Source: a virus (lineage: Duplodnaviria > Heunggongvirae > Uroviricota > Caudoviricetes). From it: a stretch of DNA of 64,000 nucleotides. The DNA lies in the IMG/VR virus record IMGVR_UViG_3300021255_002129; one strand, 5' to 3'. Of this stretch, positions 1-64,000 are shown piece after piece (within the stretch, counting starts at the first letter, position 1; the number at the start of each line of letters is the position of its first letter). The notes below the pieces were generated by a model. That model was not told the DNA's origin, did no database searches, and saw only the letters and a list, made by a program, of their open reading frames with translations. The translations under genes and the position numbers were made by a program.

Positions 1-1
1 T

Positions 2-1303
2 ATTAATTGTAATATAGATGGAGAACAATTTAATTTTTATTCTCAAAATGGATTAAATGATTTAGTTGATAAGGCTGTAAAAGATAAAGAAATAATAAAT
101 AACAGATTTAATATGAATTTTACAGAAGGTAAAAATAAAATGGATATGGTATTAACATATACCTCTAATTATTCATTAACATTAATTCCTTATGTAAATA
201 CAGGTCTTACGGAAAAAGGACCTCATATAACTCAAGTTAAAACTATTATTACAAGAGAGTTTAATAAATTCTTTAGAGATAAAAAATGGTTAAAAGATAA
301 AGATGAAAATTTAACTGGAGATGATATTCAAGAGGGAATGTATATAGTGTTTAATATCACAGCCCCTAACATCGGATATGATGCTCAAGTTAAATCAACA
401 GTAACTAAAATAGATATGACACCATTTACTCAAACATTGGCAGATACTTTATCAGTATGGTTTAATAATAATGAAAAAGAAGTAAAAAATATATTTGATA
501 AAGCGGCAGCCGCTAGAAAAGCTAGAGAGGCAGCTAAAAATGCTCGTGAGAGAGTAAGAGAAACAAATAAGAAAAAAGAAAAAGCATTAAAATTTGATAG
601 TAAACTTGCAGATTGCTATTCAAAAGATAGAAGTAAATGTGAGATATATATTACAGAGGGAGATTCAGCAAGTGGAAACTTAAAGTCTGCTCGTAATAAT
701 GAATTTCAAGCAGTAATGCCTGTTCGTGGTAAAATACTTAATACTCAAAAAGCAAGTTTAGATAAGATACAAAAAAATGCAGAAATTATGACAATGATTG
801 ATGCTTTTGGATTATACATTGATACTAAAACTATGCAAGTTACTTATGATAAAGATAGTTTAAGATATGGCAAAATTATTATTGAATCTGATGCTGATGT
901 TGACGGAGCGCATATTAAAAACTTATTTTATACTTTTATATGGAATTTCTGCCCTCAATTAATTGAAGATGGATATATATATGCAGGAGTTCCACCACTA
1001 TATAAAGTAACAATAGGTAAAGAATATAAATATATTAAAAATGATGAAGAATTAGAAGAATTTAAAAAATCAATAGGTGACAAAAAAATAACTGTTAATC
1101 GTATGAAAGGTTTAGGTGAAATGTCCGTTGATGAAACTGAAGAAACATTAACTGATCCTGATAATAGAATAATTAAACAAATAACAGTTGAAGATGCGGC
1201 GGCCGCAAATAAATTGTTTAATGATTTAATGGGAACTGCTATTGTTGCTAGAAAGGATTTTATTAAAGAACATAGTAAGGAGGCTACATACAATGCAGAA
1301 TAG
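2..1303 (+). CDS. Type II topoisomerase (gyrase B / T4 gp39-like) large subunit, C-terminal TOPRIM part; 5' end lies upstream of the window
   Basis: Frame is open from position 2. TOPRIM motifs 'YITEGDSA', 'PVRGKILN' and 'ESDADVDGAHI' are present. No in-frame TGA. Confidence 0.85.
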   Translation: MNCNIDGEQFNFYSQNGLNDLVDKAVKDKEIINNRFNMNFTEGKNKMDMVLTYTSNYSLTLIPYVNTGLTEKGPHITQVKTIITREFNKFFRDKKWLKDKDENLTGDDIQEGMYIVFNITAPNIGYDAQVKSTVTKIDMTPFTQTLADTLSVWFNNNEKEVKNIFDKAAAARKAREAAKNARERVRETNKKKEKALKFDSKLADCYSKDRSKCEIYITEGDSASGNLKSARNNEFQAVMPVRGKILNTQKASLDKIQKNAEIMTMIDAFGLYIDTKTMQVTYDKDSLRYGKIIIESDADVDGAHIKNLFYTFIWNFCPQLIEDGYIYAGVPPLYKVTIGKEYKYIKNDEELEEFKKSIGDKKITVNRMKGLGEMSVDETEETLTDPDNRIIKQITVEDAAAANKLFNDLMGTAIVARKDFIKEHSKEATYNAE

Positions 1304-1419
1304 ATGTGTATATTTAAGACCTTTCTTATTTAATGCTTTAAAAAATTTTTTAAATATTGAAATGAATACAAATAAAATTAACTATTTAGGTTATATATTT
1401 ATAAAGGAGGCTACTTATA

Positions 1420-3759
1420 ATGCAGAATAATGATATTTTAAATGAATTAAGCACAAATTTTATTGAATATGCTGTTGCAGTTAATACAGACCGTGCAATT
1501 CCAGATGCAACAAGTGGTCTTAAACCTGTTCATAGAAGAATTTTATGGGGAGCATATGAAAAAGGTTATACTTTTAGTAAACCTCATGTAAAGTCAGCAA
1601 AAATTGTTGGAGATGTAATGGGTACATATCACCCACATGGAGATTCTTCAATATATGGTGCTCTTGTAAGATTGTCACAACCTTGGGTTATGAGATATCC
1701 TCTTATAGATTGGCACGGTTCAAATGGTAATATTGATGGCGATGGACCAGCTCATATGCGTTATACTGAAGCAAGACTTTCAAAACTTGCAGAAGATGGT
1801 ATGTTATTTGGAATAAAGAAAAGAAATGTAGATTTTATTCCTAACTATTCTGAAGATGCAGAAGAACCAGTTACATTACCTGCTATATTTCCTAATTTAT
1901 TATGTAATCCAAACACTGGTATTGGAGTTGCTATGGCTTGTAACTTTGCTCCACATAATTTAAAAGAAGTGGCTCAAGCTATTCATGATTATGTTGAAGG
2001 TAAAGAGCCTATGTTACCTGGGCCAGATTTTCCAACAGGTGGAATCATTATTAATATGAATGATATTCCTGCAATTATGAATACTGGGCATGGTGGCGTA
2101 AAAGTTAGAGCAAAATATAAAGTAGAAAAACAAAATTTAGTATTTTATGAAATTCCTTATGGAACATCTACTGAAGCATTAATTGCGGAAATAGGTAAAG
2201 TAGCAGAAGAAGAATTAAGTGAAATTACTAATATTAGAAATGAAAGTAATAAAAAAGGATTAAGAATTGTTATAGAGTGTAAAAAAGATGTTAATCCTGA
2301 TGCAATAGCAAATAAATTATTTGCAAAAACTAATTTACAAACAAGTTTTTCATATAATCAAGTTGCTTTAATAAATAAAACTCCAACAGAGGTTAATTTA
2401 AAAGATTGTATTAAAATATACCTAAATCATAATATTGAATGTTTAATAAAAGAGTGCGATTTTGATTTAAAGAAGGCGGAAGCCCGCCTAGAAATAGTAG
2501 AAGGTTTATTAAAAGCATTACAAGATATTGATACTATAATTACATTTATTAAAAAGTCTGCTAGTAGTGCTGCCGCAAAAGATGGATTAGTAAGTGATTT
2601 TGGATTTACTGAACCTCAAGCAAAATCTATCGTAGCTATGAGATTAGGTAGTTTAGCTAAACTTGAGGGTGTTGAACTTAATGATGAAAAAGCTAAATTA
2701 AATGAAACAATAGATGATTTAAATAGAATATTAGGTTCAGAAACTGAACAATTAAATGTTATTCTAGGTAGATTAGATGATTTAGTTAAAAAATATGGAG
2801 ATGCAAGAAGAACTGAACTAGCACAAATCGAAGTTCCAAAAGAAGAAAAAGAAATTGCAGAAGTTATTCCTGAAGATGTTGTTGTTATGCTATCACAAAC
2901 AGGAGACATTAAAAGAATACCTAAAGCTAGTTTTAGAACACAAAGAAAAGGCGGAAAAGGAGTTAAAACTGCAGACGATGCGGTAATGGCTACTATTAGA
3001 ACTAATACTATTGATGCTTTATTATTATTTACAAACAAAGGAAAAATGTATAGAATTATAGTAGATAATATACCTATTGGAACAAACGTATCAAAAGGTT
3101 CTAATGTATCAACATTAATTAATTTAGAAAATGATGAAAAAGTTATTGCTATAACTAATTTAGCAAGAGGAAATGAAAATAAATATGTCGTATTTATTAC
3201 AAAGAATGGTTTATTTAAGAAAACATCAATAGAAGAATATACTAAAACTAAAAGAAGTACAGGTATAGCCGCTATAAATCTTAAAGATGGAGATAGTATT
3301 GCTAATATAGAACTAATGAATGATGAAGATATGATTATAATAACTAAAAAAGGTTATTCAATTCATTTTGAAACTAAAGAGATTGCGGCAATCGGTAGAG
3401 TTACTGCTGGAGTTAAGGCGATTAAATTAGCAGATGATGATGAAGTATTAGTAGGTTTACCTATAAGAGATAAAAAAGAAACTATTGCAGTATTTAGTTC
3501 ATTTGGAAATGCTAAAAAAACTAGTATAGATGAATTCCCATTACAAGCTAGAGCTGGGAAAGGCGTGGTTGCTTATAAAGTTAGTCCAGCTACAGGAGAC
3601 GTAGTAGGAGCTACTATGATAAATAATGAAGATAATATCTTATTAGTAGGAAAAACTTCTATATGCGTTGCCGCAACAGATATACCTCAATTAGGTAGAG
3701 CTGCAACAGGAAATATAATGATTAAAAATAGTCAAATAAATTCAGTAACAAAATTATAG
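1420..3759 (+). CDS. Type II topoisomerase subunit A (GyrA/ParC-like)
   Basis: N-terminal 'AVNTDRAIPDATSGLKPVHRRILW' and 'HMRYTEARLS' (active-site Tyr region) match the GyrA signature. RBS AAAGGAGG lies upstream. No in-frame TGA. Confidence 0.9.
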   Translation: MQNNDILNELSTNFIEYAVAVNTDRAIPDATSGLKPVHRRILWGAYEKGYTFSKPHVKSAKIVGDVMGTYHPHGDSSIYGALVRLSQPWVMRYPLIDWHGSNGNIDGDGPAHMRYTEARLSKLAEDGMLFGIKKRNVDFIPNYSEDAEEPVTLPAIFPNLLCNPNTGIGVAMACNFAPHNLKEVAQAIHDYVEGKEPMLPGPDFPTGGIIINMNDIPAIMNTGHGGVKVRAKYKVEKQNLVFYEIPYGTSTEALIAEIGKVAEEELSEITNIRNESNKKGLRIVIECKKDVNPDAIANKLFAKTNLQTSFSYNQVALINKTPTEVNLKDCIKIYLNHNIECLIKECDFDLKKAEARLEIVEGLLKALQDIDTIITFIKKSASSAAAKDGLVSDFGFTEPQAKSIVAMRLGSLAKLEGVELNDEKAKLNETIDDLNRILGSETEQLNVILGRLDDLVKKYGDARRTELAQIEVPKEEKEIAEVIPEDVVVMLSQTGDIKRIPKASFRTQRKGGKGVKTADDAVMATIRTNTIDALLLFTNKGKMYRIIVDNIPIGTNVSKGSNVSTLINLENDEKVIAITNLARGNENKYVVFITKNGLFKKTSIEEYTKTKRSTGIAAINLKDGDSIANIELMNDEDMIIITKKGYSIHFETKEIAAIGRVTAGVKAIKLADDDEVLVGLPIRDKKETIAVFSSFGNAKKTSIDEFPLQARAGKGVVAYKVSPATGDVVGATMINNEDNILLVGKTSICVAATDIPQLGRAATGNIMIKNSQINSVTKL

Positions 3760-3770
3760 AAAGGAGCTTT

Positions 3771-4022
3771 ATGGAGCAAGAGTATTATATAAAAGAAGGA
3801 GATAAATTTATACAAATTGGTTCTCCCTCTTTGCTAGGAGAAAAGATTACAATTCCTTTTGAAGAATATAAAGAACTTTTAATAATTAAAGGTCGTTATG
3901 AAGAATTAAAATCTCAACAAAATATGCCATGGACAGTTAAACCAAATGGAACAACTATAACATATACAAATACAAGAGAACAAGATAAAGAACTAACTCC
4001 TCCATATAAGGTAACTTGTTAA
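3771..4022 (+). CDS. hypothetical protein (83 aa)
   Basis: ORF with RBS AAAGGAGC 6 nt upstream. No similarity recognised. Confidence 0.4.
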   Translation: MEQEYYIKEGDKFIQIGSPSLLGEKITIPFEEYKELLIIKGRYEELKSQQNMPWTVKPNGTTITYTNTREQDKELTPPYKVTC

Positions 4023-4035
4023 AAGTTGCCTTATT

Positions 4036-4064
4036 TTGACTTTTTATAAAAATTTTGATATAAT
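4036..4064 (+). promoter_or_regulatory. sigma-70-type early promoter (TTGACT-N17-TATAAT, extended TG)
   Basis: TTGACT at 4036-4041, 17-nt spacer ending in TG, TATAAT at 4059-4064. It is one member of a 12-copy family in this window. Confidence 0.6.
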
Positions 4065-4096
4065 TTTTATATAAACTTGGAAAGGAGATTTTAAAT

Positions 4097-4393
4097 ATGT
4101 TTAAAGAAGAAGATTTAGTTATTAAAGAAAATTATTTTATTTATAAAGGAAATGCTTATACAGACAAAGAAGATATTACTTACAGTAAAGCAAATTTTTT
4201 AATTAATGAGGAAACTGGTAAAGAATATGATTTAGGATACTGTATTAAAGATGATATATCAGAAGGAACTATTTTTAAATTTAAAAATAAATATAAAGTT
4301 TCTAGAGGATATCGAGAATTAGAAATATTTGATACAGAAGAAGAAGCAAAATATTTTATAGATTTAATAACTAACAAAGAAGAAACTGAATAA
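4097..4393 (+). CDS. hypothetical protein (98 aa)
   Basis: ORF with RBS GGAAAGGAG, located downstream of the 4036 promoter. Confidence 0.45.
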   Translation: MFKEEDLVIKENYFIYKGNAYTDKEDITYSKANFLINEETGKEYDLGYCIKDDISEGTIFKFKNKYKVSRGYRELEIFDTEEEAKYFIDLITNKEETE

Positions 4394-4413
4394 GTTTCTT
4401 TTTGTTTTTTTAT
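4383..4413 (+). terminator. weak rho-independent terminator overlapping the next promoter
   Basis: Hairpin GAAAC-TGAATAA-GTTTC followed by TTTTTGTTTTTTT. Confidence 0.35.
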
Positions 4414-4430
4414 AAAAAATATGATATAAT
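4401..4430 (+). promoter_or_regulatory. early promoter (weak -35 TTTGTT, extended -10 TGATATAAT)
   Basis: TGATATAAT at 4422-4430, the same -10 element as the other family members. Confidence 0.45.
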
Positions 4431-4448
4431 TATTATATAAAAAGGAGA

Positions 4449-4658
4449 ATGCATATGAAAATAAATAATGATAAAATAATTAACTTTTATATTAAAAATA
4501 GTGCAACAATAGAAGAAGTAATTGAATTGCGTAAATATTTAGATGAATTAGAAGATGCCGCAAATAAATATTATGCTCTTGAGGCTGGTGGTGTAGATAA
4601 TTGGGATGGATATTCATACGCTATGGAAGAGTTAAAAGAAAATGAAAAGGAGGACTAA
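4449..4658 (+). CDS. hypothetical protein (69 aa)
   Basis: ORF with RBS AAAGGAGA. Confidence 0.4.
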   Translation: MHMKINNDKIINFYIKNSATIEEVIELRKYLDELEDAANKYYALEAGGVDNWDGYSYAMEELKENEKED

Positions 4659-4660
4659 TT

Positions 4661-4969
4661 ATGTTTTTATTAATCGAAGGTTCAAAAGATAGTTATGAAA
4701 GACCTATTGTTATATCCATTGTTGGAGAATATAAAACATTAGAAGAGGCTTCGGAAGAATTAAAATCTATTTGTTATAATTATGACTATGATTATGAAAA
4801 TAAACTTGATGAAGCTATTAAAAATCATAAAAAATATTATAAAAATGACTATGGAGATTATAGATATTTAGATTATACAGAAAATTATTTAACATATTAT
4901 TCAACAGGTTGTCCAGCTGATAATGAATATGATGGTCGAAGCTATGAAATATTTAAGGTAGGTGAATAA
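4661..4969 (+). CDS. hypothetical protein (102 aa), Tyr/Asp-rich
   Basis: ORF with RBS AAGGAGGA. It is translationally coupled to the preceding gene. Confidence 0.4.
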   Translation: MFLLIEGSKDSYERPIVISIVGEYKTLEEASEELKSICYNYDYDYENKLDEAIKNHKKYYKNDYGDYRYLDYTENYLTYYSTGCPADNEYDGRSYEIFKVGE

Positions 4970-4972
4970 GAT

Positions 4973-6928
4973 ATGGATCCAGATAAGATACATGAATATA
5001 AAATTCAAGAATTAGTTGATAAATTAAATTATTATACTAAACTATATGATGAAGGTCATCCCGCAATTAGTGATAAAGAATGGGATGATATGTATTTTGG
5101 ATTACAACAGTTAGAAAATTATTATGGTATTTATCTCCCAGACAGTCCAACTCAAAAAGTTAATTATCAAGTTGTAAATAAATTAAATAAAGTAAAGCAT
5201 AATCATCCTATGTTATCGCTTGATAAAACTAAATCAATAGATGCAATTAAATCTTTTTTAGGAAATAAAGATTTTATTTGTATGGCAAAAATGGACGGTC
5301 TGACTTGTTCTTTAAGATATTTAGATGGAAAATTAGTATCTGCGGAAACCCGCGGAAATGGTATTGAAGGAGAAGATATTTTTCATAATGCTTTACAAGT
5401 AAAAAATATTCCTAATAAAATTAACTATAAAGAAGAATTAATTATAGATGGAGAAATAATTTGTACTTATAATGATTTTAAAAATTTTGAAAAAGAATAT
5501 AAAAACCCTAGAAATTTTGCAAGTGGTAGTATAAGATTATTAGACAGTAAAGAAAGTTCTATGAGAAATCTTACTTTTATAACATGGGATATTATAAAAG
5601 GTCTAGATGAAGATAGATTAAGTAGCAAATTATTAAAGGCAGATGAATTAGGTTTTACTATTGTTCCTTTTGAAATTAATTTACCTGAATATGAAACAAT
5701 AGAGCAAATTATGGAGATAGTAAAAAAATCTAGCTCTATATATCCAATTGATGGACTTGTTTTTAAGTATGATAATTGTGATGAATATATTGCCGCAGGT
5801 AAAACCGACCATCATTTTAAGGGTGGATTGGCATATAAGTTTTATGATGAAGAATATGAAACTACTTTACAAAATATAGAATGGACTATGGGAAGAACTG
5901 GAGTACTAACTCCCGTAGCTATATTTGAACCTATTGATATAGATGGAACTGAAGTATCAAGAGCTAATTTATTTAATTTAAGTGTGGCTAGAGAGACTCT
6001 TCATGGTACTCAATACAGACTTGGTTGGAAAGGACAAAAAATAAATGTTTTTAAAGCTAATCAAATTATCCCTCAATTAAGTTGGTCAGAAGAAGATGAT
6101 GAGAAAACTAAAGAATATTTTTCTTATCCTGCAAGTTGCCCTATTTGCGGCTATTCAACAAAAATAAAAAAAGAAAATGATGTTGAAGTATTATTTTGCG
6201 ATAATGAACAATGTGAAGGTAAATTATTAAATAGAGTAGAACATTTCTTTAGTAAAAAAGGTTTAAATGCAAAGGGTTTATCAAAAGCAACAATAGAAAA
6301 ATTAATAGATTGGGGATGGATTAATGGAATCAAAGATGTATTCATACTTGATGCGTATGCAGAGGATTGGAAGAAAAAGGCAGGTTTTGGAGAAAAGTCT
6401 GTTAACAATATTATCACATCCATCAGAGAAAATAGTAATACTGACCTCGAATCCGTTATTAGTGCAGCAGGAATTCCACTTATTGGTAGAACAGTGGCTA
6501 GACAAATCGCAAGCATCTTCAATACATACGAGGATTTTAGAAAAGCAATCGGGAATTTTGATTTTTCAGAAATAGATGGCTTTGGATATGAAATGAATAA
6601 ATCATTAAAAAATTATAATTATGATGAATTAGATTATATTGTAGAAAATTTCTTAACTATAAATAATAAAATAGAAGAAAGGAAAGAACAAAAATTAGAA
6701 GGTTTAACTTTTTGTGTAACCGGAAAAATCAAACAATGGAAGAACAGAGATGAACTATCTAGTTTTATTACTTCACTAGGCGGAAAGGTAGTGGGTTCAG
6801 TTTCCGCAAATATGGATTATTTAATAAATAACGACATTAATTCAACATCAAGTAAAAATTTAAGAGCTAAAGAATTGGGCAAACAGATTATTGATGAGCA
6901 AACTTTCATGGATATGTTTGATTTATAA
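4973..6928 (+). CDS. ligA: NAD-dependent DNA ligase
   Basis: Adenylation motif 'MAKMDGL', OB/Zn-finger 'CPICG...C..C' and C-terminal BRCT ('LTFCVTGKI...') are all present. No TGA. Confidence 0.9.
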   Translation: MDPDKIHEYKIQELVDKLNYYTKLYDEGHPAISDKEWDDMYFGLQQLENYYGIYLPDSPTQKVNYQVVNKLNKVKHNHPMLSLDKTKSIDAIKSFLGNKDFICMAKMDGLTCSLRYLDGKLVSAETRGNGIEGEDIFHNALQVKNIPNKINYKEELIIDGEIICTYNDFKNFEKEYKNPRNFASGSIRLLDSKESSMRNLTFITWDIIKGLDEDRLSSKLLKADELGFTIVPFEINLPEYETIEQIMEIVKKSSSIYPIDGLVFKYDNCDEYIAAGKTDHHFKGGLAYKFYDEEYETTLQNIEWTMGRTGVLTPVAIFEPIDIDGTEVSRANLFNLSVARETLHGTQYRLGWKGQKINVFKANQIIPQLSWSEEDDEKTKEYFSYPASCPICGYSTKIKKENDVEVLFCDNEQCEGKLLNRVEHFFSKKGLNAKGLSKATIEKLIDWGWINGIKDVFILDAYAEDWKKKAGFGEKSVNNIITSIRENSNTDLESVISAAGIPLIGRTVARQIASIFNTYEDFRKAIGNFDFSEIDGFGYEMNKSLKNYNYDELDYIVENFLTINNKIEERKEQKLEGLTFCVTGKIKQWKNRDELSSFITSLGGKVVGSVSANMDYLINNDINSTSSKNLRAKELGKQIIDEQTFMDMFDL

Positions 6929-6946
6929 AAAATTTTTTGTTATAAT
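6918..6946 (+). promoter_or_regulatory. early promoter TTGATT-N17-TATAAT (extended TG)
   Basis: TTGATT at 6918-6923 and TGTTATAAT ending at 6946. It overlaps the ligA stop codon. Confidence 0.5.
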
Positions 6947-6952
6947 ATATTT

Positions 6953-7138
6953 ATGAAAGATGAGAAAAAACTAAAAGAGTTGACGGAACAAATAATTAAA
7001 TATGAAAAAGAATGCCAACTCGGAAATAACGTTCAAGAAAATATGAGTAAGATAGAGCAACTTATTCAATCTCTTTCAGTAGAAGAAATGCTCGCTATAG
7101 ATGCATATATAACTAATGAAAATTTTTTGACAAAGTAA
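6953..7138 (+). CDS. hypothetical protein (61 aa)
   Basis: Short ORF downstream of a promoter. Confidence 0.35.
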   Translation: MKDEKKLKELTEQIIKYEKECQLGNNVQENMSKIEQLIQSLSVEEMLAIDAYITNENFLTK

Positions 7139-7155
7139 AATTTTTATGATATAAT
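7127..7155 (+). promoter_or_regulatory. early promoter TTGACA-N17-TATAAT (consensus)
   Basis: TTGACA at 7127-7132 and TGATATAAT ending at 7155. Confidence 0.6.
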
Positions 7156-7218
7156 ATATATGTAAAATGAAAAAGATGAAAAACATCAAAATAGAATAAA
7201 AAAAGGAGAGAAAGAATT

Positions 7219-7491
7219 ATGTTAAAACCAAATAGTAGAACAGTTTATGAATTTGTAAAAGCTAATGACGGTAAGAATATTACTGCAGCTGATATCGCAG
7301 AAAGAACAGGATTAGATACTAAACAAGTAAATGGTATCGTTACATCTGCATTCCAAAGAAAAGGATTAATGGAAAGAATTCCTGCTGAAATCGAATTAGA
7401 AGATGGAAGTCATAAATCAGTTAAATTCATCAGATTAACTGACGAAGGAAAAGCTTTTAATCCAGATGCTGAAGAAACAAAAGCTGAATAA
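7219..7491 (+). CDS. hypothetical protein (90 aa), possible HTH DNA-binding protein
   Basis: RBS AAAGGAGAG. It is followed by a terminator. Confidence 0.4.
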   Translation: MLKPNSRTVYEFVKANDGKNITAADIAERTGLDTKQVNGIVTSAFQRKGLMERIPAEIELEDGSHKSVKFIRLTDEGKAFNPDAEETKAE

Positions 7492-7513
7492 TTTTTAATA
7501 AAAATCTAACATA

Positions 7514-7552
7514 GGAAAGCGGAGGAGGTAATCCTCTGCTTTCCTTTATTTT
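7514..7552 (+). terminator. rho-independent terminator
   Basis: GGAAAGCGGAGG...CCTCTGCTTTCC hairpin followed by TTTATTTT. Confidence 0.6.
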
Positions 7553-7567
7553 AAAAAGGTGATGTAA

Positions 7568-8500
7568 ATGTATTTTATAATATTTCTATTATTATGTATT
7601 TCTTGTTTACTATTTTATTTATATTACAAAGAAAAAAACAAAACAAGAGAAATAGATGAAATAAATGAAAATATTAAAAAAGAAAATGAAAAAATAGAAG
7701 ATGAAAATAAATACTTAAATGAGAAAAAAGATTTTATACAAAAAGAAATTGAAAATAAACAAAATATTTTAAATAAAGTTCAACAATCAATAGAAAGTTC
7801 GGAACAAGTATCCAGAAATGCGTTTGAAAATTATATGGATACTTTAGATAAAGAATACGAGTTAAAAGAAAAAGAATATTATGCGGCAATAGATTTATTA
7901 AACAAAAGTTATGGAGATATACAAAATAAAGTTAATGCGGAAATCGATCAAATCCGTATAGACCTAGATAAAATTTCTGCAACCCGCACCGCCGCAATTC
8001 AAGCACAATTAGAAGAAGAAAAAATACAACAACAAGCAGAATATTATTCTTTATCTATTGATGATGTAGATAAACGAGAAACAAAAATATTGCAATCTAT
8101 TGAAAATGAACTCCGTGATCCTAGGCCTATCCGCATGATTATATGACAAACATATTATTCTAAAAAAGCAAATGAACTTGCTGCAAGAGTATTAGGAACA
8201 GAGGAAAAATGCGGAATATATAAAATTACAAATAAAACAAATAAACTATGTTATATAGGACAAGCTAAAAAAATTAGAGAAAGATGGCGTGAACATATGA
8301 AATGCGGTCTTGGAATAGACACTCCCGCAAATAATAAATTATATCAAGCTATGTATAAAGAAGGAATTGATAACTTTACTTTTGAAATGCTTGAGGAGTG
8401 CGCTACCGCAGATTTAAATGAAAAAGAAGCCTTTTATATTAATTTATATAATTCATATGATTATGGATATAATTCTAATAAGGGAATTAGAAATTCCTAA
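7568..8500 (+). CDS. membrane-anchored coiled-coil protein with a C-terminal GIY-YIG / T5orf172-like nuclease domain (DUF4041-like architecture); contains one in-frame TGA (Trp) at 8144-8146
   Basis: N-terminal TM 'MYFIIFLLLCISCLLFYLYY' is followed by a long coiled coil. The in-frame TGA is followed by 'GIYKITNKTNKLCYIGQAKKIRERWREH', a GIY-YIG/T5orf172 motif. Track ORFs 7568..8146 and 8297..8500 are in the same frame. Confidence 0.55.
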
Positions 8501-8501
8501 T

Positions 8502-8530
8502 TTGATTTATTAAATAAAAAATGATATAAT
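8502..8530 (+). promoter_or_regulatory. early promoter TTGATT-N17-TATAAT
   Basis: TTGATT at 8502-8507 and TGATATAAT ending at 8530. Confidence 0.55.
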
Positions 8531-8560
8531 ATAATTAGAAAATGAAAGGAGAAAAATAAT

Positions 8561-9199
8561 ATGTGGTTATCTTTTCTAAAAAGAATGAACAAAAATAAAC
8601 AATATATTACTTCTCTTGAAGATATTCCAAAATATATGAAAATTAGCAATAGAGAATTACAATTAGATACTTTGACACCTCAAATAGCTGAGTCTATTGA
8701 TGCTTATATTAGATTTTGGAATTTAGCAGATGACGAAATGGGAATTTTATTATCTGAAAGAGAACCTATTAAACTTTATATAAACTCAATTGGTGGAAGT
8801 TTAGATGCAGCAATTACAATTGCTAATTCAATTCAAATATCTAAAACACCTGTTTATACTTTTAATATTGGCTCTGTGCATAAAGAGAGTTTTTTGGTGT
8901 ACTTAGCTGGGCATAAAAGATTTACTTATGTTGATTCAACATTTATGTTTACAGACAGTATTTTTCAAAAGCCAGTTGAAGAAGAAAATGAGTCTACTTT
9001 TTATAGTAAAAATATGTTATTAACTGCTATTCAAGCAAATATAAAAACTTCTTTAATTGAAAAAACAGGAATTACAGAAGCTCAATATGATAAGCATTGC
9101 AAAAATGAATGGTGGTTTAATACTGATGATGCATTTAAATTACATATATGCAACGAAATATCAAGAAGTCATTATCATTATATAAAGAAAGATAGATAG
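8561..9199 (+). CDS. ClpP/S49-like serine peptidase family protein
   Basis: 'YINSIGGSLDAAITIANSIQ' resembles the ClpP 'INSPGGSV' region. The catalytic residues are not confidently assigned. Confidence 0.5.
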   Translation: MWLSFLKRMNKNKQYITSLEDIPKYMKISNRELQLDTLTPQIAESIDAYIRFWNLADDEMGILLSEREPIKLYINSIGGSLDAAITIANSIQISKTPVYTFNIGSVHKESFLVYLAGHKRFTYVDSTFMFTDSIFQKPVEEENESTFYSKNMLLTAIQANIKTSLIEKTGITEAQYDKHCKNEWWFNTDDAFKLHICNEISRSHYHYIKKDR

Positions 9200-9212
9200 G
9201 GAGGGAAATAAT

Positions 9213-9542
9213 ATGACAATGAATGAATTTTTAAAAGAATTAGAAATATATACAAAATATTTTAGTCCTGCGGCAATGGATTTTTATACCGAATTAAAAG
9301 AAAAAACTCAAAATACTTTTACTGAAAATGGTAGAAAAATACTTATTTGTATGCAACAAAATCAAGCAACATATAAAACTTTTAGTTCAAAACAATTAGG
9401 AGAATTATTATTTATACCTCCACGCTCAGTATCTGGAGCTATGAAAAAGTTACTTAATGAGGGGTATTGCCGCAAACAAGCTACAAACCCTGTGACATAT
9501 GAGTTGACAACTTTAGGCAGTGAAACTCAGCTTGACGATTAA
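9213..9542 (+). CDS. hypothetical protein (109 aa)
   Basis: RBS GGGAGGGA. Confidence 0.4.
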   Translation: MTMNEFLKELEIYTKYFSPAAMDFYTELKEKTQNTFTENGRKILICMQQNQATYKTFSSKQLGELLFIPPRSVSGAMKKLLNEGYCRKQATNPVTYELTTLGSETQLDD

Positions 9543-9560
9543 AAAAATTTTTGATATAAT
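9532..9560 (+). promoter_or_regulatory. early promoter TTGACG-N17-TATAAT
   Basis: TTGACG at 9532-9537 and TGATATAAT ending at 9560. Confidence 0.55.
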
Positions 9561-9615
9561 ATTAATATAGAAAAATGAAAATTAAAAGAATAATTAGAAA
9601 AGGAGAAGAAAGTAA

Positions 9616-10578
9616 ATGAAAAAAATGATTAATACTGAAAGAGTAGAAGGTAGAATTTATCAACATAATTTAGTAAAGAAAACTGTACAAAATCAAGCAT
9701 CTCAAAACTTTGGTAAAGAATTTATATCAGGCAATATTGAAGTTGCTGTTGATGAAGAAGGATTAGTAGTAATTCCAGTACACTTTACATATGTTGTAGA
9801 AACAACTAACTCAGGAAATAAAAATGCAACTTATACAAATTTAGATAGAATTATCAATGGTGGCAAAACTTGGGTTACAGATGGAAAAGACGAAGCATTA
9901 AAAGTAAGAATTGATACTGCATTAGCATTAAATGATTTTTATACACAAGATGATAGATTAGTATCAACTAAAGTAAATGAAGGTGGATTTGTTACAATCA
10001 TATCTGACTTAGGTCCAGAAAATGAAAGAAATACATTTACAACCGATATGTTAATCACAAATGTAACAAGAGTTGAAGCTGACCCTGAAAAAAATATAGA
10101 TAAAGATTATGTAGTAGTAAAAGGTGCTATATTTAATTTTAGAAATGCATTATTACCTGTTGATTTTATCGTTAGAAATGATGAAGGTATGGAATATTTT
10201 GAAGATTTAAACGCATCTCAAAATGAACCAGTATTCACAAAAGTATGGGGTAGAATTAATTGTGGTTCAATCGCAAATGAAGTAAAAGAAGAAACTGCAT
10301 TTGGTGAAGAAGCTGTTAGAACTTTTGAAAGAAAAATAAGAGAATGGATTATCACAGGGACATCAAAAGTACCATATGATTTTGGAGATGAAACTGTATT
10401 AACTGTTGCTGAAGTTCAAAAGGCTATGCAAGATAGAGAATTAATGTTAGCAGACACAAAGAAACGTAGTGAAGAATATAGAGCTCAAAAAGACAGAGGA
10501 TCTACTTCAGCTCCAGCAGCTACACCATCAACTACAACTACTACTGTAACTGCAGCTAAAGGAACATTTAATTTTTAA
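9616..10578 (+). CDS. hypothetical protein (320 aa); possibly a single-strand DNA-binding/annealing partner of the downstream ATPase
   Basis: Large ORF with RBS AAAGGAGAAG and a Ser/Thr/Pro/Ala-rich tail ('STSAPAATPSTTTTTVTAAK'). The function is inferred only from its position next to the Sak4-like gene. Confidence 0.4.
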   Translation: MKKMINTERVEGRIYQHNLVKKTVQNQASQNFGKEFISGNIEVAVDEEGLVVIPVHFTYVVETTNSGNKNATYTNLDRIINGGKTWVTDGKDEALKVRIDTALALNDFYTQDDRLVSTKVNEGGFVTIISDLGPENERNTFTTDMLITNVTRVEADPEKNIDKDYVVVKGAIFNFRNALLPVDFIVRNDEGMEYFEDLNASQNEPVFTKVWGRINCGSIANEVKEETAFGEEAVRTFERKIREWIITGTSKVPYDFGDETVLTVAEVQKAMQDRELMLADTKKRSEEYRAQKDRGSTSAPAATPSTTTTTVTAAKGTFNF

Positions 10579-10593
10579 TAAAACTCTATAAAT

Positions 10594-10620
10594 GGAGGAG
10601 CGTAGCCTCCTCCTTATTTA
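10594..10620 (+). terminator. rho-independent terminator
   Basis: GGAGGAG-CGTAGC-CTCCTCC followed by TTATTTA. Confidence 0.6.
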
Positions 10621-10654
10621 ATATATAAGAATAAAGAAGAAGGAGAAATATAAA

Positions 10655-11647
10655 ATGGCTATAGATTTACAAAAATTAACACCTCATAAAGTAAGTAGAG
10701 ATTTAAGTGGATATATTACTTATATATATGGAGCGCCAAAAGTAGGTAAAACTTCTTTAGGTGCAGATATGCCTAAACCATTATTACTAGCATTTGAACG
10801 CGGTTATAATGCTTTAGCTGGAATTATTGCTCAAGATATTTCATCTTGGTCAGAAATTAAACAAGTAGTAAGAGAATTAAAGAAACCTGAAAATAAAGAA
10901 AGCTTCTCAACTATTATAGTAGATACCGTAGATGTTGCGGCAATTCAATGCGAAAAATATATATGCGGACAAAATGGAGTTAATGCTCTAGGAGAAATTC
11001 CTTATGGTCAAGGATGGACTTTACTTAAAAAGGAATTTGAAGAAGTATTCCGTTCAATAGCTCAATTAGGATATGCAGTATATTTCATTGCTCACTATAA
11101 AGAAGGTAGCTTTAAGAAATCAGATGGCTCTGAATTTTCAATTATCAGACCTTCTGTATCAGATACTTATAATAGAATAATTGAAAATATGGCTGATATT
11201 TATGGTTATATGTATGCAGATACAACAGATGGAGTAACAACTCGTAAAATTAGATTACGTTCTCAAGATGGTAGTGTAACATGTGGTTGCCGCTTCAAAC
11301 ATATGGTAGAAGAAGTACCTGCTAATTATGATGCTCTTGTAAAGGCACTTAATGATGCTATAGATGCTGCCGCAAAAGAAAAAGGTGCAGAATTTGTAAC
11401 TAATGAAAAGAATGAATTTAAAGTAGAAGAATTAGATTTTGATACTGTAAAAGCAAAATTTGAAGAAATAGTTACAAAAATTATAACTTCTCATACTGAA
11501 AAAGAAATGGAAGAAGTATGGACACCTAAAATTACACAAATTACTGAAAAGTATCTTGGTAAAGGCAAAAAAGCTAGTCAATGTACAAGAGACCAAGTTG
11601 AAATGCTTAATCTTATTGTAATTGATTTAGAAGATTTGATAAAATAA
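10655..11647 (+). CDS. RecA-like/Sak4-like AAA ATPase (phage recombination protein)
   Basis: Walker A 'GAPKVGKTS' and Walker B 'TIIVDTVD' are present. The ~330-aa size and context are typical of Sak4/AAA_24 phage recombinases. Confidence 0.6.
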   Translation: MAIDLQKLTPHKVSRDLSGYITYIYGAPKVGKTSLGADMPKPLLLAFERGYNALAGIIAQDISSWSEIKQVVRELKKPENKESFSTIIVDTVDVAAIQCEKYICGQNGVNALGEIPYGQGWTLLKKEFEEVFRSIAQLGYAVYFIAHYKEGSFKKSDGSEFSIIRPSVSDTYNRIIENMADIYGYMYADTTDGVTTRKIRLRSQDGSVTCGCRFKHMVEEVPANYDALVKALNDAIDAAAKEKGAEFVTNEKNEFKVEELDFDTVKAKFEEIVTKIITSHTEKEMEEVWTPKITQITEKYLGKGKKASQCTRDQVEMLNLIVIDLEDLIK

Positions 11648-11666
11648 GAATAAAGAGGAGTGATAA

Positions 11667-11712
11667 AGAGAAGATATCTAGACACAAATTATATCTTCTC
11701 TTTTTTGATTTT
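11667..11712 (+). terminator. rho-independent terminator
   Basis: AGAGAAGATAT...ATATCTTCTCT hairpin followed by TTTTTTGATTTTT. Confidence 0.6.
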
Positions 11713-11732
11713 TACTTAAAATTATGTTATAA
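11704..11732 (+). promoter_or_regulatory. early promoter TTGATT-N17-TATAAT
   Basis: TTGATT at 11704-11709 and TGTTATAAT ending at 11732. It overlaps the preceding terminator. Confidence 0.55.
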
Positions 11733-11764
11733 TATAATAAAGAAGAAAAGAAGGTGTATAGAGT

Positions 11765-12270
11765 ATGGCACATTTTGTTACTTGTAAATATTGCGGGATC
11801 CGCTTTGATAGAGATTTAGAACCGGCTATAGAAGTTAGTTCTAGACGATATGCGCATAAGACTTGCGCCGAAAAAGTAGAAGCCACAATTCCGCAAGATG
11901 AAAAAGATTATAACAGTTTAGAATTATATATAAAAAAATTATTTAAAGTAAATACTATTAATGCAAAAACAAGAAAACAAATTAAAGATTTTAGAGAAGA
12001 ATATGGATATAGTTATTCTGGAATGCTAAAGACTTTATATTGATGGTATGAAATACAAGGACATACAACAGAATTAGCTAAAGATGGTATTGGAATAGTC
12101 CCATATGTTTATGATGATGCCGAAAAATATTATTATACACTATATTTGGCAAAATTAGTTAATGATAATATTGGAGAATATAAGCCTAAAGTTGAGGAAG
12201 TAGAAATTGCATCTCCGCGTGTTTATACAAATCCAACAAAATTATTTAAGATAGATGATAATGAAGATTA
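11765..12270 (+). CDS. hypothetical Cys-rich (zinc-finger-like) protein, 168 aa with one in-frame TGA at 12041
   Basis: 'CKYCGIRFD...HKTCAEK' motif. The reading frame continues through TGA ('KTLYWWYEIQG...') to TAG at 12268, and the next RBS follows directly. Confidence 0.45.
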
Positions 12271-12282
12271 GGAGGGTAGCAA

Positions 12283-13818
12283 ATGGCGAAATATGTAGAT
12301 TTATCAGCAACTATTCAAGTGATAGGGTGCATCTATCAAAATCCTTCTTTATTAGATGATGAAAGATATTTCTTCAATGAAGATGATTTTACTGAAGAAT
12401 TTCATAAAATATTATTTGGTTCTATTTACAATCTCCATGCTCTTGGAGCAAAAGAGGTTAATGTTAATACAATAGAAGATTATTTAAAAGATAGACCTAA
12501 AAGTTTAGCAACTTATAAAACATATAAAGGTGCAGAATATTTACAAAAGATAACAAAAAATATACAATTATCAACTTTTGATTATTATTATCAAAGAGTT
12601 AAAAAGATGACTTTACTGCGTATGTATAGCAATGCGGGAATGGATTTATCTTGGTTATATGATATTAATAATATATTAGATGTTAAAAAGAAACAAGCTC
12701 AAGAGGATTGGTTAGACAATTCATCTCTTGATAGTATTGCAGATTTAATAGATAAAAAAATTACTGAAATAAGAATGAAATACGTAGATGACTCAAATGA
12801 AGATTTTATCCAAGCTGGAGATAGAATGGTTGAATTAATTGAAAATCTTCAAAAACGACCTGAGATTGGATATCCAATGTATGGACCTCTCATTAATACA
12901 GTCACACGTGGAGCTCGTTTAAAAAAGTTTTATTTAAGGTCTGCGGCAACAGGTGTTGGTAAAACTCGTAGTATGATTGCAGATGCTTGTTCAATAGCTT
13001 GTGATAAAATATATGATTCAGACTTAGGTAAATGGGTTGAAAATGGAACTAAAGAACCTACTATGTTTATAACAACAGAGCAAGAGGTTGATGAAATACA
13101 AACTATGATGTTAGCATTTTTATCTGATGTAAATGAAAACCATATTATATATAATGCATATGAAGTTGGAGAATTAGAACGTGTTATTTATGCGGCTGAG
13201 CTTATTAAAAAGTGTCCGCTATATATTAAAAAATTACCTGACTTCTCAATGAAAGATATTGAAAATACTATTAAATTTGGTATTCATGAGTGGGATGTTA
13301 GATATGTATTCTTTGACTATTTACATACTTCAATGAAAATATTAAGTGAAGTAACTTCAAAAACTGGAATTAAAGGTTTAAGAGAAGACAATGTATTATT
13401 TATGATTTCAATTAAATTAAAAGATATATGTAATGAATATGGAGTATTTATTCTTACCGCTACTCAGCTTAATGCAGATTATACTACCGCACAACAATAT
13501 GACCAAAACCTATTACGTGGAGCAAAGTCAATAGCAGATAAAATTGATTTAGGTATGATTATGCTTAAGACAAGTAAAGAAGATAAAGAAGCGTTAAGAG
13601 AAGTTATAGCAAGATTTAAGTTTGAAGAACCCGCAATTAAAATATCTGTTTATAAAAATCGTAGAGGTCAATATAAAGATATTTTATTATGGTGTAAAGC
13701 AAATCAAGCCACTTGCCGCGTAATACCTATGTTTGCTACCGATTATAATTATCAATTAGTAGATTTACCTGATTTCAAAATAAATGTTAATCCTAAGTTG
13801 CAAGTTTCTGCTTTCTAA
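12283..13818 (+). CDS. DnaB-like replicative DNA helicase
   Basis: DnaB-like N-terminal domain plus a RecA-like core with 'AATGVGKT' Walker A. No TGA. Confidence 0.8.
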   Translation: MAKYVDLSATIQVIGCIYQNPSLLDDERYFFNEDDFTEEFHKILFGSIYNLHALGAKEVNVNTIEDYLKDRPKSLATYKTYKGAEYLQKITKNIQLSTFDYYYQRVKKMTLLRMYSNAGMDLSWLYDINNILDVKKKQAQEDWLDNSSLDSIADLIDKKITEIRMKYVDDSNEDFIQAGDRMVELIENLQKRPEIGYPMYGPLINTVTRGARLKKFYLRSAATGVGKTRSMIADACSIACDKIYDSDLGKWVENGTKEPTMFITTEQEVDEIQTMMLAFLSDVNENHIIYNAYEVGELERVIYAAELIKKCPLYIKKLPDFSMKDIENTIKFGIHEWDVRYVFFDYLHTSMKILSEVTSKTGIKGLREDNVLFMISIKLKDICNEYGVFILTATQLNADYTTAQQYDQNLLRGAKSIADKIDLGMIMLKTSKEDKEALREVIARFKFEEPAIKISVYKNRRGQYKDILLWCKANQATCRVIPMFATDYNYQLVDLPDFKINVNPKLQVSAF

Positions 13819-13847
13819 TTGATTATATAAATAATTTTTGTTATAAT
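13819..13847 (+). promoter_or_regulatory. early promoter TTGATT-N17-TATAAT
   Basis: TTGATT at 13819-13824 and TGTTATAAT ending at 13847. Confidence 0.55.
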
Positions 13848-13875
13848 ATAATTATATGAAAAGGAGTGAATAGTA

Positions 13876-14970
13876 ATGGATAATATAAAAGAATGGTCTG
13901 AAAATATTAAAAATAGTTTAACAATAGAACAAATAAAAGAATTACTATATGCTCTTGGCGGCGACCCAATACTTAAAGGTGATATTATTATATCTAGGAC
14001 TATATGCCATGGAGGTCAAAGCCACAAATTATATTATTATGACAATACTAAATTATTTAGATGTTATACTGAATGTAGTGACATATTTGATATATATGAT
14101 TTTATTATAAAAAATAAAAAATTAGAAGGTATTGATTTTACTTTATTCCAAGCTATTCAATTTGTAATTACTTTTTTCAATTTGGCAATCTCAAATGAAA
14201 ATTTTGTTTACAGTAATGAAGAAGTAGGGGATTGGCAAATTCTTAATAAATATGAACAAAATAGTTCTCAAGAAAAACAAGAAAAAATAATTGAGTTTAA
14301 ATTTTATGATGATAAAATTTTAAAATATTTGCCAAGACCAAAAATTCCTATGTGGCTAAAAGAAGGTATATCTCAAGAAGCAATGGATAATTGTGGAATT
14401 GCATTTGATCCAGTTTCATGGGGAATAGTAATCCCGCATTATAATATCGATGGTAAATTAATTGGAATTAGAGAAAGAACATTAATTAAAGAAGAAGAGG
14501 AAAATGGAAAATATAAACCTGCTATTTTAAATTATCAAATGTATAATCACCCATTAGGTTTTAATTTATATAATTTAAATAATAGTAAAGATAATATTAG
14601 AAAAATAAAAAAAGCGATTGTATTTGAAGGAGAAAAAAGCTGTTTATTATATCAATCTTATTTTGGAATTGATAATGATATTAGTGTTGCAGTGTGCGGA
14701 AGCAACTTGACAAACTATCAAATACAACTTTTAAAGTCTTTAGATGTTGAAGAAATTGTAATTGCTTTTGATAAGCAATTTAAAGAAATAGGAGATAAAG
14801 AATGGAAGGGCTGGGTTAAAAAATTAACCGATATAAATAAAAAATATAGTTCTATTATTCAAATTAGTTTTATGTTTGATAAATGGAATTTATTAGGATA
14901 TAAAGATGCTCCAATTGATTGCGGTCCTGAAATCTTTACTCAACTTTTTGAAAGGAGAGTAATGTTATAA
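13876..14970 (+). CDS. DNA primase (DnaG-like zinc-binding + TOPRIM)
   Basis: 'CHGGQSHKLYYYDNTKLFRCYTEC' zinc-binding region and 'IVFEGEKS' TOPRIM-like motif, positioned directly after the helicase gene. Confidence 0.6.
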   Translation: MDNIKEWSENIKNSLTIEQIKELLYALGGDPILKGDIIISRTICHGGQSHKLYYYDNTKLFRCYTECSDIFDIYDFIIKNKKLEGIDFTLFQAIQFVITFFNLAISNENFVYSNEEVGDWQILNKYEQNSSQEKQEKIIEFKFYDDKILKYLPRPKIPMWLKEGISQEAMDNCGIAFDPVSWGIVIPHYNIDGKLIGIRERTLIKEEEENGKYKPAILNYQMYNHPLGFNLYNLNNSKDNIRKIKKAIVFEGEKSCLLYQSYFGIDNDISVAVCGSNLTNYQIQLLKSLDVEEIVIAFDKQFKEIGDKEWKGWVKKLTDINKKYSSIIQISFMFDKWNLLGYKDAPIDCGPEIFTQLFERRVML

Positions 14971-15053
14971 TGCAAAATAATTTTGCTGGTTTTATGATAG
15001 GCATTATTTGTGGTTATTTACTTTGATTTTTCGTAGATGATGATGATGAATAA
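14970..15053 (+). CDS. possible 27-aa membrane peptide (contains one TGA)
   Basis: ATG overlaps the primase stop. 'MQNNFAGFMIGIICGYLLWFFVDDDDE'. This is a weak call. Confidence 0.25.
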
Positions 15054-15229
15054 AATAAAAGAATATAGAACAATACATAAAAAATGTAAATGATGCAAAT
15101 ATTATAAATATTATTTATATCCTCATTGATTAACAATAGGATATGGGAAATGTTTATTAAAAGATAAAATAATTAATTATGAAAGTTTGCCGAGATTATG
15201 TAAATATTATGACTTAAAGGAGGATAATA

Positions 15230-15430
15230 ATGACTCAAGAAAAAATTAATGAACTTATAGTTAAAGAGTTAATGGTAAATCAGCAAATGTTAAAAGCAAT
15301 TATTATATTATTATCCCCATCAAGAACAGATGGTATAAAAATAATCAATGAATGTAGAACTAATATTGAAGAAGCATTTAAAATAACAAAGGAGGATAAT
15401 AATGAGATACCAACTAATAAATCCAATTAA
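15230..15430 (+). CDS. hypothetical protein (66 aa)
   Basis: RBS AAGGAGGATAATA. Confidence 0.35.
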   Translation: MTQEKINELIVKELMVNQQMLKAIIILLSPSRTDGIKIINECRTNIEEAFKITKEDNNEIPTNKSN

Positions 15431-17150
15431 TCCAAAATATTCTACAATAGAAACAATATTAACAAATAGACATATTCCACTTGCGGAAGTAGCTCATTAT
15501 TTAAATACCACTGATGAAGATATTAATAAACCAGAAGCATTTGGTCAAAATTGTTTGACACAAGCCGCTCAATGTTTAATACAACACATTGCTGCAGGAA
15601 GTCGTGCTTTAGTCATTGTAGACTGCGATTGTGATGGTTTTACCTCTGCCGCATTACTTATTAATTATCTTCATGACCTAGTCCCAAGTTGGGTAGAGTC
15701 AAATCTTAAATGATGGGTTCATGAAGGAAAGCAACATGGATTAAATGATTGTATGGATTATATTAATTCACATACTTTTGATTTGGTATTAATCCCTGAT
15801 GCTGGGTCAAATGATTATGAAGCCCATGCCGCACTTAAAAAGAAAAATATTGATACAATAATATTAGACCACCACTTAGCTGATAAATTAAGTGATGATG
15901 CTATTGTAATTAATAATCAATTATCAAACTATCCAAACAAAGAATTATCAGGTGTTGGTGTTGTCTATCAATTTTGTAGATATATAGATGAAAAAATGAA
16001 AACTCATTTTGCAGATTATTATTTAGATTTAGTAGCATTAGGTCTTACTGGAGATATGATGTCATTAACATCAATAGAAACAAAGCATTTGATTATGAAA
16101 GGCTTTGAACCTGAAAATATACACAATCCATATATCTATGAAATGTGGCAAAAGAATAAATTTAAACTAGGTGAGCATATTACTTCAATAGATGCAGCGT
16201 TTTATATAGTCCCTATGATTAATGCAGTTCAACGTAGTGGAGAAATTGAAGAAAAAGAATTATTATTCAAATCAATGTTAAAACATGAAGCTTTTGAAAT
16301 GATACCATCTAATAAACGCGGACATGCTTCAGGTGAAATGGAAAGATTAGTAGACCAAGCAGTTCGTATGTCTACAAACGTTAAAAATAGACAAACAAGA
16401 GAACAAGATAAAACAATGGAAGAACTAGAGCTTTTGATAGAAGATTCAGGTTTGTTAGACCATAAAGTTATATTATTTACTCTTGATGATAAAGAATTAA
16501 ATAGAAATATTGCAGGATTAATTGCAAATAAAATTGCTAATAAATATCAAAGACCTTGTTGTATATTAAGTAAAACCTTAGAAATCGATCCTGGACATAC
16601 AACTATGTTGCAAGATGGAACTGAAGTTTTTGTAACTAGTGCTAGTAGAGTATTATATCAAGGTAGCGCAAGAGGGTATGAAGCAACAGGCGTAACTAAT
16701 TTTAAAACTATATGTGAGGCGGCTGGGGCTGAATGGTGCCAAGGTCATGAGAATGCATTTGGTATGTGTCTTGCGGAAGATCAGATTGAAAGATTTTTAA
16801 CTGAGACTGATGCTGCATTAGCAGATATTTCCGCAGAGCCTATATATTATGTAGATTATATTTACAATGGAGCAGATGTTCAAGCAAGTGACATTTTAAC
16901 TATTGCTAATTTAGGTAATTTATGGGGAAAAGACTTTGATGAAGCTCTTGTGGCTGTTGAAAATTTAAAAATAAGTAAAGATATGATAACTGTATATAGA
17001 AAAACAGGAAATACATTAAAAATATCTTTACCAAATAAAATAAGTTTAATGAAATTTAATGCAACTGATGAAGAATGCTTCAAACTAGAAAACTTTGAAG
17101 GTGCATATTTGTCATTAAACATTGTAGGAAAATGTAATCAAAATGAATGA
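15402..17150 (+). CDS. RecJ-like DHH-family single-strand exonuclease; one in-frame TGA (Trp) at 15711
   Basis: DHH motifs 'LVIVDCDCDGFTSAAL' and 'TIILDHH' are present. Track ORFs 15402..15713 and 15753..17150 share a frame and are joined as '...SNLKWVHEGKQHGLN...'. Confidence 0.8.
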
Positions 17151-17222
17151 ATGGGTAATATATCTCCACAAATATTTATAGAAGATTATGAAATTACCGG
17201 TTCAGGAAAATATCTCTTTTAA

Positions 17223-17251
17223 TTGATTTTATTAAATAAAAATGATATAAT
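17223..17251 (+). promoter_or_regulatory. early promoter TTGATT-N17-TATAAT
   Basis: TTGATT at 17223-17228 and TGATATAAT ending at 17251. Confidence 0.55.
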
Positions 17252-17269
17252 ATAAATATATGAAAAGAG

Positions 17270-17545
17270 ATGATAATATTGAATAATAATAATATAAACA
17301 GGAATTTTGATATATTAGATTTTTTATCTTTAATTAGTTTTTTTGCTCAAATGAAAAATATGAATGATGATGATATTGCCGCTTTAAAAAATAATAAAGT
17401 AATTCAAGCAGTTGCAAATGAAGTAGATAAATTACATAAAGAAAATGATGATATTATTAACTATTTAAAAAGAGTAGATGATGATGAGCAAAAAATTATA
17501 AGGAGATTAGATAGTCTAATTACTATATTAGAAAGGAGACTATAA
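17270..17545 (+). CDS. hypothetical protein (91 aa)
   Basis: ORF downstream of a promoter, with a coiled-coil-like C-terminus. Confidence 0.35.
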   Translation: MIILNNNNINRNFDILDFLSLISFFAQMKNMNDDDIAALKNNKVIQAVANEVDKLHKENDDIINYLKRVDDDEQKIIRRLDSLITILERRL

Positions 17546-18739
17546 ATGGAGCTTAATGACAAACAAAAGCAGGGTTTAGATATAGCAGTAGATAGATATA
17601 AACGAAAAGAACGTTACACAGTTATATCTGGATATGCGGGAACAGGTAAGTCGACACTAGTTAAATTTATAGTCGCCGCTTTACCTAATATCAATCCAGA
17701 TGAAGATGTTATATATACATCTTTCACAGGTAAAGCAACACAAGTTTTACAAAAAAAAGGTAATAAAAATGTAAGCACATTACATAAATTATTATTTGAA
17801 AGTATCCCTAAGCCAGATGGAACTTTCTTTCGTAAACCTGTAGAGTTTATACCATATAAAATAGTTATAGTAGATGAATGTAGCATGGTACCAAAAGAGC
17901 TTTTACAACGATTAATTAAATATAATGTTCATATTATATGCTTAGGAGATCCAGGTCAATTGCCACCAATAAATAAAAATGAAGATAATCATTTACTAGA
18001 CCATCCACATATATTCCTAGATGAAATTATGCGTCAAGAGGCAGAAAGTGAAATTATTAATTTAACCATGGATATAAGGGCGGGAAAACCTTTAACTCGT
18101 TATCAAGGAAAAGAAGTTCAAGTTTTAAATAAAGATGAATTAACAACAGGTATGCTATTATGGGCAGACCAGATAATTTGTGCAAAAAATGAAACTAGAA
18201 TAGCTTTAAATAATCAAATGAGAGATTTGCTTGGTAGAAGCGGAGGTCCGCAAAATGGGGATAAAGTTATTTGTTTAAAAAATAATTGGGATATATATTC
18301 AGTTAATGATAACCCTCTTGTTAATGGAACTATTGGATATTTAAAAGATAGTTTTAGTACATATATTAATTTACCTAGACAAATAACTAGTGATGGACAG
18401 CCAAAAAAATTAGATATATTAACTGCTAATTTTATATCGGATACAGAAGAAGATTATGGTATATTAAATATGGATAAACAATTAATCACTACTGGAGTTC
18501 CAGGTTTAGATTGGAAAACAAGTTATAAGATGGGTAGAAATTGGAGATTTCAAGATAAAATTCCAGACCAGTTTACTTATGGTTATGCTATTACCTGTCA
18601 TAAATCACAAGGTTCAGAATGGGATAATGTACTTGTTATAGAAGAAGGTTTCCCTTTTGAAAAAGAAGAACATAAACAATGGTTATATACAGCTGCGACT
18701 AGGGCTGCTAAAAAACTAGTTATTATAAAGAAAGATTAG
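17546..18739 (+). CDS. Dda/RecD-like superfamily 1 DNA helicase
   Basis: Walker A 'GYAGTGKST', Walker B 'IVIVDECSMV', and 'ITCHKSQGSEWDNVLVI' (RecD/Dda motif VI-like). Confidence 0.8.
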   Translation: MELNDKQKQGLDIAVDRYKRKERYTVISGYAGTGKSTLVKFIVAALPNINPDEDVIYTSFTGKATQVLQKKGNKNVSTLHKLLFESIPKPDGTFFRKPVEFIPYKIVIVDECSMVPKELLQRLIKYNVHIICLGDPGQLPPINKNEDNHLLDHPHIFLDEIMRQEAESEIINLTMDIRAGKPLTRYQGKEVQVLNKDELTTGMLLWADQIICAKNETRIALNNQMRDLLGRSGGPQNGDKVICLKNNWDIYSVNDNPLVNGTIGYLKDSFSTYINLPRQITSDGQPKKLDILTANFISDTEEDYGILNMDKQLITTGVPGLDWKTSYKMGRNWRFQDKIPDQFTYGYAITCHKSQGSEWDNVLVIEEGFPFEKEEHKQWLYTAATRAAKKLVIIKKD

Positions 18740-18752
18740 AGGAGAGATTTTA

Positions 18753-19082
18753 ATGAATAAAAAATATAAATTTGATAGACTAATGTTTGATAGATACGCA
18801 GTGTGGTATATGGAAACACCAAAAGATAAAAGTAAATTAGGAGTATGGAAAATTATAGATTGCTTCCCTGGAACTAGACCAGCTAAATTTGCTTTTAGAT
18901 GGAAAGTAAAAGGAAAAGATAAAACACAAGAGCAATTAGATGAACAAATATTAAGTAATGCTACAAGAAACTTTTACAAACCTACTAATGTATTCCGCGG
19001 AAACCGCTCAATGGAGAGTCAAGCTCAGAGTAGAGCTGCACAATCTGCAACCGCAAAGGAGGAAAAATGCAAAAAATTATAA
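18753..19082 (+). CDS. hypothetical protein (109 aa)
   Basis: RBS GAGGAGAG. Trp is encoded by TGG here. Confidence 0.4.
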   Translation: MNKKYKFDRLMFDRYAVWYMETPKDKSKLGVWKIIDCFPGTRPAKFAFRWKVKGKDKTQEQLDEQILSNATRNFYKPTNVFRGNRSMESQAQSRAAQSATAKEEKCKKL

Positions 19083-19375
19083 TTCCTACTTATATTGAAT
19101 ATAATGCTTGTCAATTAACCATTGATAATTTAGATAATTTTAAAAAATTTATTTCAAAAGATGCTTATGATATTAGAATAACATATAAAGAAATGAAAAA
19201 TAAGAATATTCCTGTGGAAATAAGTTTTAGATGAAATCCTCATGGAGATGATTATCCTCCTACTATTTGTGTTCAATTAAATCAATATTTTCTTTATGAA
19301 GAAGAAGAACCAGATAGTTATTGAGTTTTAAATTCAGAAGATATAAGAAGGGAATGATATATTCATGAAAATTAG
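19067..19375 (+). CDS. hypothetical protein (102 aa) containing three in-frame TGA codons
   Basis: ATG at 19067 is preceded by AAGGAGGAAAA. The frame is continuous to TAG at 19373 only if TGA encodes an amino acid ('FRWNPHG', 'SYWVLN', 'REWYIH'). Confidence 0.35.
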
Positions 19376-19880
19376 AACAAGTTATTTTTATCAAATTAGA
19401 AATTTTAAAAAAAATATGATTCCAGTCTCTACTGCAATATGAGATCCAAAGTGGTTTCACGCATTCACTGGGGACTATTTTTATCTATTTAAAGATAAAA
19501 GAGATATATTAAATGGATTGCGCATAGAGCCTATCATTGAACAAGGTAGACAGTCTAATCACGGTCCAGAGATATGTCCATGTGAAGATAAAAATTATAA
19601 TACTTGTTCTTTTTTGCGTCAGTATCGTGAAAACTTAGAAAAAATAGACTTTGATAAAATGATGGCAGATATGGAAGATTTAGCTAATCGCTATGCTATT
19701 GCTAATAAAATAAATGAAGAGATTATAATAGTTCTTATAGTATATGAAACTCCAACTAACCCATGCAGTGAACGTAAGCCGCTACAAGATTTCTTTAATG
19801 CACATGGAGTAGAATGTAAAGAGTTAGATTATCCGATTAATAACCTAGCTTCAATCAAGGACGAACCATTTGATTTTTAA
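19365..19880 (+). CDS. hypothetical protein (171 aa), one in-frame TGA
   Basis: 'MKIRTSYFYQIRNF...STAIW(TGA)DPKWF...' is in frame with track ORF 19518..19880. Confidence 0.45.
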
Positions 19881-19898
19881 GAAAAATAATGATATAAT
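19870..19898 (+). promoter_or_regulatory. early promoter TTGATT-N17-TATAAT
   Basis: TTGATT at 19870-19875 and TGATATAAT ending at 19898. Confidence 0.55.
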
Positions 19899-19930
19899 AT
19901 ATATAGATAAAGTGAAGGAGGAATGATAAT

Positions 19931-22900
19931 ATGGATTGGAGTAAAAGATTTGAAGTACATAGTCATACGCATTATAGTAATTTAAGATTATTAGACTCCA
20001 TTAATCGTCCTAAAGATTTAATTAATCGAGCAATAGAATTAGGATTAGCTGGTATTGCAATTACAGACCATGAAGCATTATGTTCACATCCTGAGATTAA
20101 TTTTTATCAAAAGGAAATAGAAGAAAAAAATCCTGATTTTAAAATTGCTTTAGGAAATGAAATATATTTAACAGATACTCGTGATATGGGACAAAGATAT
20201 TATCACTTTATTTTAATTGCAAAAAATAAAGAAGGTCATAGAGCTTTAAGAGAGTTATCTTCAAGAGCTTGGATGAATAGTTATTGGGATAGAGGTCTTG
20301 AAAGAGTTCCAACTTTAAAAAGTGATTTAGAAGAAATATTATCAAAATATCCAAATAGTTTAATAGGAACAACCGCTTGTTTAGGTGGAGAATTAAGTGT
20401 TAACACTTTAGCATTAATTAACGCAGAAAAGACAGGAGATACAAATGGTGCGGCAACCGCACATAATAATATAGTAAACTTTTTATTATGGTGTAAAGAA
20501 GTATTTGGAGAAGATAATTTTTATATAGAATGTGCACCAGGGGCTAGCCGCGATCAAGTATTAGTAAATAAAAGATTTCCTGCTATTGCAAAAGCATTTG
20601 ATTTAAAAATGGTTATAGGTTCAGATGCACATTATCTTAAAAAAGAAGATAGATATGTTCATAAAGCATATCTTAATAGTAAATTTGGTGAACGTGAAGT
20701 AGATGAGTTTTATGAATTTGCATATCTTCAAGATAATGAAGAAATAAAAGAAAATTTATATGCATCAGAGTTTAGTGATGAATTTATAAATGAAATGTTT
20801 GCAAACAGTTATAACATTTATAATAAGATAGAAAAATTTAGTTTAGCACATAATCAAACTATTCCAAAAGTAGAAGTAGAAGATTATTCAAAAGAAATAA
20901 GAAAAGAATTTGAAGTTGGTTATCCGATATTGGCGGAAATGCTTAACTCAGATGATAAAGTTGAAAGATATTGGGTAAATAAATGTTTAAAAAGATTACA
21001 AAAATTAGATTTATATAATGAAACTTATTTAGATAGACTTGAAGAAGAAGCAGATATAAAAAAGACAATAAGTGAAAAGTTAGGAACTAATATGTTTAGT
21101 TATCCTGTAACTTTGGAACATTATGTTAATTTATTCTGGGAGTGCGGAAGTATGGTAGGTGCAGGTCGTGGTTCAAGTTGTTCAGGATTAAATCACTATC
21201 TTTTAGGAATAACTCAACTTGACCCAATTAAATGGAACTTACCATTCTGGAGATACTTAAATAAAGAACGTGTTGAATTAGGAGATATAGATTTAGATTT
21301 ATGTCCAAGTAAAAGACCAAGAATTTTAAATGAAATTAAAAAAGAAAGAGGTCAAAACTTTAATAAAGACATAGATGAATTAAGTAAAAAGAATTTAGGT
21401 TGTACTTTAATAGCAACTTTTGGAACTGAAGGAACTCGTTCAACAATTTTAACAGCTTGCCGCGGTTATCGTAGTGCAGAATATCCTGATGGTATTGATG
21501 TTGATACAGCACAATATTTAAGTTCATTAATTCCAAGTGAACGTGGTTTTTTATGGTCGTTAGATGATGTTATAAATGGTAATGAAGATAAAGGTAGAAA
21601 GCCAATTAAAATGTTTATTAATGAAGTAAATACATATCCAGGATTGTTAGAAATAATGGAAGGTATTGAAGGTTTAATTAACAAGCGTAGTAGTCATGCA
21701 TCAGGAGTAATATTATTTGATGAAGACCCATATGAATTTGGAACATTTATGAGAACTCCAAAAGGTGAAGTTATAACAGCTTATGATTTACATATGTGTG
21801 AAGCTTGTGGTATGACTAAATATGACTTTTTAGTAACAGAAGTTCAAGATAAATTATGTGAAGCAATAAGATTATTACAAGAGTATAATGAAATAGATAA
21901 TTCTTTGACATTAAGAGAAGTTTATGATAAATATTTTCACCCAAATGTATTGCCTATTGATAATCAAGAGATATGGAAAGCGCTTCAAGAAAATAGTGTA
22001 TTAAATATCTTTCAGTTTGATAGTGAAGTAGGTTCTCAGGCAGCAAAGAAAATTAAACCTAAATCAATGTTGGAGATGGCGGATGCAAATGGTTTAATGA
22101 GACTTATGACTGCAGAAAAGGGACAAGAGTCTCCAATGGAAAAATATATTAAGTTTAAAAATGATATATCATTATGGTATAAAGAAATGAGAGAATATGG
22201 ACTAACTCAAGCAGAACAAAAAACATTAGAGCCATATTTTAAAAGTTCATATGGAGTCCCACCTAGTCAAGAGCAATTAATGAGAATGTTAATGGATGAA
22301 AATATATGCGGATTTACTTTAGCAGAAGCTAACGCCGCACGTAAGATAGTTGGTAAAAAACAAATGAGTAAAATTCCTGAATTAAGAGATAAGGTTTTGA
22401 CACAAGCGAAGTCATCTTGTTTGGGGCATTATGTATGGGCATGCGGAATTGGACCTCAAATGGGTTATTCATTTAGTGTTATTCATGCTCTTGCATATTC
22501 ATTTATAGGTTTTCAAACTATGTTTATAGCAACTAATTGGAATCCGATATATTGGAACACAGCATGTTTAATTGTTAATAGCGGGGGACTTGAAGAAGAA
22601 AGTGACTTTGAAGAAGATGACGATGGATATGTTGTAGAAAAGAAAGAAAAAGCAACTGATTATGGTAAAATTGCAAAGGCTATTGGAGATATAACATCAA
22701 GAGGTATTCAGGTTAGTTTGGTTGATATTAATAAGTCAAGTTATAGTTTTAAGCCAGATGTTGAAAATAATGAAATATTATTTGGTATGAAAGCATTAAG
22801 TAATATAAATGGCCCAACAATAGAACAAATAATAAGTCATAGACCATATGCGGGAATAGCTGATTTTATGTCAAAATGTCCATTAAATAAAAGTGCAATG

Positions 22901-23887
22901 TTTAGTTTAATAAAAGCTGGAGCTTTTGATAAATTAGAAAAAACTTGGGCTGAAGAACTTCACACTACCGCACGTAATGTAACAATGATATATTATATAT
23001 CTAAAGTATGTGAAGCAAAGAAAAGAATAACTTTACAAAACTTTAATGGATTAATTCAACATGATTTAATACCCGCAGAATTAGATTTACAAAAGCAAAC
23101 TTATTTATTCACAAAATATTTAAAAGCAAATAAAAAAGTTGGTAAATATTATGTGTTTGATAATGTTTGTGAAGAATTTTATAATAAGCATTTTGATTTA
23201 GACCAGTTAGAAGTAATTAATGGATTAACTTGTATTTTACAAACTAATTGGGAAAAAATTTATCAAAATGTTATGGATAAAGCTAGAGATTGGGTTAAAG
23301 ATAATCAGGCGGAAATTCTTAATAGATTTAATAATATGTTATTTAAAGAGTGCTGGGATAAATATGCAACAGGAAATATAAGTTCATATGAAATGGAAGC
23401 ATTATGTTTCTATTATCATGAACATGAATTAATAAATGTCAATAATGATAAATATGGTATTGTAGATTTTAATGAATTAGCATCTAATCCTGTTATTGAT
23501 TACTTCTTTAAAAGAAATGGTAGAGATATTCCTATTTATAAAATATATAAAATTGTTGGAACTGTAATTGGAAAAAATGATAATCGTTCATCTATAACAC
23601 TATTAACCCCAACAGGTGTTGTTAATGTTAAGTTTACAAAAGAATATTATGCAATGTTTAATAGACAAATCAGTGAACTTGGTGAAGATGGTATTAAACA
23701 CGTAGTTGAAAAAGGTTGGTTCACAAGAGGAGTTAAATTATTAGTTGCGGGTTTCCGCAGAGATGATACTTTTGTAGGAAAAACATATAAAAATAATGGT
23801 TTTCATCAATTATATAAAATAATTGAAGTATATGATAATGGAGATATTAAATTAACTCATGATAGAGAAGGGTTAGAGACTGAATAA
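19931..23887 (+). CDS. DNA polymerase III alpha subunit (DnaE-type, N-terminal PHP domain)
   Basis: 1318 aa. PHP motif 'FEVHSHTHYS...IAITDHEAL' and polymerase core homology. There is no TGA; every Trp is TGG. Confidence 0.9.
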   Translation: MDWSKRFEVHSHTHYSNLRLLDSINRPKDLINRAIELGLAGIAITDHEALCSHPEINFYQKEIEEKNPDFKIALGNEIYLTDTRDMGQRYYHFILIAKNKEGHRALRELSSRAWMNSYWDRGLERVPTLKSDLEEILSKYPNSLIGTTACLGGELSVNTLALINAEKTGDTNGAATAHNNIVNFLLWCKEVFGEDNFYIECAPGASRDQVLVNKRFPAIAKAFDLKMVIGSDAHYLKKEDRYVHKAYLNSKFGEREVDEFYEFAYLQDNEEIKENLYASEFSDEFINEMFANSYNIYNKIEKFSLAHNQTIPKVEVEDYSKEIRKEFEVGYPILAEMLNSDDKVERYWVNKCLKRLQKLDLYNETYLDRLEEEADIKKTISEKLGTNMFSYPVTLEHYVNLFWECGSMVGAGRGSSCSGLNHYLLGITQLDPIKWNLPFWRYLNKERVELGDIDLDLCPSKRPRILNEIKKERGQNFNKDIDELSKKNLGCTLIATFGTEGTRSTILTACRGYRSAEYPDGIDVDTAQYLSSLIPSERGFLWSLDDVINGNEDKGRKPIKMFINEVNTYPGLLEIMEGIEGLINKRSSHASGVILFDEDPYEFGTFMRTPKGEVITAYDLHMCEACGMTKYDFLVTEVQDKLCEAIRLLQEYNEIDNSLTLREVYDKYFHPNVLPIDNQEIWKALQENSVLNIFQFDSEVGSQAAKKIKPKSMLEMADANGLMRLMTAEKGQESPMEKYIKFKNDISLWYKEMREYGLTQAEQKTLEPYFKSSYGVPPSQEQLMRMLMDENICGFTLAEANAARKIVGKKQMSKIPELRDKVLTQAKSSCLGHYVWACGIGPQMGYSFSVIHALAYSFIGFQTMFIATNWNPIYWNTACLIVNSGGLEEESDFEEDDDGYVVEKKEKATDYGKIAKAIGDITSRGIQVSLVDINKSSYSFKPDVENNEILFGMKALSNINGPTIEQIISHRPYAGIADFMSKCPLNKSAMFSLIKAGAFDKLEKTWAEELHTTARNVTMIYYISKVCEAKKRITLQNFNGLIQHDLIPAELDLQKQTYLFTKYLKANKKVGKYYVFDNVCEEFYNKHFDLDQLEVINGLTCILQTNWEKIYQNVMDKARDWVKDNQAEILNRFNNMLFKECWDKYATGNISSYEMEALCFYYHEHELINVNNDKYGIVDFNELASNPVIDYFFKRNGRDIPIYKIYKIVGTVIGKNDNRSSITLLTPTGVVNVKFTKEYYAMFNRQISELGEDGIKHVVEKGWFTRGVKLLVAGFRRDDTFVGKTYKNNGFHQLYKIIEVYDNGDIKLTHDREGLETE

Positions 23888-23999
23888 TTCTAACTCTTTT
23901 TCTGCCCTTAACCAGATTAGTTTAATCTATTAAAGAAAATTTTAAAATAAATTAAAAGGTTAAATCCTTTAAGATAATTAAATAACTAAGGAGGAACTT

Positions 24000-26249
24000 A
24001 TGAAAGTCATTAAAAGAGACGGTCGTATCGTAGATTTTGATGCGACAAAAATCGAGAGAGCTATTCTCGCAGCATTCCAAGACGTAGATGGTGAAATTAC
24101 TGACTACGCAAAAGAAAAAGCTGAAAATATAGCAAGTTATATTGAAGGGTATTATTTAGATGTAGATGAAACACCTGGAATTGAAGAAATTCAAGATTTA
24201 GTTGAAAAAGGTTTAATGTCAACAAAAAGAAAAGATGTTGCTAAAAATTATATCCTTTATAGAGAAGAAAGAACAAAAATAAGAAATGCAAATAGTAAAT
24301 TGATGCAAAATATTAAAGAGAAGATTGAAGCCTCAGATGTACAAAATCAAAATGCTAATGTTGATGAACATTCATTTGGTGGTCGTATGGGAGAAGCTAG
24401 ATCTGAATTAATGAAAGATTATGCTCTTAATTATATTGTATCTCCTATGGCAAGAGAAAATCATTTAAATAATGAAATATATATTCATGATTTAGATGCG
24501 TATGCAGTTGGTATGCATAACTGTTTAACTGTTCCTTTTGATAAATTATTAGCAGAAGGTTTTAATACTAGACAAACAGATGTAAGACCAGCCCGTTCAA
24601 TTAATACTGCATTTCAATTAGTTGCGGTATTATTCCAATTACAATCTTTACAACAATTTGGCGGAGTTAGTGCGAGTCATTTAGATTGGACTATGGTTCC
24701 ATATGTAAGATTATCATTTAAAAAACATTTTAGAGATGGTATGAAATATTTATGTGATATTGAATTAGATGAAATACCTGATGATACATCCATTGACAAT
24801 GAAATGTATTTAGCATCTCCAAAAGTATATAAGTATGCTATGGATATGACTGAAAAAGAGTTAATGCAAGCTGTCCAAGGAATGTATCATAATTTAAATA
24901 CATTACAAAGTAGAAGCGGAAACCAATTACCATTTACTTCAATTAATTATGGAACTTGTACTTTACCTGAAGGTAGAATGGTTACAAAAGCATTATTAGA
25001 AGGTTCTATTGAAGGTGTTGGTAAAGTTAGAAAAACTCCAATATTCCCATGTGGTATCTTTCAATGTATGAAAGGTGTTAACCGCAAACCAGGAGATCCT
25101 AACTACGATTTATTTAAATTAGCACTTAAATCAACAGCTCAAAGATTGTATCCTAATTATGTTAATGTAGATTGGTCAGTAAATGCTGGATATGATATTA
25201 ACGACCCTAAAACTTATGTTTCAACAATGGGATGCAGAACATACAATGGTGCAGATATCAACGCAGAGCCTGGAACTAATCCTCAAACAAAGGATGGCCG
25301 CGGAAATATTTGTCCTGTTACTATCGTTATGCCGACCTTGGCTATGAAAGCAAAAGAAAAAGCTATTGCAGAAGGTTTTGGAACCACAGACAAAGATTGC
25401 TTAGACCCAGTTAGTGCTTTTATGGAATTATTAGATAAAAAAATTCATGAAGCAAAAGATATGTTATTAGAGAGGTATCATTGGATTATAAATCAATCAC
25501 CTGAAAGTGCTAAGTTTATGTATGAAAATAACATTATGTTAGGTTATGATGGAAAAACAATAGAAAGTGCTATGAAACATGGAACTCTTGTTATTGGTCA
25601 AATAGGTTTGGCGGAAACGCTTCAAATTTTAATTGGTAAAGACCATACAACAAAGGAAGGTATGGAACTTGCTAAAAGAATTGAACAATTATTTAAAGAT
25701 AGATGTGCAGAATTTAAAAAAGATTTGCACTTAAATATAGGGGTATATTATACACCTGCTGAAAATATGTGTTATACTTCAATGAAAAAATTTAAAAAGG
25801 CTTATGGAATTATTCCTAATGTAAGTGATAGAGATTATTTTACAAATAGTATTCATGTTCCAGTATGGAAAGAGATGAGTCCATTTGATAAAATAGACAT
25901 AGAGAGTCAGTTAACTGGTTATAGTAATGCTGGATGTATTACTTATGTAGAATTAGAGGGCGGAGTTAAAAATAATTTAGATGCTCTTGAAGAAATAATT
26001 AATTATGCTATGGATAAAGATATTCCATATTTTGCAATTAATGTTCCAAATGATACTTGTTTAGATTGCGGTTATACTGATGAATTTAATGATAAATGTC
26101 CAATGTGCGGAAGTGAACATATACAACAACTTAGACGTGTTACAGGATATTTAACAGGAGATTACAAAACTGCATTTAATAAAGGAAAACAACAAGAGAC
26201 TGAACAAAGATATAAACATTCTAAAAAATTGGAGAATTGGAATGATTAG
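24000..26249 (+). CDS. nrdD: anaerobic ribonucleoside-triphosphate reductase (class III)
   Basis: N-terminal ATP-cone, C-terminal Zn ribbon 'CLDCGY...CPMCG' and glycyl-radical region 'RRVTGYL'. No TGA. Confidence 0.92.
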   Translation: MKVIKRDGRIVDFDATKIERAILAAFQDVDGEITDYAKEKAENIASYIEGYYLDVDETPGIEEIQDLVEKGLMSTKRKDVAKNYILYREERTKIRNANSKLMQNIKEKIEASDVQNQNANVDEHSFGGRMGEARSELMKDYALNYIVSPMARENHLNNEIYIHDLDAYAVGMHNCLTVPFDKLLAEGFNTRQTDVRPARSINTAFQLVAVLFQLQSLQQFGGVSASHLDWTMVPYVRLSFKKHFRDGMKYLCDIELDEIPDDTSIDNEMYLASPKVYKYAMDMTEKELMQAVQGMYHNLNTLQSRSGNQLPFTSINYGTCTLPEGRMVTKALLEGSIEGVGKVRKTPIFPCGIFQCMKGVNRKPGDPNYDLFKLALKSTAQRLYPNYVNVDWSVNAGYDINDPKTYVSTMGCRTYNGADINAEPGTNPQTKDGRGNICPVTIVMPTLAMKAKEKAIAEGFGTTDKDCLDPVSAFMELLDKKIHEAKDMLLERYHWIINQSPESAKFMYENNIMLGYDGKTIESAMKHGTLVIGQIGLAETLQILIGKDHTTKEGMELAKRIEQLFKDRCAEFKKDLHLNIGVYYTPAENMCYTSMKKFKKAYGIIPNVSDRDYFTNSIHVPVWKEMSPFDKIDIESQLTGYSNAGCITYVELEGGVKNNLDALEEIINYAMDKDIPYFAINVPNDTCLDCGYTDEFNDKCPMCGSEHIQQLRRVTGYLTGDYKTAFNKGKQQETEQRYKHSKKLENWND

Positions 26250-26748
26250 GGTTGCAGGTATTAATGGTAATGATTTCGTCAATGGAGAAGGGGTAAGCGT
26301 TAGTTTATTCCTTCAAGGTTGCCATTTTCATTGTCAGGGATGCCATAATCCAGAAACTTGAGATCCTAACGGCGGAAATATTTGAGATTGAAATGATTTA
26401 ATAAATCATATTATTGAATTAATTTCCGCAAATGGAATACAAAGAAATTTAAGTATTTTAGGTGGAGAACCTTTAGATACTTATGATAAAAGAGATTTCA
26501 TAAAATTACTATTAAAAGTAGTAAAAAATAAATTCCCAAATATTAAAATCTGTTTGTGGACAGGATATACTTTATCTCAATTAAGAGAAGATACTAATTT
26601 AATTGGGGTTGGGGAAATATTAACAACTATAGATTATTTGATTGAAGGCCCTTTTAAACTTAAAGAACGCGACATAACATTAAAATGGCGCGGCAGTCGC
26701 AATCAAAATATTATAAATATGAAAACAGGAGAGATAGAAAATGATTAA
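26242..26748 (+). CDS. nrdG: anaerobic RNR activating protein (radical SAM); three in-frame TGA = Trp
   Basis: 'CHFHCQGCHNPETW' carries the conserved NrdG Trp, which is encoded by TGA. 'NIWDWND' has two more. The ATG overlaps the nrdD end. Confidence 0.85.
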
Positions 26749-26902
26749 CTTTTTAAAAATATTTTTTCCAGCATTAATGGTTACAGGAGCTCTTGGTAGT
26801 TTAATCTTAAATATAATTACTAACAAAACTGAATGACCTGTTTCGTTACAATGGTTTGGAGCAGCATTATTATATACAGCATTATTATTTAGAAATAAAT
26901 AG
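26741..26902 (+). CDS. small two-TM membrane protein (53 aa), one TGA
   Basis: 'MINFLKIFFPALMVTGALGSLILNII...W(TGA)PVSLQWFGAALLY'. It overlaps the nrdG stop. Confidence 0.35.
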
Positions 26903-26907
26903 CAAAG

Positions 26908-26950
26908 GAGGTTAAGTAAGAAATAAAAAATTACTTAACCTCTTTTTTTG
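26908..26950 (+). terminator. rho-independent terminator
   Basis: Perfect 12-bp stem GAGGTTAAGTAA/TTACTTAACCTC followed by TTTTTTTG. Confidence 0.7.
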
Positions 26951-26975
26951 TTATGTTGATAGGAGAGTGTAACAA

Positions 26976-27395
26976 GTGCGAAAAATTACAAAAGAAATGA
27001 TTAAATTATATAATATTAAAAAATTAGGTTATGATTTTATGGGATATACTTTTAGAAATATTAATGAATTAAGTTTTCATCATTTAATAGTTCCTTATAG
27101 AAATTGTAAAAGAGAAGGTCTTGGAGAAGGATATCTATTATGAAATGGTGCAATTCTTAAACAAGAAACTTCCCATGAATATTTACATACTATTGAATTA
27201 TATGATAGAGAATTATTTTTACGAATAACAAAATATATGATACAGGAAAATGAAAATATGAAAATTGATATAGATAATTTAAAAAAAATACGAGAATTAC
27301 TTTTATATTTTGAAGCTGAACATTTAAACGATACAAACAAAAAAGGTAAAAAATTAATTAAAAGAAATTATCTAACAGACCGCATACATTTATAA
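26976..27395 (+). CDS. hypothetical protein (~139 aa), one in-frame TGA at 27141
   Basis: RBS AGGAGAG at 26961, then GTG at 26976 (or ATG at 26997). The frame was verified codon by codon to TAA at 27393. Confidence 0.4.
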
Positions 27396-27397
27396 TT

Positions 27398-27426
27398 TTG
27401 ACTTTTTTTAAAAATAATGATATAAT
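27398..27426 (+). promoter_or_regulatory. early promoter TTGACT-N17-TATAAT
   Basis: TTGACT at 27398-27403 and TGATATAAT ending at 27426. Confidence 0.6.
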
Positions 27427-27456
27427 ATTTATATAAGAATGAAAGGAAGAGTGTAA

Positions 27457-27900
27457 ATGATAAAAAGAATATTAAACTATAGAAATAAAGAAGATAAAGA
27501 GATACTTTCTCAAAAAAGTGAAACAGTAGAAAATATAGATGAAGTAAAAGACCTTATTCAAGATTTAAAAGATACATTACACGCAATTCCAGATGCAAAA
27601 GGACTTTCTGCAATTCAATTAGGAGTTAACAAAAAAGTATGTCTTTGTTCATGGGGCGGTGATGAGATACTACTTATAAACCCAGTTATTACGCGCAGCC
27701 GCGGAGAGCAAGAATATTTAGAAGGTTGTTTAAGTGTCCCTGGAGTATATAAAAAAATAACTAGATTTCAAAAAGTATGGTGTTCATATTTAAATGAAAA
27801 TGGTGAACAACAAGAAATAGCACAGGGTGGTCGTATGAGCGATATTATTCAACATGAGCTAGATCATTTTGAAGGCAAGTGTAAACTATATAATGAATAA
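27457..27900 (+). CDS. def: peptide deformylase
   Basis: Motifs 'EGCLSVPG' and 'HELDH'. Confidence 0.85.
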   Translation: MIKRILNYRNKEDKEILSQKSETVENIDEVKDLIQDLKDTLHAIPDAKGLSAIQLGVNKKVCLCSWGGDEILLINPVITRSRGEQEYLEGCLSVPGVYKKITRFQKVWCSYLNENGEQQEIAQGGRMSDIIQHELDHFEGKCKLYNE

Positions 27901-27916
27901 GAAAGAAGGTATTCAA

Positions 27917-28804
27917 ATGGCAGAGATGAAAATTAAAGGTCTGAAAATGGTTTATTCAGCATCAGAATTAACTATCATCGATAGCTATCAAATTAATAAT
28001 ATTAAAAAAATGAAAAATATTCTAACAGAGGCTTTGGAAAAGGCTGAAACATATATGACCAATAGAAATATGAATTCTCTAATTAATGAATGAATAGCTC
28101 ATAATACTTTTTATAAATTACATTTATTTAGAAAATATACTAAAAATTGTAGTTTTAAAAGAACACAAAATAAAATATTAAATATTATTTATTTTATTTT
28201 TAATATACCAACTAAAATAAAATATAATATAAAAAAATTTAAAGACAATAGAAAAATAAAAAAGCAAGAAAAAAATTATAAAAATTATATAAAAGAACAT
28301 CAAGAAAATGTTAGAAAAGCATTTGAAGAAATTAAAGAAAATCCTATTATATATCAAAGATACAGTGGTGAAATTTTAGATGCTCTATGGGGACGAGTTT
28401 TAATTCACGATAAAAGTAAATATTCTGAAGAAGAATTTGTACCTTATAGAAAAAATTTCTATCCAATAAATGCCGAAGAAAAAGAAGAAAATAAACCAAA
28501 TTTTGATAAAGCCTGGGAGCATCATTGGAAAAACAATTCTCACCATTGGCAATATAGGAAAAATAAAACTTCTTTTGATAAAAATAATAAGGAAGAAGTT
28601 CTTGATGTTTTAGAAAATATATTAGATTGAATTGCTATGGGATATAAATTCAATGACCGCCCATATCAATATTATGAAAATAATAAAAATAATATAATAT
28701 TATGTGAAGATGAAAGAAAATATTTAGAAGATTTAATATATAATGTTATTGATATTGATTATATACAAAAGGAGGATTCAGACGATAATGGAACAAGAGA
28801 ATAA
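27917..28804 (+). CDS. hypothetical protein (295 aa), two in-frame TGA
   Basis: RBS GAAAGAAGG, then ATG at 27917. The frame is open to TAA at 28802 only with TGA read as an amino acid ('LINEWIAHN', 'ILDWIAMG'). The C-terminal part is clearly protein-like. Confidence 0.45.
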
Positions 28805-29201
28805 TGAAAAAAAAGAAATAGAGTTTGGAACTCTTTATGATATAAATAAAAACATAGTAAAACAAAATGAAATAAAATTAAGTGAAGGAGTTTTAAATAG
28901 TAAAAAACAAATTATCGCTGATTTTATTAAAAAATGTAATAACTATTATTATATGTTATTATGCAACGAAAGAAAAGATTATACTGTGTTCCGTTGGGTT
29001 AATATATCTAATGATAATGATGCAAAAGAGATTGCTCAAATACTAGTTGATGAATGCTTAACTAATAGAGGCGAAATCCGCGGAATTGATTTAACAAAAA
29101 CTAAAGATGCTATTGAAATATGGATGGTAATAGATGATGAAGCCTATGTGTATTACTTCTTCCCATATGATAATGCAATAATAGAGGTAGGAGGATTTTA
29201 A
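28788..29201 (+). CDS. hypothetical protein (137 aa)
   Basis: RBS AAAAGGAGGA, then 'MEQENNEKKEIEF...'. Confidence 0.4.
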   Translation: MEQENNEKKEIEFGTLYDINKNIVKQNEIKLSEGVLNSKKQIIADFIKKCNNYYYMLLCNERKDYTVFRWVNISNDNDAKEIAQILVDECLTNRGEIRGIDLTKTKDAIEIWMVIDDEAYVYYFFPYDNAIIEVGGF

Positions 29202-29203
29202 TA

Positions 29204-29470
29204 ATGAAAAAAATTGTTAGTGTTATTAAACCATTTATAGTAAATCAAAATGTTTTTGTTTATGAAGATGGAAATAAAATAGACGTTTTATCTGTGCCTT
29301 TAAATGATATTCAAAACATTTTAGTTAATACAGCTACTCAATATGAAGTAACTGATATAGAATTAATAGGTTCTAAAAAATACTTAAATGGTATTGTTAA
29401 TAAAATTAAAGAAACAGAAATGTCTCAATATAATGAACATAAATTAAATATTAATATAATTAATGGATAG
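29204..29470 (+). CDS. hypothetical protein (88 aa)
   Basis: RBS GGAGGA. Confidence 0.4.
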   Translation: MKKIVSVIKPFIVNQNVFVYEDGNKIDVLSVPLNDIQNILVNTATQYEVTDIELIGSKKYLNGIVNKIKETEMSQYNEHKLNINIING

Positions 29471-29479
29471 GAGGTAAAC

Positions 29480-29731
29480 ATGAAATATCTTATAACTACA
29501 ACTGAAGTTTATAGATTTAGTAGTGAAGATGAAGCAACTAATTTTATTGAAGCTGCAAAGAAAGAGTCTGGATACGTATTAACTAAACATACAGTTGAAT
29601 ATAAAGAAAGAAAACAAAAAGGTGAAGTAATTGATTTTTGGTGAAAGGTTACCCTTGTTAAAAGTTTTAATAATGAAAAAGAACCTGAAACTGATGTTGA
29701 TGTAGAATATAAAGTAGGGAGTGCATTTTAA
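29480..29731 (+). CDS. hypothetical protein (83 aa), one TGA ('DFWW')
   Basis: RBS GGAGGTAAACA, then ATG. Confidence 0.4.
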
Positions 29732-29732
29732 T

Positions 29733-30203
29733 ATGTTTGGAATAGATATACTTGGTAGATATGAAGATAAATTAATTAAATATACAAAATTAAATGAATA
29801 CGCACAAGAGCCAACTAGAGGAAGTGCGGCAGCAGCTGGCTATGACCTTTATGCTGCGATTAGTGATTCTGTAACGATTCCCGCACATTCAACAGTAAAA
29901 ATAGGAACAGGATTAGCTTTTGCATTACCTGATAATACTTTTGCGGCAATATTTGCTAGAAGTGGTCTTGCAACAAAGCAAGGTTTAAGACCTGCTAATT
30001 GCGTTGGTGTATGCGATAGCGATTATCGCGGAGAATATATAGTAGCAGTTCATAATGATACTAATGAAGAAAAAATAATTGAACCAAATGAAAGAATTGC
30101 TCAAATGATATTAATGCCATATATCCCAATGATGTTTGGAGAGGTTGAATCTCTAGATGAAACAGAACGCGGAGAAGGCGGATTTGGAAGCACAGGTGTT
30201 TAA
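29733..30203 (+). CDS. dut: dUTP diphosphatase
   Basis: Motifs 'AAGYDLYA', 'RSGLA', 'DSDYRGE' and 'RGEGGFGSTG'. Confidence 0.9.
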   Translation: MFGIDILGRYEDKLIKYTKLNEYAQEPTRGSAAAAGYDLYAAISDSVTIPAHSTVKIGTGLAFALPDNTFAAIFARSGLATKQGLRPANCVGVCDSDYRGEYIVAVHNDTNEEKIIEPNERIAQMILMPYIPMMFGEVESLDETERGEGGFGSTGV

Positions 30204-30204
30204 T

Positions 30205-30507
30205 ATGGATAAAATACAAAGACATCAAGAATTATTAAATACAATGCATGAATTATACGTAACTAAAAATCATGATTATGGAGATAGTGTTCATGATACA
30301 TATTTAAAATATGGTTTAACATCTTTTTTAGTACGTTTAGAAGATAAGTTAAATAGAGCAAGAACAATTAGTCAAAAAGAACAATTAGTAAAAGACGAAA
30401 AAATTAAAGATACTTTATTAGATTTAGCTAATTATGCAACATTAGCAGTATTAGAATTAGAATGGGAGGAAAGTCAACGTGTACAAGGTGGAGATACAAA
30501 CAACTAA
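30205..30507 (+). CDS. putative MazG-like nucleotide pyrophosphohydrolase-domain protein
   Basis: 'HDYGDSVHDTYLKYGL...FLVRLEDKLNRA' resembles small MazG-like phage proteins. The call rests on recalled motifs only. Confidence 0.35.
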   Translation: MDKIQRHQELLNTMHELYVTKNHDYGDSVHDTYLKYGLTSFLVRLEDKLNRARTISQKEQLVKDEKIKDTLLDLANYATLAVLELEWEESQRVQGGDTNN

Positions 30508-31261
30508 AGGTCAAGTTACAGTAGAAATTAATGACATGACAGAATTGGGAAAAGCATTAGCTCCTTATGAAGATATATACATTAGCTGTAGAGCAAAATA
30601 TTGTGATGGTGTAGCAGAACCTTTAAAAGAAATAAAAAAACCTAAAAAAGAATATAATACAAATGTAACAATTACTAATTTTAATATTGATTGAATGAAA
30701 ATTAAATCAGCATGTATGACTACTATTTCTAAACAAGCTGGAGATAAAGAGCCTTCAGATAACTGGAAAAAGAAATTATTATTAGCAGAGCACTCACCTA
30801 TTAGAAGAGGACAAATAAGTTGGAAATGGGATGAGATTCCTTATGCTATTTCAACTCACTTTGCTAGACATCACGAAGGATGTGAAAAATTTGTAGGAAC
30901 TTCAAGAGAAGATAGAACTGGTGTAGATAGAACAACTCGCTCTCAAATGGATTGTGTTCCTATGGAAATGGATGCTAATATACAAGCATTAATTAACATA
31001 TCTTGGCGTAGATTATGTACATGTGCAGATCCAACTACTAGAAAGTATTGGGAAGCAGTATTAGAAGCTATTAGAGAATATGATGAAAATATTTATTGGG
31101 CTTGTGTTCCTCAATGCATAAGATGCGGCGGATGTGTAGAATTTTCTAATTGTGGTTTCTATGACACATTAATGAAAGATAGTCAACCAGAAGAACAAAA
31201 AGTATTAAAATTAAGATACGATAAATACAATCAATTTAGAGATAAGAAAAATCATAGATAA
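30479..31261 (+). CDS. ThyX-like flavin-dependent thymidylate synthase (divergent), one in-frame TGA at 30692
   Basis: GTG start after GGAGGA. N-terminus 'MYKVEIQTT...CRAKYCDG' and 'LAEHSPIRR...THFARHHEG...TSRE' resemble ThyX. Track ORFs 30479..30694 and 30695..31261 are contiguous in one frame. Confidence 0.5.
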
Positions 31262-31294
31262 AAAATTTTTGGAGATAAAAGGAGAAAAAAGAGA

Positions 31295-32743
31295 ATGAAT
31301 TTAATATTATTAGGAATTATTATTGCAGTAATTATTTTAGTGAGCATATTAGTTGCTGTTAGTTATGTAAAATGCCCGCCCGACATGGTATTTTTAATCT
31401 CAGGTATTAAAAAAGAGCCTAGAGTTATTACAGGAAAGGCCGCATTTAGAATACCTTTCTTTGAAAGGATAGATAAAATACCTTTAAAATTAATTCAAAT
31501 AGATGTTAGAGCAAACAGAGTTCCAACAAATGATTTTATTAATGTTGATGTAGATGCAGTAGCAAATGTAAGAATTTCAACTAAAAATGAATTAATACAA
31601 ATTGCTGCAAAACATTTCTTAAATCAAACAACAAAAGATATTGCAACTAATGTTCAACAAATACTTGAAGGTAATATGCGTGAGATTATTGGACAAATGA
31701 TACTTACTGATTTAGTAAATAATAAACAATTATTCTCACAAAAAATACAAGAAAATGCAATAGATGATATTGAAAAATTAGGACTTGAAATTGTAAATTT
31801 AAATGTTCAAAATGTATCCGATGAAAATGGAGCTATTACAGATTTAGGAATTGATAATCTATCACAAATTAAGAAAAATGCTAAAATAGCAAAAGCTCAA
31901 GCTGATAAAGAAGTAAAAGTTGCTGAAGCGGCGGCAGATGAAGAAGGAGCTCGTGCACGTGCGGAAGCTGACGAAAAAATAGCAGAACAACAAAAAAATT
32001 TATCAATTAAAAAAGCCGAATACAAAATTGAACAGGATAAAAAACAAGCTGATGCAGATGCTGCATATGATATCCAAAAAGCAATACAACAAAAAACTAT
32101 TAACGAAAAACAAGTTGATGCTCAAATAACTAAAACTGAAAAATCAACTGAATTAAAACAAAAAGAAGTCGCTCTAAAAGAGCAAGAACTTGAAGCTGAA
32201 ATTAAAAAACAAGCAGATGCAGAAAAATACGCTGCAGAAATCCAAGCTGAAGTTGATAAAACTCGTGCTATAAAAGCTGCAGAAGCTAAAGCCCAAGCTC
32301 GTATTGCTGAAGCGGAAGCAGAAAAAGAAGCCAATATTAAAGAAGCTGAGGGAATTAAAGCAAAATTATTAGCAGAGGCCGAAGGTAAAAAAGCTATCCT
32401 TCAAGCTGAAGCAGAAGGTATTCGTGCTAAAGGTGTTGCAGAAGCTGAAGGTATTGAAAAGAAAGCTGAGGCTCAAAAGAAAATGGGTGAAGCGTCTATC
32501 GTTGAAATGATTATGAATGCCTTACCACAAGTTGCAAAAGAAGTATCTGCTCCATTAGCTAACGTAGATAATATTACAATGTATGGTGACCAATCAACTA
32601 AACTTATTGAAAATAATACACAAAAAATAGACCAAGTATTAAAAGTAGCTCAAGATAGTTTAGGATTAGACTTAAAGAGTCTTATAGCAGGGTTTGCCGC
32701 AAATAAAGTAATACAAGATAATAAAAAGAAAAGTGATGAATAA
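31295..32743 (+). CDS. SPFH/band-7 flotillin-like membrane protein
   Basis: N-terminal TM segment, an SPFH core ('KCPPDMVFLISGIKK...') and a long Ala/Glu/Lys-rich coiled coil typical of FloT/YuaG. Confidence 0.8.
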   Translation: MNLILLGIIIAVIILVSILVAVSYVKCPPDMVFLISGIKKEPRVITGKAAFRIPFFERIDKIPLKLIQIDVRANRVPTNDFINVDVDAVANVRISTKNELIQIAAKHFLNQTTKDIATNVQQILEGNMREIIGQMILTDLVNNKQLFSQKIQENAIDDIEKLGLEIVNLNVQNVSDENGAITDLGIDNLSQIKKNAKIAKAQADKEVKVAEAAADEEGARARAEADEKIAEQQKNLSIKKAEYKIEQDKKQADADAAYDIQKAIQQKTINEKQVDAQITKTEKSTELKQKEVALKEQELEAEIKKQADAEKYAAEIQAEVDKTRAIKAAEAKAQARIAEAEAEKEANIKEAEGIKAKLLAEAEGKKAILQAEAEGIRAKGVAEAEGIEKKAEAQKKMGEASIVEMIMNALPQVAKEVSAPLANVDNITMYGDQSTKLIENNTQKIDQVLKVAQDSLGLDLKSLIAGFAANKVIQDNKKKSDE

Positions 32744-32760
32744 TCACTTTTTTATTTTAT
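32728..32760 (+). terminator. rho-independent terminator overlapping the flotillin stop
   Basis: AAGTGAT-GAATA-ATCACTT followed by TTTTATTTTAT. Confidence 0.5.
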
Positions 32761-32767
32761 ATAAATT

Positions 32768-32796
32768 TTGACAGTTCTAGAATTTTATGATATAAT
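32768..32796 (+). promoter_or_regulatory. promoter TTGACA-N17-TATAAT (consensus)
   Basis: TTGACA at 32768-32773 and TGATATAAT ending at 32796. It drives the glycosylation cluster. Confidence 0.6.
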
Positions 32797-32823
32797 GTAA
32801 ATATAAAGAAAGAAGGCTTTACT

Positions 32824-33768
32824 ATGAATGATAAAATAGATATAGTAGTTACATACTTAAATGATCAAGACCAGCAGTGACAAGAAGAATTTAATAAATA
32901 TAAACAATATGAAGTTTCTAAAGGATGAATAAATCCCAATAGTATTCAAGCCTTCGGAGAAGAAAGAATAAGAAATTGAGATTTTACTCAGTATTGGTTT
33001 AGAGGAGTAGAAAAATGCTGCCCATGAGTTAATAAAATATTTTTTATAATTCAAAATGAACATCATATTCCAGAATGATTAAATACTACTAATCCAAAAA
33101 TTCGTATAGTATATCATAATGAGTTTATACCAAAAGAATTATTACCTACATTTAATCCTATGACTATTGGATTATATATTAATCAAATTAAAGATTTAAG
33201 CGATAATTATATTATGTGTGACGATGATTATTTCTTTTTAAATCCGATAGATGAAACTAAGTTTTTTATAAATAATAAACCTCAGCATGAAGATAACCAA
33301 GCTCCATATGGATACTTTTACGATGGTGATGAATTTTTACATATAATGAATAATTGCTTTGATTTTGAAAAAAAATATGACGATGGTAAAACAAAATATC
33401 ATTTTTATCATTTACCGACAGCAAGAAATAAAACATTAGAACAAAAAATTTTAAAAGATAATTATAATGATATATTAAATTCTCAAAGAGTTAGTAGATT
33501 TAGATACCCAACTAATTTAGATGCAAATATTTATTCTAATATTTTAAAATTAACTCACAATGCAGATATCCTACCAAAAGGTACTATCTATGGAAATAGT
33601 GCTTATGTTGCATTACAACCAAATATTGATTTTTATCAATATAAAGATAAAGAAATGGTTTGTTTCAATGACGTAGATTTAGTAACAGGGCATTTTGAAG
33701 AAATACAAAAATCTCTTATTGAATTTTTAAAATATAAATTCCCAAATAAGAGTTCGTTTGAGGTGTAA
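32824..33768 (+). CDS. Stealth-family (CR1-CR4) sugar-phosphate transferase; at least six in-frame TGA
   Basis: 'IDIVVTYLNDQDQQW' (CR1-like) and '[37 protein letters not shown]' (CR2-like). In frame with track ORF 33160..33768. Confidence 0.6.
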
Positions 33769-33770
33769 AA

Positions 33771-34565
33771 ATGAAAGAAAAATTTTTTAGTGTTATAATT
33801 CCTAATTACAATAATTCAACATATTTAGAAAAATGTTTAAAATCAGTATTAAATCAAACTTTTACTAATTATGAATTAATTGTAATAGATGATGTTTCAA
33901 CAGATAATAGTGTTGAAATAATTAAAAATATTTTTAATGAATACAAAGATAAAGATACAAAATTAATTGAATTAAAAGAAAAAGCTTGAAATGGCGGTAG
34001 CCGCAATATTGGTATTAAACAAGCTACCGGAAAATATTTTCTATTTTTAGATAGCGACGATTGATTTATGAATAATACTATATTCCAACAAGTCTATGAT
34101 TTTATCATAAGTAAAAATAACCCAGAATTAATTAGACTTTCTTTTGATATATTAACAAAAGATAATTGGCAATTTACAGTATGACTAGATGAAAAAGATT
34201 TAGATGAATTAGCAAATACTTGTTATGTAGCTTCTTGAATAAAATGCATTAGAGCAGATAAAATGATACCCTTTGAAGAAGATACATTAATGGAAGATGC
34301 AATTCAACATATTAAACAAATTGATGTCTTAACTAATTTTGAAGTTTTAAAAATATCCGCCGTATGTCATAATACTCAAAATCCAAATCAATGTAGCTCA
34401 CAAGAAAATAAAAAATTACAAGATGCTAAATGAGAAAAATCAATGCATAAATTTTATCAAAGTTTATTAGATTTAAAATGTAATCACGACTATTGTGAAA
34501 AAAGAAGATTATGAAAAATAGAAGAAGCAAAAGGCCATATTGAAAGAGGAGAGGCTTGACAATAA
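33771..34565 (+). CDS. family 2 glycosyltransferase (GT-A); about seven in-frame TGA
   Basis: 'FSVIIPNYNNSTYLEKCLKSVLNQT...IVIDDVSTD' followed by 'FLDSDD'. Confidence 0.7.
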
Positions 34566-35140
34566 TGAAATTATCAATAATAACACCATATTATAATTGT
34601 CTAAACTATCTTCAAAACTTAGTAAAGGTTTTAGAACCACAATTAACCAATGAAGTCGAATGAATTATTATTGATGATGGCTGCCATGAACAAGAACTTG
34701 ATAAAATTAAAGCAACTATAATACATTTATTAAATAATAGCGGATGTGCAGGAGTCCCTCGCAATTATGGATTAGATATTGCAAAAGGAGATTATATAAC
34801 TTTCGTTGATGCAGATGATTTAGTTTCTAAAGATTTTGTATCTAAAATAATAAATAAAATAAATTTAACAACATTTGATTATTGTTTAATGAGTTGAGAA
34901 AAAATAGATAAATCATTTTATGTAGACGTAACAACTGGAAGACCAGATTGAAACTGTAGTGTGTGAGGTATTATATATAACAAAAATAATTTAAAAAATG
35001 TGCGTTTTAATAATAAAAAATTTGCAGAAGATTATGATTTTAATCAAATAGCATTAAAAGGAAAAGAAGAGAGAATACTTGATTACTTATATTTTTATAA
35101 TAGCAATGAAAATGGACTATCTGCAAATTGGGAAGGATAG
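34565..35140 (+). CDS. family 2 glycosyltransferase (GT-A); four in-frame TGA
   Basis: 'LSIITPYYNC...IIIDDGC...FVDADD'. The ATG overlaps the preceding TAA. Confidence 0.7.
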
Positions 35141-35143
35141 AGT

Positions 35144-36256
35144 ATGGAAAATCAAGAACAATTTTATACAAATATATTCTATTTTGATAGAATAAATAAA
35201 ATAGGCGGAGTTGAGACTTTCTTTTACGAAATAGCAAAAAAATATTGTAATAATGATATTACTGTATTTTATTCTTTTGGAGATTTAAAACAAATCCAAA
35301 GATTAAAAAAGCTTATAAGAGTAGTTAAATACACAGGACAAAAAATAAAATGTAAAAAAGCATTTTTCAATTACAGTTTAAAGCCTATCGACAATATACA
35401 GGCGGAAAAATATTATGAAATTATCCATGCTAATTATAAAGATTTAGGTATTTATCCTAATGTTAGTCCAAAAATAGATGAATATATTGGAGTTAGTCAA
35501 TCTGTATGCAATGCATTTACAGAATTAACTGGTTTACCTTGCACGCTATGTTATAACCCAATTACAATAGATAAGCCTAAAAGAGTATTATATCTTATTT
35601 CTGCAACTAGATTAACAAGAGAAAAAGGAAAAGATAGAATATTAAAACTTGCAAAAGCATTAGATGATGCGAAAATCCCCTATGTTTGAACTATATTTAC
35701 AAATGATACTAAAGAGATAAAACATCCCAGAATAATCTTTATGGAGCCACAATTAAATATTAGAGATTATATCGCTAAATCAGATTATACTGTTCAATTA
35801 AGTGATACAGAAGCTTATTGTTACACGATGATTGAAAGTTTATTATTAAACGTCCCTATTATTGTAACTCCATGAAAATGTTTAAAAGAGTTAAATATAA
35901 CAGAAGAATATGGATTTATATTACCTTTTGATATGGAAGATATTCCTGTAAAAGATATTTATAATAAAGAATTTAATTTTAAATATAAATTAATTCCAGA
36001 TACTTGAAATAAAATAATTGAACCAAGCAAATCTACTTATCAAGAAGAATTAAATGCCAAATATATTGTAGAAGCATTAAAAACATATCAAGATAGAAAT
36101 TTCAAAGATGTTCAATTAGGAATTATTCCTAGTCCTGGTTCTAGATGGACGGTTACAAAAGATAGATTGGATTTATTGTTAGGAGAAAATGAAAATCAAG
36201 AGGCTTATGTAAAATTAATTGACATAGTTAAAGATGATAAAGGAGATGATATATAA
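35144..36256 (+). CDS. GT-B fold (GT1/GT4-like) glycosyltransferase; three in-frame TGA
   Basis: 'GGVETFFYEIAKK', 'ISATRLTREKGKDRIL' and an E-X7-E-like 'ESLLLNVPIIVTP' motif. Confidence 0.65.
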
Positions 36257-36762
36257 TGAATATCTTATCATTAGACCTTTCAACCAAATCAAGCGGCTGA
36301 GCTTATTTTGAAGATGGAGAACTTAAAGATCATGGATGCATTACATCTGCATCTACTGATTTAATTAAAAGAATATATATTATGAGAGATGGGATTGCGG
36401 AAATCCTTGATAAATATGCTGTAACCAAGATTGTTGTAGAAGAAGTTAGACCTGAAGGTGGTTACGGAGTAGGCAATACAAAAACTCATCGAGCTTTAAT
36501 GTGACTTCAGGCAGCAACCGCATTTTTAATTCATGATAATTACCCTTCTATTGAAATAGAATATATATATCCAAGTTCATGACGTGCAGCTTTAGGTATT
36601 AAAAATGGTCGCGGAATAAAGAGGACATCATTAAAAGAGCAAGATATACAATATGTTCAAGATAAATATAATATAAATGTAAATGATGATGAAGCAGATG
36701 CAATATGCATAGGTTTATCACAATATAAAGAAAAAGATGATAATGAAATAAATTGAGCATAA
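36256..36762 (+). CDS. RuvC-like Holliday-junction resolvase; three in-frame TGA
   Basis: 'LSLDLSTKSSGWAYF' (RuvC motif I-like) and 'DDEADAICIG' (catalytic Asp pair). It is the last gene before the convergent terminator. Confidence 0.7.
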
Positions 36763-36801
36763 AAAAAAAGAGGTGGATTAATTTCCACCTCTTTTTTATT
36801 T
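36762..36801. terminator. bidirectional rho-independent terminator at the early/late convergence point
   Basis: A7-AGAGGTGGA-TTAATT-TCCACCTCT-T6ATTTTTATT: a perfect 9-bp stem flanked by an A-tract and a T-tract. Confidence 0.8.
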
Positions 36802-36804
36802 TTA

Positions 36805-37380
36805 TTATAATTCAGCTACAGTTTTTACATTAGTTAAATTAGAAAATTTACTTGTTATCCATCTTTTTGCATTATCATCTGCAACAATTATTTTACAATC
36901 ACTAGGTACGCTATTAAACATTCCAGTATATGAAGTAACATTACCAAAATTAAAATTGCGAATATCTAATAATGTTAATCTTTCACAATTTGCAAACATA
37001 TAGCTCATATCCGTAACCCTATTAGTATTAAAATTACTTAAATCTAAATTAATAATATGATTACAAGCATAGAACATATATCTCATATTATTAACATTTT
37101 CTGTATTAAAAGTACTTACATTTAAACTTGCTAAAACATCACAGTAATAAAACATTTGTGCCATAGTTGTCATTTTAGAAGTATCTAATGCAGCCAATTC
37201 AGGATTTAAGTCTCCTCCCTTATATTCCCTAAAAGATATAAATCTTGGAGAGTATGTAGTAGTAATACTATCAATAGCTTCACTCATATCTTCTGGTTTA
37301 TATTTAGTTGTATTTCCTTTTTTGCCACGAATACTATTTGCAATATTAGTTAAGTATTCTTTAGTTACTAATACTTTCAT
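36805..37380 (-). CDS. DUF285 (BspA/'Mycoplasma-type') repeat protein
   Basis: Tandem ~25-aa repeats such as 'NFNTNRVTDMSYMFANC' and 'NMRYMFYACNHIINLDLSNF' are characteristic of PF03382. Confidence 0.6.
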   Translation of the reverse strand: MKVLVTKEYLTNIANSIRGKKGNTTKYKPEDMSEAIDSITTTYSPRFISFREYKGGDLNPELAALDTSKMTTMAQMFYYCDVLASLNVSTFNTENVNNMRYMFYACNHIINLDLSNFNTNRVTDMSYMFANCERLTLLDIRNFNFGNVTSYTGMFNSVPSDCKIIVADDNAKRWITSKFSNLTNVKTVAEL

Positions 37381-37919
37381 TAAAATTCCACCTCGTCTCC
37401 ATCGATAATTGAATTAATTGCTGCCTCGATTGCCGCTTTCATTTCACTAGTAGTAGGATAATTTGATAAATCAACAGTTTGTGTTCCTAATTTTTCCCAT
37501 TGAGTTGTATATATATATTCATCATATAAATTACTTGTTTCTCCACTATTATTAGGTACTAAATATACAGTAGTTGTACTTATATCTAAAACAGGTAACG
37601 TTTCTACAACAGCAATAGCAAATTTAGGGATAACACTAATCATATTATCTACTTCTGCTTTTGTATATCTGTCATCAATTTCTTCTCTTAATTCAGTATC
37701 ATCATATTCAACTGAGTCCCCTTTTGGACCTTTTAATATAGGAGAAGTATATACATTTCCATTAGTTAAAGTTATTATTAATTCATACTCCGCATTCATT
37801 GTGATTGATGCAATACCTACACCATCTTCACCTTTAGGACCAGCGACACCTAAGTTAGCAAGAGTTAAACCTTTAATTTTATTTCCTGTTTTTCCATTTA
37901 AATCTGCCATCCTACGCAT
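37380..37919 (-). CDS. hypothetical protein with short collagen-like G-X-Y stretches
   Basis: Contains 'GVAGPKGEDGVG' and 'GPKGDS'. Confidence 0.45.
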   Translation of the reverse strand: MRRMADLNGKTGNKIKGLTLANLGVAGPKGEDGVGIASITMNAEYELIITLTNGNVYTSPILKGPKGDSVEYDDTELREEIDDRYTKAEVDNMISVIPKFAIAVVETLPVLDISTTTVYLVPNNSGETSNLYDEYIYTTQWEKLGTQTVDLSNYPTTSEMKAAIEAAINSIIDGDEVEF

Positions 37920-38298
37920 CCTCCTTTATACTTTCTGGATATAGTTTAAAAATCTTTGGACCTTCATCATCATAACCTAAAAGCATTTGTGCGATTGATG
38001 AATCTGGATTTAATTCTATATCATACCAATAATCAGTTGGTTTGTTAATCACAGTTCCTATTTTTGAATCGAAGCTAGTTATAGAAATAGTTACTTCTTC
38101 AGTATCTTCTTCTACTATTGTATCAACAGACATTACAACCATATTTTCTTTGCCTTCTTTTGTAACATTTAATCTAACAACATCTCCTGCAACAAAAGTA
38201 TATGGTTCGCCTTCAGGTGTCAATGCACCAAAAGTAATAGAACCAGATTGACCTCTAGTTACTTTTAAAGTTGTGCCGTCTTCATCTATTATAAACAT
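37912..38298 (-). CDS. hypothetical protein (128 aa)
   Basis: RBS AAAGGAGGCTGG. A TATAAATA element lies upstream. Confidence 0.45.
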   Translation of the reverse strand: MFIIDEDGTTLKVTRGQSGSITFGALTPEGEPYTFVAGDVVRLNVTKEGKENMVVMSVDTIVEEDTEEVTISITSFDSKIGTVINKPTDYWYDIELNPDSSIAQMLLGYDDEGPKIFKLYPESIKEDA

Positions 38299-38369
38299 AA
38301 TATCCAGCCTCCTTTTGAATCTTCTATTTATAAATAAAAACTATCTTTTGTATATTTATTATTTTTACC

Positions 38370-38407
38370 CAAAAAAAAGAAAGCTACAACTAAATATGTT
38401 GTAGCTT
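38370..38407 (-). terminator. rho-independent terminator (minus strand) followed by a conserved TTTTGGGTAAA element
   Basis: AAGCTACAAC...GTTGTAGCTT hairpin, then a T-tract on the minus strand. Confidence 0.6.
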
Positions 38408-38704
38408 ATAGAACACTTTATTTGTTATATTAATTATTTCTTCGCCATAAGTAGCAATAATATCTGCAATTACTTCTTCCTGTTCAAGAGAAAGATAGAC
38501 ATTATAGGAGAACATTGCGGCATGCACTAACTCATGACAAATAACTTTCTTTAGCATACTTCCTTCTAAATTCTCTGCTAAATATATGGTTTTAGTATCT
38601 TTATCGCACATTCCTAATGTACGAACTCCATCCTCGCGGATAAGTATCTCATCTCAAGGATGAACGAATTTCACTCTCCATCCTATTCCATTAATTGTAA
38701 TCAT
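38390..38704 (-). CDS. ImmA/IrrE-family (DUF955) zinc metallopeptidase-like protein, one in-frame TGA
   Basis: HEXXH motif 'ICHELVHAAM' with upstream 'GWRVKFVHPW(TGA)DEI...IYLAENL'. It is extended 5' of track ORF 38390..38611 through the TGA to the ATG at 38702-38704. Confidence 0.55.
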
Positions 38705-39291
38705 TATTTAATTTTTTCTGCTAAAGTGCTTAATTTTTGAGAAAGAATTTCTTTTTCTTCTGGAGTGGCATCATTAATCATTTCCATCATATCTCCGCTT
38801 AATTCTTTCATATATTTTTCTAATTCCATCATTTGTTTTTCTTTTCCTTCATGCATTTCTTTAGATTCCATATACATACGTCTTGAATTGCCACTTCTAC
38901 CTTCGCGGTAATCTCTTAATTCTCTAGGATATACATTTCCATAGTCACGCATTCCGCGGCTATATGCATCTCCATAGTAATAAGGTTCAGGATAATAATA
39001 TCTACCATCTGAATATCCTCTTCCATTACCACGAGCGTTATTTCCCACAGAACCACTTGACATATCTCCACCATTATAATACATAACTGGATAATACATC
39101 ATATTACGAGTTGGTTCTTTTTCTTTATCTTCCATTGCTTCTACGACAGTGCAATAATAAATAGTTTCCTCCAAGTCTTTAATCATATCAACAACTTCGC
39201 CTAATTCTTCAGCATTAGTTTTTGATAAATCTCCCATTTGGCTTTCTACACAAGACATTAGTCTTTCTTTCATTGCTTTTAATCTCTCCAT
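38704..39291 (-). CDS. hypothetical Tyr/Gly/Arg-rich intrinsically disordered protein
   Basis: Low-complexity core 'YYPVMYYNGGDMSSG...RGNGRGYSDGRYYYPEPYYYGDAYSRGMRDYG' flanked by helical Met/Glu/Lys-rich ends. Confidence 0.45.
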   Translation of the reverse strand: MERLKAMKERLMSCVESQMGDLSKTNAEELGEVVDMIKDLEETIYYCTVVEAMEDKEKEPTRNMMYYPVMYYNGGDMSSGSVGNNARGNGRGYSDGRYYYPEPYYYGDAYSRGMRDYGNVYPRELRDYREGRSGNSRRMYMESKEMHEGKEKQMMELEKYMKELSGDMMEMINDATPEEKEILSQKLSTLAEKIK

Positions 39292-39292
39292 A

Positions 39293-39718
39293 TTACGCCA
39301 CCCTTTCCACGATTAAATTAGCGTTTTCCACTAATATATCGTCTGCACTTGTATTTTCTACACTAACTTGAGCGCAACATCCTGCAGGAACATCAATATT
39401 AACATCTCTGCTTACATTGAAAAATTCTTCTACTGCAGCTGGAGTAACTATCATTTTTGTACTAGCAACAGGTTCTCCATCAATAGCAATAGCTACTGAA
39501 ATTGCATCTACAGTTCCTCCTGTTGGTATAGCGATATTACCTCCAAAAGACACTTTAAATCTTGCACGAGGTTGGCAGCAAGTTAGTCCTCTTAAAGAAA
39601 CTAACCCACTTCCATCTCTATGCATTATGGAGTTATTACCACGCACTGGGGTATCTGTAAATAAAATAACTTGATTTGGTTCAACTGTTTGTTGAGCCAC
39701 AGCTGTAAATTCTGCCAT
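39293..39718 (-). CDS. hypothetical protein, possibly a TNF/C1q-like beta-sandwich, with paired Cys-Cys motifs
   Basis: 'LRGLTCCQPRARFKVSFGG' and 'PAGCCAQVSV'. The fold assignment is a guess. Confidence 0.4.
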   Translation of the reverse strand: MAEFTAVAQQTVEPNQVILFTDTPVRGNNSIMHRDGSGLVSLRGLTCCQPRARFKVSFGGNIAIPTGGTVDAISVAIAIDGEPVASTKMIVTPAAVEEFFNVSRDVNIDVPAGCCAQVSVENTSADDILVENANLIVERVA

Positions 39719-39745
39719 ATTTTTATTACCTCCATTTAATTAATT

Positions 39746-40579
39746 TTAATAATTATAGTTGTTAAAGCATCCACCATTGCAGCAATAAGGATTTGGTACA
39801 TTATATGCTGGGATTGGACATGGTCTTAATTGGTCAACTAAATAATTATTTTGTGCGGCTTGAGATGCAGCAAATTTTAATGCTTGATTTTCATCTCTTA
39901 AATCAGCCATCTTATCACTAGTTAATCTATCTAAGATAGCTCTAGTGTTTGCGTTTTGATTTTCTACGATGTCTCTAGTTTGGTCGCAAATATCTTGTCT
40001 AATTCCATTTACTTGAGTTGCTAAGTTGTAATTAGTGTCTGAGAAACCTTTTTCAACTTGGTATCTCATATCGCAGCAGCAACTAGCCATTTGATTTCCT
40101 AATGCAGTAATTTGTGAACCAATAGCATAAGTATTTTGCATATTATTAACATTAACGTCATTAATACCAGATTGTAATTGATATCCTAAATTAGATATAT
40201 TGGTATTAATTGAATTAACACCACTATTAATAGTACCATTTAAATCACAAATACCTTGAATAACATTTGTAGATAAGTTATGATAATCATTACTTAAGTC
40301 TACTCTAGTATCTCTAACTGCATGGTCTAAATCAGAGAAGTTAATTTCATCGGTTAAATCGGCTCTAGTTAAAGCACCTTGCATTGCGGCACTATTGAAA
40401 CTTCCATTTCCGTTACCGAACCAACCTCCATTTCCTCCCCATCCGCCAAATGCGAATAAGAATAAGATGATAATCCACCATCCATCTCCACCGAAGCCAT
40501 TACCAAAGAATCCGCCACGGTTTCCATCTGTTACTGCAGCTATATCTGCTAAACTGTAACCATTATTTGAGCTAAACAT
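39746..40579 (-). CDS. hypothetical Gly/Trp-rich membrane protein with Cys-rich C-terminus
   Basis: 'GFFGNGFGGDGWWIIILFLFAFGGWGGNGGWFGNGNG' (TM segment), 'ASCCCDMRY' and 'PYCCNGGCFNNYNY'. Confidence 0.45.
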   Translation of the reverse strand: MFSSNNGYSLADIAAVTDGNRGGFFGNGFGGDGWWIIILFLFAFGGWGGNGGWFGNGNGSFNSAAMQGALTRADLTDEINFSDLDHAVRDTRVDLSNDYHNLSTNVIQGICDLNGTINSGVNSINTNISNLGYQLQSGINDVNVNNMQNTYAIGSQITALGNQMASCCCDMRYQVEKGFSDTNYNLATQVNGIRQDICDQTRDIVENQNANTRAILDRLTSDKMADLRDENQALKFAASQAAQNNYLVDQLRPCPIPAYNVPNPYCCNGGCFNNYNY

Positions 40580-40619
40580 ACAAACTCTCCTTTCCTATAA
40601 ATATATTATATCTATATCT

Positions 40620-40871
40620 TTAAAGCTTAAAGGTATCCCTAAAAGCTTTAAATTCTTTATCATAATCCATACCACGCTCTTTAGCAATATTACGAACAAC
40701 TTTTTCTATTTCTTCTGTTTTTCCTTCTTTGATTAGATTTGCTAAATTTTGCATGATTGGATTTCCTTGACTTGCAGCTTCATTAACCATGTTTGAAACA
40801 AGAGCTGATGGATCTTGACTCTTAAAGCTACTAATCAATCTAAACATATCTTGAGGACTTCTAATAAGCAT
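40620..40871 (-). CDS. hypothetical protein (83 aa)
   Basis: ORF overlapping the upstream gene's end by 11 nt. Confidence 0.4.
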   Translation of the reverse strand: MLIRSPQDMFRLISSFKSQDPSALVSNMVNEAASQGNPIMQNLANLIKEGKTEEIEKVVRNIAKERGMDYDKEFKAFRDTFKL

Positions 40872-41274
40872 TTACTTTCACATCCTTTGCGGCGGCAGGT
40901 GCTGCAGGCGTAGGGGCTTGCTTTGCCGTACTATTCATCAACGCATCTAATTTTTCATTTAAAGCATTGATTTTTTCTAATAATTCATCTCTTGATGAGA
41001 TTTCTTTTGCTTCCTTAGTTTCCTCTACAGGAATAGGTTTATAAGTGTTGATTTGAGTAGTTCCATTATTATTCCATGACTTGACATAGATTTCACTTAG
41101 GTCTCCTTTTGGGAATACTCCAAATCCGCCAAATGGAACTTCATTCACTCTAACCATATCTACGCTATCAACCACTTTTCCTTGTAATGCGGCAACCGCA
41201 GGTTGAGCTTGTTGAGGCTGATACATATTGCCATACGAATAGTTTTGATAAAAATTATTTGGATAATAGTTCAT
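40861..41274 (-). CDS. hypothetical protein with Q/N/Y-rich N-terminus
   Basis: 'MNYYPNNFYQNYSYGNMYQPQQAQP'. RBS GAAAGGAG, with a TATAAT-like element just upstream. Confidence 0.45.
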   Translation of the reverse strand: MNYYPNNFYQNYSYGNMYQPQQAQPAVAALQGKVVDSVDMVRVNEVPFGGFGVFPKGDLSEIYVKSWNNNGTTQINTYKPIPVEETKEAKEISSRDELLEKINALNEKLDALMNSTAKQAPTPAAPAAAKDVKVNAY

Positions 41275-41480
41275 AATTTTAAATACTCCTTTCTATTATA
41301 TCCTTTCCTTTCACTAATATCTGAGTTTTTATCAAAACTTATTTTTCAAGTTTGACTAAGTTTTTATTAAAACTTTTAAATTTAGCAGGTAGTAAATTTT
41401 ATTTACAACTTACGATTAAAAGTTTATCATTACAAACAAAAAAATGCTCAGAAAGTGGAAATTAATCCAAATTCTGAGCA

Positions 41481-41520
41481 TAAAAAAAGAGGATAACTTA
41501 ATTTTATAAGTTATCCTCTT
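41481..41520 (-). terminator. rho-independent terminator (minus strand)
   Basis: Perfect 13-bp stem AGAGGATAACTTA/TAAGTTATCCTCT flanked by an A/T tract. Confidence 0.65.
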
Positions 41521-41797
41521 TACTAACTTGTATAGTATAATCTATAATACTATTTTCATCTGTATTTTGAGCAAAATATATTGAAGTAATTTCAGTATTT
41601 CCTATTTCATAAATACCTGTTTTACCAATTTCATATTCTTTGCCATTTATATAAATGTAATTTCTTACATCAGTTTGTACACCAATATGACTCACATAGT
41701 CGATCGGATAGGCGGCTGCCGCAACTATTTTATCATATAATTCATCATTTGCAGTGAAAGGCCCGATTAATTGACCTGTATATCCATTAACGCCCAT
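41504..41797 (-). CDS. small tail-fibre-like protein (97 aa)
   Basis: C-terminal 'EIGKTGIYEIGNTEITSIYF' motif is shared with the 43085..43789 protein. Confidence 0.45.
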   Translation of the reverse strand: MGVNGYTGQLIGPFTANDELYDKIVAAAAYPIDYVSHIGVQTDVRNYIYINGKEYEIGKTGIYEIGNTEITSIYFAQNTDENSIIDYTIQVSKEDNL

Positions 41798-43071
41798 TAA
41801 ATACTACCTGGCTCTCCGTCATCTTCTACGATTAACCAAGCACTATATGGTGGCATCGTATTAGCAACAGATGTAACTCCACTATCGCTTTCCTCTCCAG
41901 CAATAGCTCCAACTCCAGTTCCATTACCAATATAGCCTAAATCCGCCCAATCATTTTTACCATTATAAGTTGCTTTTGGTGAGAATGCACTTCTTTTTGC
42001 AGGATCTGCATAATAAACTAATAAATGATATCTATTATCAATAGCAGTAGCCATAATATAATTTAATGGTTGACCAATTTCTTCAGTGTCTCCATTTGCA
42101 TACGTAATAACTACTTTTTGAGTTCCTGTACCTTCAGTAGAACCAGTATTAATACTAACACTTGTAGGTATTCTTAATTGATAAGCATCATTATCATCAT
42201 GAGTATATTCAATAGTAACCAAACCTGTTGCGGAAACTGTAATATTACTAATTTTATTATAATCTCCTACGTAATAAGTTTTCATATCACCATTTTCTTT
42301 TTCATCATAATGATAATAATCATATACTAATACTTGTCTATTATTAGCAATATCGTCCGCTTGTCCTGTATAATTTTGAATAGTGTTATCGGCAACCATT
42401 ACTCTAAAATTCTTAAAAGCATCTCCCTTAACACCTTTAGGAATTGAAATGTTTCATTTTTCATAAAATGGATGAGATCCATCATCTATCCTCATTGCGG
42501 CTGATGTATCTGCATAATTTCCATTTTCATAAGTACTAACTGAAGTAGTTGTATAATCAATTACTGTATATGGGAATTTAAATCCAATATGAGCAGTTGA
42601 TTCATGAGAGTTCATATCTCTTACTGAACAATAAGCCCAAGAAATTTTATCATTATATTTGATAATTCCAGTTCCTGGTTCTACATATTTACCTGGAATA
42701 ATATTCTCACCAATTGGACTATATTCTCCACTTCCACGTCTATAAGTAAAATCTTCCCTTTGTTCAATTTGTTCTACTTCATCGATAGTATGCATTTCAG
42801 TATGTGGAGCTAATCCTGCAGGTCCAACTATTTGACCTTCATATATAGCACCACCCATAGAGTTGTTGTATTCATAACCCCTACGATATATCTTACCATT
42901 ATCTGGGTTATTTTTATTTTCAGTATCAATTAAAACATATTCATCATAATTAACAGTTTTGTAATCTCCACCTTGACTAAAGGCGGCAACCATTTCTGCA
43001 ATTGTTGAATATCTTTTGGCTATAACGAAGGAAGCACCTCTTCTTCCTCCATAAAAACTATTATATTCCAT
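41797..43071 (-). CDS. tail-fibre/baseplate-associated structural protein (424 aa), one in-frame TGA at 42454
   Basis: Track ORFs 42454..43071 and 41797..42399 share a frame. The junction reads '...HPFYEKW(TGA)NISIPKGVKG...'. Confidence 0.5.
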
Positions 43072-43084
43072 GTGCTTACCCTCC

Positions 43085-43789
43085 TTAATATTGATAATCT
43101 AGAATAAAGTATTTTTCATCAGCTTCAACTATAAAACCAATAAAAGTTGTATTTATTCCATTATTTATCTCATATAGTCCACTTCTACCAATTCTAATGG
43201 CTTCACCATTAATGCTCATTAATAATCCTGGAGGCCCTTGAACACCAATTTGTTTTAATGTGCCTTTATTATCAATAGAAGTATTTAAATAATTTATAAC
43301 ATTATATATTTCATCTAATCTATCTATTGAAATATTCATTTCTCGTCCATAAGTTCCATCTGGTTTTAAAGTATTATAATCAATCAATTCTCTATTTAAT
43401 TGAAAATAAATTTGATTATAAGTATGATTATCATTAGGACTTAACACTAATTCAAATATATCATAATCAGTTGGGTTTCCCGCTGGTATTTCAATATCTT
43501 CAATTAGTTGTGTATTATCTGACGTTTTTTCTGTATTAACAAGTCTTACAGTTATTTTTTGAACAGTATCTAGTTTATATATTTTAAATCTTATATAATA
43601 ACTTCTTTGTTTTCCATCACTTGTTAATGCTTGTAATATATTATCTCCATCTAAGTCAATACCTTTATCTATAAAAACTACACCTGTAGAAAGACTTGAT
43701 TCAACTCTTAAATCATTAAGAGTATAGTCTAAAGGTGATAAATAATCAGAGTATTGACTCTTACGGAATTGTCCAAATTTGTAACTCAT
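43085..43789 (-). CDS. tail-fibre-like structural protein
   Basis: RBS AAAAGGAGTG, then ATG ('MSYKFGQF...'). C-terminal 'RIGRSGLYEINNGINTTFIGF' motif. Confidence 0.5.
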   Translation of the reverse strand: MSYKFGQFRKSQYSDYLSPLDYTLNDLRVESSLSTGVVFIDKGIDLDGDNILQALTSDGKQRSYYIRFKIYKLDTVQKITVRLVNTEKTSDNTQLIEDIEIPAGNPTDYDIFELVLSPNDNHTYNQIYFQLNRELIDYNTLKPDGTYGREMNISIDRLDEIYNVINYLNTSIDNKGTLKQIGVQGPPGLLMSINGEAIRIGRSGLYEINNGINTTFIGFIVEADEKYFILDYQY

Positions 43790-43808
43790 TCTAAACACTC
43801 CTTTTTAT

Positions 43809-45860
43809 CTAAAATCTTTCTAAAGCTCTTGTAGCTGATATTGACATCGTACTACTTATATCAAGAGGAATAGAAATACTTGAAATCATATAATCTCCAT
43901 AAATATCACTTTCAATATCCCTAACCCCAATTCTTGTATTCGGTTCTAAATGATAGATTGGAATACTTTGAATAGTAATACTTTCATTATAACTTGTATA
44001 TTCATGCAACATCATTTTTATTTCATTAAATGCTGAATTGGATGTTCCACCAAGAGCAAGTAAGTTAAATATTCCTGTAGTTACTTGAATATAGTTTTGA
44101 CCTTTAGCTTCACATTCTGCGCGTTTTTCATCAGTATCAGGTTGACCTAATTCTATAATAATAAAATCAGGTATATCTGGTTCAAATACGCAATTTATAT
44201 CATTTCTATTAACGACTTGACTGCGGCGACCGATATTACGAACACTGAACTTCGATATTGCTGCAGCAGAGTCTATAAAATCTAAATAGTAATCTATATC
44301 ACTAGGTGTTTTTAAGACCTCATCATAAAAGCCACCTGTATAAATAGTTTCACCTTTATCATCTATGTAAAAATCCTTTTGTAGATTATACAGCTTTGGC
44401 CACTCGTTCATTAATTCAGTATAGTAGTAATTAGAATCTATGCCCAGTGGCTCAGCTTGAACTCCTTGTAAATATAATTCACTTCTTCAATCTGTTGTTT
44501 TAACTTTAACAAATTGAGTTGTTTCACTATCTACTTCAACATATTGTTTTAAATCTCCATCTCAATAGTAAATAGTTCCTGTACTAGTGTCTTTATAATA
44601 TACACCTGCCGCACCATCAGTTTTAACTATTTCTGCATAACTACTATATAATATAGGCATTTTTGCTTTTGTTAATCCATCATCTGGGTCTTCATAGAAA
44701 AATACATCATATATATTTCCAATAGCAGGTTTAGTATCAATAGCTAAATGATATCTAATAGGAACATCGTTACCATTAGCATTTTTTCTAATTCCCCAAA
44801 CTACAAAATCATTTTTAATTTTATTAAATTGAGGACTATTAGAAAATGATGTAACTAAATTACTATTATTAAATTCATATACTGTTTTACCTTTACTAGC
44901 ATCAATTAAATAATCATTCTTATTCATTGTTTCTAAATCTAATGTTGCTTTTGTTGTGTTTAAATAATTTTTAATTTCTTGCCAATGAAAATTTCCTTCT
45001 GTATCATAAAAATATTCATAATTACCTAGCATATTTTTAATTTTATCTAAGATAACACACACATTATCTCCAGCATTTCCAATTAATTCACTAGGGCAAG
45101 TAAAGTTTGTAAACATATAACCAATATCTTCACCATACTCAAACATTTGATAAGTATGACCCGCGGCGTCCGCATAATTAGTTGACATTGTGTATGAACC
45201 ACTATCTTCAATTAAATACAATGGTGTATTTCCAATTCATTTCATTACTTTTTTTATTCTTGAAGGTACATCAGATATAATTATCTTACTTAATTGTTCT
45301 CCTCCAAAATGATTAACTACCTCCCTAATAATTTGTTCAAAGGTAGGTTTTGATATAACTCAATTTCCATTCTCGTCAATGGTTTCATATTGATCGAATT
45401 GCGTTGATGCAGGAATCACACCTCCGCATTCTCCATTTAACAAACACATTTTATCTCTTAATGAAACTTGTAATGAAGCTCCTCCAGTCGAACGGCTTAA
45501 TGAAGGAGCTATCATAACAAATGTCCCTTGTGGAAATCAAATCTTTTTATGTCTAATATATTGGTCTGTTGTATTAACATAACCAATTTCTAAATACATT
45601 TTTTTATTTATTGAAAACAAATTATCTAAACTTGTTATATTTGCATTTTCTTCTTTATCTATATAGCAAGATAAATTGACAGTTCTTCTTACATTTGAAT
45701 TACCATCTAAATTAAGATTGCCACCTGTTACAATTCCTTGAACTTCTTGTATAGGTCTTTCTTCTCAATCTAATATGGTGATTTTAACAAACTGTTCTTT
45801 TAAATGTTCATTATCTATTAGTTCTAAAAAACTTTTATCACTAGAATATTCATATACTTT
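43809..45860 (-). CDS. large tail tip/baseplate hub (Tal-like) structural protein, 683 aa with at least five in-frame TGA
   Basis: Continuous hand translation from the ATG at 45858-45860 (overlapping the upstream TAA) to TAG at 43809. It incorporates track ORFs 44562..45221 and 43809..44411, which share a frame. Confidence 0.5.
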
Positions 45861-48800
45861 TTTCATTACTCTGCATACCTACCTTTCATAATTTCACAAT
45901 GATAATCAATCAAGGCTTCAACAGGACAAAGTAAATCATCATTATTTGTAAATAGCCATCATTGGTCATTATGCCAAATAAATCTACTATTTGCTTCATC
46001 TATTAATCTTTGTAATATTAAAGCATATTGTCTATCTATTTCTTTATTTAATACTAAATGATAATAATCATCATAAGCTCTATCTAAACTAATAGTATAT
46101 GTTGAACCTAATTTTGACAATTGATCTGGATCTGTGGAAGCAGTCGCCTCATCAGGCCACTGTTCACGAGATTTCATTATATAAACTCCATCTCTATATT
46201 GTCTATCACCTGTTGGTATTAAATCTTCTTCATGATTTAAATTATTTTGAGTTTCATTTTCCTCATCTTTAGTTCCATCAATATATAATGAGCCTGTCCA
46301 TACATCTCCACCAACTTGTTCAATTCATTCTTCGTCTACTATTAATCCACCATCATCATCAATAGGTTGCAATACTCTATCAAATAATAATGTATAACTT
46401 GATGAAGGATGTTCTATATTATCTTGATTAACTGATGCAGTGTATTGTTCTGGTCATTGTTCTTTAGATTTAATGCTATATCATCCAGCAAATTGGTCAA
46501 TAGCTTCTAAATAATCATCTGCAAGAGTATAAACCCCATTTTTAATTAATTGAGATGTATCACTTACATATTTATCTAATATTATATTTGTTTCAATATA
46601 TTTATTATCGGGTAATGTTTCTCTTTCTTGCTCTGCGGCAGTAGCAGGTTCAAGATGGATACCAGCGAAATATAATCCCTCAATAGCAGAGCCCTCCGCA
46701 TCAAGAGCTAAAGTATGTGTTGGTCCAATAACATGTCTTTCAAAATCTGTATCTGCAGACTCTTTAACAAATATTACAGTACCTGGTTCAGCTTCAATTT
46801 TTACTCCATCTAAAGATAACATTATTTGTTGATAATTTGAATATTTTTCAAAATATTTATTCCATATATTTTGATAGATTGAATCATTTGGTTTAAATGC
46901 TCCTCATTTTTGTCCAACTCTTCTATAAAAACTACTAGTTTGAAATACTTTACTAGTATCTTCAGTTTGTTGTAAATTAATATGGTACTCTAAATTAACT
47001 TGAGTATCAACAGGAAAAAATAATGAAGTAATTTCTACGTTCTCACCTTTTAATTCATATATACCTTCTGGATTTATTATAATAGGTTTATTATTAACAT
47101 AAACTAAATAACCTAAGATTGCGGAATCTGGATTTTCTTTATCATCACCAAGATCATCTACTACACAGGGGCCATCTTCACCCTCTTTAATTAGGTATGG
47201 GTCACTTTCAAATTCTAATCTTAAGAAATCTAAATTTTGAATTGCAATTTTATAATTTTCTTTTGCATATTTTTCATATTTCTTTTGAATTAAACTTAAA
47301 GCCTCTGTATTTGCAGGTATTATTTCATTATATTGTCCTACATAATCACTAGCAAATTGTAATAATGTATCATAAGTTCCTAATGGAGAAATATTATATT
47401 TATCATAATTTTTAATTGTTGCCGCATCCACTTCATAAGCAGTTGCTGTAAATGAATATATTCTTCTACCTAATGTTGAATTAGGTGTTAAATTAATATC
47501 CATAATTTTAACAAGTATATTTCCTTCAGTAGCTGACCTGAATAATCTAACTTTATTTGCATATAAGAAATCCATAACTTTTTCTCTGAATTCACGCTCA
47601 TAAGTCCAATCGTTAAAATCATCTATTCTTACATTTTTATCTTTATTAAATTCAATATAATTATCTAGGCTGTCTCTAAACATTTCTTCTTTTGATGTTA
47701 TTAGATGTGATGGATCCATTAAATGAGTTATCGTACCTCCAATAGGAAATTGTCTATATTCAACATAGCCATTTCTTTTAATATATGGATATTTACTTCC
47801 TATTGTATCTGTGCGGGATTCACTTACTGTACGTTTGAACGAACTTACTGATGGATCAAATCTAATATTAAGTTGCCCATCTCCGCCAGTTAAATACATA
47901 TCATCAAATAACATCATGAATGGTTCATCCTCTGCGTGAATTGCGATACCTCTATTTCCAACACTACTTCTTCTTTGTGCTATATATTTATAATACACTC
48001 CACTTTTAATAGTATAGTCATATCAAGTATAATTTAATTTACTATTTTCTTCAAAAGACTCTGTATGAACATCTTCTCATATTGTAAAATTACTTTCACT
48101 TGATGTTCTTCTAATAGTTATATTACCAATAAAAGAATCGTCATCATCTTTGCTTTTAACATTAAGTACAATACAACCATTAATATTATCAAGAGTAGCA
48201 GTTAATGTAGCTTCAAGTTTATCAGCGTTTTCTTGGACTACCATAAATTCATATGTATCTTTTTCAGTATACATATTAGCAGTTTCATATTCAAAAGTAA
48301 AATAATAGCTTTCTCCTTCATTAAAAGCATATTCAAAAGTATAGTTAAATTCATTAATATTAAAATAAATATTTGAATATATTACACCACTATCTGATAA
48401 TAATTGATTATTTATATCGTATAATTTTATTTGATAACTTTTTAATGTATCTGTTTCCGCGGAATCCGCATATGTTAATCTACCAACCACATCTACATTA
48501 TTTAATGACCATAACGTTGTGTCTGCGGAAATATCGAATCCTGAAACACTAAGACTAGGTACACTAATCCCTCTAACTAAACATACTGTTGATCATTCAG
48601 AGAAGTTTGATAAATTTGCAGCAAGCCAGCTATCGATCGCTTGAGGCGTGTTTAAAGATACATCGGCGGCGCCTGCCGCAGTAAATCTAATTTGAACTTT
48701 GTAATATTGATTTATTTGAAAACCTTCTTCAATATCACTAGTTTTTATCTCAATATAATATTTATTATCTGATACTCTTGTTAAATCAGTTTTAATGTCA

Positions 48801-49024
48801 GTTAACATAATTTCACAAGGATATTTGCTTTTATCTAATACAGATAAATTGGTATTTTGATTAACAACTGTTACTTGTGCATTTTTTATATCATTTAAAC
48901 TATTATATAAAGAAATAGAGAAATATACTCTACAAGTATTTTTTTGTATATCACTACTTCCTACTAAAAACGCAGGCATGTAGGTATCCACAACTGGTGG
49001 ATATAAATTAATATTAACTGCCAT
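45861..49024 (-). CDS. very large tail/baseplate structural protein (~1054 aa, Dit-like position) with at least five in-frame TGA
   Basis: Track ORFs 48593..49024, 48077..48490, 46904..47998, 46481..46822 and 45959..46177 all share a frame and are each bounded by TGA. Gaps read without TAA/TAG. An internal repeat 'KSKEQWPEQYTAS'/'KSREQWPDEATAS' is present. Confidence 0.5.
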
Positions 49025-49055
49025 ATCATCTCTCTCCTTTTTCTCTTAATCTTTA

Positions 49056-49508
49056 TTACTTATTTTCTTCTTTTTTATGAATTACTGATACTATTGGTAA
49101 TACTCTTATATCTTTCATAAAACCATCTATAAAAGTATTTCCGTTTTCTTCTTTATAATGTTTGTATCTAGCTTCTATACATTGAAGATTATAGTCATCA
49201 ATATAACCTAAATCATAACAAAAATAATGATGTTTTTCAGTAATCCAAGCTTTAATATCGTCTTTATCTGACTCTATTAAAACACTAATTGATTTAGCCA
49301 TTTTATCAATTTGTTTATTATGTGATTCTAACGTATCTATCATCTTTTGATGTAATTCTTCTACCGATTGTTGCTTACTTGTTGTTTTTGTTATTCTATT
49401 TTTTGCTCAATCATAAAAATCAACAACACCCTTAATAGCAAATGCTAACATTACAACAAAAATAGCTATATCAGTTAATGAATAATTTTTAAGTAAATCT
49501 AACATTCT
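49056..49508 (-). CDS. N-terminally membrane-anchored protein (150 aa), one TGA; possible lysis-associated protein
   Basis: Strong RBS GGAAGGAGATATAGA, then ATG. TM segment 'IAIFVVMLAFAIKGVV', then 'DFYDW(TGA)AKN...', in frame with track ORF 49056..49343. Confidence 0.45.
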
Positions 49509-49589
49509 ATATCTCCTTCCTATATAATTCTCATAATTCTATCTAATAATATATAAAAGTTACAGAAGAAAGATTAGATAAATTAGACC

Positions 49590-49630
49590 AAAATAAAAAA
49601 GATACTTTGCTTTATAAAGCAAAGTATCTA
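49590..49630 (-). terminator. rho-independent terminator (minus strand)
   Basis: GATACTTTGC...GCAAAGTATC hairpin with a flanking A/T tract. Confidence 0.6.
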
Positions 49631-49648
49631 TTATTTATAAAAATATTT

Positions 49649-49867
49649 TTAATTATTACTTTCTTCTAATGCTTCTAACCTTTCAATTATATTTTTTAAT
49701 TGTTCAGCAATACTACCATCTCTATCTACATTAATATCTCCAATAGTATCTTGTAAATCTTTACCATTTTTCATATCAACATCTTTAGCATCAACTGAAA
49801 TAGTATAAGTTTCTTCACTAACTGAACCGTCTGGATTTTTTATCTTAACAGTTTTAATTTTATCCAT
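49649..49867 (-). CDS. 72-aa protein consisting of the receptor-binding-protein N-terminal anchor module plus a short coiled coil
   Basis: 'MDKIKTVKIKNPDGSVSEETYTI' matches the N-termini of the 52379..54190 and 54889..57066 products. Confidence 0.4.
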   Translation of the reverse strand: MDKIKTVKIKNPDGSVSEETYTISVDAKDVDMKNGKDLQDTIGDINVDRDGSIAEQLKNIIERLEALEESNN

Positions 49868-49943
49868 AAATTAAACCTCCTTTTACGTCTTTGTTTCTAA
49901 TACTATGTGAAAAAGGATTAATTAAGATGGGTTATTTTTGACC

Positions 49944-49976
49944 AAAATAAAAAAGAGGAGTATTTAGTTACTCCTC
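49944..49976 (-). terminator. rho-independent terminator after the holin gene
   Basis: GAGGAGTA-TTTAGT-TACTCCTC with a flanking A/T tract. Confidence 0.6.
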
Positions 49977-50393
49977 ATCATCTTTAACTTCCCAAGTAAT
50001 GACTTCAGTGTCTGAACTAATATTTGCTAAATCTACAACTCCTTGAATTGCTTTCTTTCCTTGTGCCACAATAGTTGCAGTGACTACACCTAATACTGCA
50101 ACACTTGATAATGTATTAAGTAATTCGCTTGATAATAATATTACTCCAAATGCACTTGTAATCATTTTATTAATAAATGGTAACATAGTAAATGCAACAG
50201 CAACAAACACTGAGCATACATAAAACGCTAATATTTTTGTAATACCTTTAATCATTTTCTTTCCATTAAAAGTTTCTTTTCCTGACCAAATATTAATTAA
50301 TGTTCCAGTTACAATATTAACAATAGCAAGAATAGCTAATGCAATACCTAACCATCCCATTATTTGTAAAGTTTTTAAAATTGCTTCTACCAT
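49968..50393 (-). CDS. holin (multi-TM)
   Basis: 141 aa with three or four predicted TM helices and a charged C-terminus, located next to the endolysin. Confidence 0.6.
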   Translation of the reverse strand: MVEAILKTLQIMGWLGIALAILAIVNIVTGTLINIWSGKETFNGKKMIKGITKILAFYVCSVFVAVAFTMLPFINKMITSAFGVILLSSELLNTLSSVAVLGVVTATIVAQGKKAIQGVVDLANISSDTEVITWEVKDDEE

Positions 50394-50767
50394 AATATCA
50401 TGCGGCGGTCGTCGGTCTTAGAACTTTTAGTCTTGCTCTTACGCATGCCTGATCGGCTCCCGCGCCTCCTTTCCTTATTGTTTCCGCACTCTCCACCTTT
50501 AGTGCAATTATAACCAAAAAGTGGAATATTACTTTTGTAATAACCTATTAAATATTTTTCTAACCTAACAGCTTGCTCTTGTGTCAATCCACTAGATATT
50601 ACAATGTGTTTAATGTTTTTTCAGCCATATTTTTTAATAGGTTTATAGACTAACTGGCCTTTATAGCCTCGCCCATTTTTCCATCTAGACTCAGGTTTTT
50701 GGCCAGTTAATCCAATATATCGTTTCCCATTAGGGAAAATTAATTCATATACACAATAATTATGCAT
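50387..50767 (-). CDS. GIY-YIG homing-endonuclease-like protein inserted between endolysin and holin; at least one in-frame TGA
   Basis: 'VYELIFPNGKRYIGLTGQKPESRWKNGRGY' is a GIY-YIG motif and '...LEKYLIGYYKS...FGYNCTKGG' is I-TevI-like. The ATG overlaps the endolysin TAA, and the TAG stop overlaps the holin start. The C-terminal basic tail is encoded by an anomalously GC-rich patch (~50400-50480). Confidence 0.55.
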
Positions 50768-51945
50768 TATAGTTTTTGTAGACTTGATGCTGGGTAGAAT
50801 CCTGTAGTTCCAGATCCATTTCCAACTTGATATGGATAAGGTCTTCCATCCCAAATTCTTAAAATTTGTCTAGTCCATCCAATACCATATGCAGTATTAC
50901 TTCCACCATAAGAACTTCCATTACCAGTTCCTATAATCTTAACTTTATCTCCTACTTGTAATCCAGTTGGTTGTGGTGTAGGTTGTGGAGCAGGTTCATC
51001 ATATTTTTTAATTGAACTTTGATCCATCCATCCTAAGTCTCCTGTTGTATTATATGGATGCGCGCTTCCTGGGTTTTTTCTTGTAATATAAGTAACTTTA
51101 TTACTTACACTTCCTGCAGGACTAGCTGCATTAGAATTAACATATAGAGGTCCATTGATTATTACATGGTCTCCAATATTAAATGCATCACTTGGACCTG
51201 GAGTAGGTGTAGGGGCAGGACTTCCGCCATCTATTAATTTTTGAACGTCATCTGGTAAATATATAAAACATCTAAAGTAATAATTACTTGAACATCCCCA
51301 TCTACCATTATTATTTGTTCTAATTTGGTTCCAGAATATTGTGCTTGAGCCCCATCCAGATTCAGATGTATAAACTTGATTATTACTATCTACTCTTTCA
51401 ACGATTGCTACATGACCAGCGCCTGAGTTTCCCCAGCACATAATTGCTCCACGTTTTGGGGTTGAACCAGTTTTAAGCCCCGCTGTCTCCGCTCTTTCTT
51501 TAAAATTAATAGCATTGCAATTTAAAGTTTTATAAGTACATCCGCTTGTATCTCTTGCAATATTTATAATTTCATTAAATCTACCACTTGCATAACCTAC
51601 GCAGTTTGCTAATGCATTTGCTGGTGCATATAATGGATTACCTTTGATACAAGTATTCCATCCACCAGAACCTGTAACTATAAAGTTTTTGTTATTAGCA
51701 GGTCTGCTAATTCTCATTATAAAACCCGCAGCACCTATACCTTCAGGTTCATCTGCGTTAAGGTTTTCAATTTCATAATGCTCATCCGCATCATTTAATT
51801 CTTCAGGTGTGTCTGTGTTAAATAAATATTGAACATTTTCGTCATCAATATCATCTCTTAAAAAAGCTTTAGCAACCATAGTTTGCACTTCTGTAGGTGC
51901 CATTTCCACTCTTTTAATTCTTTCTTCACTTGATAATTGTGCCAT
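50767..51945 (-). CDS. endolysin: CHAP-domain peptidoglycan hydrolase with two C-terminal SH3b-like cell-wall-binding domains
   Basis: CHAP catalytic Cys 'ANCVGYASGRF' and His 'GAGHVAIVERVD'. A Pro/Thr linker 'PAPTPTPGP' precedes two SH3b-like repeats ('GDHVIINGPLYV...', 'LQVGDKVKIIGTGNG...'). Confidence 0.8.
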   Translation of the reverse strand: MAQLSSEERIKRVEMAPTEVQTMVAKAFLRDDIDDENVQYLFNTDTPEELNDADEHYEIENLNADEPEGIGAAGFIMRISRPANNKNFIVTGSGGWNTCIKGNPLYAPANALANCVGYASGRFNEIINIARDTSGCTYKTLNCNAINFKERAETAGLKTGSTPKRGAIMCWGNSGAGHVAIVERVDSNNQVYTSESGWGSSTIFWNQIRTNNNGRWGCSSNYYFRCFIYLPDDVQKLIDGGSPAPTPTPGPSDAFNIGDHVIINGPLYVNSNAASPAGSVSNKVTYITRKNPGSAHPYNTTGDLGWMDQSSIKKYDEPAPQPTPQPTGLQVGDKVKIIGTGNGSSYGGSNTAYGIGWTRQILRIWDGRPYPYQVGNGSGTTGFYPASSLQKL

Positions 51946-52029
51946 AGATTTTTACCTCCTTTATATAATTTGTAAAAAATAAAAACAACAATTAAAATAT
52001 TATCTTTCTCTTAATTATTTTTGAAATTT

Positions 52030-52060
52030 TAATTAAAATTATTATATATTTTAGCCCAAA
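52030..52060 (-). promoter_or_regulatory. candidate late promoter element (minus strand GGGCTAAAATATATAAT)
   Basis: One of three near-identical TTTTGGGYWAAAWATAWATAAT elements found just downstream of minus-strand terminators. Confidence 0.3.
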
Positions 52061-52378
52061 AAAAAAGAAGCAAAAACAATTTTACTTTTCCTTTTATTAT
52101 AGTAATTCTAGAATCTAACTTATTTTGTTCTTCTTTCGCATATTTTATCTTAATAATAAGTTTTTCTGTAGATATAGCTGTAGTATTAACTCTATCAAAT
52201 GTTTTTTAAGTCCTTTACATTGTTTTTTAATCATCAAATTTATGTCTAAAAGTTTTTCTTTCATATTTTGTGACATTCTTTACTCTTTCTTTTTTTATTA
52301 ACTATTATACAAAATATTTATTAGCAATAGTTGGTAAAGTTTTAATAGTTTTTATTTTGCTTCTTTTTTAAATATTAA

Positions 52379-54190
52379 TTAGGATGTTGTTTTTTGTATT
52401 GTAACACTTGCCAAGATATTACCCGATTCTATACTTTCAGCAGACGGAAATCGTTTTCTATATGAAAAAATAGGCACATTCGATGAATCTATACTTATAT
52501 TAGTGTTAACATCATTTGTTAAAGCATTATTTCCTACTTGTGCATATAAATCGTATACGTCTATAGATGAGTCATTACTAAAAGTAATAGTTCTTTTTTT
52601 AACCATTACAAAAGTCCACGTTCTAATATATGAATTGTATTTGTCAATTACTTCAATTGTGTTTGAATTGCGAATTTTTATTGTTGCATCAAAAACTATT
52701 CCATTTCTGATTCTTATTATTGGCGAATTTAAAGTAGTAGAAAGTATAAAACTACATAAATAATAATACGAATTTAAATCAAACGTTTGTCCACTATAAT
52801 ATGGTGTTATTTCAGAATTATTATTTAACTGTAAACAATATGCTGGATCATCATAATTAACTAAATTATTAGTATTATTAAATTTATTATTGGACAAATG
52901 AATATTATCATTAGCTATCATATATCTATAATCACTAGCATGATTAAATCTTATAAAAGCACAATCACCTTTTAAAGCTGAATTAAACTTACTATTTGTA
53001 ATTGAAATATATGCTTGTTTTCTTTCTCCAATATAAATTGCTGAAGTTTCACTATTTTCACTAAATGCATCATAATAATACACACAACAATTTGTTAAAA
53101 AGTAGTTTCCATTATCATTATCAAATTCAAAACCTCTAGCATAAGTATCAGCATAACAATTTGAAAGAACAGCACTCCCTTGTGTAAACAAAAAACCAAT
53201 AGTCGTATTTTTTAAATCATCTGTAGATTGGCTATTATATAAAGCTGTACAATGAATATCATCAAACGTTTGAAAACCACCTGTCATTTTAATACCAATC
53301 TGACATCCATCAATTCTTATATGAACTATTTCATTATCATAAGAGTCAATCTTAATAGCTGTTCCTTGATTACTATCTTTTCTAAAAAAATCACAATATG
53401 ATACTTTTACATCACCACTTGTATAACGTTGGTTAAGAGATAAATACAACCCAAAATCTTCTATATTTTTAAATACTGTTTTTGCTAATTGCACTAGTTG
53501 TCTACCACTGTCTATTACCATACCTTTTGATACATTAGAACAATCAATAATACCGCCTTCAACAAAAATAACATTATTAGCCTTTGTTCTACTATAAGTT
53601 CCTTTAGTATCATCTAAGCCAATTTCAATCAATGTCTCTAGTTTTTCATTAGAAATATTTTTAATTAGTGCATTTTCATCTAGTTTAAGATTTACACCAT
53701 AATTATTAGCTTGATAAACTATAATTTTATTTGTTATTCCATAGTCTCCTTTTGGGAAATAAATTGTCTTTAGAGGGTTCTCATCAATAGCTTTTTGAAT
53801 GGCTTGTATATCATCATGTATTCCATCGCCATAAGCACCATATTGTTTAATATTAATAAAATCTTCAGCAATCAATGTAGCATATTTATCATTGCTTAAT
53901 ACTTCTTGATAATCAGTTTCACTTTTTTCATCAGTTATCTTATATGTAGCTCCACCACCATCATTAATCTCATAATATCCAAGCGTTACTACCATATCTC
54001 CAACTTTTAATTTCGTATCAGCTTTCATGTCTGCAACACTGTTATAATAATAAGGTTTTTTATTCAACTTTAATTGAACAGACTCACCATCACTAGTCGA
54101 TACATTCTGAGCTTCTGCTCCAATAGGAATATAATCAGTAAAAGTGCCATCTTGTTTTTTTATTTTAATTTTCTTAAATAAATCTGCCAT
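52379..54190 (-). CDS. tailspike/receptor-binding protein with pectate-lyase-superfamily (right-handed beta-helix) depolymerase domain
   Basis: 'IKQYGAYGDGIHDDIQAIQKAID' is the hallmark motif of PF12708. The N-terminal anchor 'MADLFKKIKIKKQDGTFTDYIPI' is shared with the other fibre proteins. Confidence 0.7.
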   Translation of the reverse strand: MADLFKKIKIKKQDGTFTDYIPIGAEAQNVSTSDGESVQLKLNKKPYYYNSVADMKADTKLKVGDMVVTLGYYEINDGGGATYKITDEKSETDYQEVLSNDKYATLIAEDFINIKQYGAYGDGIHDDIQAIQKAIDENPLKTIYFPKGDYGITNKIIVYQANNYGVNLKLDENALIKNISNEKLETLIEIGLDDTKGTYSRTKANNVIFVEGGIIDCSNVSKGMVIDSGRQLVQLAKTVFKNIEDFGLYLSLNQRYTSGDVKVSYCDFFRKDSNQGTAIKIDSYDNEIVHIRIDGCQIGIKMTGGFQTFDDIHCTALYNSQSTDDLKNTTIGFLFTQGSAVLSNCYADTYARGFEFDNDNGNYFLTNCCVYYYDAFSENSETSAIYIGERKQAYISITNSKFNSALKGDCAFIRFNHASDYRYMIANDNIHLSNNKFNNTNNLVNYDDPAYCLQLNNNSEITPYYSGQTFDLNSYYYLCSFILSTTLNSPIIRIRNGIVFDATIKIRNSNTIEVIDKYNSYIRTWTFVMVKKRTITFSNDSSIDVYDLYAQVGNNALTNDVNTNISIDSSNVPIFSYRKRFPSAESIESGNILASVTIQKTTS

Positions 54191-54327
54191 AAAGCGCGTC
54201 TCCTTTCATTCTTTTAAATTAAAACTAATGTATAATAAAATTATATATACTATAATTCATTCTTTCTAATTCTATTTAAATATTGATTAAAATAAATGAG
54301 TTGTTTTTGTCCAACCAATGTTTAAAC

Positions 54328-54370
54328 AAAATAAAAAAGACTGCGGCAATCACAGTCTTTTTTATTTTTA
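54328..54370. terminator. bidirectional-looking rho-independent terminator
   Basis: AAGACTG-CGGCAATCA-CAGTCTT with an A-tract 5' and a T-tract 3'. Confidence 0.5.
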
Positions 54371-54392
54371 TATACTTTATTTCAATAGTAAA

Positions 54393-54870
54393 ATTATCTC
54401 TTGCTAAATGCCCATCTTTCTATAACTATATTTACAGCCTCATATAGCGACTTTCTAACACATCTAAAGGAATTTATATTAGCTATATTAGAAAGTGTTG
54501 TAAAAGGGCTATGATTATCTATTGTACTATTCAAATGGTCTAAAACATCATTACAATTTTTATCTACAACAGAACTATCTGCAATTAAGTAGTTCTTATT
54601 ATCATAAAATACATGATATGCTCTAACTTTTATTTTACTTTTAGTTTTTTCTGGATTAGATAATCTAAAAGCTTGTCCACCTTGTGGGTAGCAGCAACTA
54701 TTATATTTCCCTGTACTAAATCATTTACATATTCAAGTCCAGTTTCTAAATCTAAATAGTATGTTCCATTATCTTCTTTATGAATTTTAAGCTTCAGTCG
54801 GAATTATTATTTTATCTCCATTTGATGAAAACAACTTGTCTGTTGAATTAAATAATTTAATCTTAAATTA
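54393..54870 (-). pseudogene. disrupted small gene downstream of the M14 fibre gene (possible fibre-assembly chaperone remnant or -1 frameshift site)
   Basis: Two protein-like minus-strand frames abut at an A6 run (~54640-54660) and there is no clean start (ATG-GAG-ATA-AAA-TAA-TAA). The downstream frame ends with '...VNIVIERWAFSKR*'. Confidence 0.3.
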
Positions 54871-54888
54871 AATAGTTTAAATATAAAA

Positions 54889-57066
54889 TTAGTCAATAAC
54901 ACTAACTTCATTAAATTTATAATCATTCTCACAAATATACTTATTCTTTATAATAACATTTTCAAGTAATGAAACAACTGTTGTTATTGCAATTTTCCTC
55001 ATGTCATCTCTACTTCCTGTATAATCATCACCAGACGTTGTAGCAAGTTCAATTAAAAAACCATGCAAATTCATAACACCACTATACCATTCATCAAAAG
55101 AACCATGAAACTCACCAGTTTTCTTTAAAGTAAAGCAATTTTGGTTATTTGTATATTCTGTTTTTAACCAATCAAAATTAGAACGCATTTGTGAATTTAA
55201 GGCTTTAATGGTAGAATAACCAATATCCAAATCTGATTTAAAGCCACTTGCAAAATATCCAATAACACCACCAGCAGTCAAAGAAGCTGTTGAATGTCTA
55301 TTAATAACTAAGAATATTTTATCTTTGTTGTTACGAATATAGTCACATAATATTTGAGTTTCAATTTCACTTTCAGGATATTGTCCTGAAGAATTGTATT
55401 CATTATCACTATATACCCAATTTGCATTGAAATTTCTATTAATATTCACATTATTTCCATTATTTCTTATATGGTGTTCATAACCATATGGGTTTATTGT
55501 TGGTATTACTTCAAATATGACATTATCAAATAAATTCTTTAAAGCATCATTTGTACCATAATTGTCCAATATGTCTTTAAACATCATATAGTCATCTAAT
55601 GCAATAGTTTCTTCATTACCATGCATTGAACCAACATATAGAATTGTTAATTTTTGTTTTGGTATCTGTTGTAATGCTATATTTTCATTGTGTGAATTAA
55701 TAGTGTATTTTCTTATTTCTAGGTTATCTGTAGTAGTCCCAAGAACTGTTTTAGTAATAAATGATGAATAAGTATTTAGTAACCCATCCCATAAATCATA
55801 TAATGTTGATAATTTATTTGTAGTATAATATGGAACAATTGCCTGATTAAAATTATATTTAGAAAATTGAGAGCAAATTTCTATAATTTTACTTATATTA
55901 TTATTTTCAGGATTAATTATATATTTATCATAGTATAAATTTAATGTCATATGATTTAATGCATTATTTACTCTTTTGGCATTAAAATTTTCAGATGATG
56001 AACCATCATCGATTGAAAATCTAATATAACAATCTTGATTAATGATGAATTTATCTATTCCATATGTTCTATAATCTATTAAATACGATGAATCTTTATC
56101 ACTAAAAGTACAAATATTAAATTGAACATTGCCATCACTACTAATTGATGAACCTTTTAACACTTTAATATAATCAATTGTTCTAAAACGTGATGGGAAT
56201 GTATTATTAATTCCTGTTGATGAAATTTGACCCTGTTCAAAATTTGAATATGATAAATTATGTTTATTATACAAATTATCATTAATATTTTGTATTCTGT
56301 TCTCTATGTCTGTATTTTTTGATTCTTCTAATAAATTTAATGTTATATGAGATAAAGCTGAGTCTACTCTTTCTTCATTAAATGTTTCAGATGAGCTACC
56401 ATCATTAATTGAAAATCTAATATAACAGTTTTGAGAAACAATGTAAATGTTTGTTGAAAATGTTCTATACTCTAACAAAGAGCTTGTATTTTTATCACTA
56501 AAAGTACAAATATTAAATTGAACATTGCCATCTGTTTCAATAGAAGTTCCTTTAAGCACTTTAATATAATCTTTAGTTCTAAATCGTGATGGAAATGTTG
56601 TGTTTATTCCAGAAGAACTTATTTGACCTTGTTCAAATTTTGAATATGATAAATTATACTTATTATACGAATTATCAATAATATTTTGTATTTTTTTATC
56701 GTCTTCATTTAATCTTTCATTAATTTCTTCATAATCGCTACTTGCTTGATAAAGTCCACCATCTACCCAAGTTGTACCATTGTAATAATACCAATGACCA
56801 TCAATAGTTAAAACATAAACTCTTGTTGTATCAGTCATTTTACTTATTGAATTTGCTACTAATGGGCTTCCACTTGCTAAGCTATTTATTTGATTTTGTA
56901 AACTATTGATACTAGAATTAACATTTATAACATTAGCTTTATTATTTAATTCATTAGTCAATGTATTTCCATTAACATCGACATGGTCACTATCAACAGC
57001 TAATGGAATACTATCACTATATGAACCATCTTTATTTTCTAATTTAACATATTTTAATTTATCCAT
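54889..57066 (-). CDS. tail fibre with internal duplicated domain and C-terminal M14 zinc-carboxypeptidase-like domain
   Basis: Shared N-terminal anchor 'MDKLKYVKLENKDGSYSDSIPL'. Two ~120-aa repeats are ~70% identical ('NLSYSKFEQGQISSSGINTTFPSRFRT...' and 'NLSYSNFEQGQISSTGINNTFPSRFRT...'). M14 motifs 'SMHGNEET' (HxxE), 'NPYG', 'NRNF' and 'INRHS' are present. Confidence 0.7.
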   Translation of the reverse strand: MDKLKYVKLENKDGSYSDSIPLAVDSDHVDVNGNTLTNELNNKANVINVNSSINSLQNQINSLASGSPLVANSISKMTDTTRVYVLTIDGHWYYYNGTTWVDGGLYQASSDYEEINERLNEDDKKIQNIIDNSYNKYNLSYSKFEQGQISSSGINTTFPSRFRTKDYIKVLKGTSIETDGNVQFNICTFSDKNTSSLLEYRTFSTNIYIVSQNCYIRFSINDGSSSETFNEERVDSALSHITLNLLEESKNTDIENRIQNINDNLYNKHNLSYSNFEQGQISSTGINNTFPSRFRTIDYIKVLKGSSISSDGNVQFNICTFSDKDSSYLIDYRTYGIDKFIINQDCYIRFSIDDGSSSENFNAKRVNNALNHMTLNLYYDKYIINPENNNISKIIEICSQFSKYNFNQAIVPYYTTNKLSTLYDLWDGLLNTYSSFITKTVLGTTTDNLEIRKYTINSHNENIALQQIPKQKLTILYVGSMHGNEETIALDDYMMFKDILDNYGTNDALKNLFDNVIFEVIPTINPYGYEHHIRNNGNNVNINRNFNANWVYSDNEYNSSGQYPESEIETQILCDYIRNNKDKIFLVINRHSTASLTAGGVIGYFASGFKSDLDIGYSTIKALNSQMRSNFDWLKTEYTNNQNCFTLKKTGEFHGSFDEWYSGVMNLHGFLIELATTSGDDYTGSRDDMRKIAITTVVSLLENVIIKNKYICENDYKFNEVSVID

Positions 57067-57121
57067 TAAAATCTTCTCTCCTTTCTTAAGATTGAGATTA
57101 TATATCTCATTTCTAAATCTA

Positions 57122-57163
57122 TATCAAAAGAAGGGACAAATAATTATCTTATTTTGTCCCTTC
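57122..57163 (-). terminator. rho-independent terminator (minus strand)
   Basis: Perfect 11-bp stem GAAGGGACAAA/TTTGTCCCTTC flanked by an A/T tract. Confidence 0.6.
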
Positions 57164-57406
57164 TTCATTAATACTTGCGGCAACCGACTCTTCGGTTTTA
57201 GAATTAGATTCTTCATTTGTTTGGCTAGCTTTCAATTCTTTTTTAGCCATTTCTGCACGTTCTATATCTTCTTTTTTACAAAATTCAAAATATTGTTGTT
57301 CAATTTCTGTCATTATACTTTTCATAATAAAATATATTGCATCTATTGATATTCCACTTTCATTTAAATCCTGTACAATTTTTTGTTCTAAATCTCTAAA
57401 TATCAT
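57149..57406 (-). CDS. hypothetical protein (85 aa)
   Basis: RBS AAAGGAGTAAAAAG, then ATG. True TAA stop. Confidence 0.45.
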   Translation of the reverse strand: MIFRDLEQKIVQDLNESGISIDAIYFIMKSIMTEIEQQYFEFCKKEDIERAEMAKKELKASQTNEESNSKTEESVAASINEEGTK

Positions 57407-57425
57407 ATCTTTTTACTCCTTTAAA

Positions 57426-60400
57426 CTAATAATCTTTAACCGCAACAAGAATTCCATTTGTAAAACGTAATCCAATAACACTATTATCTGTTTTTCTAAT
57501 AATAATTTCATTTGTTGCTTGGCCAGTCTCTCCAGAAGAAGTATGTAAATTTCCAATATTATACAATCCATTTCCATTCATTTGAATAGCTCCTCTAACA
57601 TTTAAACCAGATACTTTTGGATGATTAGTTTCTATTCCCATTTCAAGATAATATTCTCCCTTATGAATACTAATACTTCCACCTGTAATAGTAGCTCCTC
57701 CAACAGTACCTCCATTAATACTAGAACCACTAATATTTCCACTAAACTGTCCATTACTAGCATGAAGAGTTCCATTACTTTCAATTCTAAAACGAGTACC
57801 ATAATTAATTAAATCAGCAGTCCCTTGTGACCATCCACCATTATCTATTCTAATATTTTTAAAGTGGGCGTTTCCTGCTGCATTAATCTCTCAATTTGGT
57901 CCTTTAAGAGTTCCATTTGCAGAGATATGTGTATTTCCATTATTGCTTTGTAATTCAGTTCCATTAATAGTTCATCCACCTATTTGACCGCTAGACGAAT
58001 ATAAAGCCCCATCTTTATCAACAGCAAATTTATTGTTAATAGCTAAATTTAAGTTATCTCTATTAGTTCCATTAATAGTTCTACTAAATAATCCATTATT
58101 ACTTGAAAATCTAATATTTGCAGAACTACTTTTTGTTCCCGTATAAATTGAATCATCATCAATATTAAACCCAGCTAAAGTACCTCCGCCTTTTGCAGTT
58201 AGATGTCCATCTTTATCAACTTTAAAATTACCATTTCCTCATTCAATTAATGGCGTAGTTAAATCAATTAACATTCCTTGATTATTTTTATTTCCAACGC
58301 CATAATTTAAAGGTTTTCCACTATCATCATAATTTTTTCAATAAGCGCTACTATATAACATAGCTTTTTCTGCGGCGGGGTCTAAAATAATTTGACCTGG
58401 GCCATGTTTACCAAATATTGCAGATCCATCTTCTGCATTTAAGAACATTGTACGTTCACCAAAATTATATCCAAACATACCAATATCTTTTTTATTTTTA
58501 CCAGCTTCTTTAACACTACCCATTAACATACCAGTAAAACTATTATCTGCTTCTTTTTGACCTGCACCAACTTGTGGAGCTAATATAACTCCATTACCAT
58601 TTTTATCTATGCTAACACTATTACCATCTCATCCGTTAATAGCTGCATTTCCATATTTATTTAATAATAAATGAATTGGTATATGAATTCTAGCAACTTC
58701 ATTTGCACTCTTATCTATTATGATACATTCAAGAGCATTAGTTACACACTCACCATCAAAATCATCTATTGGTTTATATGATTTTGTATTCCTTGCTGCG
58801 GGAATATCACCTCTTGAATATTCTTTTAAGAATTCTTTATTTATCCAACTTCTATTAACTGAGTCATATATTCTTCCTCGAATATTCCAATCATAATTAA
58901 CTCCATTAGTTTTAGTTAATACGCTGATATCTTCAGTGATATTATTTATTACTTTCGTTACTTTTAATTCAAAAGGCTTTGAATTATCATATTGCGGCTT
59001 GCGGCCATCTGCACTATAAGTCGCATATCTAAATCCTGTGTCTTCAACTAATGAAACTCCATATCCGCTTACCGCAGTTGCAGTTATAACAGGCATTGTA
59101 GCATAATATTCAATATTATCATAAGTAATTATAACTTTAACAATATTAGCAGGTGAATTAACACCTTTATATCCGCTATAACTAAATGTTCCATTATCTG
59201 TAACACCTAAACTAGTTTCATCATAAACATTGCTTGTGTATTTATTTTGTAAAATAGTTCATTTAACATTTGCAGTTTTTCCTTCAGTAGTATTACCACT
59301 TGAACTACCATCAAATATTTTTTCTCCACTATGCCATAATTGAGCATTAAACCATTTATTATTTTGTCTTGGAGTATAATTAATATTTCCATTTAATATC
59401 ATTGGATATCCAAAACCAGTGTTTTGAGTATTAGGAACTATTTTACATACGAATTCAGTTCCATTAGTTCCTGGTTCTCCTTCTTTAACAAAAGTAAAAT
59501 CAGTTTCCGCAACTAAATTCATATCTTTATAATCAACCGTTAATTTAATTTTATTATTGTTCTTTTTAATATCATACTTATCTCTAATTGTATATTGAAG
59601 ATACATTTCTCCTTCAACTGTTTTATAATCATCTTGAACAATCCAATCATAGCTATCAGGAACTTTTAGCATCGTATCTTCAAGAGGAACTGTTCAACTA
59701 AACTTACATTTATCTATAATATCATCTGCTAAAGCATTACCTAAATTATCATAAACTGTAAAACTTAATGGTAATATAACTTGAGGATTATCTAAACTAT
59801 CACTTACAGGTGATATACCAGCCTCATCGTATTTAAAAGTTTGTGTTCCATTATTTATAATTAAAGTATAAGCATCTTTTTTATCTAAATCATTTCTAAT
59901 AACAATAGAAGCAGTTCCAATATATATTCCATTGTGGTAAACTGAACATTTATAAGTACTAAAATTAGTTATTGTATTCACTTGTAAATGATGTATTTTT
60001 CTACCTTCTACTCTCATTATTTTATCATATCTATTTATAATTGTCAAGTATTGATTTAATTGTCCTTGACTTGCTGCGGCCATAGCTCTTTCTGCAGCAA
60101 TGTCAGCTTTAAGTTGCGTATAACCGACAACTGCATTGTTATATTCTGTATTATCTTCAGTGGTTTCCGTCAAAGCATAGAAATTATTATTATTATCTAT
60201 TTCAACTCATTGATAAGTATATTCATTACTAGTTGACTCTTGACCATTAATTTTACAAGTTAATGTAGGATTTCCAATATCATAATAGAATTGTTCGCCC
60301 TTATCGCTTTCAATACTAATCTCATAATTAGATGAATAATTAGTAACAGTAATAACCCTACTTAATTGAATATTATTATAAATAACAACACATTTATATT

Positions 60401-61559
60401 TAGTTTCTTTTGCTTCGCTATCGCTTTTCTTTACAATATATTTAAAATCTGCGGGAATCCATTCTACTACAGGTGCAGTTCCAGCAGATGCGTTTTTAAT
60501 TACGTTCTTTTGATTTAAACATTTCCATCCTTGTCCGCCATAAGCATTAAAATCTTCACTTAAACTAGTTACACCATTGTTTTCAACAAACCAATAATAT
60601 GGTAATCTTTGACTATCAGGATTAATATATTTACCTTTAACTCTTACTTGTGCCATTAATGTTCTAGTTGCACTAGGTAAATCATTTTCATCAAAATAAA
60701 CTCCTTGTGGAGTAACAAAACTTAAACTACATGACTCTAGGTCTACTGCACTTAAAGCCTGACTTCCGCATATTTCAAAATCTTTAATAAATATATCATT
60801 AAGTTTTGTTTCATCTTGATTTGGAAAATCATAACAGAATAGAGATATTTTATTTATATATTGAAAATTAACACCATCTATATCAAATATTCCAACTTGT
60901 CTTTTGAAATTAGGTATTTTATATGGATTACCTTCGAATTGATTAACATCAAGAGCATAATTTCTAGTAACTAATTCTTCACTAGCATTATCTTTAAAAA
61001 CCATTTCATATAAAATTCCGTAGTTTCCTCTAAATTGTTGTTCAGTAGGTAAGCTAGTTTTTATTGTAGCTGCTAAAAGTATTGATGTAGATGACTTTAT
61101 ATATTCGTTTATACTTTTTAGGTTAAGTCTTAAATTATTAGCAGAACTGCTATTTCTATCATATATTACATATTCATTAGTAGTTTTATATGAACATAAT
61201 TCATATTGGTTATTACTTTCTACACAGTTATTACCAATTATTTCAAAAGCCTCTTCACCTTCTGCGGCAACCGCATAATTCTTTCCTAATCGACTTACCG
61301 CACCTAGAATAGTTTTATCCCTACTCATATCATTATTAGGAATTAAAACATAGACTTCAGAGCCATTCATATAACTGATTTCAGAACTACCTGAATATGC
61401 ATAAAAATTACTATCTTGATATTGGACTTTGTATTTACCAATAGTTGGGTCTTCACAGTTAATAATCTTAGCTTGAACTGTCTTATCATATCCAGCATTT
61501 TTAACTCTTTGGTTTACAATAGTTTCAATAGCATCAAGTATTTGGTTTTCATATTTCAC
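57426..61559 (-). CDS. giant tail-tip structural protein (~1377 aa) with a C-terminal Gly/Asn-rich fibre-like repeat region; at least five in-frame TGA
   Basis: Six track ORFs (60207..61559, 59694..60173, 59259..59672, 58629..59096, 58338..58529, 57426..57641) share one frame and are each separated by a TGA. The gaps were translated by hand without TAA/TAG. Start is 'MKYENQILDAIE' after AAGGAG; stop is TAG at 57426. Confidence 0.5.
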
Positions 61560-61599
61560 TCCTTGTCATCTCCTTTTCTCTCTAAATTTCTTATTTTTT

Positions 61600-61640
61600 C
61601 TTCAATATTCTATTAGAAATATTATTTATATTTACCCAAA
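61600..61640 (-). promoter_or_regulatory. candidate late promoter element (minus strand GGGTAAATATAAATAAT) directly after the tape-measure terminator
   Basis: TATAAATA-like element in a conserved context that recurs at 52030-52060 and 38345-38370. Confidence 0.3.
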
Positions 61641-61673
61641 ATAAAAAAGAAGGTAACCTTCCGATTACCTTCT
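61638..61673 (-). terminator. rho-independent terminator overlapping the tape-measure stop codon
   Basis: GAAGGTAA...TTACCTTC hairpin with a flanking A/T tract. Confidence 0.5.
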
Positions 61674-64000
61674 GTTAGCTCTCATACTAGCCATATTAAC
61701 TAAGTTGTTTAGAGCTTCTTCTATTTCTCTTGAGTCTTTTACGTTAGGGAATTGAGCATCAATGTGAACATTTTGTTCTAATACATCTCCACCAACTTCA
61801 GTACCTAATCCTCCTGCGGTTGCCGCAGCAAGTTTTCCTAACACTGAACTTCCTAACATATTAGTTATATTTCTCATAATACTAATAGCATTTAACATAT
61901 TAGCAGTATCTTCTTTATTTAATACTAATTCCTTTTGATGTAATAGAGCTAGGCGACCATCACTTCCCCATTCGCCTGTGTATCCACCAGTATCATATCC
62001 AGATAATTGAGATTTCTTAACCCATCCAAGGTCTCTATATCTACCATCTGCACTATGAATATGAATACCATAAGGATTATTAGTAATTCTATCAACTACT
62101 ATACCATTAGCAACTCCTGAATATTTACTTCCAGTTGGACTAGAACCATAAGAGTCATAATAGTATCTACCAGAATATGTTGCGGTTTCACCTACAACTA
62201 AATTATTGTCTCCACCTAGTGCGGAACCTCCTCCAGCACCAGAGCCAGATGAGTCACTTCCTGAACCTGAACTTCCACTTCCAGATCCAGAACCTCCATT
62301 AGCATTACCGGCTGCTGCAGCAGCTTGTCTTTGTTGTTCTGACCAATATTCATAAGCAGCTTTAGTAGCAGCGATTGCCGCATCCTTAGCAGCATTATAT
62401 TTATTAACCAAATCATCAAGCTGAGCTATAACATTACCAATAGCAGTTAATTCTTGTTCATAACTATTGATTAATTCAGTATTATCACTAATTAATTGTT
62501 GAGTTCTATTGATATTTTCATCAATGCCTTCTCCAATACTTTCAAAATCAATTCTACCAGTATTTTCTAATTCATCTAATCCATCTTCATAATCTTTAGT
62601 TGCATCATGAAGTTGATCAAAGGCGTCTTTACATACTCCTAAGAATCCACCCTCCCCAGCAAACACATCAGTCATATGTTGAACTCCAGATTCCCAATAA
62701 GGTAATAAATCGCCCATTAATACATCTTTTTCTTCATCAGACATATTTTGGAAATTTGCAACATCTATATCATATAATCTAGATAAATCATTAAAAGCTG
62801 ACTCATGTAAATTATTTCTAACAGTTGTATTTTGTTCAGTTAAACCATTTATTAATTGTTCATATTGATTTTGTAATAATAGTTCTCTTTCACTTCTTGC
62901 AACTGGGTCATTGATTTGAGCGGCTTCAGCCATTTTTTCTTGGAATTCAACTCAAACGTCATACATTTGATTTAAGTTATCTTGATATCTTGCTTTATCA
63001 AAGTTATAAAGTGAATTATACATATCATTTAATTCGTCTTGTAATTGACCAATTTGGTCTCCATCCGCAGTATATTCATATCTATAATTACCTTGACTAT
63101 CTCTTCTTAATCTCATTTTAGATTTATTTTGTTGAGCTTCTTGAAGAGCAATTTGTTTTAAAGCAATTTCATATTTTTTATTAGCTCTTTCAATATCATA
63201 TTCAGTTAATTTATCTCTTTCACGTAAATCCGCAAGTTCTTCATCCATAATCTTTTTAAGTTGTCTTTGTGCGGAAATACTATCAGTTTGGTCTAAAGCA
63301 TCTAAATATTTACCTTCAAGTTTTTGAACTTCATATAATGAATTAATTGTATCTAAATATTGGTCTGCATTTTTATTAATTAAATTCCATTCTTCTTCAA
63401 TATATTCAAGTCCTAAATTATCAGTAATTTTATTATTTAAGTTTTGGAATATTAAATTAATTGCATTTAAATATTTATCTTGAAGATTTTGAATTGATTC
63501 TTCAATTAAATCATTCATTGATTGAACTGCATCAGCTCATTTTTCTCTTGCGTTTTCTCATTCATCAGAACCCTCTTCTAAAGTATCTAACTGTTGTCTC
63601 CAGAAATCCGCTTGTTGTCTTTGAAAATCTAATTGACTATTAAAGTTTTGTTGTTGTTTATCATAATATTTAGCTAATTGACTATAAGATTGTTCTCCAT
63701 ATACTAATGATATTACTTCCATATCATGTTCGATTAAATCACTAATCATTTCATATGCTTCAATTTGTTCATCAAATTTCTCTTGAGCCTCATCCATCAT
63801 ATCTATATAAGATTCATGAATTTCTTTTTGAAGTTCAAGCACGTCTGTAAGATTAGACATTAATTCTTCATAATATTTCTTTAAGTCATCTAATGCAGCA
63901 GTTCTATTATCACCATAAACATTAGACCAACCATTAGTATCCATTTGATTTAATTCAGCTAATGTATTATCTACTTGTTTTCTTAATGCTTGAACTATAC
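61665..64000 (-). CDS. tail tape-measure protein, C-terminal ~780 aa (5' end beyond window); at least two in-frame TGA
   Basis: Track ORFs 63558..63944, 62952..63518 and 61665..62933 share a frame and are bounded by TGA. Extensive coiled coil, a Gly/Ser linker 'GSGSGSGSSGSGSDSSGSGAGGG', and a true TAA stop at 61665. Confidence 0.6.

What the first reader, a model, noticed from the sequence alone, without database searches (positions are those of the whole stretch)
1..64000. Bimodal use of TGA: it encodes Trp in late and accessory genes but is absent from the large replication genes, pointing to a stop-codon-recoded phage of a cell-walled host
Seen in sequence: the NrdG radical-SAM protein has the conserved 'CxxxCxxC...HNPETW' tryptophan encoded by TGA, plus two further TGA codons. 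The RecJ-like DHH protein, the ThyX-like protein, the RuvC-like resolvase, the Stealth protein and three glycosyltransferases, and essentially every structural gene on the minus strand are continuous only if TGA is read through. Several structural ORFs of 680-1380 codons contain five or more TGA each and no TAA/TAG. By contrast gyrase, ligase, DnaB-like helicase, primase, Dda-like helicase, Pol III alpha (1318 aa), NrdD (749 aa), deformylase, dUTPase and the flotillin-like gene contain no TGA at all and encode all Trp as TGG. Established knowledge: a uniformly code-4 AT-rich genome would use TGA as the dominant Trp codon everywhere. The window also encodes a CHAP + 2xSH3b endolysin, which targets peptidoglycan, so the host has a cell wall, unlike Mollicutes. 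This partition resembles the stop-codon-recoded phages reported in metagenomes, where early genes are standard-code compatible and late/lytic genes are recoded. Here nrdG sits directly after TGA-free nrdD in the same operon, which suggests translational timing or licensing through TGA suppression.
Basis: partly seen in the sequence, partly recalled or inferred. Interest (0 to 1): 0.9.

Follow-up and report, generated by a model that had tools for sequence, protein, structure and literature searches.

The report
Rumen phage reading TGA as tryptophan
This is the middle of a ~136-kb sheep-rumen phage that reads the stop codon TGA as tryptophan in about 40% of its genes but keeps its replication genes TGA-free. 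This kind of recoding has been described in gut phages since 2021-22, so the case is a clear example rather than a new phenomenon.

Summary
The core observation holds. With TGA read as sense, 62 genes cover 93% of the window. They contain 70 in-frame TGA and 161 TGG codons. Per-gene heterogeneity is far beyond chance (p<5e-5). TGA means Trp. At 37 TGA sites, relatives carry TGG or TGA in 67 of 102 aligned codons, mostly Tyr or Phe otherwise, and never Gly. TGA also aligns with conserved Trp in PFL-activase and GNPTAB Stealth structures. Pol III alpha, gyrase, ligase, DnaB, the Dda-like helicase and NrdD are TGA-free. The Stealth/GT/RuvC block is 86% TGA, which is about the neutral expectation.

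Only 9 of 23 minus-strand genes contain TGA. Holin and CHAP endolysin have none. The SH3b and ThyX calls were not confirmed.

The phage belongs to a large SPbeta-like/phAss-1-like family with code-11, code-4 and code-15 members. It matches the TGA-recoded "Agate" phages of Borges et al.

No tRNA lies in the 81.5 kb of the source contig I could read. A relative that is 92-97% identical carries 24 tRNAs, a tmRNA and a UCA-anticodon tRNA. That tRNA has an unusual second hairpin displaying the Trp anticodon loop, and 35 contigs carry it. This appears undescribed.

Verdict: a new member of a known kind.

The parts
1..3759 (+). GyrB (C-terminal part, to 1303) and GyrA (1420-3759). 0 TGA, 6 TGG.
   Evidence: Pfam. 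Codon counts.
4973..6928 (+). NAD-dependent DNA ligase. 0 TGA, 9 TGG.
7568..8500 (+). GIY-YIG homing-endonuclease-like gene. 1 TGA, 1 TGG.
12283..14970 (+). 0 TGA, 12 TGG. Also TGA-free in code-4 relatives (0/19).
15402..17222 (+). RecJ-like DHH exonuclease. 2 TGA (codons 104 and 583), 5 TGG. Relatives mostly have TGG at both sites.
17546..18739 (+). SF1 (Dda/UvrD-like) helicase. 0 TGA, 6 TGG.
19067..19880 (+). Two small genes of unknown function. 3 TGA/0 TGG and 1 TGA/1 TGG.
19931..23887 (+). DNA polymerase III alpha (YorL-like), 1318 aa. 0 TGA, 19 TGG. 0 TGA among 58 Trp codons in four code-4 relatives.
24000..26249 (+). NrdD anaerobic ribonucleotide reductase. 0 TGA, 5 TGG. 74% nucleotide identity to Thomasclavelia phages TR-TP1/2.
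26242..26748 (+). NrdG activase, overlapping the nrdD stop by 8 nt. 3 TGA (codons 40, 48, 50), 2 TGG. Codon 40 aligns with the Trp of PFL-activating enzyme (CHNRDTW).
27457..31261 (+).
31295..32743 (+). SPFH/flotillin-like protein, 482 aa, with no Trp codon of either kind.
32824..36762 (+). TGA-saturated block: Stealth (5 TGA/1 TGG), GT2 (7/1), GT2 (5/1), GT1 (3/1), RuvC-like (4/0). Together 24 TGA against 4 TGG (0.86). Stealth TGA codons 68 and 85 align with the conserved Trp of GNPTAB CR2 (PWV, PSWL).
36805..43789 (-). Thirteen mostly small virion or unknown genes. Only two contain TGA (38390-38704 and 41797-43071, one each). The strand switch and the GC-skew sign change lie at ~36.8 kb.
43809..49024 (-). 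Two large tail/baseplate proteins: 685 aa (6 TGA/3 TGG) and 1052 aa (8 TGA/8 TGG).
49056..49505 (-). 149-aa transmembrane protein next to the lysis genes. 1 TGA at codon 33. Weak Pfam hit to ATP-synthase B chain, the same annotation Borges et al. give for the recoded Agate lysis-cassette protein.
49968..51945 (-). Holin (49968-50393, 0 TGA/3 TGG), GIY-YIG homing endonuclease (50387-50767, 1 TGA/2 TGG) and CHAP endolysin (50767-51945, 0 TGA/8 TGG).
52379..57216 (-). Pectate-lyase-like tailspike (603 aa, 0 TGA) and a 775-aa tail protein with an M14 zinc carboxypeptidase domain (1 TGA/6 TGG).
57426..61370 (-). 1314-aa tail protein. 8 TGA, 9 TGG. 5 of the 6 TGA sites that could be aligned carry a Trp codon in a relative (TGG at four, TGA at one).
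61665..64000 (-). C-terminal part of the tape-measure protein. The full ORF is 2625 aa with 11 TGA and runs off the window. In 17 code-4 relatives 95 of 146 Trp codons are TGA.

Best explanation
The window is the central 64 kb of a ~136-kb SPbeta-like / phAss-1-like (probably 'Agate'-type) siphovirus from sheep rumen.

The phage uses TGA as a tryptophan codon in 24 of 62 genes. Its host is most likely a standard-code, peptidoglycan-bearing member of the Bacillota.

Decoding is most likely done by a phage-encoded, tRNA-Trp-derived tRNA with a UCA anticodon. This tRNA sits in a cluster of about 24 tRNAs roughly 10-20 kb to the left of the window.

Strong A+T mutation pressure pushes TGG towards TGA; A-ending codons make up 87-95% of comparable two-codon sets. 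Purifying selection keeps TGA out of two kinds of gene. The first kind must be translated before or without the suppressor: replisome, gyrase, ligase, NrdD. The second kind is needed in large amounts or at a precise time: tail tube, holin, endolysin.

Genes without that constraint have drifted part or all of the way to the neutral TGA share. These are glycosyltransferases, the resolvase-like gene, homing endonucleases, NrdG, large low-copy tail proteins and the tape measure.

The consequence is that recoded genes cannot give full-length protein until suppressor activity builds up.

Shown: the code, the partition and its conservation in relatives. Inferred: the host's code, the presence of the suppressor in this very genome, and any timing role.
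For: - TGA = Trp. At 37 window TGA sites, 102 aligned codons in relatives are TGG 52, TGA 15, Tyr 14, Phe 6 and no Gly. TGG sites show the same profile.
- TGA aligns with Trp in PFL-AE 3c8f and in GNPTAB 7s6n.
- A code-11 relative (L015) has TGG at four GT2 TGA sites.
- Coding density is 0.80 under code 11 and 0.93 under code 4.
- The partition is non-random. It recurs in code-4 relatives: Pol III alpha 0/58, DnaB 0/7, tape measure 95/146, RuvC-like 3/4.
- The TGA share is 0.14 in the replication block, 0.33 in the structural block and 0.86 in the GT block. The A-ending share in K/E/Q/L/R pairs is 0.87-0.97.
- The family mixes codes. Of the 80 best tube-protein loci, 21 look code 4, 24 code 11 and 35 code 15.
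- TGA is a rare stop (8 of 140) in code-11 relatives.
- Cultured relatives infect walled, standard-code Firmicutes (PMC10607447).
- The relative L184/L185 is 92-97% identical in nucleotides over 11.5 kb. It carries a UCA tRNA next to tRNA-Trp(CCA).
- The same pattern is published for Agate phages.
Against: - No tRNA or other Rfam hit occurs in the 81.5 kb of the source contig I could read. The suppressor is seen only in relatives.
- The host is not identified. The MAG labels (Bacilli, Erysipelotrichaceae, Clostridia) come from binning of phage-sized contigs, and the host's code was not examined.
- Holin and endolysin are TGA-free, which weakens the published 'lysis-gene' version of the timing model for this phage.
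- NrdD carries TGA in some relatives (3/16), so the nrdD/nrdG contrast is not strictly conserved.
- There are no expression data.
Confidence: 0.8

Rival explanations
1. No regulatory role. The partition is only a mutation-selection balance. Suppression of TGA is inefficient because it competes with RF2, so each TGA costs yield. TGA therefore accumulates under A+T pressure only in genes whose product is needed in small amounts, whenever they are expressed.
For: - High-copy or dose-critical late genes are TGA-free: tail tube, endolysin and holin.
- Low-copy tail proteins, the tape measure, glycosyltransferases and homing endonucleases are rich in TGA.
- 14 of 23 late-strand genes lack TGA.
Against: - It does not by itself explain why low-copy enzymes such as Pol III alpha (0/19, and 0/58 in relatives), gyrase, ligase and helicases are completely TGA-free while RecJ, NrdG and RuvC-like are not.
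- A need for translation before the suppressor is active explains that better.
- The two models are not mutually exclusive.
Confidence: 0.35
2. The host itself uses code 4 (a Mollicutes-like member of the Bacilli). The phage simply shares its host's code, and TGA-free genes are recent imports from standard-code phages.
For: - GC is 28.6%.
- Related contigs are binned with MAGs labelled 'Bacilli bacterium'.
- The GT block has a Mycoplasma-like TGA share of 0.86.
- The tandem UCA/CCA tRNA-Trp arrangement recalls Mycoplasma capricolum (own knowledge).
Against: - Overall only 30% of Trp codons are TGA, and 14% in the replication block, against about 90% expected.
- Only 39% of genes contain TGA. 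Borges et al. report about 90% for phages that match their host's code.
- The TGA-free state of Pol III alpha and DnaB is conserved in code-4 relatives, so it is not a recent import.
- Sister phages use code 11 or code 15.
- The CHAP endolysin and M14 peptidase imply peptidoglycan, which known code-4 Mycoplasmatales lack.
- Cultured relatives infect standard-code Firmicutes.
Confidence: 0.07
3. TGA is a true stop (or Gly, or Sec). On this view the 'interrupted' ORFs are pseudogenes, split genes or read-through products.
For: - Standard gene callers split these genes (ENA calls).
- ARAGORN labels the UCA tRNA 'SeC'.
Against: - Homology runs across the TGA sites, with Trp or aromatic residues opposite them and no Gly.
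- TAA/TAG-free frames of 685-1314 codons cannot arise by chance.
- TGA and TGG swap at the same sites among relatives.
- The UCA tRNA has a tRNA-Trp acceptor stem and G73, and scores as an ordinary tRNA rather than tRNA-Sec in Rfam.
Confidence: 0.02

Closest known systems
TGA-recoded 'Agate' phages and the general model of Borges et al. (bioRxiv 10.1101/2021.08.26.457843; Nat Microbiol 2022)
   Same: - Genomes of ~127-154 kb from cattle and other animal guts, with low GC.
- TGA read as Trp.
- Replication machinery in standard code; structural genes, homing endonucleases and a lysis-cassette TM protein ('ATP synthase B chain'-like) recoded.
- Very close standard-code and TAG-recoded relatives, and few TGA stops in those relatives.
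- Two oppositely oriented gene blocks with a GC-skew switch.
   Different: - Clade membership could not be tested, because no Agate sequence was available here.
- In this phage holin and endolysin carry no TGA.
- The strongest recoding is in a glycosyltransferase/resolvase block on the 'early' strand, which Borges et al. do not mention.
[quoted passage not shown]
   Same: - ~136 kb genomes with 28-36 tRNAs including suppressors.
- 28% of ORFs recoded, mostly virion genes.
- Tail tube 52% identical to phAss-1.
- Pol III alpha 39% identical to Enterococcus phages.
   Different: phAss-1 recodes TAG to Gln with ordinary CUA tRNAs and comes from the human gut. This phage recodes TGA to Trp and comes from the rumen.
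Bacillus phage SPbeta
   Same: Shares the YomU tail tube, YomV, YorF, YorH and YorL (Pol III alpha) protein families, and a genome of ~135 kb.
   Different: SPbeta uses the standard code. As far as I know it has no tRNA cluster. Protein identity is only about 30-40%.
[quoted passage not shown]
   Same: A phage tRNA-Trp(UCA) that inserts Trp at UGA. This was shown experimentally for the Jade-derived pairs.
   Different: No TrpRS or release factor was found among the ~45 window proteins scanned. In this family the UCA tRNA carries an extra hairpin with a CCA loop instead.
Code 4 of Mycoplasmatales/Entomoplasmatales and their phages
   Same: TGA = Trp, low GC, and tandem tRNA-Trp(UCA)/(CCA) genes (own knowledge).
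   Different: In those organisms TGA is the dominant Trp codon genome-wide and the hosts lack peptidoglycan. Here TGA is a minority codon, is absent from core replication genes, and the phage carries cell-wall hydrolases.

Membership tests
Stop-codon-recoded (code 4) phage of a standard-code host | In-frame TGA in conserved genes at positions where homologs have Trp | tested here: met
   67 of 102 aligned codons are TGG or TGA, none is Gly, and TGA aligns with Trp in the PDB homologs 3c8f and 7s6n.
Stop-codon-recoded (code 4) phage of a standard-code host | Coding density and gene lengths are restored by code 4 but not by code 11 or code 15 | tested here: met
   coverage 0.80 (code 11), 0.85 (TAG read through), 0.93 (code 4). 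The 62 genes cover 59.4 of 64 kb.
Stop-codon-recoded (code 4) phage of a standard-code host | Only part of the genes are recoded, and early/replication genes are compatible with the standard code | tested here: met
   24 of 62 genes contain TGA and the heterogeneity has p<5e-5; the same split is seen in relatives.
Stop-codon-recoded (code 4) phage of a standard-code host | Phage-encoded suppressor tRNA (UCA) | tested here: inconclusive
   Absent from the 81.5 kb of the source contig that could be read. Present in a relative that is 92-97% identical and in 34 further related contigs.
Stop-codon-recoded (code 4) phage of a standard-code host | The host uses the standard code | not testable with these tools
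   The evidence is indirect only: mixed codes among close relatives, Firmicute hosts of cultured relatives and MAG bin labels.
Agate clade (Borges et al.) | Placement within the Agate clade on the large-terminase tree (>=95% bootstrap) | not testable with these tools
   Agate genomes are not in the collections searched. The endolysin and tube searches of the phage collection found no named Agate record.
Agate clade (Borges et al.) | Genome of ~127-154 kb; TGA recoding of structural genes, homing endonucleases and the lysis-cassette TM protein; standard-code replication genes | tested here: met
   136,410-bp contig. TM protein with an ATP-synthase-B-like hit and 1 TGA. GIY-YIG genes with TGA. 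Replication genes TGA-free. Compared with the text read.
SPbeta-like / phAss-1-like phage group | Shared structural and replication protein families | tested here: met
   Pfam YomU_Tube, YomV_2nd, YorF and Phage_SPbeta_YorH. Pol III alpha 39% identical over 99% of its length to SPbeta and Enterococcus phages. Tube 52% identical to phAss-1.
Code 25 (TGA = Gly) phages of Absconditabacteria/Gracilibacteria | TGA aligns with Gly, and about 90% of genes are recoded | tested here: not met
   0 of 102 aligned codons are GGN. 39% of genes are recoded.

The most novel reading that the evidence does not exclude
The most novel reading concerns the suppressor tRNA of this phage family, not the window itself.

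The family decodes TGA with a 95-98-nt tRNA-Trp derivative that has two anticodon-type hairpins. The hairpin in the normal anticodon position reads UGA with a UCA anticodon. A second hairpin sits in the variable-arm position. Its stem co-varies freely, but its loop is always N-U-CCA-A-A, which is the tRNA-Trp anticodon loop.

The proposal is that the second hairpin presents the CCA identity element to the host tryptophanyl-tRNA synthetase. Charging identity would then be uncoupled from decoding, and no phage synthetase would be needed.

I found no description of such a tRNA.

That this very phage carries the tRNA is inferred from a relative that is 92-97% identical.
Probability: 0.3. Interest if true: 0.85.

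Novelty: new member of a known kind. Interest (0 to 1): 0.45.

Why it matters

It also sharpens the published picture in two ways:
- The partition is not simply 'early versus late/lysis'. Holin, endolysin and tail tube avoid TGA, while glycosyltransferases, a resolvase-like gene and homing endonucleases are saturated.
- The TGA share can be compared with a neutral expectation of about 0.9. That comparison shows which genes are under selection against TGA.

The larger potential value lies outside the window. The family's UCA tRNA carries a conserved extra hairpin with the Trp anticodon loop. This bears directly on an open question stated by Borges et al.: how are suppressor tRNAs charged when the phage has no synthetase? 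A tRNA of this design could also be useful for genetic-code expansion.

Tried and rejected
- Reaching the source contig's own tRNA region failed. Window-end proteins give only +/-10 kb, and one look-up failed because the ORF was partial. A protein search with the gene next to the relative's suppressor returned clusters from other samples only.
- Walking along IMG/VR relatives from the tube protein, the terminase and a 126-aa paralog family found no suppressor in those regions. The suppressor turned up only on walking leftwards from gyrase.
- Rfam found nothing in the window or its flanks.
- PHROGs added almost no function for the virion genes.
- ThyX and SH3b could not be confirmed.
- The PDB search for the RuvC-like protein gave only a spurious hit.
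- The covariance-model alignment (A3) mixed in ordinary tRNAs, so I did not use it for pair counts. I parsed the 35 top hits directly instead.
- Rejected readings: TGA = Gly (code 25), selenocysteine, pseudogenes or split genes, and a uniformly code-4 host.


Full report
WHAT IS IN THE WINDOW.

The window has 28.6% GC and no tRNA gene.

If only TAA and TAG are treated as stops, 62 genes appear. Genes on the plus strand run from 1 to 36,762 and genes on the minus strand from 36,805 to 64,000. The GC skew changes sign at the switch. These genes add up to 59,376 bp, or 93% of the window.

ORF coverage is 0.80 under the standard code, 0.85 if TAG is read through and 0.93 if TGA is read through.

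All 62 genes end in TAA (47) or TAG (15). In frame there are 70 TGA and 161 TGG codons. In-frame TGA is ten times rarer than off-frame TGA (3.6 against 36 per 1000), and in-frame TAA/TAG are absent. Frames of 685, 1052 and 1314 codons free of TAA/TAG have chance probabilities of 1e-27 to 1e-53. So the TGA-containing frames are real genes.

TGA MEANS TRYPTOPHAN.

I aligned all window proteins to 100+ related loci and read the codon opposite each window TGA. At 37 sites there were 102 aligned codons: TGG 52, TGA 15, Tyr 14, Phe 6, scattered others, and no glycine codon. Window TGG sites show the same profile, with 484 of 600 being Trp codons.

With TGA masked as X, three independent checks agree:
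- NrdG codon 40 aligns with the Trp of CHNRDTW in pyruvate formate-lyase activating enzyme.
- Stealth codons 68 and 85 align with the two conserved Trp residues of human GlcNAc-1-phosphotransferase (PWV, PSWL).
- A GT2 TGA after DSDD aligns with Phe.

A standard-code relative (L015) has TGG at four TGA sites of the second GT2. Code 25, selenocysteine and pseudogenes are therefore excluded.

THE PARTITION.

Heterogeneity of TGA/TGG among genes is far beyond chance: G=133.5 against 56.9+/-9.4 in permutations, p<5e-5.

- The replication and nucleotide-metabolism block (34 genes) has 16 TGA against 97 TGG (0.14).
- These genes have zero TGA: GyrB/A, ligase, DnaB, the next 364-aa gene, the SF1 helicase, Pol III alpha (19 TGG), NrdD and deformylase.
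- The Stealth-GT2-GT2-GT1-RuvC-like block has 24 TGA against 4 TGG (0.86).
- The minus-strand virion/lysis block has 30 against 60 (0.33).

A-ending codons make up 0.87-0.97 of the Lys, Glu, Gln, Leu(TTR) and Arg(AGR) pairs in all three blocks. The neutral expectation for a fully synonymous TGA is therefore about 0.9. Only the glycosyltransferase block has reached it, and TGA is selected against elsewhere.

The pattern recurs in code-4 relatives: Pol III alpha 0/58, DnaB 0/7, RecJ 5/13, NrdG 5/14, RuvC-like 3/4, tape measure 95/146.

- Only 9 of 23 minus-strand genes contain TGA.
- The holin (Pfam Phage_holin_4_1), the CHAP endolysin (8 TGG) and the pectate-lyase-like tailspike have none. Neither does the tail tube just beyond the window.
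- dUTPase and the flotillin-like gene contain no Trp codon at all.
- Pfam sees CHAP but no SH3b.
- 'ThyX-like' has no support, and RuvC is only a weak hit.

WHAT THE PHAGE IS.

The window lies on a 136,410-bp scaffold from a sheep-rumen metagenome. The flanks show YomU tail tube, YomV, YorF and YorH families, a 2625-aa tape measure with 11 TGA, and an RNA ligase, RNase H and GyrB.

Pol III alpha is 39% identical to that of SPbeta and of ~140-kb Enterococcus phages. nrdD is 74% identical in DNA to Thomasclavelia phages. The tube protein is 52% identical to that of the TAG-recoded human-gut phage phAss-1 (PMC10607447).

IMG/VR holds 246 relatives of the tube protein. Of the best 80 loci, about 21 read as code 4, 24 as code 11 and 35 as code 15. 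In nine clearly code-11 loci, TGA ends only 8 of 140 genes.

Related phage-sized contigs are binned with MAGs labelled Bacilli, Erysipelotrichaceae or Clostridia.

All of this matches Borges et al. [quoted passage not shown] In those phages the replication genes stay standard, while structural genes, a homing endonuclease and an 'ATP synthase B chain'-like lysis-cassette membrane protein are recoded. The window has that membrane protein (49056-49505, 1 TGA) and recoded GIY-YIG genes. I could not test clade membership by terminase phylogeny.

THE SUPPRESSOR.

No tRNA or other Rfam family occurs in the 81.5 kb of the source contig that I could read.

Walking leftwards from gyrase in IMG/VR reached contig 3300037400_002591. 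It is 92-97% identical to the source over 11.5 kb. It carries 24 tRNAs and a tmRNA that scores 76.6 bits in Rfam.

Among the tRNAs is a 96-nt tRNA with a UCA anticodon, 5 nt upstream of tRNA-Trp(CCA). The Rfam tRNA model scores it at 60.4 bits. That alignment puts the UCA hairpin in the anticodon-arm position and treats 23 extra nucleotides as an insert in the variable region.

The insert is a second hairpin whose loop is CUCCAAA, the Trp anticodon loop. A search that fixed both loops found 6 viral and 26 metagenome contigs. A second search fixed only the D arm and the UCA arm and found 16 viral contigs. Every one of them has the second hairpin.

Across 35 contigs there are 19 distinct sequences, 8 acceptor stems (all fully paired, all followed by G73) and 11 different second-hairpin stems (all paired). 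The second loop is always N-U-CCA-A-A. On the ten closest variants, 100% of cells pair, with compensatory changes in the acceptor stem, the UCA stem and the second hairpin. In that set the loops were fixed by the search pattern. In the second search they were not.

All seven of these contigs for which I also hold virion or lysis-region loci show a code-4 signal.

The position predicted for this tRNA in the source scaffold falls just past its end, so its presence in this genome is an inference. I found no paper describing such a tRNA. Borges et al. explicitly leave open how suppressors are charged without a phage synthetase.

HOW IT MOST LIKELY WORKS.

- Shown: the phage's genes require TGA = Trp; the TGA-free set is conserved; the family carries UCA tRNAs.
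- Inferred: the host is a standard-code, walled Firmicute; early genes are translated by the unmodified host; the phage tRNA cluster then supplies a UGA reader; only then do recoded genes give full-length products.

nrdG overlaps the stop of TGA-free nrdD by 8 nt and has its first TGA at codon 40. Under the standard code only a 39-residue stub would be made.

Whether the partition serves timing, or merely reflects the yield cost of each TGA, cannot be settled from sequence. The TGA-free tube, holin and endolysin favour a yield or precision component. The TGA-free low-copy replisome favours a timing component.

VERDICT.

This is a new member of a known kind. The most interesting lead is the two-hairpin UCA tRNA of the family, which lies outside the window.

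Noticed in passing
L185:13106-13201 (relative IMGVR_UViG_3300037400_002591); also L186-L231: A 95-98-nt tRNA-Trp-like gene with a UCA anticodon arm plus a second hairpin in the variable-arm position. The second hairpin's loop is always N-U-CCA-A-A. It has 19 distinct sequences in 35 contigs, with 11 co-varying second-hairpin stems and 8 acceptor stems. In several contigs hairpin 1 equals the anticodon arm of a neighbouring tRNA-Trp(CCA) with C34 changed to U, which suggests origin by unequal recombination between tandem tRNA-Trp genes.
   Followed up: partly
L185:8517-8939: The near-identical relative encodes a full-length tmRNA (Rfam RF00023, 76.6 bits; ARAGORN tag GNLFSKITNKVKSLFAFNCVAFA) inside the tRNA cluster. 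A phage tmRNA could deal with ribosomes that read through host TGA stops. This was not tested.
   Followed up: partly
L189:138-214 and 1856-1951; L190:2161-2256 and 3898-3974: Two relatives carry both a UCA and a CUA suppressor tRNA. The CUA tRNAs are ordinary 77-nt tRNAs without the extra hairpin.
   Followed up: no
L072-L118, L033, L038: Many family members are TAG-recoded. For example, coverage rises from 0.45 to 0.96 when TAG is read through. Others are standard-code, so all three codes occur within one family of ~120-145-kb phages.
   Followed up: partly
window 32824-36762: The glycosyltransferase/RuvC-like block has twice the Trp density of the rest (21 against 11 per 1000 codons) and a TGA share of 0.86. 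Homologs of a GT2 and the GT1 sit next to the endolysin in some relatives (L015, L016, L019, L020), so the block is mobile within the family.
   Followed up: partly
window 24000-26249: nrdD is 74% identical at DNA level to Thomasclavelia ramosa phages TR-TP1/TR-TP2, far closer than any other gene is to a cultured phage. This suggests gene exchange and hints at an Erysipelotrichales-type host.
   Followed up: no
L184:615-1304 and 7024-7800; window 7568-8500 and 50387-50767: Homing endonucleases (GIY-YIG, HNH) are among the most recoded genes, with 6 TGA/0 TGG and 4/0 in the relative. Borges et al. reported the same for Agate phages.
   Followed up: no
L026:112-495; L150:10001-16615; L162; L160; L176: A family of ~120-130-aa paralogs with the motif HE(I/L)ELL..K(N/S)S occurs in several copies. 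They lie in oppositely oriented small-gene blocks between the terminase region and the tRNA/gyrase region. Function unknown.
   Followed up: no
window 8561-9199, 27457-27900, 31295-32743: The phage encodes a ClpP-like protease, a peptide deformylase and a 482-aa SPFH/flotillin-like protein. The flotillin-like protein has no tryptophan at all.
   Followed up: no
L222:11311-11401: A 91-nt sequence scores 59 bits with the two-hairpin tRNA model. It falls between the true members (>=83 bits) and the neighbouring tRNA-Trp(CCA) genes, the next-best hits (47-59 bits). It may be another long-arm tRNA.
   Followed up: no

What the first reader, a model, noticed from the sequence alone, without database searches (positions are those of the whole stretch)
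7568..8500. Membrane-anchored coiled-coil protein fused, through an in-frame TGA, to a GIY-YIG/T5orf172 nuclease domain
An N-terminal TM helix and ~170 aa of coiled coil are followed, after a TGA at 8144, by 'GIYKITNKTNKLCYIGQAKKIRERWREH...'. This is the DUF4041 + T5orf172 architecture. It sits in the early region between small unknown genes. Such membrane-tethered nuclease-domain proteins are candidates for superinfection exclusion, abortive infection or DNA-processing roles. Under the standard code the nuclease domain would be cut off and only the coiled-coil part made, so TGA suppression could act as a switch.
Basis: partly seen in the sequence, partly recalled or inferred. Interest (0 to 1): 0.6.

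Follow-up and report, generated by a model that had tools for sequence, protein, structure and literature searches.

The report
Membrane-anchored phage nuclease with recoded TGA
The "stop" inside this gene is an ordinary tryptophan codon of a gut phage that reads TGA as Trp, so 7568-8500 is one gene for a membrane-anchored DNA-cutting enzyme. That gene is unusually tightly locked, by a terminator in front of it and by recoded stop codons, across a large family of uncultured phages.

Summary
ORF 7568-8146 ends at TGA 8144-8146, and the same frame runs on to TAA 8498-8500 and encodes a GIY-YIG nuclease domain.

The window comes from a phage that reads TGA as Trp: about 70 in-frame TGAs, many inside conserved domains. 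A relative with 95% nucleotide identity carries a tRNA(UCA) next to tRNA-Trp. Codon 193 is an invariant Trp (118 of 118 homologues; TGG in standard-code relatives). This is therefore one 310-aa gene, not a fusion or a two-product switch.

New findings:
- The gene is a syntenic core gene of a large clade of uncultured, about 100-200 kb phages.
- An intrinsic terminator lies just upstream in 56 of 75 members, against 48 of 875 other genes.
- The gene is preferentially recoded in TGA lineages (76% against 21% of Trp codons) and in TAG lineages (36% against 11% of Gln codons).

The most likely reading is a tethered nuclease whose synthesis is held back until the code switch. Its target is unknown; injected foreign DNA is my inference.

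The parts
7127..7155 (+). Consensus sigma-70-type promoter (TTGACA-17-TATAAT with TG) driving the small upstream gene. Context for the cassette.
   Evidence: 12 of 12 match with an extended -10.
7219..7491 (+). Small 90-aa gene (g008), weakly winged-helix-like. It is the conserved upstream partner of the nuclease gene.
   Evidence: Sub-threshold matches to MarR_2, HTH_11 and DUF7646. A homologue ends about 50-140 nt before the nuclease gene in 75 of 77 loci.
7513..7552 (+). Intrinsic terminator: a 14-bp stem (7513-7545) followed by TTATTTT. It lies between g008 and the nuclease gene.
   Evidence: dG about -24 kcal/mol. An equivalent hairpin plus T-run lies within 80 nt upstream in 56 of 75 family members, against 48 of 875 other genes. 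The sequences differ while the structure is kept.
7556..7562 (+). Ribosome-binding site AAGGTGA, 5 nt before the ATG.
   Evidence: Read directly from the sequence.
7568..8500 (+). A single gene of 310 codons, with TGA193 read as Trp. It encodes a membrane-anchored coiled-coil GIY-YIG nuclease.
7571..7627 (+). N-terminal transmembrane anchor (residues 2-20). The following basic stretch KEKNKTRE suggests the C-terminus lies in the cytoplasm; this topology is inferred from the positive-inside rule.
   Evidence: Hydropathy. The hydrophobic N-terminus is conserved in 43 homologues.
7628..8032 (+). Long helix, presumed coiled coil (residues 21-155). Its sequence is variable except for the Ala-rich segment at about residues 133-150.
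   Evidence: AF2 helix 2-155. Conservation pattern.
8033..8194 (+). Conserved about 54-aa linker unit (residues 156-209: a strand plus two helices). It is the best-conserved part outside the nuclease and contains motif RDPRPIRMIIWQTYYSKKANELAARVLG.
   Evidence: It has no Pfam match, DUF4041 included.
8144..8146 (+). In-frame TGA, codon 193, decoded as the invariant Trp.
   Evidence: W in 118 of 118 homologues. TGG in standard-code relatives such as L003.
8213..8464 (+). I-TevI-type GIY-YIG catalytic domain (residues 216-299). Catalytic positions Y218, Y229, R239, H243, E287 and N302 are invariant; N302 lies just beyond the modelled domain.
8502..8530 (+). Sigma-70-type promoter (TTGATT-17-TATAAT with TG) for the next gene, a ClpP-like gene at 8561-9199. 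It starts 2 nt after the nuclease stop codon.
   Evidence: The same arrangement is found in close relatives.

Best explanation
**Shown**
- 7568-8500 is one gene of a phage that decodes TGA as tryptophan.
- Codon 193 (TGA) is the invariant Trp of the most conserved motif of the protein.
- The product has an N-terminal membrane anchor, an about 150-residue helix, a conserved about 54-residue linker unit, and an I-TevI-type GIY-YIG catalytic domain with all catalytic residues. It has no DNA-recognition domain.
- It is a vertically inherited core gene of the replication module (gyrA, ligase, small wHTH-like gene, this gene, (ClpP), YorF, AAA_24, YorH, DnaB) in a large clade of uncultured phages of about 100-200 kb. 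Members of that clade use the standard code, TGA=Trp, or TAG=Gln.

**Inferred**
- TGA is read by a phage opal-suppressor tRNA(UCA) derived from tRNA-Trp. It was found in a relative with 95% nucleotide identity, outside this window.
- Synthesis of the nuclease is doubly restrained. A strong intrinsic terminator sits directly in front of the gene, and the gene has no promoter of its own, although its neighbours do. Recoded stop codons also accumulate in it far more than in its neighbours. The full enzyme should therefore appear only after the suppressor tRNA is active and the terminator is read through.
- The anchor and coiled coil hold a non-specific nuclease at the inner face of the membrane, probably as a dimer.

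**Most speculative step**
- By analogy with the bacterial defence protein SNIPE, its target is DNA arriving at the membrane, that is, exclusion of superinfecting phages. Delayed synthesis would protect the phage's own entering genome and the cell's DNA.
For: **TGA is a sense codon in this phage**
- Pfam domains span in-frame TGAs in RecJ, NrdG-like, Stealth, GT2 and GT1 genes. A tail-protein PHROG match also spans TGAs.
- The greedy ORF calls show about 70 in-frame TGAs in the window, unevenly distributed: 0 in gyrB, gyrA, ligase, ClpP and DnaB, but 24 of 28 Trp codons in the glycosyltransferase block.
- TGA positions align with W or Y in standard-code relatives.

**Single gene**
- W193 is invariant, and the relative L003 has TGG there.
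- No start codon lies in frame before codon 244.

**Suppressor tRNA**
- tRNA(UCA) lies at L110:17176-17271, 5 nt from tRNA-Trp(CCA), with the same AGGGG...CCCCUGCCA ends. The contig is about 95% identical to the window.

**Nuclease identity**
-; invariant catalytic residues.

**Core-gene synteny**
-.

**Terminator and promoters**
- Terminator: (56 of 75 against 48 of 875; Fisher p 8e-45).
- The flanking genes have consensus promoters but this gene has none.

**Preferential recoding**
- TGA lineages: 25 of 33 Trp codons against 139 of 659 in the flanks.
- TAG lineages: 305 of 840 Gln codons against 431 of 3935.
- The gene exceeds its flanks in 10 of 11 TGA clusters and 18 of 19 TAG clusters at 70% identity.
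- In L064, L068, L073 and L088 it is almost the only recoded gene in 20 kb.

**Published context**
- Borges et al. report that recoding in 'Agate' phages of about 127 kb is concentrated in late genes and in an intron endonuclease (bioRxiv 10.1101/2021.08.26.457843).
- SNIPE is a TM-anchored GIY-YIG nuclease that cuts injected DNA and is toxic without its anchor (bioRxiv 10.1101/2025.11.03.685801).
Against: - There are no expression data. The timing is inferred only from codon usage and sequence signals.
- Some replication genes (RecJ, NrdG-like, YorH) also contain TGA, so the code change may come fairly early and the lock may be weak.
- The enrichment could be neutral drift in a gene that is simply not needed early.
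- The suppressor tRNA was found in a relative, not in the window.
- Exclusion genes are usually early and variable, whereas this gene is a conserved core gene in a replication module. That fits a housekeeping role in phage DNA metabolism at least as well.
- No DUF4041 or PD-lambda-1 similarity was found.
- Dimerisation and membrane topology were not tested.
- Phass-1 has a promoter-like site directly upstream and lacks the g008/terminator arrangement.
Confidence: 0.6

Rival explanations
1. Two-product switch. Under the host code a 192-aa membrane coiled-coil protein is made. After suppression the 310-aa nuclease is made. The ratio between the two has a function, for example the short form acting as a dominant-negative partner.
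For: - The TGA sits at the boundary between the helix and the conserved C-terminal half.
- Suppression is never complete, so in this phage both products are probably made. This is inference.
Against: - The position is simply that of the only invariant Trp.
- Relatives with TGA at codon 2 or 3 (L002, L025, L026, L028, L057) or codon 6 (L077), and TAG-recoded relatives with a first TAG at codons 2-55, cannot make that short form.
- Standard-code relatives make only the full protein.
Confidence: 0.1
2. The recoding enrichment is neutral. The gene is needed only late or is weakly constrained, so AT-biased mutation lets TGG drift to TGA and CAG to TAG without any selection for a lock.
For: - Homing endonuclease genes, which the phage does not need, are also TGA-rich (13 of 17 Trp codons in L001).
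- Borges et al. see recoding mainly in late genes.
Against: - W193 is under strong purifying selection, and the gene is a conserved core gene.
- The enrichment recurs in two different recodings and in 28 of 30 clusters.
- It is accompanied by a second, independent restraint: the conserved terminator.
Confidence: 0.3
3. The enzyme degrades host DNA, or processes phage DNA, at the membrane. It would be like T4 EndoII or a debranching nuclease, and would not exclude other phages.
For: - It is a core gene inside the replication and nucleotide-metabolism module, next to ligase, gyrase, RecJ and RNR genes.
- The family is seen only in phage contexts.
Against: - A membrane tether restricts access to the nucleoid. 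For SNIPE the tether is what prevents host-DNA cleavage.
- Host-DNA degradation is normally an early function, whereas this gene appears delayed.
- No DNA modification that would protect the phage's own DNA was identified here.
Confidence: 0.25
4. The host itself uses code 4 (a Mycoplasma-like bacterium). TGA would then be an ordinary Trp codon at all times and nothing would be gated.
For: - GC content is 28.6%.
- Related contigs were binned into MAGs labelled Bacilli, Mollicutes or Anaeroplasmatales.
Against: - TGA use ranges from 0% to 86% between gene blocks.
- The phage lineage carries its own tRNA(UCA) beside tRNA-Trp(CCA).
- The same clade includes standard-code and TAG-recoded members.
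- Borges et al. predict standard-code hosts for such phages.
Confidence: 0.08
5. It is a free-standing homing endonuclease (a mobile selfish gene), or two separate genes, or a pseudogene or assembly error.
For: - The best family hits are named homing or group I intron endonuclease.
- True homing endonuclease genes occur nearby in relatives.
Against: - Only the catalytic domain matches (TIGR01453 positions 1-88 of 215). There is no DNA-binding domain.
- The position is fixed and syntenic in 75 of 77 loci, down to about 30% identity.
- There is no start codon for a second gene.
- The TGA is conserved across independent assemblies, and homologues are full length.
Confidence: 0.03

Closest known systems
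SNIPE / PD-lambda-1 of E. coli ECOR26 (RCP76574.1): a membrane-bound nuclease that cleaves phage DNA during injection (bioRxiv 10.1101/2025.11.03.685801; PMC9519451)
   Same: [quoted passage not shown]
- An elongated helical middle part.
- A C-terminal GIY-YIG-superfamily nuclease with a catalytic Glu.
- The same conservation gradient: variable N-terminus, conserved nuclease.
   Different: - SNIPE is 500 aa, with DUF4041 (PF13250, residues 197-252) and a T5orf172/MUG113-type nuclease (residues 357-448). This protein is 310 aa, with an I-TevI-type PF01541 domain and a different about 54-aa linker unit.
- No DUF4041, T5orf172 or PD-lambda-1 match was found.
- SNIPE is a bacterial defence gene. 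This is a core gene of lytic-type phage genomes.
I-TevI catalytic domain (PDB 1ln0/1mk0) and group I intron GIY-YIG endonucleases (TIGR01453)
   Same: - HMM E 1e-20.
   Different: - It has no linker, zinc finger or helix-turn-helix DNA-binding domain.
- The extra sequence is N-terminal (anchor plus coiled coil).
- It is not mobile: its position is fixed and syntenic.
Stop-codon-recoded gut phages: the 'Agate' clade (TGA=Trp, about 127 kb; Borges et al.) and Phassvirus/phAss-1 (TAG=Gln, 135,976 bp; PMC10607447)
   Same: - The genome size of relatives (133-136 kb), the TGA recoding concentrated outside the core replication genes, and the suppressor tRNA all match.
- phAss-1 carries an orthologue of this gene.
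   Different: - Neither paper, in the passages read, describes this gene family. In phAss-1 it is annotated as two hypothetical fragments.
- Borges et al. flag an intron endonuclease inserted in an early gene. That most likely refers to the homing endonuclease genes in gyrB/dnaB, not to this gene.
- Assignment of the window to 'Agate' is by resemblance only.
T4 endonuclease II (DenA), a GIY-YIG nuclease that starts host-DNA breakdown
   Different: EndoII is soluble, is expressed early and has no membrane anchor or coiled coil. Sequence identity is only 18%.

Membership tests
GIY-YIG superfamily, I-TevI-type catalytic domain (PF01541 / TIGR01453 N-terminal part) | GIY and YIG motifs plus the catalytic Arg, His, Glu and Asn | tested here: met
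   Y218, Y229, R239, H243, E287 and N302 are invariant in 43 homologues. They align with I-TevI Y6, Y17, R27, H31, E75 and N90 (residue numbering of I-TevI is from my own knowledge).
GIY-YIG superfamily, I-TevI-type catalytic domain (PF01541 / TIGR01453 N-terminal part) | HMM score above the curated cut-off, and the fold | tested here: met
   [not shown]
Homing endonuclease (mobile GIY-YIG HEG) | A C-terminal sequence-specific DNA-binding module | tested here: not met
   Only model positions 1-88 of 215 of TIGR01453 match. The protein ends about 8 residues after the catalytic Asn.
Homing endonuclease (mobile GIY-YIG HEG) | Sporadic, insertion-like distribution (in an intron, an intein or between genes) | tested here: not met
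   The same neighbours are found in 75 of 77 loci, down to about 30% identity.
SNIPE / PD-lambda-1 | An N-terminal membrane anchor | tested here: met
   Hydropathy is 2.47 over residues 1-19. The hydrophobic N-terminus is conserved. Localisation itself was not tested.
SNIPE / PD-lambda-1 | A central DUF4041 (PF13250) domain | tested here: not met
   PF13250 is not among the listed matches at E<=1 for the window protein or 6 divergent members, nor among the 25 most-matched families across 43 homologues. A fold comparison with DUF4041 was not possible, because no DUF4041 sequence or structure was at hand and the AFDB library was unavailable.
SNIPE / PD-lambda-1 | A T5orf172/MUG113-type nuclease domain (PF10544 / PF13455), or a PADLOC PD-lambda-1 model hit | tested here: not met
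   The best nuclease family is PF01541; T5orf172 is not listed. PADLOC returns only the HEase and UzuA nuclease parts.
SNIPE / PD-lambda-1 | Cleaves injected phage DNA; toxic when the anchor is removed | not testable with these tools
   This needs experiments.
TGA=Trp (code 4) recoded phage | In-frame TGAs inside conserved domains of many genes, aligned with Trp in relatives | tested here: met
   For this gene specifically.
TGA=Trp (code 4) recoded phage | A phage-encoded opal suppressor tRNA | tested here: inconclusive
   None was found in the window. One is present in a contig with about 95% nucleotide identity (L110:17176-17271, anticodon UCA, Trp-like acceptor stem).
TGA=Trp (code 4) recoded phage | Recoding is uneven, sparing the core early and replication genes | tested here: met
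   There are 0 TGAs in gyrB, gyrA, ligase, ClpP and DnaB. This compares with 86% of Trp codons in the glycosyltransferase block and 37% in the tail block.

The most novel reading that the evidence does not exclude
A previously undescribed, phage-specific family of membrane-tethered GIY-YIG nucleases is a core component of a large clade of gut phages. It is kept under a conserved double lock: an intrinsic terminator directly upstream, plus preferential stop-codon recoding that arose convergently in both TGA and TAG lineages. On this reading, phages use the genetic-code switch as a gene-specific safety catch for a dangerous enzyme. That enzyme acts at the membrane, for example as a phage-borne counterpart of SNIPE that destroys the DNA of superinfecting competitors.
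Probability: 0.3. Interest if true: 0.7.

Novelty: new variant of a known kind. Interest (0 to 1): 0.5.

Why it matters
- **Annotation.** Standard gene callers cut this family at 192 aa, or into fragments as in GenBank phAss-1, and so hide a conserved nuclease.
- **Biology of recoding.** The gene is a clean test case for the idea that recoded stop codons time or restrain the synthesis of particular proteins. Two different recodings converge on the same gene, and a conserved terminator points the same way.
- **Membrane nucleases.** If the enzyme works at the membrane as SNIPE does, spatially restricted DNA cleavage is used by phages as well as by bacteria.

Tried and rejected
- **DUF4041 / T5orf172 membership.** I searched Pfam with the joined protein, with 43 homologues and with 6 divergent members, and PADLOC with 5 members. 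No hit.
- **AFDB fold search.** The library was unavailable.
- **Nucleotide search of phage GenBank records.** No match for the region.
- **Protein searches of phage GenBank records.** Only phAss-1 carries a family member. All other hits are homing-endonuclease catalytic domains.
- **tRNAs near the gene.** I looked in the window and in about 75 related loci. None is adjacent except in phAss-1. The suppressor was reached only by walking about 28 kb upstream in a relative.
- **Literature on Uzume/UzuA.** Nothing usable. The PADLOC UzuA hit covers only the nuclease domain.
- **Rfam on the insertion that splits the suppressor tRNA in L106.** No intron family at E<=0.01.
- **Rejected readings.** Independent downstream ORF, pseudogene or assembly error, selenocysteine, mobile homing endonuclease. 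Reasons are given under the rival explanations.

Full report
**1. The observation**

The window has an ATG at 7568, preceded by AAGGTGA. The frame reaches TGA at 8144-8146 and then stays open for 117 more codons to TAA at 8498-8500.

- The first 19 residues are strongly hydrophobic (mean hydropathy 2.47) and are followed by a basic stretch.
- AlphaFold2, run with 43 homologues, gives a confident model (pLDDT 88.5). It has one helix over residues 2-155, a small unit at 156-209, and an alpha/beta domain at 216-299.
- The part after the TGA matches Pfam GIY-YIG.
- No ATG, GTG or TTG lies in frame between the TGA and codon 244. An independent downstream ORF would therefore lack the GIY, YIG, Arg and His positions.

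**2. What the TGA is**

The window has 28.6% GC. With TGA read as sense, many ORFs lengthen or merge, and the greedy ORF calls carry about 70 in-frame TGAs.

Several results show these are sense codons:
- Pfam domains run straight across them in the RecJ-like, NrdG-like, Stealth, GT2 and GT1 genes.
- A tail-protein PHROG match does the same.
- In standard-code relatives, the TGA positions of YorH and RecJ align with W or Y. The position in this gene aligns with W in 14 of 14.

Use of TGA is very uneven:
- none in gyrB, gyrA, ligase, ClpP-like or DnaB;
- 24 of 28 Trp codons in the glycosyltransferase block at 32824-36762;
- about 37% in the tail block.

This is the pattern Borges et al. describe for TGA-recoded 'Agate' phages of about 127 kb. 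Contigs carrying close homologues are 133-136 kb.

The window has no tRNA. I walked upstream in an IMG/VR contig that is about 95% identical to the window. About 28 kb upstream of the gene there is a tRNA array containing a tRNA with anticodon UCA. It lies 5 nt from tRNA-Trp(CCA) and has the same acceptor ends.

The in-frame TGA of the finding is therefore an ordinary Trp codon of this phage.

**3. One gene, and a large family**

- A search of 5.8 billion proteins gave 1716 hits, most of them 298-313 aa and full length.
- The residue at the TGA position is W in all 118 that cover it. It sits in the best-conserved motif, RDPRPIRMIIWQTYYSKKANELAARVLG.
- A 51%-identical relative from a standard-code phage has TGG there. 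Closer relatives have TGA, and one also has TGA at codon 3.
- An exhaustive HMMER search found 463 cluster representatives at E<1e-30, with the same length and layout.
- More than 500 IMG/VR contigs carry a member.
- In GTDB genomes the gene occurs only on phage-like contigs binned into Bacilli, Clostridia, Mollicutes or Anaeroplasmatales MAGs. The one divergent, non-syntenic case, L022, also has a phage-like context, with RNase H and ligase.
- Among GenBank phages only the metagenomic phAss-1 has it. There it is 327 codons with nine in-frame TAGs and is annotated as two fragments.

**4. What the protein is**

The C-terminal domain is the I-TevI type of GIY-YIG catalytic domain:
- TIGR01453 positions 1-88 of 215, E 1.2e-20;
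- PDB 1mk0/1ln0 by sequence, E 9e-9;

Y218, Y229, R239, H243, E287 and N302 are invariant, so the enzyme is very probably active. It has no DNA-recognition domain; the protein ends a few residues after the catalytic Asn.

Neither PF13250 nor PF10544 is among the listed matches at E<=1 for the window protein or six divergent members, nor among the 25 most-matched families across 43 homologues. PADLOC returns only homing-endonuclease and UzuA nuclease parts.

The protein that does have that architecture is SNIPE (PD-lambda-1): 500 aa, DUF4041 at 197-252 and T5orf172 at 357-448. [quoted passage not shown] The present family has the same design, a membrane anchor, an elongated helix and a GIY-YIG-superfamily nuclease. 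It is built from different parts, so I treat SNIPE as an analogue and not as the family.

**5. Context and regulation (new here)**

The gene order gyrA, ligase, small wHTH-like gene (g008), this gene, (ClpP-like), g011, YorF-like, AAA_24, YorH-like, DnaB is kept in nearly all 77 loci examined. A g008 homologue ends 50-140 nt upstream in 75 of them. This is a vertically inherited core gene, not a mobile endonuclease.

In the window, the genes starting at 6953, 7219, 8561 and 9616 each have a near-consensus extended -10 sigma-70 promoter. This gene has none. Instead a 14-bp-stem intrinsic terminator (7513-7545 plus a T-run) lies between g008 and its ribosome-binding site.

The same kind of hairpin plus T-run lies within 80 nt upstream in 56 of 75 distinct family members, against 48 of 875 other genes of the same loci (Fisher p about 8e-45). 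The hairpin sequences differ while the structure is kept. The window's own terminator was missed by my stricter script, so that count is conservative.

**6. Preferential recoding (new here)**

The phage clade contains members using the standard code, TGA=Trp and TAG=Gln.

| Lineage | Recoded codons in this gene | Recoded codons in flanking genes |
|---|---|---|
| TGA=Trp | 25 of 33 Trp codons (76%) | 139 of 659 (21%) |
| TAG=Gln | 305 of 840 Gln codons (36%) | 431 of 3935 (11%) |

- In L057 the gene has 3 of 3 Trp codons as TGA, against 2 of 53 in its flanks.
- In several TAG loci it is almost the only recoded gene in 20 kb (L064: 9 of 30 against 3 of 175; L068: 11 of 26 against 1 of 86; L073: 9 of 31 against 0 of 62; L088: 11 of 35 against 1 of 85).
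- Grouping the proteins at 70% identity, the gene exceeds its flanks in 10 of 11 TGA clusters and 18 of 19 TAG clusters (sign tests p 0.006 and 4e-5). These clusters are still related, so the p-values are indicative only.
- In L001 the homing endonuclease genes that split gyrB and dnaB are also TGA-rich (13 of 17), while the interrupted genes have none. These are probably the 'group I intron endonuclease inserted in an early gene' that Borges et al. found preferentially recoded.

Nuclease genes embedded in the standard-code early region are thus the recoded ones.

**7. How it most likely works**

Shown:
- a single gene;
- TGA193 is Trp;
- an I-TevI-type catalytic domain with intact catalytic residues;
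- a hydrophobic N-terminus and a long helix;
- core-gene synteny;
- the conserved upstream terminator;
- enrichment of recoded codons.

Inferred:
- The TGA is read by a phage tRNA(UCA).
- Early transcription from the g008 promoter mostly stops at the terminator.
- Any message that gets through cannot yield the nuclease until suppression is active.
- The enzyme therefore appears late or at a low level.
- The anchor and the coiled coil, probably dimeric, hold a non-specific nuclease at the inner face of the membrane.

The target is the weakest step. By analogy with SNIPE, I favour DNA that arrives at the membrane, that is, superinfecting phage genomes. Delay would then protect the phage's own entering genome. 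The gene's core status inside a replication module fits host-DNA breakdown or phage-DNA processing nearly as well.

Many relatives have recoded stops at codons 2-55, and standard-code relatives have none.

**8. Verdict**

- The TGA is explained by a known phenomenon.
- The DUF4041/T5orf172 assignment is wrong in detail but right in spirit.
- The gene belongs to an uncharacterised, widespread, phage-specific family of membrane-anchored GIY-YIG nucleases with an unusually conserved restraint on expression.

I rate it a new variant of a known kind, of moderate interest.

Noticed in passing
L110:17176-17271 (IMG/VR contig IMGVR_UViG_3300037400_002591, about 95% identical to the window; outside the window): An opal-suppressor tRNA (anticodon UCA) with a Trp-like acceptor stem. 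It is 96 nt long because of an extra arm that looks like a second, CCA-type anticodon stem-loop. It lies 5 nt upstream of tRNA-Trp(CCA).
   Followed up: partly
L106 and L107, minus strand, about 835-1137: The homologous suppressor tRNA is split within the anticodon loop (GGTCTT | about 207 nt | CAAAACC) by an intron-like insertion. ARAGORN misses it, and Rfam gives no intron family at E<=0.01.
   Followed up: partly
L110:12587-13009: A tmRNA gene (Rfam RF00023, 76.6 bits; tag peptide predicted by ARAGORN) lies inside the phage tRNA array.
   Followed up: no
L001:2337-4283 and 16102-18011: GIY-YIG and LAGLIDADG homing endonuclease genes split gyrB and dnaB in a 94%-identical relative; the window has intact genes. 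In these endonuclease genes 13 of 17 Trp codons are TGA, against none in the interrupted genes.
   Followed up: partly
window 32824-36762 (+): A block of Stealth, GT2 and GT1 glycosyltransferase genes with 24 TGA against 4 TGG. It is the most heavily recoded part of the window, and its function (cell-surface or DNA modification?) is unknown.
   Followed up: partly
window 6918-6946, 7127-7155, 8502-8530, 9532-9560 (+): Near-consensus sigma-70 promoters with an extended -10 precede individual small genes of the replication module. This suggests many separate early transcription units read by host RNA polymerase.
   Followed up: partly
L104 (phAss-1, OQ749652.1) 8467-10010: The phAss-1 orthologue (327 codons, nine in-frame TAGs) is annotated as two hypothetical fragments. 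It has a promoter-like site directly upstream, and is followed about 300 nt later by tRNA-Leu and two TAG-suppressor tRNAs.
   Followed up: partly
L083:10001-10639: In this TGA-recoded relative the orthologue's reading frame breaks right after the YIGQTVN motif. This may be an insertion or intron inside the nuclease domain, or a decayed copy.
   Followed up: no
window 7219-7491 and 9213-9542 (+): Two small, weakly winged-helix-like genes (g008 and g011) flank the nuclease/ClpP pair. g008 is almost always directly upstream of the nuclease gene and might regulate it.
   Followed up: partly

What the first reader, a model, noticed from the sequence alone, without database searches (positions are those of the whole stretch)
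26242..26902. TGA-dense nrdG and a small membrane ORF translationally coupled downstream of TGA-free nrdD
nrdD (749 aa) has no TGA, whereas nrdG (168 aa) has three, including the conserved Trp of the NrdG motif. The overlapping 53-aa membrane ORF has one more. Within a single transcript, the activase would be truncated unless TGA is decoded. This is a compact test locus for the recoding hypothesis.
Basis: partly seen in the sequence, partly recalled or inferred. Interest (0 to 1): 0.6.

Follow-up and report, generated by a model that had tools for sequence, protein, structure and literature searches.

The report
TGA-as-tryptophan nrdG in rumen phage
The three in-frame TGA "stops" in this phage's ribonucleotide-reductase activase gene are real and are read as tryptophan. 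This is an ordinary case of the stop-codon recoding already described for large gut and rumen phages, and the contrast with the TGA-free neighbouring gene is not statistically meaningful.

Summary
nrdD (24000-26249) has 0 TGA and 5 TGG. nrdG (26242-26748) has TGA at codons 40, 48 and 50. The 53-aa two-helix ORF (26741-26902) has one TGA. Both junctions are 8-nt ATGATTAR overlaps, and a strong terminator hairpin follows.

TGA means Trp. Position 40 is Trp in 88% of 131 distant NrdG homologues and is never Gly. In relatives, window TGAs align to TGA or TGG in 69 of 77 cases.

The window is part of a ~117-143 kb phage family from rumen metagenomes that fits the TGA-recoded "Agate" phages of Borges et al. 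About 38% of genes carry TGA, and TGA makes up 31% of Trp codons.

The nrdD/nrdG contrast is not significant (Fisher p=0.17) and is not conserved. Some relatives have TGA in nrdD, and others have an all-TGG nrdG. The TGA count in nrdG follows each lineage's overall TGA usage.

A contig ~94% identical to the window, like the rest of the family, encodes a tRNA-Trp-like tRNA with a UCA anticodon outside the window. This tRNA carries an extra covarying hairpin whose loop copies the Trp anticodon loop (UCCAAA). I found no description of it; it is the most interesting by-product of the work.

The parts
24000..26249 (+). nrdD, class III anaerobic ribonucleotide reductase, 749 aa, 0 TGA / 5 TGG, stop TAG
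   Evidence: PF13597 E=4.5e-150, ATP-cone, Gly_radical. The best cultured-phage match is Thomasclavelia phage TR-TP1/2 at 68.6%.
26231..26234 (+). GGAG ribosome-binding site for nrdG, 7 nt before the ATG, inside the nrdD 3' end
   Evidence: read from the sequence
26242..26249 (+). 8-nt overlap ATGATTAG: the nrdG start lies within the last codons and stop of nrdD
26242..26748 (+). nrdG, radical-SAM activase, 168 aa with TGA=Trp; CX3CX2C at C27/C31/C34
26359..26361 (+). in-frame TGA, codon 40 = conserved Trp of the C-x-N-x3-W motif
   Evidence: W in 115 of 131 distant homologues; TGG in relatives L008-10, L013, L014 and L017
26383..26385 (+). in-frame TGA, codon 48 (aromatic position)
   Evidence: F/Y/W in 87 of 131 homologues; TGG in L008-10 and L013-15
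26389..26391 (+). in-frame TGA, codon 50 (clade-specific insertion)
   Evidence: gap in 107 of 131 distant homologues; TGG in L008-10, Cys in L011, Glu in L013-15
26727..26731 (+). AGGAG ribosome-binding site for the small ORF, 9 nt before the ATG
   Evidence: read from the sequence
26741..26902 (+). Conserved 53-aa ORF with two predicted hydrophobic helices. It overlaps nrdG by 8 nt (ATGATTAA). TGA at codon 32 (26834-26836), TGG at codon 38.
   Evidence: conserved in 9 relatives, with TGA/TGG interchange at both Trp codons; no Pfam, PHROG or GenBank-phage match; absent in lineage L001-L004
26907..26949 (+). intrinsic-terminator-like hairpin (GGAGGUUAAGUAA...UUACUUAACCUC) followed by U7
   Evidence: -22.1 kcal/mol, z=-6.46, 0 of 200 shuffles fold as well

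Best explanation
This is the nrdD-nrdG-small-ORF operon end of a large (~130 kb) phage from rumen metagenomes. The phage has an SPbeta-type DNA polymerase and reads TGA as tryptophan.

Shown:
- nrdG is a normal class III RNR activase whose first three Trp codons happen to be TGA.
- TGA is synonymous with TGG in this phage family.
- Recoding is partial and uneven across genes.

Inferred:
- TGA is decoded by a phage-encoded tRNA-Trp-like tRNA with anticodon UCA. This tRNA sits in a tRNA array outside the window and is present in a ~94%-identical contig and throughout the family.
- The tRNA is charged by the TrpRS of a standard-code Firmicute host.
- The host is most likely standard-code, as proposed for 'Agate' phages.

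The TGA load of nrdG reflects how far TGG-to-TGA drift has gone in this lineage, under AT pressure and once a suppressor exists. It is not a gene-specific device. nrdD is TGA-free by chance or by slightly stronger purifying selection on a long, abundant enzyme.
For: TGA = Trp:
- codon 40 is W in 88% of distant homologues, with 0 Gly.
- TGA and TGG interchange at codons 40, 48, 50 and 106 among relatives.
- window TGAs align to TGA (32) or TGG (37) in 69 of 77 cases, and never to Gly.

Partial, heterogeneous recoding:
- TGA 72 and TGG 161 (31%), although Lys/Glu/Gln codons are ~88% A-ending. 26 of 68 genes carry TGA. Permutation heterogeneity p<5e-5. The replication and nucleotide-metabolism module is 19% TGA, the glycosyltransferase cluster 86%, the tail/lysis module 33%.
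- under the TAA/TAG-only ORF definition used (every end is TAA or TAG by construction), the genes pack tightly.

No gene-specific role for the nrdG TGAs:
- Fisher p=0.17.
- nrdD has TGA in 4 relatives.
- the nrdG TGA count (0-4) tracks the local lineage TGA fraction (0.09-0.57).

Suppressor tRNA:
- tRNA(UCA) next to tRNA-Trp(CCA) in contig IMGVR_UViG_3300037400_002591, ~94% nt identity to the window.
- the same tRNA is in the contigs of relatives L008, L013, L014, L017, L023 and L030.
- A1-U72, G2-C71 to G5-C68 and G73, which is the Trp identity set of B. subtilis.
- loci with tRNA(UCA) gain 0.15 coding density under code 4, against 0.02 for loci with tRNA(CCA).

Firmicute link:
- closest cultured-phage homologues come from Thomasclavelia, Enterocloster, and Bacillus SPbeta/Enterococcus phages.

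Fit to Agate phages:
- ~127 kb, cattle, close relatives with little or no TGA, and TGA-rich homing endonucleases inserted in early genes.
Against: - No tRNA lies in the window itself. The suppressor is inferred from a ~94%-identical contig.
- The host was not identified. A code-4 Mycoplasmatota host is not excluded.
- The lysis genes in the window do not show the TGA enrichment predicted by the 'late-gene gating' model (putative endolysin 0 TGA / 8 TGG, holin-like 0/3). This phage therefore fits only the general recoding picture, not every detail.
- Membership in the Agate clade could not be tested by sequence.
Confidence: 0.75

Rival explanations
1. The host itself uses genetic code 4 (a Mycoplasmatota lineage). 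TGA is then simply a native Trp codon, decoded by host tRNA-Trp(UCA), and no phage-driven recoding is involved.
For: GC is low at ~28%. TGA=Trp as in Mycoplasma. A DUF285 protein lies next to the locus. Mycoplasmatota descend from Firmicutes, so the Firmicute-phage affinities do not exclude them.
Against: - TGA is only 31% of Trp codons, although A-ending synonymous codons are ~88%.
- Only 38% of genes contain TGA. Borges et al. report ~90% for phages matched to the recoded code (code 25) of their hosts, and 26-71% for phages of standard-code hosts.
- The long core genes are TGA-free (polIII 0/19).
- Close relatives are almost TGA-free in this region.
- The family carries its own UCA tRNA plus a CCA tRNA-Trp.
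- In 185,579 species-representative genomes, the pattern for this tRNA matched only two stretches, both in contigs of metagenome bins and neither from Mycoplasmatota.
Confidence: 0.15
2. The triple TGA in nrdG is a programmed translational gate. NrdD is made from the start, but its activase, and hence anaerobic dNTP synthesis, is withheld or throttled until the suppressor tRNA accumulates.
For: - Three TGAs fall within 11 codons, immediately after the Fe-S motif, in a gene translationally coupled to a TGA-free partner.
- The same three positions are TGA in several lineages (window, L001-6, L012).
- Borges et al. propose such gating for late genes.
Against: - Six relatives have an all-TGG nrdG.
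- Shared TGAs are explained by shared ancestry.
- The nrdG TGA count follows lineage-wide TGA usage.
- The contrast with nrdD is not significant, and nrdD carries TGA in four relatives.
- The chance that the three TGAs are the three N-terminal Trp codons is 0.1.
- In relatives the suppressor tRNA lies close to the divergent start of the other gene arm, not next to late genes.
Confidence: 0.08
3. TGA encodes something other than Trp (Gly as in code 25, selenocysteine, or Ser because the suppressor has a long variable arm), or nrdG is a pseudogene or assembly artefact.
For: ARAGORN labels the UCA tRNA 'SeC'. It has a long extra arm and G73, features that SerRS can use.
Against: - 0 Gly of 131 at codon 40.
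- Among the 61 TGA codons of relatives aligned to the window, only 1 aligns to Ser and 56 to TGA/TGG.
- The tRNA has 7/5 acceptor/T stems, a 4-bp D stem and Trp-type acceptor pairs, not a tRNA-Sec shape.
- The same TGAs recur in many independent assemblies; cluster P0001 has 224 member sequences.
Confidence: 0.02

Closest known systems
TGA-recoded 'Agate' phages (Borges et al., bioRxiv 10.1101/2021.08.26.457843; later in Nature Microbiology by my recollection)
   Same: - ~127 kb genomes from cattle and other animal guts.
- TGA read as Trp in only part of the genes.
- Close relatives with little or no TGA.
- Some members carry TGA suppressor tRNAs.
- Two gene arms with opposite GC skew.
- TGA-rich homing endonucleases inserted in early genes.
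   Different: - Clade membership was not tested, because no Agate sequences were available here.
- In this window the lysis genes are not TGA-enriched.
- Nucleotide-metabolism genes (nrdG, a glycosyltransferase cluster, RuvC) are among the most recoded.
- The paper does not discuss nrdG or the extra hairpin of the tRNA.
crAss-like and Lak phages with TAG-to-Gln or TGA-to-Trp reassignment (Ivanova et al. 2014, from memory; Yutin et al., PMC7886860, seen only in a search list; Peters et al., PMC9523058, abstract read)
   Same: A phage genome uses a stop codon as a sense codon, with phage suppressor tRNAs and block-wise recoding.
   Different: The phage lineages and hosts differ (Bacteroidetes). 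The experimental validation so far concerns TAG-to-Gln (abstract).
Native code 4 of Mycoplasma and Spiroplasma and their phages
   Same: TGA = Trp, decoded by a tRNA-Trp(UCA).
   Different: In those organisms TGA is the dominant Trp codon and is found in nearly all genes (general knowledge). Here it is 31% of Trp codons, in 38% of genes. The UCA tRNA is phage-borne and has an extra arm.
Phage and bacterial nrdD-nrdG operons (for example T4 nrdD/nrdG, E. coli nrdDG)
   Same: A glycyl-radical reductase is followed by its radical-SAM activase. The CX3CX2C...W motif is present. The two genes are adjacent and probably co-translated.
   Different: This one has in-frame TGAs in nrdG and an additional conserved 53-aa membrane ORF coupled downstream. 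That ORF has no match in the family libraries used.
SPbeta-like phages of Bacillus and large Enterococcus phages
   Same: YorL-type polIII-alpha polymerase (39% identity over 99% of the length) and a ~130 kb genome.
   Different: The relationship is only distant. Those phages use the standard code.

Membership tests
NrdG (class III RNR activating enzyme, radical SAM) | N-terminal CX3CX2C 4Fe-4S/SAM cluster motif | tested here: met
   C27, C31 and C34 are conserved in 130-131 of 131 homologues. PF13353 E=1e-37 and PF04055 E=1.9e-8.
NrdG (class III RNR activating enzyme, radical SAM) | Encoded next to an NrdD that has a glycyl-radical domain | tested here: met
   NrdD with NRDD + Gly_radical lies immediately upstream, with an 8-nt overlap.
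NrdG (class III RNR activating enzyme, radical SAM) | Generates the glycyl radical on NrdD | not testable with these tools
   This needs biochemistry.
Stop-codon-recoded phage, TGA to Trp (code 4 type) | In-frame TGA at positions that are Trp in homologues | tested here: met
Stop-codon-recoded phage, TGA to Trp (code 4 type) | Coding density rises when TGA is sense, and TGA is not needed as a stop | tested here: met
   Density is 0.86 against 0.75 around the locus. Long ORFs carry up to 8 TGAs. With TGA read as sense, the ORFs (which end in TAA or TAG by construction) tile the window tightly.
Stop-codon-recoded phage, TGA to Trp (code 4 type) | Phage-encoded UGA-reading tRNA | tested here: inconclusive
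   None is in the window. One is present in a ~94%-identical contig and in six other family members.
Stop-codon-recoded phage, TGA to Trp (code 4 type) | Host uses the standard code | not testable with these tools
   Only indirect evidence: partial recoding, Firmicute-phage affinities, and one related tRNA on a contig binned with a Lachnospiraceae MAG.
Agate clade (Borges et al.) | Placement in the large-terminase phylogeny with >=95% bootstrap support | not tested
   No terminase is in the window, and no Agate reference sequences are available in the tools.
Agate clade (Borges et al.) | ~127 kb genome, cattle/animal gut origin, TGA recoding with near-standard-code close relatives, TGA-rich intron endonuclease in an early gene | tested here: met
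   Relatives are 117-143 kb. One sample is labelled as from a rumen study. TGA gradient of 0.09-0.57. The HNH ORF in the nrdD insertion has TGA 5 / TGG 1, and the GIY-YIG ORF in the gene-1 insertion has TGA 6 / TGG 0.
Phage of a native code-4 host | TGA is the predominant Trp codon and is present in nearly all genes | tested here: not met
   31% of Trp codons and 38% of genes.
Code 25 (TGA = Gly) | TGA aligns with Gly in homologues | tested here: not met
   0 Gly at codon 40 in 131 homologues, and 0 Gly among 77 aligned TGAs.

The most novel reading that the evidence does not exclude
The TGAs of nrdG, and of the whole phage, are decoded by an unusual five-armed tRNA. It is a tRNA-Trp body with anticodon UCA. 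Its variable region carries a covarying 5-bp hairpin whose 7-nt loop (N-U-C-C-A-A-A) copies the anticodon loop of tRNA-Trp(CCA).

The reading proposed is that this hairpin acts as a decoy anticodon. It would restore recognition by the TrpRS of a standard-code host, which normally needs C34-C35-A36. A UGA reader could then be charged with Trp without a phage synthetase.

Among phage tRNAs sharing the same D arm, 20 of 22 UCA tRNAs have the hairpin and 0 of 41 CCA tRNAs do. I found no description of it in the paper library.
Probability: 0.3. Interest if true: 0.8.

Novelty: new member of a known kind. Interest (0 to 1): 0.3.

Why it matters
For the locus itself, little changes. It is one more clear, well-behaved example that TGA is Trp in a family of large rumen phages. 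It is also a convenient small construct for testing suppression: a full-length 19-kDa NrdG against a 39-aa fragment.

Its modest value is as a counter-example to a strict rule that early genes use the standard code and late genes the recoded one. Here a nucleotide-metabolism gene in a replication-side operon is recoded, while the endolysin is not.

The larger potential value lies outside the window. If the extra CCA-loop hairpin of the family's UCA tRNA really supplies Trp identity, it would explain how a phage can reassign UGA in a standard-code cell using only one small RNA gene. It would also offer a portable design for opal-suppressor tRNAs.

Tried and rejected
- tRNA scan of the window: nothing found.
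- GenBank phages: no close relative exists. The best NrdD match (Thomasclavelia phage TR-TP2, 68.6%) is a differently organised phage whose annotated genes carry no sign of recoding.
- Small ORF: no match in Pfam, PHROGs or GenBank phages.
- Consensus terminator scan: it missed the AT-rich terminator, which folding then revealed.
- Intergenic region upstream of nrdD: no significant structure.
- Rfam search of the 1-kb insertion in a relative's nrdD: no group I intron match. 'Intron' therefore remains an inference from the inserted HNH ORF.
- Single-sequence folding of the five-arm tRNA: ambiguous for one of three sequences. The alignment-based fold and the pair counts settled it.
- Genome-collection scan for the tRNA: only two hits, both in metagenome bins, so no firm host.
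- Literature searches for an anticodon-mimicking variable arm: nothing found.
- Considered and rejected: Gly, Sec or Ser decoding; pseudogene or assembly error; a complete NrdG in another frame; gene-specific TGA gating of nrdG.
Full report
**1. The observation**

- nrdD occupies 24000-26249 (749 aa; NRDD, ATP-cone and glycyl-radical domains). It has five TGG and no TGA.
- nrdG starts at 26242 inside the last codons of nrdD (ATGATTAG) and runs to 26748. Its in-frame TGAs are at 26359, 26383 and 26389 (codons 40, 48, 50). TGG is at codons 106 and 149.
- With table 11 the frame is cut into 39-aa and 64-aa pieces, and no other frame encodes an NrdG.
- With TGA=W, the Pfam Fer4_12 model matches from end to end across the TGAs (E=1e-37).
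- A 53-aa ORF with two hydrophobic helices starts at 26741 inside the end of nrdG (ATGATTAA). It has TGA at codon 32.
- Both downstream genes have their own GGAG or AGGAG 7-9 nt before the ATG.
- A strong hairpin plus U-run (about 26907-26949; z=-6.5) ends the unit.

**2. What TGA means**

In 131 distant NrdG homologues (cluster representatives from a 50%-identity library; 36-55% identical to the query P0001):
- codon 40 is Trp in 115, and His or Gln in most of the rest, never Gly;
- codon 48 is Phe, Tyr or Trp in 87;
- codon 50 falls in an insertion that most homologues lack.

Within the phage's own family, DNA from independent metagenome assemblies shows TGA and TGG interchanging at codons 40, 48, 50 and 106. 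The same happens at both Trp codons of the small ORF.

Over all + strand genes shared with 13 relatives, window TGAs align to TGA (32) or TGG (37) in 69 of 77 cases. Relatives' TGAs align to the window's TGA or TGG in 56 of 61 cases. TGA is therefore a Trp codon. Gly, Ser and selenocysteine are excluded for practical purposes.

**3. What the window is**

- The window is ~28% GC.
- + strand genes up to ~36.8 kb: topoisomerase/gyrase-like, ligase, DnaB, primase, RecJ, helicase, YorL-type polIII alpha, NrdDG, deformylase, dUTPase, ThyX, flotillin, glycosyltransferases and RuvC. These assignments rest plus motif reading of the translations.
- - strand genes after that: tail, baseplate, holin-like, endolysin-like and tape-measure genes.
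- NrdG and gene 1 have hundreds of relatives in metagenomes, with contigs of 117-143 kb. One sample label points to a rumen study.
- The closest cultured-phage homologues all come from Firmicute phages: Thomasclavelia for NrdD (68.6%), Enterocloster for NrdG (~45-48%), and Bacillus SPbeta and Enterococcus phages for the polymerase (39%).

**4. How TGA is distributed**

- In 68 ORFs called with TGA as sense, there are 72 TGA and 161 TGG (31% TGA). Lys/Glu/Gln codons are ~88% A-ending, so TGA is strongly under-used for this base composition.
- Only 26 of 68 genes contain TGA.
- Usage is heterogeneous (permutation p<5e-5): 19% TGA in the replication and nucleotide module, 86% in the glycosyltransferase/RuvC cluster, and 33% in the tail/lysis module. 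polIII has 0/19.

Against this background nrdG (3/5) and nrdD (0/5) are each unremarkable (p=0.18 and 0.16). They do not differ significantly from each other (Fisher p=0.17).

The contrast is also not conserved:
- nrdD carries one or two TGAs in L005, L011, L015 and L017;
- nrdG is all-TGG in L008-10, L013, L014 and L017;
- around the locus, relatives span a TGA share from 0.09 to 0.57, and the nrdG count follows that lineage value.

The simplest reading is drift from TGG to TGA under AT pressure once UGA can be read. Different lineages have gone different distances.

**5. How TGA is probably decoded**

The window has no tRNA. Walking upstream in a contig ~94% identical to the window (IMGVR_UViG_3300037400_002591) reaches a tRNA array with a tmRNA. 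The array holds a 96-nt tRNA with anticodon UCA, immediately followed by a canonical tRNA-Trp(CCA).

The same tRNA is present in the contigs of relatives L008, L013, L014, L017, L023 and L030, including lineages with very little TGA.

Its acceptor stem (A1-U72, G2-C71, G3-C70, G4-C69, G5-C68) and G73 are the Trp identity elements listed for Bacillus subtilis in PMC9976931. Its D arm is identical to that of 41 ordinary phage tRNA-Trp(CCA) genes.

Loci with the UCA tRNA gain 0.15 in coding density under code 4, against 0.02 for loci with the CCA tRNA.

This matches the published picture for recoded gut phages. There, partial recoding (26-71% of genes) is taken as the signature of standard-code hosts. 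A suppressor was detectable in 35% of code-4 phages.

The host here remains unproven. A code-4 host gets about 15%.

**6. Comparison with what is known**

The family fits the 'Agate' phages of Borges et al. on these points:
- ~127 kb genomes from cattle;
- TGA recoded, with near-standard-code close relatives;
- two arms of opposite GC skew;
- TGA-rich homing endonucleases inserted in early genes. In the 94% relative, nrdD is interrupted by a 1-kb insertion encoding an HNH endonuclease (TGA 5 / TGG 1). Gene 1 is interrupted by an insertion encoding a GIY-YIG endonuclease (TGA 6 / TGG 0).

Clade membership by terminase phylogeny could not be tested.

This window departs from the published emphasis in one respect. 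The endolysin-like (0/8) and one holin-like gene (0/3) are TGA-free. Meanwhile nrdG, RuvC and the glycosyltransferases are recoded. 'Late-gene gating' is therefore not a good description of this genome segment.

A gating role for the nrdG TGAs specifically gets under 10%.

**7. By-product: a five-arm suppressor tRNA**

The UCA tRNA has a second hairpin in the variable region: a 5-bp stem and a 7-nt loop, N-U-C-C-A-A/U-A. That is the sequence of the tRNA-Trp anticodon loop.

- Among IMG/VR tRNAs sharing the D-arm pattern, 20 of 22 UCA tRNAs have the hairpin and 0 of 41 CCA tRNAs do.
- The only two hits in 185,579 species-representative genomes lie in contigs of metagenome bins, and both have the hairpin.
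- In 16 distinct sequences, four of the five stem pairs show compensatory changes and 97.5% of cells pair, while U, C, C and A of the loop are invariant.
- RNAalifold independently predicts the same five-arm fold.
- Rfam's tRNA model places the UCA arm as the anticodon arm and the hairpin as a variable-region insertion.

Bacterial TrpRS uses the CCA anticodon as an identity element. A plausible function is therefore an anticodon decoy that keeps a UGA reader chargeable with Trp. This is inference only.

I found no description of it in the searched literature. That does not prove novelty.

**8. Verdict**

The phenomenon is already known, and the specific nrdD/nrdG contrast carries no demonstrable meaning. 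Interest in the locus is low to moderate. The tRNA seen in passing deserves a separate look.

Noticed in passing
L101:20275-20370 (contig IMGVR_UViG_3300037400_002591, ~17 kb upstream of the window-gene-1 homologue; outside the window). Also L103:17246-17340 and loci L104-L166.: A 92-95-nt tRNA-Trp-like tRNA (96 nt with its encoded CCA in L101) with anticodon UCA. It has an extra covarying hairpin in the variable region whose loop (N-U-C-C-A-A-A) copies the tRNA-Trp anticodon loop. The hairpin is present in 20 of 22 UCA tRNAs and in 0 of 41 CCA tRNAs with the same D arm. It may act as a TrpRS decoy anticodon.
   Followed up: partly
L023:781-1189, L065:1345-1752, L101:15686-16108: Relatives of this phage encode a tmRNA (tag peptides ending ...SLFSFNRVSFA or ...SLFAFNCVAFA) inside the tRNA array. 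That is notable for a phage that reads through a stop codon.
   Followed up: no
window 25757/25758 (nrdD) and window ~1110 (gene 1); L006:2509-3516, L028:10999-12020, L012:~1946-3039: The window's nrdD and gene 1 are uninterrupted. Close relatives carry ~1-kb insertions at these points, encoding HNH or GIY-YIG homing endonucleases. Two of these ORFs are very TGA-rich (5/1 and 6/0). No Rfam group I intron match was found in the nrdD insertion.
   Followed up: partly
window 32824-36762: The glycosyltransferase cluster and the RuvC-like resolvase use TGA for 19 of 22 Trp codons (86%). This is far above the rest of the window and might mark a different origin or expression class. In genes 33771-34565 and 36256-36762 a TGA is the penultimate codon, as if a former TGA stop is now read through to a nearby TAA.
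   Followed up: no
window 49968-51945 (- strand): The endolysin-like gene (0 TGA / 8 TGG) and the adjacent holin-like gene (0/3) are TGA-free. This runs against the published idea that recoding preferentially gates lysis genes.
   Followed up: partly
window 26762-26982 versus L001:1213-1298: The 53-aa membrane ORF and its terminator are replaced by ~86 nt in one close lineage (L001-L004). The ORF is therefore conserved across most of the family but dispensable.
   Followed up: partly
window 19931-23887: The DNA polymerase is a YorL/SPbeta-type polIII alpha (39% identity over 99% of its length to Bacillus SPbeta-like and Enterococcus phages). This points to a distant SPbeta-like ancestry for this family of phages from rumen metagenomes.
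   Followed up: partly
L024:343-433: One relative carries a 91-nt class II tRNA with anticodon ACU (called Ser) next to tRNA-Trp(CCA). That is the position where other relatives have the UCA tRNA.
   Followed up: no

Follow-up and report, generated by a model that had tools for sequence, protein, structure and literature searches.

Why a tailed phage should carry a complete flotillin gene, and what that gene might do for it, is the question raised by the 64,000-nucleotide stretch of DNA analysed here (the window), which derives from an uncultured gut phage of roughly 136 kb with a GC content of about 28%. The function of flotillins in bacteria is itself debated. An earlier note, made from the sequence alone, had proposed that the coding sequence at 31295..32743 (plus strand; 482 aa, ATG start, TAA stop) encodes a phage flotillin/SPFH scaffold of FloT-like architecture, a proposal that is borne out by Pfam, by the NCBIfam FloT model and by matches to the human flotillins; the best homologues are flotillins rather than non-SPFH coiled-coil proteins. 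The identity and integrity of the flotillin are, in our judgement, beyond reasonable doubt. An AGGAG ribosome-binding site, read from the sequence, lies at 31280..31284 (plus strand), 10 nt 5' of the ATG, and the coding sequence contains no tryptophan codons of either kind (0 TGG, 0 TGA).

All features of the protein are encoded on the plus strand and follow one another in the canonical flotillin order. Residues 2-23 (31298..31363) form a hydrophobic membrane anchor, identified from hydropathy (Kyte-Doolittle maximum 3.5) and from a predicted helix (pLDDT about 80); since Lys26 follows this helix, the positive-inside rule would place the N-terminal anchor in the membrane and most of the protein in the cytoplasm. 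The SPFH/Band_7 domain follows at residues 44-205 (31424..31909; Pfam PF01145, E=1.8e-22, 80.6 bits against a gathering cut-off of 23.6 bits), and leads into a coiled-coil region at residues 206-400 (31910..32494), delimited by composition and by the alignment with flotillin-1, in which Ala (24%), Glu (18%) and Lys (17%) together make up 59% of the residues. An antisense ORF of 70 aa at 32122-32334 is a by-product of this low-complexity coding sequence. Three AEAEG repeats, recognised by their conservation in homologues, lie at residues 360-364, 371-375 and 382-386 (32372..32452), and overlap the C-terminal Flot domain at residues 361-430 (32375..32584; Pfam PF15975, E=7.6e-9, 36.2 bits against a cut-off of 27 bits). 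Across 38 phage homologues, positions 2, 3 and 5 (E, A and G) are invariant in all three repeats, as is the first A of repeats 2 and 3, while residue 1 of repeat 1 and residue 4 (E) of repeat 3 are at least 90% conserved; the remaining invariant columns cover the SPFH core and the C-terminal domain.

The NCBIfam FloT model NF058507 aligns collinearly with the phage protein (residues 9-468 against model positions 6-476 of 477; 293 bits, E=4.6e-87). Because this score falls short of the 700-bit equivalog cut-off of the model, we regard the protein as a flotillin-family member of FloT architecture and not as FloT itself. It shares with Bacillus subtilis FloT (YuaG) and NF058507 a length near 480-510 aa, and with FloT the order of its parts, from N-terminal anchor through SPFH domain and long Glu-Ala-repeat coiled coil to C-terminal Flot domain. 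Unlike FloT, it is encoded by a phage and follows phage early genes instead of being under sigma-W-type host stress control, and it has no NfeD-type neighbour, there being no Pfam match to NfeD among the neighbours scanned. The matches to human flotillin-1 (E=3e-54) and flotillin-2 (E=7e-45) extend from the SPFH domain over the coiled coil into the C-terminal domain, with residues 370-434 forming a second stretch aligned to flotillin-1.

An AlphaFold monomer model built from a shallow alignment, of moderate to low confidence (pLDDT 63, pTM 0.32), predicts a transmembrane helix, an alpha/beta SPFH domain, two very long helices (residues 180-288 and 297-422) and a helical C-terminal domain. The predicted SPFH domain superposes on the Band-7 domain of mouse flotillin-2 (PDB: 1win) with a TM-score of 0.76 and an rmsd of 2.9 Å, and the best PDB matches in a fold search are the flotillin cage entries 9l3g and 9bq2 (E about 1e-17); global TM-scores against the cage subunits are low (0.28), and only the domain-level match and the ranking are used here. 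Homology would thus lead one to expect the mechanism of the 44-mer membrane cage formed by human flotillin-1 and flotillin-2 (9bq2, 9l3g), although the human proteins are hetero-oligomers that lack a transmembrane helix and are about 28% identical to the phage protein, whose own assembly is predicted from this homology.

The SPFH fold and the general cage principle are also common to HflK/C-FtsH, QmcA-YbbJ, stomatin, prohibitin and erlin, which raises the possibility that the phage protein acts as HflK/C does and forms a cage around host FtsH or a different membrane protease, or regulates it, and so shields phage proteins. A weak match to the HflC model at residues 7-158 could be taken in its favour. 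That match reaches only 26.5 bits, and QmcA is detected at E=2.4e-4, against 3e-54 for flotillin-1; by these sequence comparisons the phage protein is nearer to the flotillins than to other SPFH subfamilies, from which it also differs in its coiled coil and C-terminal region. Since neither a protease partner gene nor NfeD was found among the neighbours scanned, we consider the action of a protease modulator improbable.

Flotillins of this kind are seldom met among deposited phages, where tblastn matched 9 of 50,697 records, of which several are short fragments. Two of the nine carry the annotation 'flotillin family protein', in phage csAssE-Sib (OR575929) and Vibrio phage KIT04 (LC487410); these too are phage SPFH-domain membrane proteins, but they are 23-32% identical to ours and align over the SPFH domain alone. 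In PHROGs the sole match was a weak one to phrog_200, an SPFH family labelled 'lipoprotein', and one paper describes it as unexplained that a phage should have an SPFH lipoprotein (PMC13239085). Our search of the literature, which was incomplete in coverage, found no functional study of a phage flotillin. A megablast of window positions 25000-45000 against deposited phages gave no match, and an identical flotillin protein is confined to metagenome assemblies that lack annotation, where its contigs reach 136 kb. The best 120 database matches are all at least 72% identical, many of them on contigs of 130-146 kb. The statement in the earlier note that flotillin homologues are uncommon in phage genomes therefore stands for deposited phages and fails for some uncultured lineages, one of which (group C, below) carries the gene at 53 of 65 loci.

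The genome around the flotillin is organised in two converging blocks. Plus-strand genes extend to about 36 kb and include topoisomerase II, NAD ligase, DnaB, primase, RecJ, Dda, a PolIII-alpha-like polymerase, NrdD and dUTPase; minus-strand genes include the tape measure, tail fibre, holin (49968-50393) and CHAP endolysin (50767-51945). The blocks meet at a bidirectional terminator (36764-36797), and the GC skew reverses at about 36 kb. Read in the standard code, the region 3' of the flotillin appears fragmented; in-frame TGA codons there fall at conserved tryptophan positions (for example DSDD[TGA]F in a GT2 gene), and reading TGA as Trp joins the fragments into full-length genes, raising Pfam scores from 28 to 107 bits for Stealth_CR2 and from 68 to 110 bits for GT2. 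In the RuvC-like gene, the relative L013 has TGG where the window and L069 have TGA. The replication genes encode Trp exclusively by TGG (19 TGG and 0 TGA codons in the polymerase), and the glycosyltransferase (GT), RuvC-like and structural genes carry 3-8 in-frame TGA codons each. The phage thus reads TGA as Trp in its late genes and keeps its replication genes in the standard code, as do the 'Agate' phages (Borges et al., bioRxiv 10.1101/2021.08.26.457843), which it also resembles in genome size (about 127-137 kb) and bidirectional GC skew; the likeness is drawn from coding pattern and genome features, and flotillin is not mentioned by Borges et al. A tRNA scan of the window found none, hence no suppressor tRNA is visible there, and no RNA family was found in it by Rfam at the gathering threshold. 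We also considered, and rejected, a bacterial (code 4) origin of the window, given that the replication genes lack TGA, that structural and lysis genes are present and that the relatives are viral contigs of 130-146 kb.

Four GT genes lie immediately beyond the flotillin, all on the plus strand and all intact only if TGA is read as Trp: a Stealth gene (32824-33768), two GT2 genes (33771-34565 and 34565-35140) and a GT1/GT4 gene (35144-36256). Pseudogenisation of this cluster was rejected, since recoding explains the TGA codons. Their proximity underlies the suggestion in the earlier note that flotillin microdomains might serve membrane-associated glycosylation, and the arrangement recurs in several relatives (L001, L003-L008). 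The junction between the two argues for separate units, in that a terminator-like hairpin with a T-run (32721..32760, plus strand; dG -13 kcal/mol, z=-4.95), which holds the flotillin stop codon in its loop region, is followed by a perfect sigma-70/sigma-A consensus promoter (TTGACA-17-TATAAT with the TG of TGnTATAAT; 32768..32796, plus strand) that marks where the flotillin unit ends. This candidate promoter, nearly identical in L001, L004, L006, L069 and L154, would drive the next unit, comprising the GT cluster and the RuvC-like gene. The GT genes are moreover TGA-recoded whereas the flotillin is code-neutral, and the weakened link between the two is weakened further by comparison of relatives, as follows.

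Flotillin and GT genes occupy a hypervariable accessory slot (30204..36255, plus strand) between the dUTPase gene (29721-30203) and the RuvC-like gene (36256-36762). In the window this slot holds DUF1599, a Cys-rich ORF, the flotillin and the four GT genes. To see how constant this content is, we used relatives gathered by an independent marker, the polymerase, and counted the 33 loci in which the sequence extends far enough downstream: the length of the slot varies between 113 bp and 6 kb, and the flotillin is present in 5 of these loci and absent from 28. Some slots are empty, others carry GT genes without flotillin (L154, L159, L161, L213 and others) or flotillin without GT genes (L013, L069), and the window carries both. 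In L154, whose polymerase is 87% identical, a serine hydroxymethyltransferase gene replaces DUF1599, the Cys-rich ORF and the flotillin, with conserved slot flanks and homology to the window resuming at 32719. L214 has an empty slot and keeps the same 90-bp junction, so that the right-hand junction (window 32714-32804, with hairpin and promoter) is conserved in two relatives that both lack flotillin. We conclude with high confidence that the flotillin is exchangeable accessory cargo in a slot prone to recombination. Since 28 of 33 relatives do without it, it is dispensable, and any benefit it brings must be conditional.

These patterns also bear on the proposal that the flotillin organises replication, for which one might cite the flotillin-family gene of csAssE-Sib, which sits within the early replication genes of that phage. 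A gene that most close relatives lack cannot be an essential replication factor, since those relatives replicate without it. Taken with the separate promoter and coding regime of the GT cluster, the independent occurrence of flotillin-only and GT-only slots, and two further phage groups in which the flotillin has no GT neighbours, this makes a scaffold for either the adjacent glycosyltransferases or membrane-associated replication very unlikely.

An optional gene in a hypervariable slot with its own terminator and promoter is in a setting typical of host-interaction genes, and one could imagine a scaffold that blocks the entry of competitor DNA or buffers the membrane against abortive-infection effectors. 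Apparent early expression and independent acquisition by different phage lineages, both described below, would fit such superinfection exclusion or counter-defence. Against it, PADLOC assigned no defence family to the flotillin or to either flanking ORF, the alternative cargo of the slot is metabolic (serine hydroxymethyltransferase, DUF1599) and not defensive, and we found no precedent in the literature searched, so that we rate it as distinctly unlikely. Other scanned neighbours match dUTPase, DUF1599 and glycosyltransferase families in Pfam; the 188-aa ORF directly upstream of the flotillin and a 152-aa ORF at 28743-29201 have no Pfam match, and within the unit 27457-32743 no ORF other than the flotillin contains a hydrophobic segment.

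Phage flotillins related to that of the window fall into three groups. Those of group A are 71-96% identical, in phages syntenic with the window and mostly TGA-recoded. In group B they are 66-71% identical, in non-syntenic large phages whose flotillin neighbours include ThyA, FolD and terminase (by sequence motifs), SpoVG (by Pfam) and dUTPase (by homology to the window gene). In group C they are 42-50% identical, in mostly TAG-recoded phages of 100-200 kb, where the flotillin belongs to a conserved cassette of metallophosphoesterases, flotillin, a 145-aa unknown protein, a 78-aa membrane protein, PIN-PhoH, an Amidase_2 endolysin and another membrane protein. Groups B and C are those without GT neighbours beside the flotillin. 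The nearest chromosomal flotillins, in metagenome-assembled genomes (MAGs) of Clostridia and Erysipelotrichaceae, are 45-56% identical.

Where these genes came from was addressed with a distance-based neighbour-joining tree in which bacteria are represented by the best 80 matches, and inferences from it are accordingly provisional. Groups A and B cluster with each other and with an Erysipelotrichaceae MAG flotillin (L071) in 60 of 60 bootstrap replicates, an all-phage clade is recovered in 0 of 60, and group C stands separately with 77% support. The L071 gene is chromosomal, with the housekeeping neighbours LspA and RluD, and it too lacks NfeD. Since group C stands apart and an all-phage clade is never recovered, flotillins would have entered phages at least twice, the flotillin of the window provisionally having been captured from an Erysipelotrichaceae-like Bacillota host, and the nesting of groups A and B suggests transfer from phage to phage.

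Once acquired, the flotillin is under purifying selection. Pairwise dN/dS against 12 homologues lies between 0.07 and 0.29 at synonymous divergences of up to about 1.7, the full-length flotillin homologues in this test being 66-96% identical. This tells strongly against a neutral passenger, that is, a recent capture of a host gene with no role in infection, which a dispensable gene in a recombination-prone slot might otherwise bring to mind. The gene has also stayed intact while diverging to 45-56% identity from the nearest bacterial flotillins, and its GC content is fully matched to that of the phage. Within the group C lineage, for which we used an alignment-based scan for PhoH, a single-sequence PhoH scan of viral contigs having returned only near-identical relatives, it is kept at 53 of 65 loci and cleanly missing from 12. 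We therefore regard a neutral passenger as extremely unlikely.

Gene order and codon usage give some indication of when the protein would be made. In the window the flotillin is the final standard-code gene, after the replication and nucleotide-metabolism genes, and TGA-recoded genes, with 3-7 in-frame TGA codons each, start with the next one. Its nearest near-consensus candidate promoter upstream is a sigma-A-type sequence at 27398..27426 (plus strand; TTGACT-17-TATAAT with an extended -10 TG), identified by consensus match only, promoter-like matches overall being no commoner than in shuffled sequence; a candidate unit starting here would comprise the genes from peptide deformylase to dUTPase and then DUF1599, the Cys-rich ORF and, last, the flotillin. 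Because the gene lacks tryptophan, a TGA codon test says nothing about timing in the lineage of the window itself. At the TAG-recoded loci, the Gln-rich flotillin genes contain 5 TAG against 850 CAA/CAG codons and other genes 671 against 3137, and the genes immediately downstream use TAG at 16-30%, two upstream families at 0%. This avoidance of TAG implies that the flotillins of the TAG lineage are translated before the code switch. In two independent acquisitions and two recodings, then, the flotillin is the last standard-code gene before the recoded block, and under the Borges model it can be translated ahead of the switch. A standard-code unit with a candidate host-type promoter, and a hairpin before the recoded genes, led us to conclude that the protein is probably made early or in mid-infection; for the window this rests on gene position, on promoter consensus matches and on analogy with the TAG lineage.

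Such timing would be compatible with a preparatory role in lysis, which the earlier note had also raised, with flotillin cages or altered membrane order delaying or sharpening holin triggering and so setting the latent period, and with synthesis of the protein preceding expression of the recoded late genes and lysis genes. The window lends this no support, as its holin and CHAP endolysin are encoded on the opposite strand at a distance of 17 kb. Group C is more favourable: here the flotillin lies two to four genes upstream of the Amidase_2 endolysin and of small membrane proteins (c6 and c11), and c6, the 78-aa membrane protein, is found at 40 of 41 loci with flotillin as against 6 of 12 without, a crude association in a raw count that ignores phylogeny and in which short divergent proteins are easily missed. 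PhoH nevertheless separates flotillin and endolysin in group C, and most relatives of the window lyse their hosts without a flotillin, and on balance we consider a function in lysis timing unlikely.

Our overall reading, which we find plausible without being persuaded of it, is that the window encodes a functional FloT-type flotillin that came from a Bacillota host and became optional cargo of gut phages, and that would act early to condition the membrane. Following this reading, the protein would be made early or in mid-infection, ahead of the switch to the alternative code, and its N-terminal helix would, by homology, anchor it in the cytoplasmic membrane of the host. The coiled coil, AEAEG repeats and C-terminal domain might then drive self-assembly into dome-shaped SPFH cages like those of flotillin-1/2 and HflK/C, which by homology may delimit membrane microdomains. 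The benefit would lie in a host membrane conditioned and stabilised through a long infection, with fluidity, membrane protein complexes and resistance to envelope stress upheld, and the phage would thereby supply flotillin independently of host expression.

For this membrane-conditioning role in particular our confidence is lower, and we put it forward tentatively. We favour it because the protein appears to be expressed early and keeps the canonical architecture intact, because the cargo that can take its place in the slot is metabolic, and because host flotillins are linked to the envelope-stress regulon and to fluidity: in B. subtilis both floA and floT are members of the sigma-W regulon of envelope stress, phage infection being among the stresses to which it responds (PMC8581546), and flotillins are reported to control membrane fluidity and peptidoglycan synthesis (PMC7360373). 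Given that what flotillins do in bacteria is disputed, 'membrane conditioning' is a broad statement. A narrower and rather unlikely version would make the flotillin an early membrane shield or timer specific to large code-switching phages, one written in the standard code so as to be made ahead of the switch, whose cages would sequester holins, host suicide effectors that attack the membrane, or FtsH, and so keep the membrane intact until the recoded late programme is done; it would explain why independent flotillins stand at the boundary between standard and recoded genes in both TGA- and TAG-recoded lineages.

The protein family is known, and what is new is its context, as recurrent, selected and optional phage cargo at a boundary between genetic codes. 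A complete flotillin that phages appear to have captured at least twice and have kept under purifying selection, with about 80% retention in group C, argues that flotillin activity alone, freed of host regulation, benefits infection measurably. The natural variants with and without flotillin between identical flanks offer a ready-made comparison, and its place next to the recoded block may make the gene a useful marker of the early-to-late transition in code-switching phages. Annotation pipelines that assume the standard code fragment the neighbourhood of the flotillin and so hide this context.

When only TAA and TAG are taken as stops, ORFs of 685, 1052, 1377 and 759 aa arise by fusion of fragments, and TGA specifies Trp instead of a stop in the glycosyltransferase (GT), RuvC-like and structural genes of the window (32824-36762 on the plus strand and 43809-63944 on the minus strand). 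The replication genes of the window contain no TGA, and no suppressor tRNA was found in the window. Candidate promoters of the form TTGACA-17-TGATATAAT with an extended -10, all near-perfect or perfect matches, were identified on the plus strand at positions 4036, 7127, 9532, 27398 and 32768; all five fall inside the replication/early block, and the entire window, searched on both strands, yields 7 matches versus 2.65 expected. Since the copy at 32768, which scores 12 out of 12, drives TGA-recoded genes lying downstream of it, the gating of those genes would be exerted at the level of translation, not transcription.

The recoded GT genes lie in a hypervariable cargo slot that extends from the dUTPase to the RuvC-like gene (window 30204-36255) and is also present in other loci collected for comparison, including L154, L159, L173 and L214. 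Across loci the slot, which is bordered by a conserved hairpin-plus-promoter junction, ranges in size from 113 bp to 6 kb. Its alternative cargo includes serine hydroxymethyltransferase (L154, 19956-21176) as well as assorted GT sets. In the window, a gene for a DUF1599 'nucleotide modification associated' protein (30157-30507) adjoins a 71-aa ORF followed by a 188-aa Cys-rich ORF (30479-31261, plus strand), the latter having no match in Pfam or PHROG. The TGA that ends the first of these ORFs is directly in frame with the second, so that translation with TGA as sense would yield a single 260-aa protein from both.

The predicted transcription unit of the flotillin gene also includes a peptide deformylase (27457-27900, plus strand). 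NrdD is intact in the window, at 749 aa (24000-26249), and is called in two parts, of 258 and 470 aa, in L001 (2698-4956), a locus whose flotillin is 96% identical to that of the window; a recoded stop, an insertion or faulty assembly may account for the split. Elsewhere on the plus strand, reading one TGA as Trp gives a 310-aa ORF (7568-8500) that starts with a hydrophobic helix, continues as a long coiled coil and carries a GIY-YIG nuclease domain at its C terminus, an uncommon combination of parts.

Reading TAG as sense raised coding density by 10-28 points in viral contigs of 100-200 kb that belong to one large lineage (L019-L068 and L230-L309). Among these group C phages, which carry more distant flotillins, TAG recoding is heavy in the Amidase_2 endolysin, PhoH and small membrane proteins; the upstream phosphoesterases and flotillin itself are not heavily recoded. 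Two genes 3' of flotillin lies c6, a 78-aa membrane protein (for example, L030 10566-10802), which was found in 40 of 41 flotillin-positive versus 6 of 12 flotillin-negative group C loci, these being raw counts uncorrected for phylogeny and detection limits. Some group C phages carry an extra cassette directly 3' of flotillin (L042 7549-10398, with similar cassettes in L045, L046, L049, L064, L065 and L067), in which sequence motifs point to a radical-SAM/SPASM-like enzyme of ~430 aa and a second protein of 234-253 aa with Cys/Gly/Ser-rich repeats; together, these look like a putative peptide-modification pair.

In the non-syntenic group B phages, SpoVG adjoins flotillin (L009, L010, L012 and L070), and ThyA-like and FolD-like genes, identified by their motifs, are carried as well. 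Two contigs from 'bacterial' metagenome-assembled genomes, L069 (CANPWX010000001.1) and L070 (CACYRE010000001.1), labelled in the collection as Bacilli and Erysipelotrichaceae, respectively, appear to be contigs of flotillin phages that were binned as bacteria: the gene order of L069 is syntenic with the window, and L070 has the neighbours common to group B, namely SpoVG, dUTPase and a terminase-like gene.
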